IMG/VR virus record: IMGVR_UViG_3300042922_000204
Reading direction: 5' to 3' (one strand)
Length of the DNA stretch: 38,529 nucleotides
Origin: a virus
Within the stretch, counting starts at the first letter, position 1. Each line of letters starts with the position of its first letter. The notes under the pieces were generated by a model. The model was not told the DNA's origin, did not search any database, and was given only the letters and a program-made list of their open reading frames with translations. This document shows positions 1 to 38,529 of this stretch, piece after piece. The translations under genes were made by a program, and so were the position numbers.

Positions 1-125
1 TTTTAAGAAAAATTATATATAGAGTACCGCGGATTCTGAATAAAATGTTCAATAGATGAAAGGAATTGATAATTTGATTAATAAAGAAAAAATAAACAAT
101 ACACAAATAGCAATAAATCATTTAA
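1..125. repeat. Terminal overlap, copy 1 (identical to 38405..38529): circular closure of the contig or terminal redundancy
   Basis: Compared base by base by eye: 1-125 equals 38405-38529. It carries the last 22 nt of the 38142..38426 gene (stop at 20-22) and the first 70 nt of the 56..511 gene. Confidence 0.95.
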
Positions 126-511
126 AAGTAGGTAGTCAATCAATGATACATATAGATTTAGCAGTAAAAGCACTTGAAAAGCAGATGCCAAAAAAGGTAG
201 TAAATGAGGATTATTGTCCTATCTGTAACACCGATGGAAAAGATGATAATAATGTCCCTGGAGAGTATTGTCCTAATTGTGGTCAAAAGCTAGATTGGGA
301 AAAGTTAATTGATTTACCTTGTAAGATTGGTGACAAGGTAAAAGCTACTGTTTGCAGACCTTATAATAGGCATGAAGCATATATACATGGTGAAGTAGTT
401 GCAATATCTGAGGATAAAAAGATTATAAGGGTTTTATATAATGGGTGCAGAACAATTGATTTTTACGATACGGACTTTGGCAAAACTGTGTTTGTGGAAG
501 AAGAAAAATAA
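56..511 (+). CDS. Zinc-ribbon protein, paralogue A of a three-member family (function unknown)
   Basis: ORF track. Two CxxC pairs (CPICN, CPNCG). The C-terminal half is near-identical to 3453..3923. No SD lies before ATG56; TTG74 behind AAAGGA is an alternative start. Confidence 0.7.
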   Translation: MKGIDNLINKEKINNTQIAINHLKVGSQSMIHIDLAVKALEKQMPKKVVNEDYCPICNTDGKDDNNVPGEYCPNCGQKLDWEKLIDLPCKIGDKVKATVCRPYNRHEAYIHGEVVAISEDKKIIRVLYNGCRTIDFYDTDFGKTVFVEEEK

Positions 512-537
512 TTGCACATTTCAAATAAAATACGCAA
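269..537 (+). repeat. Direct repeat copy 1 (about 269 bp, roughly 90 percent identical to 3681..3948)
   Basis: Aligned by eye against 3681..3948. The repeat covers the 3-prime half of the CDS and runs about 25 nt past the stop (attTCAAATAAAAT). Confidence 0.9.
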
Positions 538-558
538 TAAAAAAGAGGTGATACAAAT

Positions 559-882
559 TTGGCAGAAAGAAGAATGACCAAAAGGCAAATAGCAATAAAA
601 GAAAGTGATTTACCATATTCATTTGGTTATAAAATTAGAAGTGCTTTTTACGGTAAACAGTGTCCAATATGTAACTCTAATATGTCGATAGATCGTGAGT
701 TTGGGATTAAAAATAGGATACCAACGATACAACATAATAAACCTATATCAAAAGGTGGTAAGCATAAATTAGGCAACATATCAGTTATTTGTAGACAATG
801 CAATGTAACGATAAAAGACAAAGAAACTGGATTTTTGAACGCTAAAGAGGTGATAAAAGTATGGCAGACGTTAAATGGATAA
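559..882 (+). CDS. HNH endonuclease
   Basis: CPICN ... IQHNKPISKGGKH ... CRQCN is an HNH/zinc-finger pattern. TTG start sits 8 nt after AGAGGTGA. Confidence 0.8.
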   Translation: MAERRMTKRQIAIKESDLPYSFGYKIRSAFYGKQCPICNSNMSIDREFGIKNRIPTIQHNKPISKGGKHKLGNISVICRQCNVTIKDKETGFLNAKEVIKVWQTLNG

Positions 883-1745
883 AGATTTATACAGATATGT
901 TAAGCAACAAGAAGATAAAACGCATCCGTAAAATGCCAGAAGGTAACAATGTGATATTGATTTGGGTATTCCTAATATCCGAAGCTGGAAAATGTAATAA
1001 AAATGGCGGCTTATTTTTAACCGACTTAATGCCGTTCAATGTTGATGATCTAGCTATTGAGTTTGATTTTGAGGTAGATGTTATAAGACTCGCTTTAAAC
1101 ATATTAGAAAAGTTTGAAATGATAGAAATCTTTGAAGATGTAATCTATATAAAGAACTGGGGAGAATACCAGAATATCGAAGGTATGGACAAGATTAGAG
1201 AACAAACAAGACTACGCAATGTTAAATATCGGCAAAAACAAAAACTATTAAATGACGTTAGCGTGACGTCACATGACGCAACAGAACTAGAAAAAGAACT
1301 AGAACTAGAAGAAGAGAAAGAAGAAGAGATAAAGAAACCTCCCCTTCCTTCTCCTAAAGAATTATCTATCGACTACAACAAGATCAAGGAAGACTTCAAC
1401 ATAAAGTGTACCAAACTTAATCCAATAACTACAATGACTACAAAGCGAAAACAATCAATACTGGCTAGAGTAAAAGAAAATGGAATCGAATCAATAGATA
1501 TAGTCTTTGAGAACTCAAGTAAAAGCAAATTCATGTCAGGAGATAACGACAGGAATTGGACAGCAACATTTGACTGGATTATGAAGCCCAGTAATTACAT
1601 AAAAGTCCTTGAAGGCAATTACAAAGATAAAGAAGCAACTACAAACAGTGGTCGCCTAGAAGATGTTTATAGTGATGATATGTTGGACGAGATAGAGAAA
1701 AAGGCGTTTGAAAAGCTAATGAGAGGGAGGGGTGAAGTTAAGTGA
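861..1745 (+). CDS. Phage replisome organizer (DnaD-like N-terminal domain plus conserved phage C-terminal domain)
   Basis: The N-terminus MADVKWIKIYTDMLSNKKIKRIRKMPEGN is the signature of Firmicute phage replisome organizers. An acidic linker is followed by C-terminal SKFMSGDNDRNWTATFDWI. Confidence 0.8.
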   Translation: MADVKWIKIYTDMLSNKKIKRIRKMPEGNNVILIWVFLISEAGKCNKNGGLFLTDLMPFNVDDLAIEFDFEVDVIRLALNILEKFEMIEIFEDVIYIKNWGEYQNIEGMDKIREQTRLRNVKYRQKQKLLNDVSVTSHDATELEKELELEEEKEEEIKKPPLPSPKELSIDYNKIKEDFNIKCTKLNPITTMTTKRKQSILARVKENGIESIDIVFENSSKSKFMSGDNDRNWTATFDWIMKPSNYIKVLEGNYKDKEATTNSGRLEDVYSDDMLDEIEKKAFEKLMRGRGEVK

Positions 1746-1915
1746 GGAAAGTTAGTCCGTGTCAATCATGCCACAAAGCACCTACAGGATGCCAAGAACA
1801 ACCTACTTGCAAAGCATTAAAGGACCACGAAGCTTCCAGGGATGCAATGTACAGAAACCGAAGTTTGGACAAGAGTCGCAACTATAGAGATTTAAAGAGG
1901 GTGGGTAGATGGTAA
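1742..1915 (+). CDS. Small Cys-rich hypothetical protein (57 aa)
   Basis: Translated by hand. GTG overlaps the stop of the upstream gene (aaGTGA). Sequence is VRKVSPCQSCHKAPTGCQEQPTCK... It fills a gap otherwise covered only by an antisense ORF. Confidence 0.45.
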   Translation: MRKVSPCQSCHKAPTGCQEQPTCKALKDHEASRDAMYRNRSLDKSRNYRDLKRVGRW

Positions 1916-2016
1916 CATTCGTAGAAGTAATAAAAGTGGTAGCAGTATCACTCTTGATAATTAGTTCGATAGGTCCAATTTTAATGTTTATAGCCATGAG
2001 GAGGGAAAAGAAATGA
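1909..2016 (+). CDS. Small membrane protein (35 aa)
   Basis: Translated by hand: MVTFVEVIKVVAVSLLIISSIGPILMFIAMRREKK, one TM helix. It overlaps both neighbouring genes (ATGGTAA and ATGA). Confidence 0.4.
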   Translation: MVTFVEVIKVVAVSLLIISSIGPILMFIAMRREKK

Positions 2017-2240
2017 AATTAATATTAAAAAGATTATTAGGACGTTGTGTATCTCGTGGTTGCAAAGATAAGTTTAAAATTCACGTGGATATAATTGTTG
2101 AAGGAAAACACATAAAAAGAACTCTTTGCAATAAACATTATGCTGAATTAATGCAAATTATGGAAAGTGGCACAAGAGTAGAAGAAATATCTAAAAAAGT
2201 CACTTTGCATATGAAGGATGTAATAGATGGTAGGGATTAG
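2013..2240 (+). CDS. Hypothetical protein
   Basis: ORF track. ATG behind GAGGAGGG. Same strand and tight packing with neighbours. Confidence 0.6.
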   Translation: MKLILKRLLGRCVSRGCKDKFKIHVDIIVEGKHIKRTLCNKHYAELMQIMESGTRVEEISKKVTLHMKDVIDGRD

Positions 2241-2499
2241 TATATTCTGGCTCGTAGCAATAGTAGTGATCATCTTATGGTTTATGGCAAGAGGTAAGTT
2301 AGGTAGCGACTATATATACACAGAGAAAGAAATGGAAGAACAAAAGCGACGAGGCGACAACTGGAAAACTATGTATCTGGATGAAAAAAATAAAAAGAAC
2401 AGAGAACACCAAAGAGAATTAGATGATTTTGTTAATCATTATGAAGAGACTATTCTCCTGCTCAAACAAAGCTACGAAAATAAACTAAAGAAGGTGTAA
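2227..2499 (+). CDS. Hypothetical membrane-anchored protein
   Basis: ORF track. N-terminal TM segment ISIFWLVAIVVIILWFMA followed by a charged coiled region. Confidence 0.6.
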   Translation: MVGISIFWLVAIVVIILWFMARGKLGSDYIYTEKEMEEQKRRGDNWKTMYLDEKNKKNREHQRELDDFVNHYEETILLLKQSYENKLKKV

Positions 2500-2501
2500 C
2501 T

Positions 2502-2693
2502 ATGGGAATAAAAATATTCGAAGGAAAAGGAAACAATGAAAATGAAGTAAATGAATGGTTAAAAGAAAATCCTAGTATAAAAGTCCAAAATGTAAATATG
2601 TGTCCCATGTTAGACAGGTATTCATATGGAAATGGTGATATATGCAATCAATGGGTAGCAACAATTGTAATTTACACAGGAGGTAATGAATGA
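2502..2693 (+). CDS. Hypothetical protein
   Basis: ORF track. ATG behind GAAGGTG. The antisense ORF 2462..2647 is rejected. Confidence 0.6.
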   Translation: MGIKIFEGKGNNENEVNEWLKENPSIKVQNVNMCPMLDRYSYGNGDICNQWVATIVIYTGGNE

Positions 2694-3055
2694 GAATAGT
2701 AATACCAGGTAGACCTATCCCATATGTCAGGATGACTCAACGAGGTAAATATGTAAAAAAGAACGCTCAAAGATATCTAGCGTACAAAGATATAGTAGGA
2801 TATACCGCCAAAACCTCAAATATCCACGTGAGCGATAAGAAAATAAAGATTAGTGTATTTATATACCTAAATGGCAAAAAGACTCCTATGGGGATGGATG
2901 GAGATTCAGATAATTACCTAAAAACCGCCTGTGATTCTCTTAATGGGATTGCTTACATAGATGATCGGCAAATAACCGAAGCTCATGTTTGGAAATACCC
3001 TTGCCAAAAGGATGAGGAACGAATGGAAATATTCATAGGAGAGGTGGAAAACTAA
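2690..3055 (+). CDS. rusA: RusA-family Holliday junction resolvase
   Basis: IVIPGRPIPYVRMTQRG ... GDSDNYLKTACDSLNGIAYIDDRQI matches the RusA endodeoxyribonuclease pattern. Size (121 aa) fits. Confidence 0.85.
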   Translation: MRIVIPGRPIPYVRMTQRGKYVKKNAQRYLAYKDIVGYTAKTSNIHVSDKKIKISVFIYLNGKKTPMGMDGDSDNYLKTACDSLNGIAYIDDRQITEAHVWKYPCQKDEERMEIFIGEVEN

Positions 3056-3420
3056 TGGTAATATGCCCTGAATGTGGAAAAGAGTTCAAACGAATAAATC
3101 GAAAGTACAAAACTTGTTCTCCTGAGTGTGCGAAAGTAAGACGAATAAAGTTGCTTAAAGAAAGTGACGAAAGACGAAGCAACAGAAATAGAAAAGGCAC
3201 TGGGATTAAATCAGACAAAGAAGTTGATACAAGTAATGCGATCAATATAGACAAGCTAAGGAAAAATTTCGAGGTTGGAGAACCAGTGAAGGTGATGCAC
3301 GAAAAGGAATTGAGGAAAGGAAAAGTTGTGACGTGTTATCCTCATTGCGTAAAGGTGAAGCTTAAGAATTATGATATGTGTTTCGGGTATGACGAGGTTA
3401 TGAGGTACCGCGGAATGTGA
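3055..3420 (+). CDS. Zinc-ribbon hypothetical protein
   Basis: ORF track. N-terminal CPECG...CSPEC, a basic middle, then a C-terminal SH3/KOW-like segment. Confidence 0.6.
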   Translation: MVICPECGKEFKRINRKYKTCSPECAKVRRIKLLKESDERRSNRNRKGTGIKSDKEVDTSNAINIDKLRKNFEVGEPVKVMHEKELRKGKVVTCYPHCVKVKLKNYDMCFGYDEVMRYRGM

Positions 3421-3452
3421 AGAAAGTATGCAATAAATAAGGGGGAACTTAA

Positions 3453-3923
3453 ATGGGAGATAGTATAGAAACAATATTCTTACAAGTTGAACTTCAAAAG
3501 AATGGGATTATGAGAATGCCAAGCACAGGAATAATTATTGGAAGATTATCAGAAGATGAAGAAGTTAGTTTTGAGAAACTATCTAAGTTTAAAATTGAAA
3601 AGAAAAAAGTAAATGGGTTAGATTGTTGTCCTATTTGTGATACGTACGGCAAAGATGAAGATGGGCAAGCAGGAGATTTCTGCCCTAATTGTGGTCAAGA
3701 ATTAGATTGGGAAAAGTTAATTGATTCACCTTGTAAAATTGGTGACAAGGTAAAAGCAACTGTTTGCAGACCTTATAATGGGCATGAAGCATATATACAT
3801 GGTGAAGTAGTTGCAATATTTGAGGATAAAAAGATTATAAGGGTTTTATACAGCGGATGCAAAATAATTGATTTCTACTATACAGACTTTGGCAAAACTG
3901 TGTTTGTGGAAGAAGAAAAATAA
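3453..3923 (+). CDS. Zinc-ribbon protein, paralogue B (function unknown)
   Basis: ORF track. CPICD/CPNCG zinc ribbon. The C-terminal 85 aa are almost identical to those of 56..511. ATG behind AAGGGGGA. Confidence 0.75.
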   Translation: MGDSIETIFLQVELQKNGIMRMPSTGIIIGRLSEDEEVSFEKLSKFKIEKKKVNGLDCCPICDTYGKDEDGQAGDFCPNCGQELDWEKLIDSPCKIGDKVKATVCRPYNGHEAYIHGEVVAIFEDKKIIRVLYSGCKIIDFYYTDFGKTVFVEEEK

Positions 3924-3948
3924 TTGAAGATTTCAAATAAAATCCGCA
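3681..3948 (+). repeat. Direct repeat copy 2 (partner of 269..537)
   Basis: Same alignment as copy 1. Weaker similarity extends upstream to about 3626 (partner about 212). Confidence 0.9.
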
Positions 3949-3976
3949 CCAAACAAAATAAGAAGGAGTGAATCAT

Positions 3977-4162
3977 TTGAAATTTAATACAGATTATAAT
4001 CAAGTACATAAAATAATAGACAGGCTAGAAATAACTGGTGGCTACTGTCCTTGTATACCGCCAAATGAATACAACAAAGATACTGAGTGTCCTTGTAAAG
4101 ATTCAAAGGAAAAGAAAGAATGCCATTGTGGGTTGCTTATCAAGAAAGAGGTGGAAATATGA
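3977..4162 (+). CDS. Mini ferredoxin-thioredoxin reductase catalytic-subunit-like protein (CPC/CPC/CHC iron-sulfur motif)
   Basis: GGYCPCIPP...ECPCKDSKEKKECHCGLL reproduces the CPC-Xn-CPC-Xn-CHC signature of the FTR catalytic chain. TTG3977 lies 7 nt after AAGGAG (the track starts at GTG3968). The stop overlaps the thyX ATG. Confidence 0.65.
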   Translation: MKFNTDYNQVHKIIDRLEITGGYCPCIPPNEYNKDTECPCKDSKEKKECHCGLLIKKEVEI

Positions 4163-4845
4163 AAGTAGTATTAGCAAATGTAACTCCAAACCCAATAGAA
4201 GCAATCTACAAAGCCTATAAGATCTGTTACAGTTCCAATTCTCCAACTAACATAAAAGCTCCAAGTGAAGATAAGATGATTGAGTTTATCAAGCCTAAAA
4301 TGGGGCATACAACACCACTAGAACAAGCTGAGGTAACTTTCTATATCGAAGGAGTTTCAAGGGCGTTAACACATCAATTAGTTAGGCATAGAACAGCGAA
4401 TATTAATCAGCAGAGCCAAAGATATGTAGAATTAGGGCAATTTGAATATGTGATACCGCCAGAGATAGCAAAAGACGAAATTGCAAAAGATTTTTTTCTC
4501 AAAATTATGGAAGCAGACTGGTTAGCTTATGAATTAATAACTAATAGATTACAAACTAGATATATGTACGATGGCGTGAAGGCAACTGAAGCTAATAAAA
4601 AAGCTATCGAAGATGCAAGGTACGTCTTACCCAATGCTTGCACCTCAAATATCATCTTTAAGATAGATCTACATAATTTTAGGAACTTCTATAGACAGAG
4701 AAATTGCAAACATGCTCAATGGGAGATACAAGGCTTGGCAAGGGAAATGATGAGGTTGGTTAAAGAGGTTATACCATTTGCAAATTACAAGGTTATGAAT
4801 TGCGGAGTGACTTGTTGGGATTGCTTAGAGGAGGTGGAACAATGA
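4159..4845 (+). CDS. thyX: FAD-dependent thymidylate synthase ThyX
   Basis: ThyX motif LVRHRTANINQQSQRY (RHRxxSxxxxSxR). ATG4159 lies behind GAGGTGG. The track start 4120 lies inside the upstream gene. Confidence 0.9.
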   Translation: MKVVLANVTPNPIEAIYKAYKICYSSNSPTNIKAPSEDKMIEFIKPKMGHTTPLEQAEVTFYIEGVSRALTHQLVRHRTANINQQSQRYVELGQFEYVIPPEIAKDEIAKDFFLKIMEADWLAYELITNRLQTRYMYDGVKATEANKKAIEDARYVLPNACTSNIIFKIDLHNFRNFYRQRNCKHAQWEIQGLAREMMRLVKEVIPFANYKVMNCGVTCWDCLEEVEQ

Positions 4846-5003
4846 AATTTAAACAGAAAATGAAAATACTCAATGAGTTAGACCAAATATACAAAACTAA
4901 AAAACGCCCAATACACAATATGGTTATCGCGAGTGCGAATAAAGATTTTAAGTTTTATGTGAAAGTTTTGGAAAATGCAAGAAAGCAAAATAGGGGGAAT
5001 TAG
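4842..5003 (+). CDS. Hypothetical protein (53 aa)
   Basis: ATG4842 behind GGAGGTGG overlaps the thyX stop (ATGA). In frame with track ORF 4800..5003. Confidence 0.55.
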   Translation: MKFKQKMKILNELDQIYKTKKRPIHNMVIASANKDFKFYVKVLENARKQNRGN

Positions 5004-5006
5004 ATA

Positions 5007-5198
5007 ATGAATAAATATCTAGCAGTAATAACAACGGTTTTAGTGGCAACACAAATAATTAGGGTGATACAAAACGCGATGCAACTCAAAAAGGTTGGTA
5101 GTACTTACGAAGAACATCGAATGGTTATAAAAACATATGACAAATTAAATATAGTTTTAGATTCAAAAATAGAAGAAATGGGAGTTGATCGTTATTAA
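5007..5198 (+). CDS. Small membrane protein
   Basis: ORF track. N-terminal TM helix YLAVITTVLVATQIIRVI. ATG behind AGGGGGA. Confidence 0.6.
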   Translation: MNKYLAVITTVLVATQIIRVIQNAMQLKKVGSTYEEHRMVIKTYDKLNIVLDSKIEEMGVDRY

Positions 5199-5610
5199 TA
5201 AGGTTGTATTAGTAGGAAGATTAACTAAGGATCCTGAACTCAAATATACTGGACAAGGAACGCCAGTAGCGAGTTTCACACTAGCAGTGAACCGAAGATT
5301 CAAAAGCAAAACAGGGGACACGGATGCAGATTTCATCCCAATAGTAGCATGGGGCAATCAAGGAGAGAACACAGCTAAGTATTGTGCTAAAGGTAGTCAA
5401 ATTGCAGTATATGGAAGATTACAAGTAAGGAATTATCAGGCTAATGATGGGACAAAGAGATATGTAACAGAGGTTATCGCTGAGGAGATTACATTCTTAG
5501 GTAGTAAGAGCGATAACCGAGATATAAGTAACAATGTAAACATACAACATTCACCGCCAGTAGATGATTTTTATCCGATGGAAGAGGAAGATGACGATCT
5601 CCCATTCTGA
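5185..5610 (+). CDS. ssb: Single-stranded DNA-binding protein
   Basis: INKVVLVGRLTKDPELKYT OB-fold N-terminus and acidic tail DDDLPF. TTG5185 abuts the SD GGGAG with zero spacing. ATT5194 (9 nt spacing) gives the canonical SSB N-terminus. Confidence 0.9.
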   Translation: MIVINKVVLVGRLTKDPELKYTGQGTPVASFTLAVNRRFKSKTGDTDADFIPIVAWGNQGENTAKYCAKGSQIAVYGRLQVRNYQANDGTKRYVTEVIAEEITFLGSKSDNRDISNNVNIQHSPPVDDFYPMEEEDDDLPF

Positions 5611-5650
5611 GTTGATATGGGTTATTAATAAATTATAGAGGGGTGAGGTT

Positions 5651-5740
5651 GTGAGTAAATTTGATTATTGTGATTTCTCAGGTGGACAAGATTTTGAATT
5701 TGTAGCTCATGCAAAAAAAAGTTTACAAAACAAGAAGTAG
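5651..5740 (+). CDS. Small ORF (29 aa), possibly the 5-prime part of a frameshifted gene
   Basis: GTG behind GAGGGGTGAGG. Contains an A8 run at 5713-5720. The stop TAG overlaps the GTG of the next ORF. Confidence 0.35.
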   Translation: MSKFDYCDFSGGQDFEFVAHAKKSLQNKK

Positions 5741-5961
5741 TGGATATTTGTTTAGAACATTGGGAGTATAGGTTTAGAAAAGAATTGTACAAGAAACCTA
5801 CCGTGGATGATGTAAAAGAAGAAACAGTAAGATGGTATGTGAAAATCCCTGAATTTTGCGGATATGATGGTGAAGGCGGTTGTTATTCATACTGTGACAA
5901 AGGTGAAAGAGGTAGTTTTCCAGTATGGGTAATAATGTTTGAAAATTTAACTATACACTGA
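5740..5961 (+). CDS. Hypothetical Cys-rich protein
   Basis: ORF track (GTG start, no SD of its own). Its frame is open upstream to 5698, i.e. across the A8 run. Confidence 0.5.
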   Translation: MDICLEHWEYRFRKELYKKPTVDDVKEETVRWYVKIPEFCGYDGEGGCYSYCDKGERGSFPVWVIMFENLTIH

Positions 5962-6065
5962 TGTAAAAACCCTTTACATATAAAAAACAAGCAAAAATAT
6001 ATTGAAAAATATGTTGTTTGGCACGGCAGTTTCGGCTTGTTCTGCCCAAGAAAGGATAATGAGAA

Positions 6066-6368
6066 ATGGAGATAAAAGAAGCGATAGAAGCCTTAAATAA
6101 TACAAAGTATTTTATTAAAAATCCAAATGAATCTAAAGCTAGAAAATTAGCAATAGAATCACTTGAAAAGCAGATACCTAAGAAACCAACTATAAAATCT
6201 TTTAAAGACATAATGAGAATGATGGTGGTCCAAAAAGTTATTTGTCCCAATTGTGGCGAGTACATAACTATGATTGAATTTGAGACAGAGAAGAAAAGAA
6301 TATTTGAAAATCATAAGAGTGTTAAACATTGTGATTGTGGTCAAAAACTCAACTGGGATGTCGAATAA
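6066..6368 (+). CDS. Zinc-ribbon protein, distant third member of the 56..511 family
   Basis: Shares LEKQIPKKP ... CPNCG ... CGQKLNWD with 56..511 (LEKQMPKK ... CPNCGQKLDWE). Confidence 0.65.
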   Translation: MEIKEAIEALNNTKYFIKNPNESKARKLAIESLEKQIPKKPTIKSFKDIMRMMVVQKVICPNCGEYITMIEFETEKKRIFENHKSVKHCDCGQKLNWDVE

Positions 6369-6475
6369 TGGAAGAAGAACTTTGCCCAAGATGTAACACA
6401 AGATATAAGAGTATACACTTGCCAGTCTGCCCTAGATGTGAAAATGAGATAGCGAAGGAGAGTGAAGAAGAGTGA
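6368..6475 (+). CDS. Small zinc-ribbon protein (35 aa)
   Basis: Translated by hand: MEEELCPRCNTRYKSIHLPVCPRCENEIAKESEEE. Start overlaps the upstream stop (TAATG); its stop overlaps the next start (GTGA). Confidence 0.5.
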   Translation: MEEELCPRCNTRYKSIHLPVCPRCENEIAKESEEE

Positions 6476-6801
6476 CTGATATAGAAACGATGATAGAAGA
6501 TTTGATAATCGTAGAATTGGCGTACGCTAATGAAAAGCATGGAGAAAAATTCCACTCTCCTCATGAGTGCTATGCAGTGATAAAAGAAGAAGTTGAAGAA
6601 GTAGAAGAAGAGTTTAAACAAATTAAAATTAAACTTGAATGTATGTGGGGATTTATAAAAGAAGATGAGACCGATTCTTGTGGGATGCAGTACGAAATGG
6701 AATATATGAAAGATGCCACAATTAACCTAATCAAAGAAGCTATACAAGTTGCTGCAATGATAGAAAAGTATGAGAGAAGTTTCGGGGAGGAAGTAAAGTG
6801 A
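6472..6801 (+). CDS. Hypothetical all-alpha acidic protein (possibly MazG-like NTP pyrophosphohydrolase)
   Basis: ORF track. NEKHGEKFHSPHECYAVIKEEVEEVEEE resembles phage MazG-like proteins. This is recognition by pattern only. Confidence 0.55.
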   Translation: MTDIETMIEDLIIVELAYANEKHGEKFHSPHECYAVIKEEVEEVEEEFKQIKIKLECMWGFIKEDETDSCGMQYEMEYMKDATINLIKEAIQVAAMIEKYERSFGEEVK

Positions 6802-7016
6802 AAATAATCACGGATATTGTAGAAATGTTTTTCATGCAACTTATCATAAGTCAAAGAATGAAACTTATAAAAAAGAGTGAAAAAAGAATTAATAAGCTAA
6901 GGTGTAAATTTAATGCCGAAGTATCATATAGGGAATGGCTTTTAAAAGATGCAAGGGCAATGATGGAAAAGATTAAGAAGTTTGAATTGAAATCTGGGAG
7001 GAAGGATGATGAATAA
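6798..7016 (+). CDS. Hypothetical protein
   Basis: ORF track. GTG behind GGGGAGGAAG. Confidence 0.5.
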   Translation: MKIITDIVEMFFMQLIISQRMKLIKKSEKRINKLRCKFNAEVSYREWLLKDARAMMEKIKKFELKSGRKDDE

Positions 7017-7161
7017 ACGTCAAGCCAAGAAGAGTAGGAATAAGATTCCTTACATAGTGGCGGATTATTCAAACAATGGCGGATATACAGTAATAACTCA
7101 GTATAAAAGAATAAACGGTGAAGTTAAAGTGGTTAAGTGTGAAGTAACTAAAAATCAATAA
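7006..7161 (+). CDS. Small hypothetical protein (51 aa)
   Basis: Translated by hand: MMNKRQAKKSRNKIPYIVADYSNNGGYTVITQYKRINGEVKVVKCEVTKNQ. ATG behind GGGAGGAAGG. Fills a gap in the track. Confidence 0.5.
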   Translation: MMNKRQAKKSRNKIPYIVADYSNNGGYTVITQYKRINGEVKVVKCEVTKNQ

Positions 7162-7174
7162 GGGGGATAACTCA

Positions 7175-7390
7175 TTGATAGAGTGTTATTTGATAAATGA
7201 TGGAAAATTTAAAAGTGTTGGTATGTCTGAAGAACATCTAATCCAATTATCCAACAATCTTAGAACTTACGGTATAGAAATGGTTCATTTCGAAAAAGAA
7301 AGTATTTTGGTTGAAGGTATATATATTCCTGCAAAAGGAACAAATAATTCATTAATGATAATACCAAGCATTGAAGATGAAAAGGAGTGA
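7175..7390 (+). CDS. Hypothetical protein
   Basis: ORF track. TTG start in the cassette GGGGGATAACTCATTG. Confidence 0.55.
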   Translation: MIECYLINDGKFKSVGMSEEHLIQLSNNLRTYGIEMVHFEKESILVEGIYIPAKGTNNSLMIIPSIEDEKE

Positions 7391-7397
7391 TAACTCA

Positions 7398-7799
7398 TTG
7401 AGCATATATAACCTATCAAGAGAATTAGAAATTGAAACTAGGACATTACATAGCTTAGAGAGACAGTATAAGAAGTTAGAAATTAACTTAAGCCCCAAAG
7501 GGTTAAATAAGGGGCGAAGCTATGAAGTGCATGATAATATACATGGTAGTGGTTCAATGACGTTCGCTGATGCTTTGAGGGTAATGGAGAGTTTGAGGAT
7601 AGACATAGTAGAGCAGATAAATAAGATTAAGGTTATAGAGTTAGACATTAAGAAGATAGATGAGACAATAAAGAGTTTCAAGGGATTAAAGCAAAAGGTG
7701 AAGTATATGCAGTTAGTGGAGGGCAAGAGTTTAAGGGAGATAGCAAGGGAGTTAGATTATAACTATGGGCATATAAGAAAGGTGGCTATGAATAAGTGA
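7398..7799 (+). CDS. Late-gene transcriptional activator (RinA/ArpU-like, sigma-70 region-4-like HTH)
   Basis: C-terminal EGKSLREIARELDYNYGHIRKVA is a region-4-type HTH. Size and position just upstream of the packaging genes fit. TTG7398 in the cassette AGGAGTGATAACTCATTG lies after the upstream stop at 7390. Confidence 0.6.
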   Translation: MSIYNLSRELEIETRTLHSLERQYKKLEINLSPKGLNKGRSYEVHDNIHGSGSMTFADALRVMESLRIDIVEQINKIKVIELDIKKIDETIKSFKGLKQKVKYMQLVEGKSLREIARELDYNYGHIRKVAMNK

Positions 7800-7804
7800 A
7801 TAAC

Positions 7805-7954
7805 ATGAGAAAAGAGATACTAAGCAAGTTTGGAATTACAAGATGCCAACTTTGCAATAAACTCACTAGAGTAAAAAGTACCGTAGGGATTAAAAATCGG
7901 TTCAATGGTAAAAAACTAAGACTGTGTAAGTCATGTGGTAAAAGCTTTAATTAA
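7805..7954 (+). CDS. Small zinc-ribbon protein (49 aa)
   Basis: Translated by hand: MRKEILSKFGITRCQLCNKL...LRLCKSCGKSFN. Weak SD. Confidence 0.4.
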   Translation: MRKEILSKFGITRCQLCNKLTRVKSTVGIKNRFNGKKLRLCKSCGKSFN

Positions 7955-8081
7955 AATGTGCAACAATCATGCAACAGTTTAGATAGACAAAATGTGATAT
8001 GCTACTACTGTAGAAGTATATCGGTAAGTAGTAAAACGAAACAAGAAGTATAATAAATATGTTGTTGGCAAAGAAACTAAT

Positions 8082-8116
8082 AAGATTACCTTGTGGCGAG
8101 GTAGTCTTATTTTTAT
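8082..8116 (+). terminator. Rho-independent terminator at the early/late boundary
   Basis: AAGATTACC-ttgtggcga-GGTAGTCTT forms a 9-bp stem with one G-U pair, followed by ATTTTTAT. Confidence 0.6.
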
Positions 8117-8137
8117 GTCACAAACTAAGGTGATGAT

Positions 8138-8422
8138 ATGTACCAAGAGGGAATATACAAAGTAATCCGAGATAGTAAAGGTTATGTACTTATTAACACG
8201 ATAGGAGAGTACAAATCGCATGGGCATCTCAAGTCTTTACATATAGCCAAGAAGGTAATTAAGATGATGAAGAAAGGTACTGTGCCTGACTCTGATTACC
8301 TGAGAGGGACAGTGTTGAGGGTATCGACTGACAAGGCGTATATAGATAAGGTTAACCAGAAGATAATCAAAGACCGTAACAAGCTAGGGTTTATTAATAT
8401 AAACAAAGGGTTAGTACGATGA
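8138..8422 (+). CDS. Hypothetical protein
   Basis: ORF track. ATG behind AAGGTGA. First gene after the terminator. Confidence 0.6.
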   Translation: MYQEGIYKVIRDSKGYVLINTIGEYKSHGHLKSLHIAKKVIKMMKKGTVPDSDYLRGTVLRVSTDKAYIDKVNQKIIKDRNKLGFININKGLVR

Positions 8423-8493
8423 ACAAGTGTAAGGGTTGCGTATGGGTAGTAAAGGTTAATGATAAGGTGTGGTACTGTATGTGGAGTAGATAG
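8419..8493 (+). CDS. Possible micro-ORF (24 aa, Cys-rich)
   Basis: ATGA overlap with the upstream stop. Sequence is MNKCKGCVWVVKVNDKVWYCMWSR. It ends 1 nt before the HNH ATG. Confidence 0.25.
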   Translation: MNKCKGCVWVVKVNDKVWYCMWSR

Positions 8494-8494
8494 T

Positions 8495-8809
8495 ATGGCT
8501 AAACCATTCGCCATTAAGTTCTACAATAGTAAGGCTTGGAGGGTATGCAGAAAGTCTTACTATCAATCAGTAGATGGACTATGCGAGAAGTGTATAGAAG
8601 AAGGCAAGGTCAAGTTAGGCGACGAGGTACATCATAAGATAGAACTCACACCTGACAACATAGATGATCCGAACATTACATTAGCATGGAGCAACCTACA
8701 ACTACTATGCTTCACTTGCCATCAAGATATAACTCATGAGAGAAAGAAACCTATGAGAAAAGGATTATGTTTTAATGAATATGGGGAACTAGTACAGGAA
8801 AAAGAGTAG
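8495..8809 (+). CDS. Terminase-associated HNH endonuclease
   Basis: MAKPFAIKFYNSKAWRVCRKSY...CEKC...EVHHKIEL...LCFTCHQDITH is the HNH family found next to terminases of cos phages. ATG8495 is in frame with track ORF 8459..8809. Confidence 0.85.
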   Translation: MAKPFAIKFYNSKAWRVCRKSYYQSVDGLCEKCIEEGKVKLGDEVHHKIELTPDNIDDPNITLAWSNLQLLCFTCHQDITHERKKPMRKGLCFNEYGELVQEKE

Positions 8810-8810
8810 G

Positions 8811-8914
8811 AAAGTGGGAGAGAAACCCTAATCCCCCCCTAAAAAGTACACAAAAGTGGGAGACAAAAAACCGAGGGCTAAGGTCAGCTCGACACACAAG
8901 AAAAAGTGGGTGAC
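8811..8914 (+). repeat. Three direct AAAGTGGG(A/T)GA repeats in a C-tract-rich intergenic region (candidate cos / TerS-binding region)
   Basis: Copies at 8811-8822, 8853-8864 and 8903-8914, interspersed with CCCCCCC (8833-8839) and CCCCCTACCCC (8914-8924). Lies between HNH and terS. Confidence 0.6.
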
Positions 8915-8943
8915 CCCCTACCCCGAGAAAAGAAGGTGAATTT

Positions 8944-9315
8944 ATGACGAAGAAGAAAGAGTTACCCAAAGCTGAAAGAATCAACAAAGAAGAAGCCAGA
9001 CTTAGAAGGACTTACAAAAGTTTACCGAAAGATGTAATTAGTATAATGGATGGACTCTTTCGGAGAGCGGCATATATGAGAGCAACCTTAGAAGATTATG
9101 AGAAAGACTTAGATGAAAATGGTTATGTTGAGAAATTCACCCAATCGGAGAAAACGGAACCCTATGAAAGGGAAAGACCTGCAGCAAGACTCTATAATAC
9201 AATGACCAAGAATTATCAGAGCGCAATCAAACAACTGGATGACAAACTCCCAAAGGAAGAAGTTAAAGAGGTTGATGATGGTTTTAACAGCTTCGTAAAC
9301 GCAAGAGATGATTAA
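8944..9315 (+). CDS. terS: Terminase small subunit (P27-like)
   Basis: 123 aa. Positioned directly upstream of and overlapping terL. Sequence pattern LFRRAAYMRATLEDYEKDLDENG...ERPAARLYN is typical of the P27-family small subunit. Confidence 0.75.
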   Translation: MTKKKELPKAERINKEEARLRRTYKSLPKDVISIMDGLFRRAAYMRATLEDYEKDLDENGYVEKFTQSEKTEPYERERPAARLYNTMTKNYQSAIKQLDDKLPKEEVKEVDDGFNSFVNARDD

Positions 9316-10993
9316 GTACCCTTTAACATACAATCCAATAATTGAATATTGGGACCTGATGGAAAATGGTCAAGAAGTAGTATCAAAGAAAATATGCAAA
9401 ACGTATAAAAAAGCGGTCTATGATCTCACAGATAATACTAGCGAATATTATTATAGTCCTCAAAGAGCAAATCATATAATCGAATTTATAGAAAACTTTT
9501 GTAGACACTCAAAAGGCAAAATGGGTGGCAAACCTGTAATTTTAGAACTGTGGGAAAAGGCAATGTTGGCTGTAATATTCGGATTTATTGATATAGAAGG
9601 TAATAGGAAATATAGAGAATCGCTACTAATAGTTGGTAAAAAGAATGGAAAATCACTTATATCTTCATGCGTTGGCTTGTATCTGCAAGTTGGAGATAGT
9701 GAAGCTGGACCCGAAATATATGCAGTAGCAACAAAAAAAGATCAAGCTAAAATCATATGGTCCGAAGCAAAACGAATGGTTATGAAATCCCCGACGTTGA
9801 AAAAGAGGATAAAAGGTCTCGTTGCTGAAATGGTTAGCAACTTTAATGATGGTTCATTCAAACCAGTTGCATCTGACACTGACACATTAGATGGTTTAAA
9901 CTGTTCTGGTGTGCTTATGGATGAAATACATCAATGGAAGAATGGGAAAGCCTTATTTGACATAATGGCGGATGGTGTGGGGGCGAGAGAACAACCGTTA
10001 ATATTTATTACATCTACAGCCGGGACCATTAGAGAAGATATATATGATCAAAAATACAACGAAGCAGAACAAGTTATAAATGGTTACTTTGATCCAGGAG
10101 GATATAGAGATGATCGGTTTATAGCTTTTATTTATGAGTTGGATAATCGTAAGGAGTGGACAGATCCTAAATGTTGGAGAAAAGCTAATCCAGGACTAGG
10201 CACAATTAAAAATGAAAAGACCTTAGCTACGAAAGTCGAGAAAGCTAAGTCAAATAATATGCTAGTTAAGAATCTGGTGTGCAAAGAGTTCAACATAAGA
10301 GAAACTTCAAGCGAAGCGTGGCTCACTTTCGAAGACCTTAATAATATAGAGACTTTTGATATTAAAGAATTAAAGCCTAGATATGGTATCGGCGGTCTTG
10401 ACCTTTCAACCACAACAGATTTAACCTGTGCAACTGTAATATTCAGAGTTCTTGATGATGAAACCCTATATGTTAAACAAATGTATTGGTTACCAGGAGA
10501 TTTACTTGAACAACGTACAAAGGAAGATAAAATACCTTATGATATATGGTTAGAACAAGGGTTATTAAGAGTTAGTGAAGGGAACAAGATTAATTATAAA
10601 GATGTGACAAGTTGGTTCCTTGAAGTTCAAAACGAACTCGATATATACATATACAAAATAGGTTACGATAGTTGGAATAGTCAATACATCATAGATGAGT
10701 TGCAACAAAGCTTTGGCAAGACTTCAACTGATCCGGTTGTCCAGGGAGCTAAAACGTTTTCTAGCCCTATGAAAAGTTTTCAAGCAGATTTAGCAGCTAA
10801 AAGAATCAATTATAACAATTCACCAATCTTAAAATGGAATTTAAGTAACGCTTCAATAACAATAGATAGAAATGAAAACTATGCACTTTGCAAAACCAGT
10901 AATGCGAAGCGAAGAATAGATGGGGTTGCAAGTTTACTAGATGCGTACATCACATATGAACGCATCTATGAGGATTATATGAATCTTATTTAA
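9308..10993 (+). CDS. terL: Terminase large subunit
   Basis: 561 aa. Walker A-like LLIVGKKNGKS, Walker B-type VLMDEIHQW, C-terminal nuclease region. Synteny terS-terL-portal. Confidence 0.9.
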   Translation: MIKYPLTYNPIIEYWDLMENGQEVVSKKICKTYKKAVYDLTDNTSEYYYSPQRANHIIEFIENFCRHSKGKMGGKPVILELWEKAMLAVIFGFIDIEGNRKYRESLLIVGKKNGKSLISSCVGLYLQVGDSEAGPEIYAVATKKDQAKIIWSEAKRMVMKSPTLKKRIKGLVAEMVSNFNDGSFKPVASDTDTLDGLNCSGVLMDEIHQWKNGKALFDIMADGVGAREQPLIFITSTAGTIREDIYDQKYNEAEQVINGYFDPGGYRDDRFIAFIYELDNRKEWTDPKCWRKANPGLGTIKNEKTLATKVEKAKSNNMLVKNLVCKEFNIRETSSEAWLTFEDLNNIETFDIKELKPRYGIGGLDLSTTTDLTCATVIFRVLDDETLYVKQMYWLPGDLLEQRTKEDKIPYDIWLEQGLLRVSEGNKINYKDVTSWFLEVQNELDIYIYKIGYDSWNSQYIIDELQQSFGKTSTDPVVQGAKTFSSPMKSFQADLAAKRINYNNSPILKWNLSNASITIDRNENYALCKTSNAKRRIDGVASLLDAYITYERIYEDYMNLI

Positions 10994-10998
10994 GGGAG

Positions 10999-12234
10999 GT
11001 GAGAAAAATAGGCATACTAGATAGGTTTAAAAATAAAAGCACCTCTGTGACTAGATTTGAAATGATTAGCGATAATGGTAACGGATATTACGCCTGGAAT
11101 GGCAAGTTATATAAAAGTGACATTGTAAGAGCATGTATAAGACCTAAATCAAAGGCGGTAGGCAAATTAGTAGCTAAGCACATCAGAGAAACCCTTAAAC
11201 CCGATGGATCAACAGATTTAAAGGTAAATCCTGACGTGTATATGAGATTTCTACTAGAAGAACCCAACCCATACATGACAGGACAGATGATGCAAGAGAA
11301 AATCACTACTCAGTTACAGTTAAACAACAACGCTTTTATATACATCAACAGGGATGACAATGGCTATCCTAATGAGTTATATCCTGTGCCTTGTTTGGGT
11401 GCAGAAGCTAAGTATAATAGCCAAGGCGAGTTGTTTTTGAAGTGTACTATGAGAAATGGGAAGATGGTTACTTATCCATATACAGATATTATCCATTTGC
11501 GCCAAGATTACAATGAAAATGATATATTCGGAGAAAGTCCCAGAGATGCTTTGCTTCCACTCATGGAAATAGTTAATACAACAGATCAAGGAATAGTTAA
11601 AGCAATCAGAAACTCTAATATCATAAAATGGTTACTTAAATTTAATCAAACACTAAGGCCTGAGGATCTGAAAAAGCAAACAGAAGATTTCGTCACTAAC
11701 TATTTAAATATAGATAGTACGTCGGTAGGCGCTGCTGCGGTTGATGCTAAAGTAGATGCACAACAAGTTAGTCCCAATGACTATGTTCCCAATGCCCCGC
11801 AGATGGACAGAACTACTGTAAGGATATATTCGTTCTTTGGCACTAATGAGAAGATAGTTCAATCTAAATACTCAGAAGATGAATGGAACTCTTACTATGA
11901 GTCAGAAATTGAACCTTTGGCAATGCAATTAAGTGGTGAATTTACTAGAAAACTATTCACCAGGAGAGAAAGAGGTTTTGGAAACTCAATTATATTTGAA
12001 GCATCAAACCTTCAATATGCTTCAATGTCTACTAAGTTAAATTTATTACAAATGGTAGATAGGGGCGCATTGACTCCGAACGAGTGGAGGAAGATACTTG
12101 GAGGATTGGCACCAGTGCAAGGTGGAGATGTCCCAGTTAGACGTTTAGATACTGCGGTAGTAACTGAGGTTAATAATAAGTTAAATGAGATTAAAAAGGC
12201 ATTAAAGGGGGTGATAAATATTGAAGAAAGTTAA
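10999..12234 (+). CDS. Portal protein (HK97 family)
   Basis: 411 aa between terL and the prohead protease. The track GTG10999 lies inside the SD GGAGGTGA. ATA11008 (5 nt after the SD) is the likelier start, giving (M)GILDRFKNK. Confidence 0.85.
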   Translation: MRKIGILDRFKNKSTSVTRFEMISDNGNGYYAWNGKLYKSDIVRACIRPKSKAVGKLVAKHIRETLKPDGSTDLKVNPDVYMRFLLEEPNPYMTGQMMQEKITTQLQLNNNAFIYINRDDNGYPNELYPVPCLGAEAKYNSQGELFLKCTMRNGKMVTYPYTDIIHLRQDYNENDIFGESPRDALLPLMEIVNTTDQGIVKAIRNSNIIKWLLKFNQTLRPEDLKKQTEDFVTNYLNIDSTSVGAAAVDAKVDAQQVSPNDYVPNAPQMDRTTVRIYSFFGTNEKIVQSKYSEDEWNSYYESEIEPLAMQLSGEFTRKLFTRRERGFGNSIIFEASNLQYASMSTKLNLLQMVDRGALTPNEWRKILGGLAPVQGGDVPVRRLDTAVVTEVNNKLNEIKKALKGVINIEES

Positions 12235-12913
12235 TATTAAAGGTGCCATAGTCTCAAATGATGATCAATGGATATATGAATGGTGTGATATTGAGTCCAC
12301 AAGTCCAAAATCAGTCATGAAAGAAATTAATGATGCCAATGGCGATGAATTGGAGGTTGAGATTAACTCGGGTGGTGGTGATATATTTGCCGGATCTGAA
12401 ATCTACACAGCTTTGAAATCTTATCAAGGCAATGTAGTAGTCAAAGTGGTCGGTTTGGCTGCAAGTGCTGCAAGTGTAATAGCTATGGCAGGTAAAAAGG
12501 TATTGATGTCACCCACTGCACAACTTATGATACATAACGTGTCAACTAGGGCCAGTGGAGATCACAGAGATATGGAACATACTGCTGAAGTCCTTAAAAA
12601 CGCAAATGAAACAATAGCTAACTCATATACGATAAAAAGTGGTATGGGTAAAGATGAATTATTAGCTATGATGGACCATGAAACGTGGCTCACCCCACAA
12701 CAAGCACTAGACCATAAATTTATTGATGAAATAATGTTTAGTAATCAATTAGATTTAGTTGCTAGTTATGGAAATTCAATTCTTCCAAAAGAATTAATAA
12801 ACAAAATAAGAAATACAATCAATCCGATAAGAAATGAGTCGGATATTTTTATGCAACAAAAAGCAGAAGCACAATTAAAACTACTTAAATTAAAAGGAGG
12901 GTCACATAGATGA
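12221..12913 (+). CDS. Prohead maturation protease (ClpP-like serine protease)
   Basis: EINSGGGDIFAGSEIYTAL...GLAASAASVIAMAG...LMIHN is the ClpP-family pattern. TTG behind AAGGGGGTGA. Confidence 0.85.
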   Translation: MKKVNIKGAIVSNDDQWIYEWCDIESTSPKSVMKEINDANGDELEVEINSGGGDIFAGSEIYTALKSYQGNVVVKVVGLAASAASVIAMAGKKVLMSPTAQLMIHNVSTRASGDHRDMEHTAEVLKNANETIANSYTIKSGMGKDELLAMMDHETWLTPQQALDHKFIDEIMFSNQLDLVASYGNSILPKELINKIRNTINPIRNESDIFMQQKAEAQLKLLKLKGGSHR

Positions 12914-14121
12914 CTTTTGAAAAATACTTAGAACAAAGAAACGTTTTACTAGATGAGGCTAAGGCTTTTATAGCTGAGGGGAAAATTGAGGAATCAAATG
13001 TAAAAATGAAAGAAGTAGAAACACTAGACAACCAATGGGAAGAAGTAAAGTTGGCTAATGCTAATTTAAACGCCCTGAAAGGTAGTACGAAGATCACAGA
13101 TATACAAAATAAAGGGGTGGATATTGTGGGCACAGTAATTGATTCGACAGAAAGCGTGTTAAACGATGATATGTTTGCATCAGTAGAATATAGAAAAGCG
13201 TTTATGAATAACGTTTTAAAAGGTTCTGCAATTCCAGAAAAATTCCTAAATGTAGATGCTAATACAAAAACAACTGATATAGGATCAGTTATTCCTACTA
13301 CTGTTTTAGAAAAAATTATTGAAAAGCTAGAATCTACTGGAATGATTTTGCCTTTAGTTACTCGTACAGCTTACAAGGGCGGAATGTCGATCCCTACATC
13401 TACTGTAAAACCAGTCGCAACATGGGTCGTAGAGGGTGCAGGAAGTGACAAGCAAAAGAAAACAACTGGCGTAATTACTTTTAACTATTATAAATTACGT
13501 TGCGCTGTTTCGATTTCATTAGAAGCTGGAGTAACTTCATTACCAGTGTTTGAAGCAACTTTAATTAACAATGTTACTGAAGCGATGATTAAGGCGATAG
13601 AGCAAGCTATTATTAGTGGTTCAGGTGTCGGACAGCCTAAAGGAGTTTTAACTGAGGTTGTAGTTGTTGGTCAAAATGTAGATATTACACTAGCAGGCAA
13701 ACCAGAATATCAAACTTTAATCGATGCCGAAGCTGCATTACCTTTGGCTTATGAGACAGAAGCTCTTTGGGTAATGACAAAGAAAACGTTTATGAGGTTT
13801 ATCGGAATGGTGGATTCACAAAAACAACCTATCGCAAGAGTGAATTATGGCATTAATGGTCGTCCAGAACGTACACTGCTAGGTCGCGCAGTTGTCTTAG
13901 TTGATTACATGGATTCTTTAGTTGATGCGCCTGTAGCAACTTCCGTTGTAGCTTTCTTATTTAACTTTAAAGACTATATTTTGAACACTAACTACAATAT
14001 GACTTTAAAGCGTTACGAAGATAATGACACTGACGACGAAGTAACAAAAGCTATCATGCTTGTAGATGGTAAAGTTGTAGATAAAAATTCACTTGTAACA
14101 ATAACCAAGAAACACGCTTAA
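12910..14121 (+). CDS. Major capsid protein (HK97 fold) with N-terminal coiled-coil delta domain
   Basis: 403 aa directly after the protease. N-terminal coiled coil, then a capsid-like region. A terminator follows. Confidence 0.85.
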   Translation: MTFEKYLEQRNVLLDEAKAFIAEGKIEESNVKMKEVETLDNQWEEVKLANANLNALKGSTKITDIQNKGVDIVGTVIDSTESVLNDDMFASVEYRKAFMNNVLKGSAIPEKFLNVDANTKTTDIGSVIPTTVLEKIIEKLESTGMILPLVTRTAYKGGMSIPTSTVKPVATWVVEGAGSDKQKKTTGVITFNYYKLRCAVSISLEAGVTSLPVFEATLINNVTEAMIKAIEQAIISGSGVGQPKGVLTEVVVVGQNVDITLAGKPEYQTLIDAEAALPLAYETEALWVMTKKTFMRFIGMVDSQKQPIARVNYGINGRPERTLLGRAVVLVDYMDSLVDAPVATSVVAFLFNFKDYILNTNYNMTLKRYEDNDTDDEVTKAIMLVDGKVVDKNSLVTITKKHA

Positions 14122-14126
14122 TATTT

Positions 14127-14149
14127 AGGGACTTTTGTCCCTTTTTCTT
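14127..14149 (+). terminator. Rho-independent terminator after the capsid gene
   Basis: AGGGAC-tttt-GTCCCT followed by TTTTCTT. Confidence 0.7.
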
Positions 14150-14168
14150 AATAAAAGAGGTGATCTAA

Positions 14169-14459
14169 ATTATCTTAGATGATGTTAAAAAATCATTACG
14201 AATATCAACAACTTATTTCAATGATGATGTTCAAGATATAATCGATTCTGCAAAAGCCGACCTAATTTTAAGTGGCGTACTAGAAGCCAAGGTTGTGGAT
14301 AGTGACCCGCTTATAAAGAGGGCAGTAATCCTGTATAGCAAGGCTAATTTTGGTTCAGGCAATGCAGATAGTGAAAAATATATAGCATCTTATACAAGCC
14401 TTAAAACCCATCTGACGCTATCTCAAGAATATACGGTTGCACCAGTTGAGGTGATCTAA
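14169..14459 (+). CDS. Head-tail connector protein (gp6-like), ATT start
   Basis: Absent from the ORF track. Hand translation (I)ILDDVKKSLRISTTYFNDDVQDIIDSAKADLILSGV...LTLSQEYTVAPVEVI is typical of gp6-like connectors. The frame is closed by TAA at 14166-14168. ATT14169 occupies the same position after GAGGTGATCTAA as the ATG of the next gene. Confidence 0.75.
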   Translation: MILDDVKKSLRISTTYFNDDVQDIIDSAKADLILSGVLEAKVVDSDPLIKRAVILYSKANFGSGNADSEKYIASYTSLKTHLTLSQEYTVAPVEVI

Positions 14460-14777
14460 ATGTGGAAAGATATTGCTAAATTAATCTATACAACAATAAC
14501 ACAAGATGCTGATGGGTTCGATATTGAAACCAAAACCGAAACAGAAGTATGTGTGAATGTGAAATCAGTTGCAAGAACAGAGTTTTATTCAGCTTTGCAA
14601 TCTGGGTACAAGCCAACAATCGGATTTGAGGTGCATTCGTTTGACTTTGACTTAACTAAACACATGGTTGGAAATAAAGCTTTGTATGCAGATAAAGTTG
14701 AGTACGAAGGTGCAATATATGAAATTATTAGAACCTATGTAAAACAAAACGAAATAATGGAGTTAACATGTAGTTAG
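14460..14777 (+). CDS. Head closure / head-tail adaptor protein
   Basis: 105 aa. Position and pattern (KTETEVCVNVKSVARTEFYSALQSGYKP) fit SPP1 gp16-like head-closure proteins. Confidence 0.7.
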   Translation: MWKDIAKLIYTTITQDADGFDIETKTETEVCVNVKSVARTEFYSALQSGYKPTIGFEVHSFDFDLTKHMVGNKALYADKVEYEGAIYEIIRTYVKQNEIMELTCS

Positions 14778-14787
14778 GTGGTGAGGT

Positions 14788-15183
14788 ATGGCGAATTTCA
14801 ACTTTGATTTTGACCCGGAACTTGTAAGACAATTGGAAAGATTAGATAACTTTGACGAGATAGCACCAAAGATGCTAAATGATGCCATTCCAATTTTAGA
14901 GCGTAGTATGAAAAGCGAAGCCTCAAAGCACGCATTAACAAGCGATCTAACCAATTCAATTAAAAAAACAAAAGCTAAAAAGAATCAGCATGGTTGGTAT
15001 GTATCGGCTCGACCTACTGGCAAAGATAGAAAAGGCGTGAGTAACATGCAGAAACTTGTTCACTCGGAGTATGGTACAAGCCAACAATCTCCAACCCCAA
15101 TCATAGCAAAGACTTTAAACAATGCTGAAAGTGAAGTGATGAATGTACTACAGGAAACATTTAACGAGGTGATAGGCGAATGA
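14788..15183 (+). CDS. HK97 gp10-like tail-completion/neck protein
   Basis: The N-terminus ANFNFDFDPELVRQLERL...IAPKMLNDAIPILERSMK is typical of the HK97 gp10 family. Synteny supports it. Confidence 0.7.
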   Translation: MANFNFDFDPELVRQLERLDNFDEIAPKMLNDAIPILERSMKSEASKHALTSDLTNSIKKTKAKKNQHGWYVSARPTGKDRKGVSNMQKLVHSEYGTSQQSPTPIIAKTLNNAESEVMNVLQETFNEVIGE

Positions 15184-15527
15184 ATGTAAATAGCTTAATA
15201 ATAACCACCCTAACACCTCTAGGTTATCCAGTAGTCCCAAGCAAATACACTGGAACTAATCCAACCTACATAGTTTTCAACTACGTAGACGACAGAGGTG
15301 TAATATTTGCAGACAATGAGCCAATAATTGACATTGCCTACATGCAAATTCACCTATTTTGTCCAGTAACATTCAATTTTCATACACTAAAAAAACAGAT
15401 CCGCTCGAAGTTGTTTAAGGCGGGTTTTGCTTATCCTCAAATTACTACTTTATACGAGGATGAAACAAATACAAATCACATTGTCTTTGAATGTGAAATC
15501 GAAGGAAAATCAGAAACGGAGGAATAG
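15180..15527 (+). CDS. Tail terminator / tail completion protein (putative)
   Basis: 115 aa directly upstream of the major tail gene. Called from position only. Confidence 0.5.
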   Translation: MNVNSLIITTLTPLGYPVVPSKYTGTNPTYIVFNYVDDRGVIFADNEPIIDIAYMQIHLFCPVTFNFHTLKKQIRSKLFKAGFAYPQITTLYEDETNTNHIVFECEIEGKSETEE

Positions 15528-15530
15528 AAA

Positions 15531-16124
15531 ATGGCAATTAAAGGATTAAGTACTTTTTTACACGCACCACTAACTAGCGAGGAATTAACTACATATGGAG
15601 CATCAGCTAAACTTAGCGGAGCAATTGAAGCAGCACCGTCAATCAATTACAGTTCCGCAACTATCTACTCGGACAATGTATTGAAACATAAAGATGTGGC
15701 ATTTTCGGATGGAACATTATCGCTGACAGTAGATTATGCGGATAAAGCACTATTGTCACCACTGTATGGCAGAACGGTTGAAGAATCAACGTTTACGCCA
15801 ACTGGAGAAGGCGCGGTTGCAACCCCGGTGTCAAAACATATCTCAAATACCAACGACATTCCAGTGGCGCAAGGATTCGGGTACATAATTAATGATCTGA
15901 ACGTAACTGAGAATAAAAACGTCTACACAGTAAGATTCTTTTACAAAATCGAGTTTTCACCAACAATGGAGACCGTAAGAACAAAAGAAGGTGCAACTAC
16001 TTACGTTTACTCTCAGCTTAATGGAACGATTTATGAGCTACCAAACGGAAACTGGATGGAAGAAGTAGACTTTGACACTCTAGCAGTGGCAATAGAATAT
16101 CTCGAATCTTTATTTGTAGCATAA
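15531..16124 (+). CDS. Major tail protein
   Basis: 197 aa between the neck genes and the chaperone pair. A terminator follows, as for the capsid gene. Confidence 0.75.
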   Translation: MAIKGLSTFLHAPLTSEELTTYGASAKLSGAIEAAPSINYSSATIYSDNVLKHKDVAFSDGTLSLTVDYADKALLSPLYGRTVEESTFTPTGEGAVATPVSKHISNTNDIPVAQGFGYIINDLNVTENKNVYTVRFFYKIEFSPTMETVRTKEGATTYVYSQLNGTIYELPNGNWMEEVDFDTLAVAIEYLESLFVA

Positions 16125-16129
16125 TAACT

Positions 16130-16156
16130 GGCGGATAACCTCCGCCTTATTTTTTT
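16130..16156 (+). terminator. Rho-independent terminator after the major tail gene
   Basis: GGCGGA-taacc-TCCGCC followed by TTATTTTTTT. Confidence 0.75.
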
Positions 16157-16167
16157 AGGAGGCAACA

Positions 16168-16575
16168 ATGAGAATATTAAAACCAGTTGGAGAAGTATTA
16201 GAATTTGACGGTAAAGAAAGACATTTACTGTTTAATGTGAATGTTATAGATCAACTACAAGAGGATTATGACAATGACATTGTCAGCATTATAAATGAAA
16301 TATTTGAATTAGAAGATAAAGAAAAGAAAAAGAAAGCATATGCAATGTTGGCTCACATGCTTACGGTGGTGTTGAATGAAGATGTAAGATTGCACAACAA
16401 ATATAATCCAGATGATAGATGGGAAGATTTGTCTGAGGAATATATAAGAACTGAAATTCTAAGCAATTCAACATCTAAACTAATATCAGCTTTAATGTTG
16501 TTGTCGTTTAACGGTACGATGCCAAAGAGTGACGATACTTCCCCAAACGAAATGAGCGAGCAAACGAAAAAGTAA
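16168..16575 (+). CDS. Tail assembly chaperone (gpG-like)
   Basis: Acidic 135-aa protein immediately upstream of the tape measure gene. Contains the slippery heptamer C_CCA_AAC at 16542-16548. Confidence 0.75.
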   Translation: MRILKPVGEVLEFDGKERHLLFNVNVIDQLQEDYDNDIVSIINEIFELEDKEKKKKAYAMLAHMLTVVLNEDVRLHNKYNPDDRWEDLSEEYIRTEILSNSTSKLISALMLLSFNGTMPKSDDTSPNEMSEQTKK

Positions 16576-16586
16576 ATGTTGCTCGC

Positions 16587-16781
16587 TTGATTTATGTAGG
16601 CAAAATGTTATTAGGATATAAAGAAGAAGAAGTTTGGGAAATGACAATAGGTAAAATAATTACATTATTTAGACAATACAAAGATAATTTCGACTTAGAA
16701 GAAAGTTTAAAAAGAAATAAGCTAGGTTATTCGGATTTAATAATCGAAGGAAAACCAAGAGAAAATATTGTCTCTTTCTAG
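16587..16781 (+). CDS. Tail assembly chaperone extension (gpT-like), expressed as a G-T fusion by -1 frameshift
   Basis: Its frame is -1 relative to 16168..16575 and open from 16533. There is no SD before the track TTG. This is the canonical G/T arrangement. Confidence 0.65.
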   Translation: MIYVGKMLLGYKEEEVWEMTIGKIITLFRQYKDNFDLEESLKRNKLGYSDLIIEGKPRENIVSF

Positions 16782-16784
16782 GAG

Positions 16785-19700
16785 GTGAGAACAATAACTA
16801 AAAAAGGAACGATAGGCGCAGGAATAGCATTAGATGGAGAAAAAGAATTTAGACAAAGCATAACGAATATAAACAAAGATCTAAAAGTACTAAAAAGTGA
16901 AGTGGGTCTAGTGTCAGCTGAATTTGGTGATAACGCAAACTCCATGCAAGCGTTAACTAAAAGAAGTGATGTATTAAGCAAAGAATTTGACACACAAAAA
17001 GATAAAGTTGAAGCACTTAGAAAAGCGTTGGCTAACTCAGAACAACAATACGGAGAGAACGACAACAAGACTAAAGAGTGGCAAGCGTCTTTAAATAAAG
17101 CGGAAACCGAACTTGTAAAACTCGATAGAGAACTCCAAACGAATGACAAATATTTAGAAGAAGCTAAGCAATCTACAGATGGAGTCGCAACATCAATTGA
17201 CCAATATGGTAGACAAGTCAAGCAAAGTACGGTTGAAACAAAATCTTTTAGTGATGAGTTAGACGATGCCAAAAAGGAAACGAAAGACCTTAGCAAAGAG
17301 TTGGATACTGTAAAGGGTGGACTATCTAGCTTTGGCAAAGTAGCGGTGGGTGCGGTTGTTGGCTTGGGTGCTGCACTATATGGAGTCACAGAAAGTACCA
17401 AAGAATTTAGGCAAGATTTCTCTAAACTCGAACAGAATGCTAGAGATGTTGGAACTGGAATCGATGGAGTATCAGGAGAACTCAAAAAACTTGATGCAAT
17501 AACAGGCGAGACAGATGCAAATATAGAAGGTTTATCAAACTTAATGGCTGCCGGATTTAAAGGTGAAGGGCTTACAAAAGCAGTAGAAGCCTTATCTGGT
17601 GCAGTAATAAAATTTCCCGACACGATGAAGATAGAAGGTTTATCCGACGGACTACAAGAAACACTTGCCACAGGGAAAGCAGTTGGAACATTTGGAGAAA
17701 TGCTTGAGAGGTTAGGATATAACTTAGCTGACTTTGACAAAGGGTTAGCAGCTTGTAATGGCGAAGCAGAAAAGCAAGCATATATTTTAGATGTACTTGC
17801 ATCTACTGGACTTGCTGATGTTAATAAGCAATATAGAGAAAATAATAAAGAATTAATTGCTAATGCTGATGCCCAATATGATATGCGTGAAGCAATGTCT
17901 GATATTGCGACTGCGGTTGCACCATCTTTAAATAGAGCCATGCAGAAAGTATCGGATGGAGTTAAAGATTTTAGTGAAGGAACGTTGCCGGTTTTGGTTG
18001 ATGGTCTTGAGTGGGTTATTGATAACTCTGATTTAGTAATAGGTGGTATTGTTGGCATAGCTACTGGACTTGCGGTGTTTAAAGCAGGGGGTGTAATAGT
18101 TGCCGGCATTGAATTAACCCAAGCAGCAATGGCAGCTTATGCAGCAGAAACAACAATAGCGGCCGGAGCAACCGCAGCATTAAATGTTGTACAGTTAGCT
18201 AGTCCTATGGGGTTAGTGGCGGCAGCGGTTGGACTCGCAGTCGGAGGATTGGCAATATATGCACTTAATGCAGATAAATCATCAAGTGCAACTGATGCGT
18301 TAAATGAAAAATCTAAAGCATTGACCGGAACAATTAAAGATAATGTTCAAGCTAGAAAAGACTCTACAAAAGCGGTTGAATCAGAGTACGGTTCCATATC
18401 TATTCTTACTGATGAATTATACAAGTTGGCAGACAAGACCAATAAATCTAACTCTGAAAAGGCTCAGATGGTGTCTATCGTAGGGCAATTAAACGAATTA
18501 ATGCCTGAGTTAAATCTACAAATAGACAAGGAAACTGGACACTTAAATAAAAATCATGGTGAAATTGAAAAAGTAACGAGAGCCAATTTAGAATATTACA
18601 AAGTTAAAGTATCTCAAGAAAAGCTTATTGGTATAACTGAGGATATGGCAAAAGCAGAAATAAATCTAAGCGAGCAAATGGAACGGAAAGGAGAAATCCA
18701 AGATAAACTAAACGCATTAAGCGAGAAGAATTTCCATTTAAGTTCTAGTCAGCGAAAAGATTATAACGATCAGATGGAATCGCTAGACGAACAGATAGCG
18801 AAAACCAAAGGCACAATGAAAGGTCTAGGCGCTGAATTTGACTCAACCTCAAAATATGTAGGCGATAACACAGATAAATTAAATGCCAATGGTGCACAAT
18901 ATGGCGAATTAGGAAGTTCGGCTGAGAGTGCATCCGGTCAAGTAACTGAGTCAGTGAACACAATGTCAGCTGAAACCGCCGAAGCAGTACAATCAATGAG
19001 TGATAGTATATATAACTCAACAGGATTATTTGACGAGTTTTCGAAAAGCACCGATGTATCAAGTGAAACATTAATGGAGAATCTTAGATCTCAAGTAACT
19101 GGGGTTGCAGAGTGGGCTACTAATATTACCGAATTAGCGAAAAAAGGCATAGACGAAGGACTATTGCAAGAGTTAAGAGACATGGGACCCGAAGCATATA
19201 CCGAAATCGCAGCCTTAAATGGAATGACTGGCGAACAACTTACAGAGTATAACCGACTATGGCTAGAGAAAACCGCACAAGCCACAGCTGTAGCAATAGA
19301 GCAAGCTGGATTAACTAAAGATGGGGTAACGACCGAAACTGGACAAATGAGCGAAAATGGCATAGCAGCAGCCGGTGGCATGGCTTTTGGAATGTTGGAA
19401 AAATTACAACAAGGTACTCCGGGAGTTACAGGAGCAGCCGATAATATGAAGATTGGTGTAGATGGCAAGCTTCAACCTTTAGCAGGGATAGGACTAAAAA
19501 CCGGTATGGCAACAGCTACTAATTTAGGTAGTGGAATATCAGTGAATGGTTATCAAGCATCAAACGCAATGGGTACAGTAGTTGGTGATGCAAAAACTGC
19601 TGGTGAAAAGAAATCCACAGGGACTACCTCAATAGGCAAGGCTTTAGTAGATGGAATTTCACTCGGAATAGCGAACAATGGTTTCAATGTGTCGGGTGCA

Positions 19701-20108
19701 TTAGGCGGAATTGTTAGTGGTGCGATGAAGTGGGTTAAAGATAAGTATGGCATTAAATCTCCATCTAGAGTTTTTAGGGATGAAGTTGGAATGATGTTAG
19801 GTGCTGGACTTGCAATAGGGATCGAGAATAGTGCAGCCGATGTTAATAGAGCAATGGGAGTACTTAATAAAGAAATAAGCCTAGACCCTATAAATGCAAG
19901 TGTAAATACATCAATAAATGGATCTTCTAGCACTGGTGGACTTGATCTAGGCAGTTTAGTAAGTGCAATAACTTCGCTAGCCAATAGACCTATTACATTA
20001 AGTATAAATGGTAGAGAATTTGCAACTGCCACATCAGGAGATATGAGTATAGCGTTAAATTCATTAAATAAATCAGGAGCAAGGCAGATGGGGGTGGTAG
20101 TACGATAA
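16785..20108 (+). CDS. Tape measure protein
   Basis: 1107 aa, coiled-coil plus Gly/Ala-rich TM-like segments, after the G/T pair. GTG16785 lies inside the SD GGAGGTGA. ATA16794 (5 nt after the SD) is the likelier start. Confidence 0.9.
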   Translation: MRTITKKGTIGAGIALDGEKEFRQSITNINKDLKVLKSEVGLVSAEFGDNANSMQALTKRSDVLSKEFDTQKDKVEALRKALANSEQQYGENDNKTKEWQASLNKAETELVKLDRELQTNDKYLEEAKQSTDGVATSIDQYGRQVKQSTVETKSFSDELDDAKKETKDLSKELDTVKGGLSSFGKVAVGAVVGLGAALYGVTESTKEFRQDFSKLEQNARDVGTGIDGVSGELKKLDAITGETDANIEGLSNLMAAGFKGEGLTKAVEALSGAVIKFPDTMKIEGLSDGLQETLATGKAVGTFGEMLERLGYNLADFDKGLAACNGEAEKQAYILDVLASTGLADVNKQYRENNKELIANADAQYDMREAMSDIATAVAPSLNRAMQKVSDGVKDFSEGTLPVLVDGLEWVIDNSDLVIGGIVGIATGLAVFKAGGVIVAGIELTQAAMAAYAAETTIAAGATAALNVVQLASPMGLVAAAVGLAVGGLAIYALNADKSSSATDALNEKSKALTGTIKDNVQARKDSTKAVESEYGSISILTDELYKLADKTNKSNSEKAQMVSIVGQLNELMPELNLQIDKETGHLNKNHGEIEKVTRANLEYYKVKVSQEKLIGITEDMAKAEINLSEQMERKGEIQDKLNALSEKNFHLSSSQRKDYNDQMESLDEQIAKTKGTMKGLGAEFDSTSKYVGDNTDKLNANGAQYGELGSSAESASGQVTESVNTMSAETAEAVQSMSDSIYNSTGLFDEFSKSTDVSSETLMENLRSQVTGVAEWATNITELAKKGIDEGLLQELRDMGPEAYTEIAALNGMTGEQLTEYNRLWLEKTAQATAVAIEQAGLTKDGVTTETGQMSENGIAAAGGMAFGMLEKLQQGTPGVTGAADNMKIGVDGKLQPLAGIGLKTGMATATNLGSGISVNGYQASNAMGTVVGDAKTAGEKKSTGTTSIGKALVDGISLGIANNGFNVSGALGGIVSGAMKWVKDKYGIKSPSRVFRDEVGMMLGAGLAIGIENSAADVNRAMGVLNKEISLDPINASVNTSINGSSSTGGLDLGSLVSAITSLANRPITLSINGREFATATSGDMSIALNSLNKSGARQMGVVVR

Positions 20109-20965
20109 CGCTAGATGGATATACATTAAAATACTTTGGACTACATTGTGAAAAGCAAAAAAACCCATTGACTCCTGAATACACTCACAAAACACAAGAT
20201 ATTCCCGGAGTTGGAGTTGTAAATTTTGGGGCAGAAATTAAAGAGAAACCTTTTGAATTTGAAATAAGCACAAAAGGAATAGACAAAATTGATCTTCAGC
20301 ATAAACTAAGAACTTTCATTTCGTTTTTATTTGATGATTTTGGAAAACCAAGAGACATTAAATTGATCTATAATTATGAATCAGACAAGTTTTATACAGT
20401 TAAAGTTATATCTCAGATAGACCCTGATAGGGTACTCCGAACTGGAAAATTTGATTTAAGGTTTGTGGGTTACGATCCTTATGCTCAATCTAATATATTT
20501 GCGGATGAAGTTATGTGGGGCAGTGAGGTTTTAACTTTTCGATCATATTACCTTTTAGGACATTCGATGTCAAGAAATGTTGTGTTGTGGGGTAGTGATG
20601 AATTAACATTCGATGGTGATTATGAAATGGGATATACCGATGCTGTAGGAGCAATAAATGTTACAGGCCAGACCGAACTAGATGTATATGTAGATGGGTT
20701 AGTAGTTAAACCAATTATTGAAATAAGCGGAAGTGCAACAAATTTAGTGATATCAGCAAATGGAAAAACGCTTAACTTCCCTACTTTCAGTAATTCTATT
20801 TGGGATATAGATTGTGAAAATTACACAGTGTTGAAAAACGGAGTCAACACTTTTGAAATAGGTTTGAGAGAATTTATGTTGTTAAAAGGTGCTGGGAAAG
20901 TTGGAATATCAGGAAGTGGTATTGATATTGATATACGAATTAAATACAGAGACAAATACCTATAG
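20105..20965 (+). CDS. Distal tail protein (Dit), probable ATA start
   Basis: The track starts at TTG20168, but the frame is open from 20072. Residues ITLDGYTLKYFGLHCEKQKNPLTPEYTHKTQDIPGVGV form the conserved Dit N-terminus. ATA20105 lies 7 nt after GGGGGTGG and overlaps the TMP stop (ATAA). Confidence 0.7.
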   Translation: MTLDGYTLKYFGLHCEKQKNPLTPEYTHKTQDIPGVGVVNFGAEIKEKPFEFEISTKGIDKIDLQHKLRTFISFLFDDFGKPRDIKLIYNYESDKFYTVKVISQIDPDRVLRTGKFDLRFVGYDPYAQSNIFADEVMWGSEVLTFRSYYLLGHSMSRNVVLWGSDELTFDGDYEMGYTDAVGAINVTGQTELDVYVDGLVVKPIIEISGSATNLVISANGKTLNFPTFSNSIWDIDCENYTVLKNGVNTFEIGLREFMLLKGAGKVGISGSGIDIDIRIKYRDKYL

Positions 20966-20976
20966 GAGGTGGTGAT

Positions 20977-22449
20977 GTGGCAAGTATAATAAATTCAAGC
21001 GACAAACTTAACCAAGGAAGACAAAAGATAAACGCATTCATGGAAGAATTTAATCAAACTGTAATTGATGGTGACAGTTCTGTCGAAGCCGCTCAAGCTA
21101 GGGTTGAAGCAGATGGAACCGTTAACGCAACACTACAAGCTAGATTAAATAAAAAAGATACTGAATTAAACAAGAACACTCTTGATATTAAAGGTAGGGG
21201 CATAAACGTTATGTTCCCTCCAATACCATTAATGCCACCAGCGGCCGATAATATAGCTGACGATTCGGAAATATTTCAAGCTATTATTAATCTAGGAGTT
21301 AAAGTAATTGTACCAGATGGACGGTATCGAATTGCCAATACAGTTATTCTAGGATCGCTTGATTTTGTGGGTTCTGGTCAAAATACAATATTTGATATAG
21401 ATGGTTGTGATGGTTTTAAATTATCGGTATCTACTGGCAGAAAAATAACTGAGATACATTCATTCAGAGTTCTATCATCAAGAGTTAATTGTGACAATTT
21501 CTGTGCTTTTACGTCTGAACAACATCTTACTAATAGAGCACTAGGTTATAATATTCACCACATAGAAATTGGTGGAGAAGGTCGTTTTGGTGCCGGATTT
21601 TTATTTTATGATATGTTTAGGCTTGACATTAGTCACGTGGGGCTAACAGGTGCCATGAATGCTGTAATGCTGGTAGGTCAAATCGTACAAGCTACACTTA
21701 ACGCTATTACATCAAATCTAGATGTAGCAACTAGTGTTACAACGACTATTAACGGAGGTAAGAAATGCGGATTATACGTAGGTGGCAGTAGCCACAATGG
21801 AGTGTACCAAAATCCTGAATCTGTAAAAACTAGAGCCTGTGGGTTCGTCGGCCATGATTACGGAATATATCAAGATGATTGTTTATTTGGTGTATACGAT
21901 GCAATGGATTTGGATTACTGCAAAAAAATTGGTGCATTTATTAACTCAGCTAGTGGAGGGTACATTCTTACAGATACTTGGATTGCTATGGATGGCGCAC
22001 AGGTTTGCTACGGTATTCAAATCGTTACCCCTAATTTTGACCCGCATCCTATCGAGGTAAAAGATAATCATATATCATTCTTTAGTTCTGTTCTTCCTGA
22101 TTCGGTCGGTATATTTGTTTCGGACGCTTCGAATGCCGGCAGAGTAAATGTAAAAATAAAAGACAACACAATAAAAGCACCTGCTAACACTATCAAACAT
22201 GGCATACTTTTTAATAGGACAAAGCAATTTCAATGTAGTGGCAATACTGTATTTCCAGGTTGTTGCACAAATGAAGAAATTTATATGTCATGGGTGGAAA
22301 AGTTTACTTGCGACAAAAATATAGCTAGTAGGTTGTACGTATATAGTGACGCATCATATTACGAGTGTTACGGAAATCACGTTGATACATACAGTTTAAA
22401 TGGCAGTAGCGTAAAACACTTTATAAAAGATGGAGTTATACAGGCTTAA
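20977..22449 (+). CDS. Tail fibre/spike with right-handed beta-helix (pectate-lyase-like depolymerase) domain
   Basis: The N-terminal anchor motif GDSSVEAAQARVEADGTVNATLQARLNKK is shared with the next gene. It is followed by DDSEIFQAIINLGVKVIVPDGRYRI...GSGQNTIF and repetitive beta-helix-like turns. Confidence 0.7.
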   Translation: MASIINSSDKLNQGRQKINAFMEEFNQTVIDGDSSVEAAQARVEADGTVNATLQARLNKKDTELNKNTLDIKGRGINVMFPPIPLMPPAADNIADDSEIFQAIINLGVKVIVPDGRYRIANTVILGSLDFVGSGQNTIFDIDGCDGFKLSVSTGRKITEIHSFRVLSSRVNCDNFCAFTSEQHLTNRALGYNIHHIEIGGEGRFGAGFLFYDMFRLDISHVGLTGAMNAVMLVGQIVQATLNAITSNLDVATSVTTTINGGKKCGLYVGGSSHNGVYQNPESVKTRACGFVGHDYGIYQDDCLFGVYDAMDLDYCKKIGAFINSASGGYILTDTWIAMDGAQVCYGIQIVTPNFDPHPIEVKDNHISFFSSVLPDSVGIFVSDASNAGRVNVKIKDNTIKAPANTIKHGILFNRTKQFQCSGNTVFPGCCTNEEIYMSWVEKFTCDKNIASRLYVYSDASYYECYGNHVDTYSLNGSSVKHFIKDGVIQA

Positions 22450-22461
22450 GGAGGCGATGAA

Positions 22462-24567
22462 ATGGCAGAACTAATAGAGGTAGGCGACAGTCTTAATGAT
22501 GGCAGAGAAAAACTAAACGTCGCAATTTTACAATCAGAAGAAGCATTAACTAAATCTACTATTGCAAGTGATACGGTTGAAGATATAGCAGGCACGGTAC
22601 TTGCATCTGTAGATGAAGCGGTTGCCGAAGCAGTAAGAGTAACCAATGAAGTAATAGTAATATCTAGCGAAGCGCTAGAACAATCAGAAAATACTCAAAC
22701 TCAGTTAAATACAATTGTTATAAATGGTGACTCCTCCGTTGAAGCCGCTCAAGCTAGAGTTGAACAAGACGGTACTGTAAATACTACATTAAAAGCTAGA
22801 TTAGATAAAAAAGAAACTGAGACTGCTGCGCAATTGGCAGAAACTACGCTACAACTTGAAGTAAATTCTAATGCGATTGCAATTAACTCTAATTTAATAC
22901 AAACATCTTTGAGTGGACGTCCAAATGGTGCTTATACCACTTTGGCTTTATTGCAAGCTGCTCATCCTACAGACGATGGAAATATATATGTAGTCGGAAC
23001 AACGACGGGGTATATATATGATTGGATTGATGGTGCTTGGACTAACACGAATGTACAATACGGAGGGACAGTACTTCCTGATAGTGCAGTATCATCTTTT
23101 AATGTAGATAGCTATAATTCCAAAAGTGAGGCGTTTTTAAACAAGTGTGAAGGTAATTTGCATTTAAACTCGTTAACATGGTGGGCAGCATTAAATGGAA
23201 CAAGGGTATTAGATGCACTAGGTATTAAGATTACAACAGATGCTAACGGTATTGGTTATGTATACAATAGTGTCAAAGGAAGTGTTTTTAATTGTGCTGT
23301 TGGAGATAAAATAGTATACATAACTAAGTTTAAAACAGGAGATTACACTGGAAATTTAAAAATAACGAATGCGTTGTATACTACAAGTGTTACCCAGGTA
23401 GTTGATTGTAATATAAATGTTCAACCTAATACTGAGTATTATGCAATTTCAGAATATATATCAAACTTAGCATTTAATGATATCGCAGGTGGTGCAGCGG
23501 TTAAATTTACGAGTGATGGAACAATTGTTGATGTAATTCTTGAGCAACAATTCATTTCGTTTATTGCAAAATCTTCTTACTTTTTTAATTTTAAGTTTGA
23601 TGATGTAAATAATCAAGCACATATTATTAGTTGCAGGGATAAAGCACTATTAAAAACTTTAAATTCATATGATAGTAAAAAATTAGGTGGTAGCACAAAA
23701 GAAGATATAATTGCTGAAGCGGTTGCTGAAGCTACAGGTATGACAACTAAAGATGTGTCTTGTAATGGTGACAGTTTAACCCAAGGAACAGGAAGTCCCT
23801 ACCCATATCCATATGTGTTGGGAACGCTACTTGTTGATAGAATAGTAAATCGTTTTGGAGTAGGTGGTGACGGAAGTTTAAGTGTGGCTTATAGACAAGG
23901 TGGTATGCCTTTATATGTTCAACCATGCACAATTCCTGCTGATACATCGGTAGTGTCTATAGTATTAAAAAACGCTAATGGTGATACCGTCAATTTAAGT
24001 GCTTTGAACGGCTTAATGTTTGGTGTTAATCCTTGTTTTGTTAATGGTATTGAAGGAACATTATCTTATAGTAGCGGAGTGAAATTTACTAGAACAGTGG
24101 CAGGAAGTGCGGTAACAAATACTAGACCAACATTATTTATCACAGAAACAATGAAAAATCATAAAGATGATATTCATGTTATTTGGGCAGGCACGAACGA
24201 TGGAATCACTGTAAATGGAGTAACCGATACATTTAATAACATTGATGCAATGATTGAATCCATTAATCATAGACAATACATTGTGATTGGAATGACAGCT
24301 AAAACCTATATGTCAAACGTGGCAGATATCAACGTATTATTTCGTAAAAAGTACGGTAATCGTTTCTTGGATATAAGACAATATTTACTTAATTATGGAC
24401 TTGCTGATGCAGGGATTACTCCAACTACACAAGATACAACAGACATAGCTAATGGTGAAATCCCTATAAGCTTGAGAAGTGACGCAGTACATCTTAATAC
24501 TGCTGGATATGATATTGTAGCTAAACAAGTTTATGAGTTTGGCAAAGATTTAGGATATTGGAGTTAA
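22462..24567 (+). CDS. Tail fibre with C-terminal SGNH/GDSL esterase domain
   Basis: Has the same N-terminal anchor motif. C-terminal SGNH blocks: CNGDSLTQGTG, IWAGTNDG, DAVHLNTAGYD. Confidence 0.75.
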   Translation: MAELIEVGDSLNDGREKLNVAILQSEEALTKSTIASDTVEDIAGTVLASVDEAVAEAVRVTNEVIVISSEALEQSENTQTQLNTIVINGDSSVEAAQARVEQDGTVNTTLKARLDKKETETAAQLAETTLQLEVNSNAIAINSNLIQTSLSGRPNGAYTTLALLQAAHPTDDGNIYVVGTTTGYIYDWIDGAWTNTNVQYGGTVLPDSAVSSFNVDSYNSKSEAFLNKCEGNLHLNSLTWWAALNGTRVLDALGIKITTDANGIGYVYNSVKGSVFNCAVGDKIVYITKFKTGDYTGNLKITNALYTTSVTQVVDCNINVQPNTEYYAISEYISNLAFNDIAGGAAVKFTSDGTIVDVILEQQFISFIAKSSYFFNFKFDDVNNQAHIISCRDKALLKTLNSYDSKKLGGSTKEDIIAEAVAEATGMTTKDVSCNGDSLTQGTGSPYPYPYVLGTLLVDRIVNRFGVGGDGSLSVAYRQGGMPLYVQPCTIPADTSVVSIVLKNANGDTVNLSALNGLMFGVNPCFVNGIEGTLSYSSGVKFTRTVAGSAVTNTRPTLFITETMKNHKDDIHVIWAGTNDGITVNGVTDTFNNIDAMIESINHRQYIVIGMTAKTYMSNVADINVLFRKKYGNRFLDIRQYLLNYGLADAGITPTTQDTTDIANGEIPISLRSDAVHLNTAGYDIVAKQVYEFGKDLGYWS

Positions 24568-24597
24568 GACATATTAGGAATAAAGTGTGCGGTACTT

Positions 24598-24623
24598 GAG
24601 ATCTCAAAAGAGGTCTCTTTTTA
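24598..24623 (+). terminator. Rho-independent terminator after the fibre genes
   Basis: GAGATCTC-aaaa-GAGGTCTC forms an 8-bp stem with one G-U pair, followed by TTTTTAA. Confidence 0.7.
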
Positions 24624-24646
24624 ATGCAGAAAGGAGGTCTTGACTT

Positions 24647-26476
24647 ATACTAATCGTAAAAGATAAAAATCAAAAAGAACTAGGTATCCTAGAAAGTGCA
24701 TACAACATATCAATAAAGAGGACAGTCAATTCAATCTGGCAATCCTCTTTTTCTTTACTCAAAAAAGACCCAAAGAACGAACTTTGCTCACACATGAATT
24801 ATGTAGCTATATACGGAGAGAGTGAGCGATATTACGGACTGTATAGGATAATGCCTACGGAAACTCGAATAAACGATACAAATGAAAGTATCACATATAC
24901 TTGCGAACACGTATTAGCAACATTGCTCGATGATGTAATGAATGGCTACCACCAATACACAAACTATACTACAAGACAAGCCTTAGAATACATTTTAAGC
25001 CTACAAGAAACTGAGAGGTGGGTATTAGGTCAAATAGATTTTACAAGGTACTTTAGTTACTCTTTCGAGAATGAGAATGGACTCTTAGCACCTATCCTAT
25101 CAATCCCTAAGCCTTTTAGCGAGCCATACGAGTTTACATTCGATACAGAAAATTATCCTTGGACATTAAATCTAATCCAAGCTAGTGACGTTGTAAAGGC
25201 TGAAATTAGATGGGGAAAGGATATGATAGATTTTAGCGAAGTATCAGACCCTACCGACATAGTTAATTATCTAATTCCAAAAGGTTCAGGCGAGGGAGTT
25301 AATCAAGTAACAATTGAAAGTGTAAATGGTGGACTTAATTATCTTAAGGATGATGCGTCAATTGTAAAGTGGGGTAAACGGTCTTATATATGGATTGACT
25401 CACGTTTTGAGGATGCACAAACTTTAAAGGATAATGCGCAAGCTTTGCTTGAACAATGGAAAGAACCTAAAGTAAGTTTTCCTTTGGACTCCACAGACCT
25501 TTCAATATTGCCTGAATTTGCTCAGGAAAGAAAAATTTTGAATGGTGTAACTAGAATTATAGTTGATGATGAAAATTATTATGGGAGAATTATTGGCGAG
25601 AACATTACAGATTTGTCGAAAGAATACGATGTAAGTTATGACATAAATAATAAACTTAACGACATGGCCACTACACAGACTGATATCGAGAGAAAGCAAC
25701 AAGTTAATGACGCCTATTCCCAAGGGGCAACTAATATAATCAACTTCACCTACCAAGATAATTGTGATAGTGTGATTCCAGCGATTGTCCCATTTTATAT
25801 TGATGATGATGTAGTTAACGTAAACACTTGCGAATTGACTTTTAGGACGAAGGCTTTTAGGGCATACAGTCAAGCTACTGATGGTGGAGGGGCAACTGTG
25901 AGTTCTACCAGTAGTGGTGGAGGTACAAGTAAGTCAACAGATAGTGGTGGTGGCAGTGCTCAAACATCAAGTTCTGGTGGGAATAGTACCGTTATAGCAC
26001 CAACCGGTTTCATAGATTCTGTGTCCGGTGGGACAAGTGGCGCAGTTGAATACACTGGTGGTGGACACTTTCATACTTTTTCTATCTCAGGGGCTTCATA
26101 TGAACATACTCACACCATTGATATACCGGCTCATACACATAGTGTAAACATTCCAGCGCATAGTCATTCATTTAATACACCTGATCATAGTCACGAAGTA
26201 ACGTTGCCAAATCATGAACATGGGATTAAACATGGTATTTATGAACTTGAAACAACGCCATCTAGCGTAGCGATTAAAGTGGATGGAAATTTAATATCAC
26301 ACGACTCCACAACAGGTGACAGAATAAATCTAGTCAACTATATGAATAAAGAGAGCAGCGGAAAGATTACAAGAGGTAGACATGAGGTTGAAATATTACC
26401 TAATGGATTGGCTAGGATAGAGGCTGATTTAATACTACGCGTATTTATTCAATCGCGTCTTGGAGGAAATTACTAA
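24647..26476 (+). CDS. Tail-associated protein Tal (phage minor structural protein / prophage tail endopeptidase family), probable ATA start
   Basis: The track starts at ATG24794, but the frame is open from 24644. Residues ILIVKDKNQKELGILESAYNISIKRTVNSIWQSSFSL form the conserved Tal N-terminus. ATA24647 lies 9 nt after AGGAGG. The C-terminus has a Gly/Ser tract and HxH repeats. Confidence 0.75.
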   Translation: MLIVKDKNQKELGILESAYNISIKRTVNSIWQSSFSLLKKDPKNELCSHMNYVAIYGESERYYGLYRIMPTETRINDTNESITYTCEHVLATLLDDVMNGYHQYTNYTTRQALEYILSLQETERWVLGQIDFTRYFSYSFENENGLLAPILSIPKPFSEPYEFTFDTENYPWTLNLIQASDVVKAEIRWGKDMIDFSEVSDPTDIVNYLIPKGSGEGVNQVTIESVNGGLNYLKDDASIVKWGKRSYIWIDSRFEDAQTLKDNAQALLEQWKEPKVSFPLDSTDLSILPEFAQERKILNGVTRIIVDDENYYGRIIGENITDLSKEYDVSYDINNKLNDMATTQTDIERKQQVNDAYSQGATNIINFTYQDNCDSVIPAIVPFYIDDDVVNVNTCELTFRTKAFRAYSQATDGGGATVSSTSSGGGTSKSTDSGGGSAQTSSSGGNSTVIAPTGFIDSVSGGTSGAVEYTGGGHFHTFSISGASYEHTHTIDIPAHTHSVNIPAHSHSFNTPDHSHEVTLPNHEHGIKHGIYELETTPSSVAIKVDGNLISHDSTTGDRINLVNYMNKESSGKITRGRHEVEILPNGLARIEADLILRVFIQSRLGGNY

Positions 26477-26482
26477 AAGCAC

Positions 26483-26511
26483 TTATCATTTCGCTCTTAT
26501 TGGTATATAAT
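26483..26511 (+). promoter_or_regulatory. Sigma-A-type promoter for the lipoprotein moron
   Basis: TTATCA (26483-26488), a 17-nt spacer, then TATAAT (26506-26511), 24 nt upstream of the GTG start. Confidence 0.5.
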
Positions 26512-26534
26512 AATATCAATGGGAGGGATGTTCC

Positions 26535-26906
26535 GTGAAGAAAATAATATTTGCCTTTATATTAATCTTGTTTTTAGGTGGCTGTACTAACGAGGTTTCT
26601 AACAAAGAGGTTAAGAATGATAAACAAATTGAATCTAATCAAACAATAGAAGATGACTTAAAATTAGAAGATGTAGAAGGTAGACCAACAGTTTCGCCTA
26701 ATTTAGAAGATTTAGCTGAAGTTGAAGGTGACTTATTAACCACTAAGTTTGCAAATGGTAATCCGGTTATATATAAAGTAATAGTTGCAAAAGACCCAAC
26801 TCAACCAGCAGGACCAGACAATGAGATAATATACGAAGTAACCAAAGAAGTTTATGATAAAATGATGCCTGGTTTATTCTATAAGCCAGAAGAATACAGA
26901 GAGTAG
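26535..26906 (+). CDS. Lipoprotein (moron; candidate superinfection-exclusion or lysogenic-conversion factor)
   Basis: Signal peptide with lipobox MKKIIFAFILILFLGGC. GTG behind GGGAGGG. Has its own promoter and terminator. Confidence 0.75.
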   Translation: MKKIIFAFILILFLGGCTNEVSNKEVKNDKQIESNQTIEDDLKLEDVEGRPTVSPNLEDLAEVEGDLLTTKFANGNPVIYKVIVAKDPTQPAGPDNEIIYEVTKEVYDKMMPGLFYKPEEYRE

Positions 26907-26924
26907 AAATCCTACTCTTTTTTT
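26901..26924 (+). terminator. Rho-independent terminator of the lipoprotein moron
   Basis: GAGTAG-aaatc-CTACTC followed by TTTTTTT. The stem includes the stop codon. Confidence 0.7.
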
Positions 26925-26946
26925 ATTACAGAAAGGAGTCGATGAA

Positions 26947-27123
26947 ATGTATTTAAAAGTTATAACTCACAGCGGAATAGACGATACAGTTGAGGTATTA
27001 GAGTATGACCCAGTCAAACTAAATGCAGATTTAAACAGCAATGAGATTCAAACGGTTTTGATAGGTAAAAACATCTACTCAAGGATAGACATCAAGTATG
27101 TCTCAGAAGTCACAGCACCTTAA
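26947..27123 (+). CDS. Small hypothetical protein (58 aa)
   Basis: Translated by hand: MYLKVITHSGIDDTVEVLEYDPVKLNADLNSNEIQTVLIGKNIYSRIDIKYVSEVTAP. ATG behind GAAAGGAG. A terminator follows. Confidence 0.55.
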   Translation: MYLKVITHSGIDDTVEVLEYDPVKLNADLNSNEIQTVLIGKNIYSRIDIKYVSEVTAP

Positions 27124-27137
27124 ATGGTGCTTTTTTA
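27114..27137 (+). terminator. Rho-independent terminator
   Basis: AGCACC-ttaaat-GGTGCT followed by TTTTTTAA. Confidence 0.65.
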
Positions 27138-27334
27138 ACGCCAAAGAATCATGAAAGAAGGTGATATCATGACATTGTTCTTCTGGTGGTGGTTATTCAT
27201 TTAGGATAAAACAAAACCCTCAAAGCAATCGTGAAAATACACTTTGAGGGTGAACACATAACCTCGAAAGGTTACAAGTCACATTATAGTTAATTTGGTG
27301 CAAAAAGACAATAGGCGAAATATGGGAGGTTAAA

Positions 27335-27577
27335 ATGGGCGAAGAAAGAACAGATACAATTTTAGAACATCACGACAAAGATATAAACGAAATTAAAGTT
27401 GAAATAAAAGATATAAATGTAAGTGTGACAGAGATAGAAAAAACTAATATTGAAATTCAAATCAATGTTAAGTCCATTTTAGACACCTACAAAACGATAA
27501 AAAACACAACAATAGGATTCGTCGTATTAAATATTTTAACAATGCTCTGGACACTGAGCAAAAACCTAGGAGGATGA
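27335..27577 (+). CDS. xhlA: XhlA-like lysis accessory protein
   Basis: 80 aa. N-terminal coiled coil and a single C-terminal TM (TIGFVVLNILTMLWTL), directly upstream of the holin as in PBSX-type cassettes. Confidence 0.65.
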   Translation: MGEERTDTILEHHDKDINEIKVEIKDINVSVTEIEKTNIEIQINVKSILDTYKTIKNTTIGFVVLNILTMLWTLSKNLGG

Positions 27578-27822
27578 TAATAATGAATTTGAAAAAAGTA
27601 AGTAAAGAAACTTGGATAAGAACAATTATATTGGTGGTATCACTGGTAAATATCGCTTTGAGGGAGTTTGGGATTGACACGTTACCATTTACTCCTGAAG
27701 AGTTTGGAGAAGGTTTCTCGGCTGTATTTGCTATCGTAATGTCAATCGTAACTTGGTGGAAGAATAACTCTTTTACCCAACCGGCACAGTATGCAGATGA
27801 AATAATGAAAGGAGAGAAATAA
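27574..27822 (+). CDS. Holin (phi LC3 / XhlB-type)
   Basis: Two TM segments and the motif TWWKNNSFTQPA typical of this holin family. ATG27583 (10 nt after AGGAGG) is the likelier start. Confidence 0.8.
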   Translation: MIIMNLKKVSKETWIRTIILVVSLVNIALREFGIDTLPFTPEEFGEGFSAVFAIVMSIVTWWKNNSFTQPAQYADEIMKGEK

Positions 27823-28875
27823 ATGAAAGTTTATATAGATGATGGACACCCAAAAGGAAACGTTAACGGTGGCTCACAAGGTTACAAAGAGGAACAAGGC
27901 AATCTCAAGTCTGCTAGATATCTTCAGAACATATTAGAAAGTTCAGGAATCGAAGTAAGAGTCTCGAATGATATTTATGATGGTGATTCCTTAACTCGTA
28001 GAGGGCAAGAAGCGGTCAAATGGGGTGCTAATGTATTTTTTAGTATTCATAGTAACGCCGGTGGTGGACAAGGCTCAGAGTGCTACTACTCCATCAGATT
28101 ACCTAGTGATAGAGTTTACGCTCAATTAATATCCGATTCAATTTCCAAAGAGTTTGGGGTTAAGAATAGAGGTGCAAAATTCAAAGAGAGTGTTAAGTAC
28201 CCAGGCTATGATTTTTTAACCGTAATTGCTACTGCTCAAAAAGGTGGAGTACCTCACGTATTTCTAGTAGAGTCTATGTTCCATGATAACTTAGTCGAGG
28301 AAAGTTTGTTATTACAAGATGAAACTCATAGAAAATTAGCTAGTATTTACGCTGATATGATTTTCAAGCTACTAGGAATATCAGGTTCGGCTTCTTTGCC
28401 AAACAGAGGGGCTACAACTAATGTTAATGTTGAAGTTAAAGTTGAATCGAATATCGATAAAGCTAGAAGCTATGTAGGAATACGTTGTAGAGAACTCCAA
28501 ACTAAATTAAATCAGGCTGGATATGATTGTGGTGCTGCGGATGGAATACTTGGTCAAAATACATATAACGCCTTGATTAGATTTCAGTCCGAAAATGGTT
28601 TATCTGCAGATGGACTCGCTGGAGCTAAAACATTTGCCAAGCTTGAAGAAAAGATTGCAAGAAGTTATCCAGTATTGAGGCAAGGTGCTACAGGAAAATA
28701 TGTAAAGATTGCGCAACAACATCTACTAGACAAAGGCTATGGTTTGGGAAAGAGTGGGGCAGATGGTGACTTTGGATCCAAGACAAATAAAGCGATTAGA
28801 ATATTTCAAGAGAATAAGGGATTAAAGATTGATGGAGTCATCGGGATTGCAACATGGAGTGAGTTAGTGAAATAA
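27823..28875 (+). CDS. Endolysin: N-acetylmuramoyl-L-alanine amidase (Amidase_3 type) with two C-terminal PG_binding_1 repeats
   Basis: N-terminal MurNAc-LAA pattern (FFSIHSNAGGGQGSE...ESMFHDN). Two repeats of the form GYDCGAADGILGQNTYNALIRFQ / GLGKSGADGDFGSKTNKAIRIFQ. Confidence 0.9.
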   Translation: MKVYIDDGHPKGNVNGGSQGYKEEQGNLKSARYLQNILESSGIEVRVSNDIYDGDSLTRRGQEAVKWGANVFFSIHSNAGGGQGSECYYSIRLPSDRVYAQLISDSISKEFGVKNRGAKFKESVKYPGYDFLTVIATAQKGGVPHVFLVESMFHDNLVEESLLLQDETHRKLASIYADMIFKLLGISGSASLPNRGATTNVNVEVKVESNIDKARSYVGIRCRELQTKLNQAGYDCGAADGILGQNTYNALIRFQSENGLSADGLAGAKTFAKLEEKIARSYPVLRQGATGKYVKIAQQHLLDKGYGLGKSGADGDFGSKTNKAIRIFQENKGLKIDGVIGIATWSELVK

Positions 28876-28878
28876 TTC

Positions 28879-28903
28879 GAGGGGAGAGATCCCCTCTTTT
28901 TTT
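28879..28903. terminator. Bidirectional terminator between the endolysin and the reverse-strand lipoprotein gene
   Basis: GAGGGGA-gaga-TCCCCTC followed by TTTTTTT on the + strand. Lies between convergent genes. Confidence 0.8.
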
Positions 28904-29738
28904 ATTTACCAATATCAAATGTAAACAACTCAAAATCTTTTGAATAATCGTCTGAATTTCCTTCGCAAGTTATTTTAAAACCTTCATCTTTGCCGATAGA
29001 TTTAAATGTAACAATTCCTTCCGTTTCAACTCCTGAAGATAAATCGCTTTGCACCTCTGGATATCCGGCTTCATAATTACGTTCCTCATCAAATTGAGTT
29101 GTGCCTTGTATCAATTTTGTATTGAATGAATAAAAGCTCATATTTGTATTTGATTCGTTAGAAATTTTAAAGTAAACCCTAGTTTCGTTTTCTGCTAATT
29201 CTATTTTTTTAATTTCTACATTTAAACCATGTTGACTCTGCTTCTGATTTACTTCAATTGATTTTACGGCAGGACTGAAGACTTCTGCGTAGCTTGATTT
29301 CTCGACTTTATAGGTTGATATTGTTGGGTAACTAAGCGTACCACCCATGGCGTTTTCACCTTCATATACATCTCCTATCACCCCTTGTATATGCACGAAT
29401 TCATTTTCTTTAATATCTGAGTTGGGATCGAAGTGGTATGCAATTATATGATCTTGACGATTTCCCATATTTACATTCACTTGTAATGCGACACCTTCTG
29501 TGGTTTTTTCCAGATAAAAAACTTGCCCATACAAATCAACGCTCGAACCTTTAAAAGGTGTAGATGCGTCGTATATTGTAGAAAATTCTTCAGCGGAAAG
29601 AGCCTTGTTTTCGTCAAATTTGAATGTTTCATTACCTACAGTTTCCTCTTTATTTTCCGATGATGAGCAGCCACCAAATATTAATATAACTGCAAGTATG
29701 ATCGTAATGAATGCTATCTTAAAATTTCCTTTTGTCAT
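28902..29738 (-). CDS. Lipoprotein with Ig-like (DUF4352-like) C-terminal domain; lysogenic-conversion candidate
   Basis: Lipobox AVILIFGGCSSS. SD AAGGGGGGA. Located between the lysis genes and attP on the strand of the lysogeny genes. Confidence 0.8.
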   Translation of the reverse strand: MTKGNFKIAFITIILAVILIFGGCSSSENKEETVGNETFKFDENKALSAEEFSTIYDASTPFKGSSVDLYGQVFYLEKTTEGVALQVNVNMGNRQDHIIAYHFDPNSDIKENEFVHIQGVIGDVYEGENAMGGTLSYPTISTYKVEKSSYAEVFSPAVKSIEVNQKQSQHGLNVEIKKIELAENETRVYFKISNESNTNMSFYSFNTKLIQGTTQFDEERNYEAGYPEVQSDLSSGVETEGIVTFKSIGKDEGFKITCEGNSDDYSKDFELFTFDIGK

Positions 29739-29837
29739 AATTATTCCCCCTTTTTATATATTCTACTATACTACAAAATTTAGCAAAATACTTTCTGTTT
29801 GAGGATAAAAATACAAATAACTTCTTATTAATTTGTA

Positions 29838-29873
29838 CCGTTTTCTATCAGTAACTAACAAGTAACTAACAAA
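29838..29873 (+). repeat. Arm-type repeat, left of the attP core (contains tandem GTAACTAACAA x2)
   Basis: CCGTTTTCTATCAGTAACTAACAAGTAACTAACAAA recurs with 3 mismatches at 30079..30113 in the same orientation. Confidence 0.8.
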
Positions 29874-29881
29874 GTGGATAT

Positions 29882-29908
29882 TAAAAAAGTTTCAATATAA
29901 TTTGAAAC
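29882..29908 (-). terminator. Weak terminator downstream of the tRNA fragment (minus strand)
   Basis: Minus strand reads GTTTCAA-attata-TTGAAAC followed by TTTTTTAA. It begins 22 nt after the CCA end of the tRNA fragment. Confidence 0.45.
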
Positions 29909-29930
29909 CACTGGTGCTACTACTTATTAT

Positions 29931-29980
29931 TGGTGGAGACAATGGGATTCGAACCCACGGCCCCTTGACTGCCAGTCAGA
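29931..29980 (-). other. attP core: 3-prime half of a tRNA (Ala-GGC-like) without a 5-prime half
   Basis: Minus strand reads ...TCTGA-CTGGCAG-TCAAG-GGGCC-GTGGG-TTCGAAT-CCCAT-TGTCTCC-ACCA. This gives a T-arm, acceptor 3-prime strand, CCA, U at position 70 and a GGC anticodon loop. No D-arm or 5-prime acceptor strand lies upstream. Confidence 0.65.
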
Positions 29981-30078
29981 TTAGAGTACATTTTTTAATT
30001 GTTCTTAAACTACTGATATCGCTTGAATCCATTGTATTTGTTGGTATTTTATATTATATGGGTTAGTGTGAATTTCTA

Positions 30079-30113
30079 TCGTTTTTTATCGGTAACTAAC
30101 AAGTAACTAACAA
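30079..30113 (+). repeat. Arm-type repeat, right of the attP core
   Basis: TCGTTTTTTATCGGTAACTAACAAGTAACTAACAA is the partner of 29838..29873. It ends 6 nt before the integrase stop. Confidence 0.8.
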
Positions 30114-30119
30114 AAATCA

Positions 30120-31232
30120 TTATATCTTTTCAATTGCTTGCTTTAAATCTTTAATATTAGAATGAGTGTAAATATTTGCAGTGGTAGCATAATCTGCGTG
30201 ACCAATTAACTTTTGTATAAGTAGCGGGTCTACTCCGGCTCTAGCTAACAAACTACCAAATGTGTGTCGGGTACAATGTGGATTTAATCTTCTTATTGTA
30301 CTATCTCCAACTTTTATTTTTTCAATCGCAGGATAGTATAAATAATCTCTATAGTATTTTATCTTTATGCCTTTTCCGTTTCTACAAATCAAAGTTTCTC
30401 CATTTTTTTCATACCATTCTTTCATATACTTCTGAATTTTAGGATTAATGGGGATTGGTCTATTTTTACCAGCTTCCGTTTTTGCTCCACCAGTAATGAT
30501 CATGTTATCTATATCTACATTAAACTTAGTGAGTGCCAATAACTCGCCGATCCTCATGCCCGTGTAAATCAATATAAGTACCGTATTCGCCCACTCATTA
30601 ACTTTTGCATATTCTTCTATAACTTTAATTTCTAAGTCGTTAAATGATTCCTTTTCTCCAACCTCTTTATACGGTGCATCTATAAATTGAGCGTAATTCT
30701 TACTTACGACATCATTCTCTAGTGCTGATTTGTATAACAATCCAGCAAGGGTTTTAACTTTTCCATACGAACTTTGACTCATTCCATCATCATACATTTT
30801 ATCGATAATGTTCTGCATATCATCTTTTCTAATTTCTTTAAACTTCATATTGCCAAGCGTACCGAGATAGTTCCACGCAGTTCTGTAGCTTTCAGCAGTT
30901 TTCTTTGCTATGTTTTCATATTTCTTTATTGACCATTTATCGTAAAGCTCTTTTAATGTAATATCTCCACGTTCGGCGATTGGGTTTTTATTATATTCTG
31001 CAAGAGCAGCTAAAGCTTTGGGTCTACTTTCGTAGTAACCTATAGTGTAATATAATTGCTTTTTAACCTTAATCTCTTTATTTATATCTTTGCCATCTTG
31101 CGAATCAAGTTTACGAGTTACTGTTTCTTCCTTCCAGCCCGTAGTTTTTCTTACTACCCATGGTTTTCTCCTATTGCCTGACAATTTATAGATACTTCCA
31201 TATCCATTAGGCATTTTCACAATAAACACCAT
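30120..31232 (-). CDS. int: Tyrosine integrase
   Basis: Catalytic signature TGMRIGELLAL ... HCTRHTFGSLLARAG ... LIGHADYATTANIYTH. ATG31214 (MPNGYGSIYKL) is an alternative start. Confidence 0.92.
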   Translation of the reverse strand: MVFIVKMPNGYGSIYKLSGNRRKPWVVRKTTGWKEETVTRKLDSQDGKDINKEIKVKKQLYYTIGYYESRPKALAALAEYNKNPIAERGDITLKELYDKWSIKKYENIAKKTAESYRTAWNYLGTLGNMKFKEIRKDDMQNIIDKMYDDGMSQSSYGKVKTLAGLLYKSALENDVVSKNYAQFIDAPYKEVGEKESFNDLEIKVIEEYAKVNEWANTVLILIYTGMRIGELLALTKFNVDIDNMIITGGAKTEAGKNRPIPINPKIQKYMKEWYEKNGETLICRNGKGIKIKYYRDYLYYPAIEKIKVGDSTIRRLNPHCTRHTFGSLLARAGVDPLLIQKLIGHADYATTANIYTHSNIKDLKQAIEKI

Positions 31233-31440
31233 CCAATTTATGATTGCATATTTCTATTTCGCTAACATCTTCACTGTAAAAGTCATTATTGTCTATGTGA
31301 TGTAATTCGTGTAAATATCCTTCTAATTGTTGCTCAATGTTAAGTTTACTATTGATTACTATAGTGTAGCTACCATCTTCATTGATTGTGCTTGTCGCTT
31401 TAACTCTGCAAGGTAAATCCATCATTAACACTATAATCAT
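31207..31440 (-). CDS. Short ImmA/IrrE-like metallopeptidase (HEXXH)
   Basis: HELHH motif (LHELHHIDNND). Positioned between the XRE repressor and the integrase as in ImmR/ImmA modules. Only 77 aa. SD is AGGAG. Confidence 0.6.
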   Translation of the reverse strand: MIIVLMMDLPCRVKATSTINEDGSYTIVINSKLNIEQQLEGYLHELHHIDNNDFYSEDVSEIEICNHKLDGVYCENA

Positions 31441-31476
31441 TGTGCATCTCCTGATGTAGAATTATTTTTCCTCAGC

Positions 31477-31836
31477 TTATTTGTTTTTTAATTGCAATAA
31501 TAAATTTCTAACTATATCTAAATCCTCTGGCTTTGCGTTTCTGCTTGCATCAAATAATAATTTCAACTCTTTATTCTCAAATATTTCTTGAGCTATTTGT
31601 CTTGTTTGTAAGTCGGTGTAATATTCTCCTGATTCTTTTTTAGTTCCTGTAAGATAATTCATATCCACATTAAAAAAGTCGGCGATTTTTTCAAGCGCAT
31701 TAATGTCAGGTTCTCTTTTCCCACTTTCATACATACTTACCGCACTTCTAGATATTCCTAATTTTATTGCCAATTCATTTTGATTAAGTCCATCTCTAAT
31801 TCTTAAATATTTAAACACGCTTTTAAAACCACCCAT
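31477..31836 (-). CDS. XRE-family CI-like repressor (ImmR-like)
   Basis: HTH LNQNELAIKLGISRSAVSMYESGKREP. Divergent from the cro-like gene. SD AGGAGGT at 9 nt. Confidence 0.88.
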   Translation of the reverse strand: MGGFKSVFKYLRIRDGLNQNELAIKLGISRSAVSMYESGKREPDINALEKIADFFNVDMNYLTGTKKESGEYYTDLQTRQIAQEIFENKELKLLFDASRNAKPEDLDIVRNLLLQLKNK

Positions 31837-31863
31837 TTTTTCATTACCTCCTAATGTGATACT

Positions 31864-31872
31864 ATTTTACCA
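31864..31872 (-). promoter_or_regulatory. Possible extended -10 element (TGgTAAAAT) for the repressor transcript
   Basis: Minus strand reads TGTGGTAAAAT about 25 nt upstream of the SD. The -35 is poor. Confidence 0.35.
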
Positions 31873-31877
31873 CAATA

Positions 31878-31959
31878 CTACATAAAAGTACACAAAATAA
31901 TTACATTTAGTAAATAAATATATATAAAACAATTTACACTTAGTGCTTGACACTATGTG
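31878..31959. promoter_or_regulatory. Operator-like repeats in the divergent immunity region
   Basis: TTACATTTAGTA (31901-31912), TTACACTTAGTG (31934-31945), TTGACACTATGTG (31947-31959, overlapping the -35) and a looser CTACATAAAAGTA (31878-31890). Each contains a TAC/CAC...GTA/GTG inverted core. Confidence 0.5.
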
Positions 31960-31975
31960 TGGAGTGATATATTAT
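31947..31975 (+). promoter_or_regulatory. Early rightward promoter (PR-like)
   Basis: TTGACA (31947-31952), a 17-nt spacer, then TATTAT (31970-31975), about 40 nt upstream of the cro-like ATG. Confidence 0.6.
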
Positions 31976-32013
31976 AGTAATTAACAAAAGATAAATGAGT
32001 GGAGGTGAAATTA

Positions 32014-32217
32014 ATGGACAAAGACAAGATAGCAAAAAAACTGATATCGTTGAGAGGTGATAAAACCAAAGAACAAGTGGCAGTAGACCTTGGGGTCGCT
32101 TACGCATCTATAGTAAGTTACGAGAGAGGTGATAGAATACCCCGTGATGAACTAAAGATCAAGATCGCAAAGTATTACGGATTGAAAGTTGAAGATATTT
32201 TTTTTAACCAACAATGA
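32014..32217 (+). CDS. Cro-like XRE-family HTH regulator
   Basis: HTH TKEQVAVDLGVAYASIVSYERGDRIP. ATG32014 lies 6 nt after GGAGGTG (the track starts at GTG31999). Confidence 0.8.
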   Translation: MDKDKIAKKLISLRGDKTKEQVAVDLGVAYASIVSYERGDRIPRDELKIKIAKYYGLKVEDIFFNQQ

Positions 32218-32249
32218 CACACTTAGTGACAAAGCGAGGAGGAACAGGT

Positions 32250-32426
32250 GTGGAGAGACAAAGAGTAACAATTAAAGAAGCTGCTAAAATTCTAGGGATA
32301 TCAGAACAATATGTGAGACTAGGATTACAAAGTGGTGAATTGCCGTTTGGAACAGCAGTAAAAATGAGCAGTATCTACACTTACCATATATCACCAAAAC
32401 TTTTTAAAGAATACATAGGAGGATAA
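32250..32426 (+). CDS. Excisionase-like / MerR-type HTH DNA-binding protein
   Basis: VTIKEAAKILGISEQYVRLGLQSGELPFG is typical of phage Xis-family HTH proteins. GTG32250 lies 6 nt after GAGGAGG (the track starts at ATG32214). Confidence 0.6.
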   Translation: MERQRVTIKEAAKILGISEQYVRLGLQSGELPFGTAVKMSSIYTYHISPKLFKEYIGG

Positions 32427-32430
32427 GTTA

Positions 32431-33153
32431 ATGAACGAGTTGCAAATATTTAACAACATAGAATTTGGACAAGTTAGAGTTTTAGAAAAAGATGGACAAC
32501 CTTGGTTTGTTGGGAAAGACGTATGTTCTATTTTAGAAATTAAAAACAATAGGGATGCGGTCGCAAGATTAGATGAAGATGAGAAGGATGTAGTTTTAAC
32601 CGACACCCTTGGAGGAAAACAAATATTACAAATCGTCAACGAATTTGGTTTATACTCTTTGATTTTAGGAAGTAGAAAACCCGAAGCAAAGCAATTTAAA
32701 AGATGGATTACTCACGATGTAGTTCCACAAATCAGAAAAACAGGATCATATCAAATGCCACGGACTAAAAAAGAAGAACTCCAACTCTTTGCAGAAACGT
32801 TCAGAGAACAGGACGAGAAAATCGAAGCAGTAAACAGTGACTTACAAAATTTTAAACTAGACATACCGTTATTAGGCATTGAATGCGAAAGAATAACCTC
32901 TACAGTACGAACCAAAGGTGTAACTTGCCTAGGCGGTAAACAATCGCCATCGTATCAAAACAAGTCTCTCAGGAGTCGCATCTACTCTGATATATACGGA
33001 CAACTCAAAAGAGAGTTTGGAGTTACATCTTACAAGGCTATAAAACGTATTCAAAGTGATTTAGCAGTAGATATTGTAAAGAAGTATACACCACCGTTTG
33101 CTTTAAATGAAGAAATTCAAGGAGTTAATAGTCAGGTGGGGTTTGATGCGTAA
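32431..33153 (+). CDS. Antirepressor (Bro-N domain plus C-terminal ORF6C-like domain)
   Basis: LQIFNNIEFGQVRVLEKDGQPWFVGKDVCSILEI...RDAVARLDEDEK...FGLYSLILGSRKPEAKQFKRWITHDVVPQIRKTG is the Bro-N signature. Confidence 0.85.
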   Translation: MNELQIFNNIEFGQVRVLEKDGQPWFVGKDVCSILEIKNNRDAVARLDEDEKDVVLTDTLGGKQILQIVNEFGLYSLILGSRKPEAKQFKRWITHDVVPQIRKTGSYQMPRTKKEELQLFAETFREQDEKIEAVNSDLQNFKLDIPLLGIECERITSTVRTKGVTCLGGKQSPSYQNKSLRSRIYSDIYGQLKREFGVTSYKAIKRIQSDLAVDIVKKYTPPFALNEEIQGVNSQVGFDA

Positions 33154-33186
33154 TATGAATAAATGTGAAGGAGTTGTTAGTTAGTT

Positions 33187-33489
33187 ATGAATAAAAATTG
33201 TGATAATTGTTATTGGAAATGGTATGAAAATAAATTTTGTATATATAACGAAAGTAAACCTATAGAAAATATATGCGACAAGCATATGTACTTATGTTGT
33301 GAATGTGGGTTGGGTACAGAGTATAAATATAATAACAAATTTTATTGTGGAGATTGTTTACTAAAAGAGTTTGATGTAACAGAATCTACTACTATTCATT
33401 ACTGTTTAGATGGTGAATATTTAGGAAGCAATGACGACTTTCAAGAAGTTATTAGAATGTTAGATAGCAGTATAGAAGAACTTAATTAA
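33187..33489 (+). CDS. Cys-rich hypothetical protein
   Basis: ORF track. Several CxxC-type pairs. ATG behind GAAGGAG. Confidence 0.6.
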   Translation: MNKNCDNCYWKWYENKFCIYNESKPIENICDKHMYLCCECGLGTEYKYNNKFYCGDCLLKEFDVTESTTIHYCLDGEYLGSNDDFQEVIRMLDSSIEELN

Positions 33490-33542
33490 AACATAATTCA
33501 AATAAACCACGTACCAAACTAAATCCAAAAGGAGGACAACCA

Positions 33543-33689
33543 ATGCAACCACTAAGAGTTACAACCTCATACCTGAGATTAATAAAATCCGAACTAAATC
33601 AAAGCGCAAGCAATTTCAAACAACAAAGCGAAGCAATGGACAAGGCTATTGAAGTTATAGAAGATATTTTAAGAGACGTAGAAATGTAG
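33543..33689 (+). CDS. Small hypothetical protein (48 aa)
   Basis: Translated by hand: MQPLRVTTSYLRLIKSELNQSASNFKQQSEAMDKAIEVIEDILRDVEM. ATG behind AAGGAGGA. Confidence 0.5.
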   Translation: MQPLRVTTSYLRLIKSELNQSASNFKQQSEAMDKAIEVIEDILRDVEM

Positions 33690-33700
33690 GAGGGGTAGAG

Positions 33701-34231
33701 GTGGCAAGTAATAAGTTTTGGACTAAAGCAGAGGATAATATATTAAAAAAGCATTACGGTAAAATACCGAGCGAGGAACTAGAAAAGAAGTTTACTGGTA
33801 GAACAATGGGAGCAATTGAAATGAGAACATTCACCATAGGGATTCGCAACAATGATGATTGGACAGAAGAGCAGGACCAGTTTTTATTCGACAACGTAAA
33901 TATGACAACTAGAGAAGTATCTGACCATCTGAAGAAAACTTATGGCTCAGTAGTGAAAAGAAGAAAGTTTCTAGGAGTACCTAAGAGAAATACGAACAAA
34001 TGCATAGTATACAAAAAGAGACCAATTATAAACGGATTCATGGTAAAGGCTACCTATTCACTAAAAGAAGATGTTAAAAATCCATTCATAGCTAAACCGA
34101 ATATATATAAACGAACAATGAGATACCCAACAGAACCCACCAAAGAAAGTGCCACTAATAGAGCCTTAGATTCGATGCTAAACCACATGAAAGTTGTAAA
34201 TGTAGAAATCAAGGAGGTTATCCCACTATGA
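33701..34231 (+). CDS. Hypothetical protein with two SANT/Myb-like W-x-EED repeats (possible DNA binding)
   Basis: ORF track. GTG behind AGGAGGGG. Repeats are FWTKAEDNILKKHYG and DWTEEQDQFLFDNV. Confidence 0.6.
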   Translation: MASNKFWTKAEDNILKKHYGKIPSEELEKKFTGRTMGAIEMRTFTIGIRNNDDWTEEQDQFLFDNVNMTTREVSDHLKKTYGSVVKRRKFLGVPKRNTNKCIVYKKRPIINGFMVKATYSLKEDVKNPFIAKPNIYKRTMRYPTEPTKESATNRALDSMLNHMKVVNVEIKEVIPL

Positions 34232-34401
34232 AATTAAAAACCAAACAAAAGCTAAATTGTCTCCTGAGTCTCGAAGATATTGACTTGCTAAAAGAAAACA
34301 ATCACAACCCTTACGAATTTATGATCTTGGAGAAAAATGCAGAGGTCAAAGTATTTCAGGTAATAGATCAAAGTCAAAAACCGATTAGCTTGAGGTATTG
34401 A
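34228..34401 (+). CDS. Small hypothetical protein (57 aa)
   Basis: Translated by hand: MKLKTKQKLNCLLSLEDIDLLKENNHNPYEF... ATGA overlap with the upstream stop. SD AAGGAGG. Confidence 0.5.
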   Translation: MKLKTKQKLNCLLSLEDIDLLKENNHNPYEFMILEKNAEVKVFQVIDQSQKPISLRY

Positions 34402-34402
34402 C

Positions 34403-34483
34403 ATGACAGGAGAGATATTCCTAGCATTCTTTTTACTCTTAGGGATCATCACCTACCTAGATTACAAGGAGGAACAACAATGA
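34403..34483 (+). CDS. Possible membrane micro-protein (26 aa)
   Basis: MTGEIFLAFFLLLGIITYLDYKEEQQ. Its stop overlaps the next ATG (ATGA). Confidence 0.3.
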   Translation: MTGEIFLAFFLLLGIITYLDYKEEQQ

Positions 34484-34647
34484 TTACCCTGCCAAAAACC
34501 ATACAAGCCACAAATACCATAATTAGAGCGTTGAAATCTATATTACCATACGAGAGTAACAAGAAAGAAATTACTGAGGATATAGAGTTGCTAGAGAGCC
34601 ACAGGGAGAAGTTGAAAGTAAAAAAAAGTTCTGAAAGTTGGCGCTGA
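34480..34647 (+). CDS. Small hypothetical protein (55 aa)
   Basis: Translated by hand: MITLPKTIQATNTIIRALKSILPYESNKKEITEDIELLESHREKLKVKK... ATG behind AAGGAGGAA. The antisense ORF 34449..34688 is rejected. Confidence 0.5.
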   Translation: MITLPKTIQATNTIIRALKSILPYESNKKEITEDIELLESHREKLKVKKSSESWR

Positions 34648-34700
34648 CAGAACGGTAAGAAAATAAACTTACGTAGATTATACCACAAGGAGGAATGTTT

Positions 34701-34856
34701 GTGAATAGCGATGATCTGCTAATAAAAAAATACACCTATTGGCTCAAAGAAATCGAGCAGAAAGAGGATAAACTTGTTGTAATTCTTAAAGACTTAACAA
34801 AGCAAAAGAAGGAAATCGCTACATGGATTAAAGAATTGAAGGAGGAATCAAATTGA
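34701..34856 (+). CDS. Small coiled-coil protein (51 aa)
   Basis: GTG behind AAGGAGGAA. Its stop overlaps the TTG of the ATPase gene (TTGA). Confidence 0.5.
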   Translation: MNSDDLLIKKYTYWLKEIEQKEDKLVVILKDLTKQKKEIATWIKELKEESN

Positions 34857-36283
34857 AAATAACTAAAATCAAAATAAAAAACTTGTTTGGCATCAAAGAA
34901 TATGAAGCAGGTGGAAAATCGTTAGAGTTAACAGGCGAAAACGGAGCCGGTAAAACCTCTGTAATAGATTCCATTAGATACGCATTAACTAATAAGTCAA
35001 ACCGCGATTACATAGTAAGAAATGGAGAAACAGAGGGTGAAATATTAATCGAAACTGATGCAGGGTTAACCATAAACAGAAAATCTAGGACAACCCAATC
35101 AGATTATAAGAGTATAAAGAAAAACGGTGCTGAGGTGCAAAGTCCCGAAACTTTTCTTAAAGATATCTTCACAGAATTGCAGTTGAATCCAGTAGAGTTC
35201 ATGTTTATGGATAAGAAAAAACAGAATGCAATCATCCTAGACATGATCGAATTTCCTTGGGACTTAGCTTGGATAAAAGAACAATTTGGAGAGATCGTTC
35301 CTGACGTAAATTACGAACAAAATATTCTACAAGTACTAAACGACATCCAATCCGAAGGTGGTTTTTATTTCCGAAGAAGACAAGAGATTAATAGAGACAC
35401 GAGAAATAAAAAAGCCTTTATTGAGGATATAGGAAACGAGCTGCCAACTGGATATAATGCAAAAGTTTGGGAGGAAGCAAATCTAAGCGAACTCTACAGA
35501 GAAATTGAAACTATCAGAAACCAAAACGGACAGATTGAAAAAGCAAAACATATAGTCGAAAACAGAAATAATAAGGTTAGAAAATTTGATGCAGATAGAG
35601 AAATATCGTTATCCACTTTAGACCGAGAAATGAATTTTAAAGCCAATGAAATTTCTAATCAACTTACTAGTCTAAAAGAACAAATAAAGTCACTAGAAGC
35701 CGAACAGGACTCTATCGCGGACAAAAGAGCAGACAAGCAAGAAGTTATTGAACAGACTTACAAAGCAAATATCGCTCAGTATGATGCAGAGGTGGAAGAA
35801 TACAAAGATTTAGCAAATAAAGAAACTAAAGACTTATCTGAATTAACAGAACAGGCCACCAATACCGAGAAAATGAAATCTCACTTGAATGAGTACAAAA
35901 GAATGGTTACTCTGCAAGGTGAAGTTGCTGAATTATCGGAAGTTTCCGAGGGATTAACTGAAAAGATCGAGAAAGCTAGAACACTTCCTGGCGTAATACT
36001 TGAGACAGCTACTATCCCGATAACTGATTTGACCGTAAAGGATGGCATCCCACTAATAAAAGGACTTCCAGTGTCTAATCTATCAGAAGGTGAGAAACTT
36101 GATCTTTGCATAGATGTAGCGGTTCAAAAGCCGAACGCACTACAAATTGTTTTGATTGATGGAGTAGAGAAATTGTCTACAGAGAATAGAACTAGACTAT
36201 ATGAAAAATGCAAAGCTAAAGGATTGCAATTCATTGCAAGTCGTACAACGGACGATGCAGATTTAACAGTAATCGAACTATAA
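34853..36283 (+). CDS. SMC/Rad50/RecN-like AAA ATPase with central coiled coil
   Basis: Walker A TGENGAGKTSVIDS at the N-terminus, a long coiled coil, a signature-like LSEGEK and Walker B LQIVLIDGVEKL at the C-terminus. Confidence 0.8.
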   Translation: MKITKIKIKNLFGIKEYEAGGKSLELTGENGAGKTSVIDSIRYALTNKSNRDYIVRNGETEGEILIETDAGLTINRKSRTTQSDYKSIKKNGAEVQSPETFLKDIFTELQLNPVEFMFMDKKKQNAIILDMIEFPWDLAWIKEQFGEIVPDVNYEQNILQVLNDIQSEGGFYFRRRQEINRDTRNKKAFIEDIGNELPTGYNAKVWEEANLSELYREIETIRNQNGQIEKAKHIVENRNNKVRKFDADREISLSTLDREMNFKANEISNQLTSLKEQIKSLEAEQDSIADKRADKQEVIEQTYKANIAQYDAEVEEYKDLANKETKDLSELTEQATNTEKMKSHLNEYKRMVTLQGEVAELSEVSEGLTEKIEKARTLPGVILETATIPITDLTVKDGIPLIKGLPVSNLSEGEKLDLCIDVAVQKPNALQIVLIDGVEKLSTENRTRLYEKCKAKGLQFIASRTTDDADLTVIEL

Positions 36284-36300
36284 AAAAGGAGTGATACATA

Positions 36301-36918
36301 ATGGAAAACGAAATTATAAACATAGAACCAAAACATGATCTAATAACAGGGGTATTTGAAAACTTAGAGAATTTCAAGGAACTTTACGATATAGGAAAAA
36401 TGTTCGCATCATCAACTCTAGTTCCGCAAGCTTATCAAAAAAAACCGATGGATTGCGCAATAGCAGTAGATATGGCAAATCGCATGGGATTATCTCCAAT
36501 GATGGTGATGCAAAATCTTTGGGTAGTCATGGGTAAACCTTCATGGAGTGGTCAAGCTTGTAAGGCTCTAGTAGAAGGTAGTGGAAGGTATACAAATGTG
36601 AAGCATGTTTACACAGGAACAAAAGGCGCGGATGATTGGGGTTGCTTTTTGCAAGCGACAAGGCTAGAAGATAACGAAGTTGTAAAAGGTGTTGAAGTAA
36701 CTATTAAAATGGCAAAAGACGAAGGTTGGGTTAGTAAGAACGGTAGTAAGTGGAAAACAATGCCTGAATTAATGTTAGCTTACAGAGCAAGTGCGTTTTT
36801 CGCAAGAGTACATATACCTAATGCGCTAATGGGATTACAAGTCGAAGGAGAAGTTGAGGATGTAAATAAACCCATGTCAATAGAAGTTACCGATGCTTTC
36901 AAAGAGGTGTCGAAATGA
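36301..36918 (+). CDS. Single-strand annealing protein (RecT/Red-beta-like, tentative)
   Basis: Sits between the ATPase and the PD-(D/E)XK nuclease. Pattern LVPQAYQKKPMDCAIAVDMANRMGLSP...GKPSWSGQ...KWKTMPELMLAYRA resembles recombinase families. No search was possible. Confidence 0.55.
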   Translation: MENEIINIEPKHDLITGVFENLENFKELYDIGKMFASSTLVPQAYQKKPMDCAIAVDMANRMGLSPMMVMQNLWVVMGKPSWSGQACKALVEGSGRYTNVKHVYTGTKGADDWGCFLQATRLEDNEVVKGVEVTIKMAKDEGWVSKNGSKWKTMPELMLAYRASAFFARVHIPNALMGLQVEGEVEDVNKPMSIEVTDAFKEVSK

Positions 36919-37712
36919 TAATTACCAACGAGAATTATTTTAGTAAGGAAGCAAGCCTAGAGTTCTTAGGCTCTTCGCAATACAAAAGTTTCGCTGGAAC
37001 ATCTGGAAAACAAGGGTGTGAAGCAAAGGCGATAGCTGAATTGAACGGTTACTGGGGCGAAGAAAAAACAACCGCTTTATTAGTTGGTGGATTTGTAGAT
37101 GCGCACTTCGAGGGGACGTTAGATATTTTCAAAGCACAAAATCCTGAGATATTTACCAAGAAAGGCGAATTGAAAGCAGAATACAAAAAAGCTAACGAAA
37201 TTATCACAAGAGTAGAACGTGATCCTAAGTTTATGCAATATATGAGCGGTGAGAAACAAGTCATAATGACAGGTGAGTTTTTCGGTTCTAAGTGGAAAAT
37301 TAAGATAGATAGCTATCATCCCAATATTGCAATAGTGGATCTGAAATGTATGGCATCACTTACAAAATCAGAGTGGGTCAAAGATTATGGAAAAATGAAC
37401 TTTGTAGAGTATTGGGGTTATACGATCCAAGGTGCTATTTATCAAAAGATAGTCGAGTTAAACACAGGAAAGAAATTACCTTTTTACATAGCTGGTGTGA
37501 CAAAAGAAAAAGAACCGAATTTAGAGATAATAGAAATTGACAACGGAACTTTGAGTGACGCTTTATCATTAATGGAATCGAACGTCTCTAGGATTATATC
37601 TCTGAAAAAAGGTGAGATTGAACCTGATAGGTGCGGGCATTGTGACTATTGTAGATTTACAAAAATTCTAACAGGTCCTATACATTTTTCTCAGATTATG
37701 GAAGGTATTTAA
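36915..37712 (+). CDS. PD-(D/E)XK exonuclease (Cas4/RecB-like, C-terminal Cys cluster)
   Basis: IAIVDLKC core motif, QGAIYQ, and C-terminal CGHCDYC. Partner of the annealing protein. Confidence 0.75.
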   Translation: MIITNENYFSKEASLEFLGSSQYKSFAGTSGKQGCEAKAIAELNGYWGEEKTTALLVGGFVDAHFEGTLDIFKAQNPEIFTKKGELKAEYKKANEIITRVERDPKFMQYMSGEKQVIMTGEFFGSKWKIKIDSYHPNIAIVDLKCMASLTKSEWVKDYGKMNFVEYWGYTIQGAIYQKIVELNTGKKLPFYIAGVTKEKEPNLEIIEIDNGTLSDALSLMESNVSRIISLKKGEIEPDRCGHCDYCRFTKILTGPIHFSQIMEGI

Positions 37713-37713
37713 T

Positions 37714-38145
37714 ATGATAGATAAAGAAATCTACGATAAATTATCCAGCGTGTATAGGAGCATGAAAACTCGATGTTATAGCAGCAGGAATAAAGCTTAT
37801 TATTTATATGGCGGTAAAGGAATAAGAATATGCGAAACATGGCTATTGGATAAAGAAAAATTCATTGCATGGTCCATGGAAAATGGGTACAAGCAAGGAC
37901 TCACAATTGACAGGATCGATAGCAATAAAAACTACGAACCTTTAAATTGTAGATGGGTCGATAGGTATGTACAGAATAATAATACAAGCAGAAATACATT
38001 CGTTACATATAAAAACCAAACACATACCTTAGCTGAATGGTCTAGAATAACTGGATTATCATATAAAACTATTTGTCATAGACATTCTCGCAATTGGGAC
38101 ACTGAAAGAATGTTCACACAAAAACAGGAGATTAGAAAATTATGA
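37714..38145 (+). CDS. Conserved phage protein (DNA-binding/HNH-like family often seen as YxxMKxRC...YGGxGI...DRID)
   Basis: YRSMKTRCYSSRNKAYYLYGGKGIRICETW...LTIDRIDSNKNYEPLNCRWV is a widespread phage family pattern. Its function is not established. Confidence 0.6.
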   Translation: MIDKEIYDKLSSVYRSMKTRCYSSRNKAYYLYGGKGIRICETWLLDKEKFIAWSMENGYKQGLTIDRIDSNKNYEPLNCRWVDRYVQNNNTSRNTFVTYKNQTHTLAEWSRITGLSYKTICHRHSRNWDTERMFTQKQEIRKL

Positions 38146-38426
38146 GAACTAAAAGCATCTTAGGGGATCAAGAGACTTGCTATGTATGTGGGAAAGGTGG
38201 CTACTTAGAAGATCATCATGTGTTCAATAGTTCCAATAGAGACCACAGCGAGAAGTACGGACTTAAAGTAAACCTCTGCCCTGAGTGTCACCGCGGTCAT
38301 AATGGTGTCCACGGGAAGAATGGATCCAAGCTGAATCTAAAGCTAAAAATACAGTTCCAGAGGTTGTTCGAAAAGATGTATGGGCACGAGAAATTTATGG
38401 AGATTTTTAAGAAAAATTATATATAG
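38142..38426 (+). CDS. HNH-like zinc-finger protein (NinG/DUF968-like, tentative)
   Basis: CYVCG...EDHHVF...LCPECHRGHNGVH. The last 22 nt lie in the terminal overlap. Confidence 0.6.
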   Translation: MRTKSILGDQETCYVCGKGGYLEDHHVFNSSNRDHSEKYGLKVNLCPECHRGHNGVHGKNGSKLNLKLKIQFQRLFEKMYGHEKFMEIFKKNYI

Positions 38427-38529
38427 AGTACCGCGGATTCTGAATAAAATGTTCAATAGATGAAAGGAATTGATAATTTGATTAATAAAGAAAAAATAAA
38501 CAATACACAAATAGCAATAAATCATTTAA
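38405..38529. repeat. Terminal overlap, copy 2 (identical to 1..125)
   Basis: See copy 1. The window ends inside a second copy of the start of the 56..511 gene. Confidence 0.95.

Follow-up and report, generated by a model that had tools for sequence, protein, structure and literature searches.

Can a bacterial virus begin several of its core genes with ATA or ATT? The question is raised by IMGVR_UViG_3300042922_000204, a 38-kb phage genome that is circular and complete with a 125-nt terminal repeat (the window, i.e. the whole stretch of 38,529 nucleotides analysed here). An earlier note on this DNA had placed ATA (portal, tape measure, Dit, Tal) or ATT (ssb, head-tail connector) at the start position of six conserved genes. 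All six codons were verified at their positions (Table 1), and homologue alignments as well as Pfam domain boundaries agree with this assignment. From the start positions and their comparative support we infer genuine near-cognate initiation at AUA and AUU (AUH starts), a host with relaxed proofreading and a dosage function; such initiation, probably throttling low-copy virion proteins, is the likely explanation. The six account for 6 of ~60 plus-strand genes and for 5 of the 16 virion-module genes. Five of them encode low-copy virion parts and are late genes within one same-strand structural module.

The window is related to phages and prophages from Clostridia and other Bacillota. Caldibacillus phage CBP1 (MF595878) is the closest deposited phage. 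It has the same gene order, with identities of 60-65% for Tal, 61% for portal and 58% for SSB. At the positions that correspond to the six ATA/ATT codons, ssb, connector, tape measure and Dit of CBP1 start with ATG, portal and Tal with TTG. Since a megablast of window positions 5000-25000 against deposited phages gave no match, there is no near-identical reference; IMG/VR scans with the tail-tube protein, the replisome organiser and Dit as queries returned no close relative either. The nearest relative is probably a 38,394-bp JGI contig, whose replisome organiser belongs to the same 90%-identity cluster (P0248) as that of the window. For the integrase the best match was 61% identical.

Table 1. 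Initiation regions, coding sequences and terminator-like hairpins of the six genes (window positions).
Feature	Position	Strand	Details
ssb initiation region	5180..5196	+	SD GGGAG 5180-5184, 9-nt spacer, ATT 5194-5196
SSB CDS from ATT	5194..5610	+	138 aa; Pfam SSB profile 1-104 = residues 1-102
Portal initiation region	10994..11010	+	SD GGGAGGTGA 10994-11002; 8 nt from GGAGG core to ATA 11008
Portal CDS from ATA	11008..12234	+	408 aa; Pfam Phage_portal; homologues <=85% identical
Terminator-like hairpin and T-run	14127..14142	+	between capsid and connector genes
Connector initiation region	14157..14171	+	extended SD GAGGTGATC 14157-14165, TAA, ATT 14169
Head-tail connector CDS	14169..14459	+	96 aa; Pfam Phage_connect_2 profile 1-105 = residues 2-89
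Tape-measure initiation region	16780..16796	+	SD AGGAGGTGA 16780-16788; 8 nt from GGAGG core to ATA 16794
Tape measure protein CDS from ATA	16794..20108	+	1104 aa
Dit initiation region	20090..20107	+	SD GGGGGTGG 20090-20097, then ATA 20105
Dit CDS	20105..20965	+	286 aa; Pfam Sipho_tail profile 6-117 = residues 11-121
Terminator-like hairpin and T-run	24598..24617	+	upstream of Tal initiation region
Tal initiation region	24628..24649	+	11-nt SD AGAAAGGAGGT 24628-24638; 9 nt from GGAGG core to ATA 24647
Tal (tail-associated lysin/prophage-tail protein) CDS	24647..26476	+	609 aa; Pfam Prophage_tailD1 profile 1-84 = residues 2-88

The earlier note had proposed aligning homologues to see whether their start codons fall on these positions. 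In our alignments an ATG or TTG of the homologues indeed maps onto each of the six ATA/ATT codons. The Pfam domains of the extended proteins set in at residues 1-2 (SSB, connector, Tal) or 11 (Dit), and judged by these boundaries 21-49 conserved residues are lost with the nearest canonical codons. For connector, Dit and Tal no ATG, GTG or TTG lies in frame between the upstream stop and the conserved N-terminus, as had been claimed. The connector frame opens at 14169 right behind the TAA and reaches no canonical codon before GTG 14295; in 16 homologues the M falls on the ATT or on the adjoining ATC 14172, a second start option. All 9 nt of the connector SD GAGGTGATC are complementary to the 16S 3' end. 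In the Dit frame the first canonical codon is TTG 20168, 21 codons in (residue 22), and CBP1 has its ATG at the place homologous to ATA 20105. Tal is preceded by an in-frame TGA (24641-24643), its frame opens at 24644, and the first canonical codon, ATG 24794, follows 49 codons in. Among 19 members of the Tal family the aligned start codon is TTG in 8, ATG in 5, ATA in 5 and ATT in 1; the relatives with ATA are L233, L238, L239 and phage YPHTV-1. For portal, ATA 11008 aligns with the M or L of ~50 homologues (MGILxKFxNK), and two relatives (L012, L014) share the SD/start arrangement of the window including the ATA. The tape-measure homologues L094 and L174 read GGAGGTGAGAAAA(A)-ATG, with SD and spacing as in the window. 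The proposed ATT of ssb is matched exactly by the ATG of three homologues (L125, L007, L042; MNKVV...), but not by CBP1, whose SSB has its Met one codon upstream.

Existing gene calls are affected. Three of the six genes are absent from the ORF track or cut short in it: re-reading the frames agreed with the earlier description that the connector is missed and that Dit and Tal lose 21 and 49 codons. Gene callers give a Dit of 265 aa from TTG 20168 (21 residues short) and a Tal of 560 aa from ATG 24794 (49 residues short). For the connector, the JGI call P0042 comprises 54 aa from GTG 14295, while the Logan caller omits the gene.

The six SDs are the strongest in the genome, with a mean duplex energy of -16.0 kcal/mol compared to -10.7 kcal/mol for 54 canonical-start genes (Mann-Whitney p = 4e-4). 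Complementarity to the Bacillota 16S 3' end reaches 11 nt among the AUH sites, and the GGAGG-aligned core lies 8-10 nt from the ATA/ATT at all six of them. An unbiased strong-SD screen of the window returned the same six sites, i.e. 6 of 24 strong-SD starts. Related loci (2.63 Mb) contained 35 non-canonical versus 1251 canonical strong-SD starts (window versus loci, Fisher p = 6e-5), where 35 is an upper bound because some matches of the orphan-SD screen are false, among them ATA-then-ATG arrangements (L122, L148, L152) and minus-strand matches. With 6 of 24 versus about 3%, the window is an outlier even among its relatives. Moreover, orphan strong SDs, which have no canonical start nearby, are followed by ATA, ATT or ATC at a spacing of 6-11 in 11 of 22 cases with 14% expected (p = 7e-5). 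Both tests bear out the claim that six AUH starts in one genome are beyond chance. The accompanying statement that such starts are very rare applies to E. coli but not to Bacillota, since they make up some 2-3% of the strong-SD starts found in related loci.

Other explanations at the level of decoding were rejected. The structural ORFs are all intact and uninterrupted under table 11, and an alternative genetic code such as table 4 is incompatible with TGA as the stop of ~20 of 60 plus-strand genes. ARAGORN detected no phage tRNA gene in the whole window and Rfam matched no known RNA element in it, which disposes of a phage-encoded suppressor or initiator tRNA. Going by the frames and stops, fusion with the preceding gene through frameshifting or readthrough was discarded as well, because the frames differ and the products would be capsid-connector or tape-measure-Dit fusions.

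On a near-cognate codon, the initiator fMet-tRNA with its CAU anticodon still forms pairs at bases one and two. A long and strong SD 8-10 nt ahead would fix the 30S subunit with the weak codon in the P site. Portal, connector, tape measure, Dit and Tal are present in 3-12 copies per virion and would be translated less than the capsid and tail-tube proteins, whose genes have ATG starts. For connector and Tal the terminator-like hairpin just upstream probably adds attenuation; most Tal relatives carry a comparable T-rich tract 5' of the SD, the hairpin scan itself covering the window only. In E. coli, infC and pcnB start with AUU, which yields ~1% or less of AUG and keeps output low, and infC is autoregulated by IF3. 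In these two genes the weak AUU limits output, whereas the window uses AUA more often than AUU; by Pfam, none of its six genes encodes IF3.

Similar starts have been described in Gram-positive bacteria. In S. aureus all AUA/AUU starts mapped by Ribo-RET lie behind extended SDs and reach 10-30% of AUG output (PMC13009471). The genes reported for S. aureus and B. subtilis are infC, cvfC1, ccpN and citZ, and they resemble those of the window in pairing AUH with an SD that is unusually long and keeps a fixed distance, and in being missed by standard callers; their weak codon is conserved among orthologues and reduces output (PMC13009471). However, these are four isolated cellular regulatory genes in ~2.8 Mb, mapped experimentally (PMC13009471), whereas the window holds six in 38 kb, recognised from the sequence, and the recurrence reported here concerns portal, Tal, tape-measure and baseplate genes of phages. 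GusA reporters in C. sporogenes and C. butyricum showed AUU, AUA, AUC and CUG at 40-100% or 5-20% of AUG depending on the 5' UTR, in comparison to 0.04-3% in E. coli; the higher range was obtained for AUH with the fdx 5' UTR in both Clostridium species (PMC9680021). Those were synthetic reporters with two 5' UTRs and without natural genes (PMC9680021), while the window offers natural cases. Relaxed selection in clostridia offers a physiological basis for the AUH starts of the window. We propose that the host would be an uncultured Clostridia-type Bacillota whose initiation machinery, going by the published reporter data, discriminates weakly against AUH. The earlier suggestion of a host with relaxed start selection is thereby supported indirectly, by relatives from Clostridia and other Bacillota and by extrapolation from two Clostridium species (PMC9680021).

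Start codons in relatives were read by an open-frame and SD rule, as tblastn extrapolation to residue 1 is unreliable for variable N-termini. In other phages ATA or ATT replaces the start of portal, Tal, tape-measure and baseplate genes. Portal ATA was found in the window and four further distinct contexts and ATT in one (L018), and in the portal clade nearest to the window ATA and TTG starts are interspersed. Three tape-measure relatives (L137, L145, L193) have ATA or ATC where L004 has ATG (MELFRLFG). The relatives compared showed no further AUH start in connector, Dit or SSB genes. Portal genes start with ATG in 33 of 76 distinct contexts, capsid genes in 55 of 58 (~95%; Fisher p = 8e-11), and weak starts (TTG, GTG, ATA) are favoured throughout both the portal and the Tal family, even between deeply diverged members. 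The remaining four of the six gene families show no such trend, with ATG in 30 of 37 connector and 13 of 15 tape-measure relatives and in most Dit and SSB relatives. Throttling, which the earlier note had listed as one option, thus fits portal and Tal family-wide, beside a capsid that keeps ATG, but not the other AUH gene families. SSB, moreover, is not a low-copy protein, which also counts against it. The comparison points to start-codon strength as a conserved means of setting virion stoichiometry and to AUA as part of the working start-codon repertoire in AT-rich Bacillota hosts. We did not find an earlier description of this pattern for phages in the literature; these AUH starts would be a variant of a known mechanism.

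Neutral drift, in which real AUH starts are about as good as AUG in the host and have no dosage or regulatory role, is a possible though doubtful alternative. As the connector, tape-measure, Dit and SSB relatives mostly use ATG, most AUH starts of the window are lineage-specific, and the 40-100% of AUG reached with one tested Clostridium 5' UTR would leave little throttling (PMC9680021). On the other hand, the tie of AUH to stronger SDs is expected if weak codons need compensation. AUH starts were absent from capsid and tail-tube genes in the window and the loci examined and occurred in low-copy or accessory genes only, and the persistence of weak codons in portal and Tal beside the ATG of the capsid likewise argues against drift.

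Termination-reinitiation coupling would let ribosomes restart near the upstream stop without full IF3 proofreading, so that codon identity matters little. The ATT of ssb overlaps the TAA of the upstream ORF (5196-5198; ATTAA) and the ATA of Dit the tape-measure stop (ATAA). Portal and tape measure start 14 and 12 nt past the upstream stop, which touches the SD in both cases, adjoining it in portal (TerL stop TAA 10991-10993) and overlapping it in tape measure (TAG 16779-16781). But connector and Tal start 47 and 79 nt past the previous stop and behind terminator-like hairpins; therefore, coupling does not explain them. Many canonical-start genes of the window are coupled just as tightly, and coupling is an unlikely explanation.

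The AUH starts could also be limited to connector, Dit and Tal, since ssb, portal and tape measure may start at TTG 5185, GTG 10999 and GTG 16785, respectively. All three lie in frame, and Prodigal-type callers chose them. As the earlier note had pointed out, however, each of them, the sole canonical codon of its gene, abuts (ssb) or lies within (portal, tape measure) the only SD, at a spacing of zero or less; for these three genes the lack of a usable canonical start is a matter of spacing only. Moreover, the GTG belongs to the consensus GGAGGTGA and falls in frame in one third of cases by chance, the homologue N-termini fit the ATA/ATT positions in register and length, and the same ATA stands in portal relatives from three independent datasets (L009-L011) that lack any canonical codon to start from. 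We consider a restriction to three genes quite unlikely.

A further and very unlikely reading treats AUA/AUU, together with the UUG/GUG starts predominant in portal and Tal genes throughout this phage group, as a sensor of host initiation fidelity. Efficient translation of these late genes would then have to wait until IF3 proofreading runs short during infection, possibly through a ribosome/IF3 imbalance or an unidentified phage factor, and start-codon identity would set the timing and stoichiometry of virion assembly. Five of the six sites belong to late genes, and every SD is strong enough to hold a waiting 30S subunit on a weak codon.

Decay of a prophage, with starts lost by mutation and expression gone, is hardly credible, although one substitution is enough to turn ATG into ATA or ATT. 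None of the six ORFs is disrupted, not even the tape-measure gene with its 1104 codons; no SDs in the genome are stronger than theirs, and the contig is circular and complete. The infectious cultured phage phiMMP04 shows this feature too, and it returns repeatedly in the portal and Tal families. A systematic sequence error, as raised in the earlier note, or a modified base read wrongly as A or T in start codons, is essentially excluded. Such errors would have to be confined to the third position of start codons. The Logan assembly of SRR35179801 (possibly from the same sample as the JGI contig) is identical over 8882-36476 with five of the six sites, and the portal ATA of another phage is identical in its NCBI, JGI and Logan assemblies. 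The substitution also recurs in unrelated datasets and in cultured phages, and its recurrence in related phages of Clostridia-type bacteria indicates biology.

Near-cognate initiation would have consequences for annotation and use of these phages. A phage with six AUH starts is a natural test bed for near-cognate initiation rescued by extended SDs, and exchange of ATA and ATG would be a simple handle for tuning phage protein ratios in clostridial hosts. The authors of the reporter study urged re-examination of Clostridium gene annotations (PMC9680021). Because Prodigal-type callers and RefSeq disallow ATA/ATT starts, annotations of phages from Clostridia and other Bacillota shorten, displace or omit portal, connector, Dit, Tal, tape-measure and baseplate genes without any warning. 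Truncated calls are passed on to structure prediction, receptor-binding studies and phage engineering. An example comes from the cultured, infectious C. difficile phage phiMMP04: ahead of the Pfam YQBQ domain, its YQBQ-like gene offers no canonical start. In the extended protein the domain starts at residue 26; because a canonical codon is absent at the true start, RefSeq gp16 is truncated and 46 domain positions are lost.

The extended N-termini of the six proteins are real, as judged from profile and homologue alignments. Counted from the ATT of ssb, residues 1-102 align with positions 1-104 of the Pfam SSB profile, and connector residues 2-89 with positions 1-105 of Phage_connect_2. The Sipho_tail profile (6-117) covers residues 11-121 of Dit, the distal tail protein, in which the first canonical codon (ATG, GTG or TTG) corresponds to residue 22. 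Similarly, Prophage_tailD1 (1-84) aligns with residues 2-88 of Tal, the tail-associated lysin, whose next canonical codon is residue 50. The earlier note had proposed an alignment with homologues, and we found that homologue start codons map onto all six sites. Caldibacillus phage CBP1 (MF595878) carries ATG at the homologous positions in ssb, connector, tape measure and Dit, and TTG in portal and Tal. Sixteen connector homologues begin M(I)L(D/E)D in register, about 50 portal homologues begin (M/L)GILxKFxNK in register with the ATA, and the ATG of three SSB homologues beginning MNKVV falls on the ATT. For the tape measure, two related loci (L094, L174) have GGAGGTGAGAAAA(A)-ATG, with SD (Shine-Dalgarno sequence) and spacer identical to GGAGGTGAGAACA-ATA of the window. 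Besides, in the CBP1 record the tape-measure gene is broken into three CDS, and about 3.8 kb (26925-30710) bear no annotation, yet contain the gene of the Tal homologue, which has TTG at 28809, together with the adjacent genes.

All six codons and their SDs lie where the earlier note had placed them, and their spacers are within the range of the other strong-SD genes with canonical starts in the window. The reading frames also confirm that connector, Dit and Tal lack a canonical start ahead of the conserved N-terminus, as the first codon of the open connector frame is the ATT, and that of the Tal frame lies one codon ahead of the ATA. In ssb, portal and tape measure the only in-frame canonical codon lies against or inside the SD, as had been described. 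Because GTG belongs to the consensus GGAGGTGA, an in-frame GTG at the SD is expected one time in three.

Coordinates of features in the window; for spacers, counting starts from the base that aligns with the final G of GGAGG
Feature	Position	Codon	Spacer (nt)	In-frame canonical codon	Remark
Terminal direct repeat	1-125; 38405-38529				exact, 125 nt
ssb start	5194	ATT	8	TTG 5185	
Virion module	~8944 to 26476				
Portal start	11008	ATA	8	GTG 10999	
Terminator-like hairpin, T-run	14127-14142				after capsid gene
Connector start	14169	ATT	8	GTG 14295	
Terminator-like hairpin, T-run	16130-16146				after tail-tube gene
Tail-assembly chaperone ORF	16168-16575				
Chaperone -1 frame	16533 to 16781				open
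Candidate slippery heptamer	16542				C CCA AAC
Tape-measure start	16794	ATA	8	GTG 16785	
Dit start	20105	ATA	10	TTG 20168	
Two large genes	20977-24567				between Dit and Tal
Terminator-like hairpin, T-run	24598-24617				before Tal
Tal start	24647	ATA	9	ATG 24794	
Leader-like element	27154-27251			ATG 27169	11-codon ORF

The window is a JGI metagenome contig of 38,529 bp (clusters P0042, P0241-P0249) with a G+C content of 35.5%, and its terminal repeat indicates a circular assembly and a complete phage genome of ~38.4 kb. It encodes a temperate siphovirus with replication and recombination genes including the SSB gene, a virion module, holin and amidase genes, and an integrase and a repressor on the minus strand. 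The genetic code is standard since TGA serves as stop; neither a tRNA gene nor an Rfam match was found in the window. The two large genes between Dit and Tal encode proteins of 490 aa, without Pfam match, and 701 aa, the latter with a GDSL esterase domain at its C-terminal end (JGI name 'lysophospholipase L1-like esterase'). This pair may represent a receptor-modifying or depolymerase-type tail accessory.

To assess chance, we screened for SDs with a duplex energy of at most -12 kcal/mol followed at a spacing of 6-11 by ATA, ATT or ATC (ATH), opening an ORF of 80 codons or more without canonical alternative. The screen returned exactly the six sites in the window, i.e. 6/24 strong-SD starts. 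In 200 related loci (2.63 Mb) it gave 35 ATH matches, an upper bound that includes false ones (ATA directly before ATG, minus-strand matches), against 1251 canonical starts; 168 loci had none, among them all the distant loci (Bacilli, rumen MAGs), with a portal identity of just 33-36%. The six sites are therefore beyond chance, as had been claimed (Fisher p = 6e-5, window versus related loci). Moreover, of 22 strong SDs that lack a nearby canonical codon, 11 are followed by an ATH at the appropriate spacing, compared with 14% predicted by codon usage (p = 7e-5).

The SDs of the six weak codons average -16.0 kcal/mol compared with -10.7 for canonical genes (p = 4e-4), and at four sites the contiguous match to the 16S 3' end spans 8-11 nt. 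In S. aureus all AUA and AUU starts mapped by Ribo-RET stand behind an extended SD and yield 10-30% of AUG output, and the AUA of ccpN is common to S. aureus and B. subtilis (PMC13009471). Reporters with AUU, AUA, AUC or CUG reached 40-100% of AUG with the fdx UTR and 5-20% with the thl UTR in C. sporogenes and C. butyricum, compared with 0.04-3% in E. coli, and the authors concluded that Clostridium annotations need re-examination (PMC9680021). The named relatives of the window belong to Clostridium, Clostridioides, Romboutsia, Terrisporobacter, Tissierella and some Bacilli. Taken together, the strong SDs, the published results and the Clostridia-type relatives suggest that the six sites most likely represent genuine near-cognate initiation by fMet-tRNA, in which the extended SD would set the ribosome position on the weak codon in a host tolerant of such starts.

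The same substitution recurs in other phages. The portal has an ATA without canonical alternative in one phage present in NCBI, JGI and Logan assemblies (L009, L010, L011), an ATA in a myovirus (L012), and ATA and ATT, respectively, in two prophages from 'uncultured Clostridium sp.' MAGs (L014, L018). In a neighbour-joining portal tree the ATA of the window, L011 and L012 lies amid TTG lineages in one clade, and L014 and L018 are separate origins. In a further Clostridium sp. MAG prophage (L013, ~3735-3750) an ACG aligns with the homologues' Met, the sole canonical codon being a GTG inside the SD-like GTAGGTGGT; this ACG may be another near-cognate start. Tape-measure proteins beginning (I)E(L/I)FKLFGS start at ATC (L137, L193) or ATA (L145), where L004 has an ATG (MELFRLFG). 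For Tal, ATA and TTG interchange at one position of (M)IIRTLNLNRQTTAILENAY; the aligned codon of 19 family members is ATG in 5, TTG in 8, ATA in 5 and, ambiguously, ATT in 1. In Halomonas phage YPHTV-1 (ON854455; locus 11998-12009) the annotated Tal GTG falls inside the SD GAAGGTGATC, and the relatives' start corresponds to an ATA located 8 nt past GAAGG, the GGAGG-aligned core. The stated Halomonas host is questionable, since the structural genes resemble those of Bacillota phages. In two isolate-genome prophages whose Tal starts at ATA (L238, L239), a gene of 71 codons lying downstream of Tal, with a product beginning (M)IENILQYFLTQGPFA, likewise starts at ATT, 8 nt past GGAGG (8878 and 9073, respectively). 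In the cultured C. difficile phage phiMMP04 (NC_019422; 10866-11383), RefSeq gp16, an XkdQ/YQBQ-like baseplate gene, encodes 92 aa from ATG 11105 and covers positions 47-134 of the YQBQ profile. Its frame opens at 10877 behind GGAGGTGA, followed by ATA 10880 and ATT 10883, with no canonical codon ahead of the first profile-aligned residue. The extended product has 167 aa and covers profile positions 1-134; 10866-11104 bears no annotation, and the RefSeq gene thus appears truncated.

Concerning function, the products of five of the six genes are virion parts with a copy number of 3-12 per particle. In the window, ATG is the start codon of the capsid and tail-tube genes and of three other head-tail genes, and TTG that of the protease gene. 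Among relatives the portal has ATG in 33 of 76 distinct contexts versus 55 of 58 for the capsid (p = 8e-11), and Tal in 5/19. We infer that start-codon strength could act as a stoichiometry dial, which the pattern fits imperfectly. The translational throttling suggested in the earlier note fits the weak starts of portal and Tal versus the capsid ATG, but not connector and tape measure, whose relatives mostly have ATG, nor SSB, which is not low-copy. For some sites neutral drift in a permissive host has to be taken seriously as an alternative. Termination-reinitiation could play a part where starts overlap upstream stops (ssb, Dit) or lie 12-14 nt past a stop (portal, tape measure), but it cannot account for connector or Tal. 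Both of these starts are directly downstream of terminator-like hairpins, and a T-rich tract like that of the window precedes the Tal SD in most relatives. The systematic sequence error considered earlier is very unlikely, as a separate assembly (Logan, SRR35179801), possibly of the same sample as the JGI contig, is 100% identical over 8882-36476 (five of the six sites) and the substitution recurs elsewhere. Gene decay was rejected because none of the six reading frames is disrupted, few SDs in the genome are stronger than theirs, and other phages show the substitution too.

Initiation at AUA, AUU or AUC is already known for infC, pcnB, ccpN and cvfC1, and near-cognate initiation in the window would be of the same kind. 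What is new is the density (10% of genes, 5/16 in the virion module), the setting in phage structural genes, the recurrence over portal, Tal, tape-measure and baseplate families, cultured phages included, and the resulting systematic mis-annotation. A literature search found no paper on an ATA/ATT-start pattern in phage structural genes.

Two further elements were observed in the window. Within the 210-nt gap that precedes the lysis cassette, an extended SD (AAGAAGGTGAT, -16 kcal/mol) precedes an ORF encoding MTLFFWWWLFI* with three consecutive Trp codons, followed by a 10-bp inverted repeat (ACCCTCAAAG ... CTTTGAGGGT). The layout resembles that of a leader peptide or an attenuator-type element, although for the whole region folding is no better than that of shuffled sequences (z = -0.8). 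Upstream of the tape-measure gene, the chaperone pair has the usual G/GT programmed frameshift arrangement at 16533-16575, with the candidate heptamer in the correct phase.
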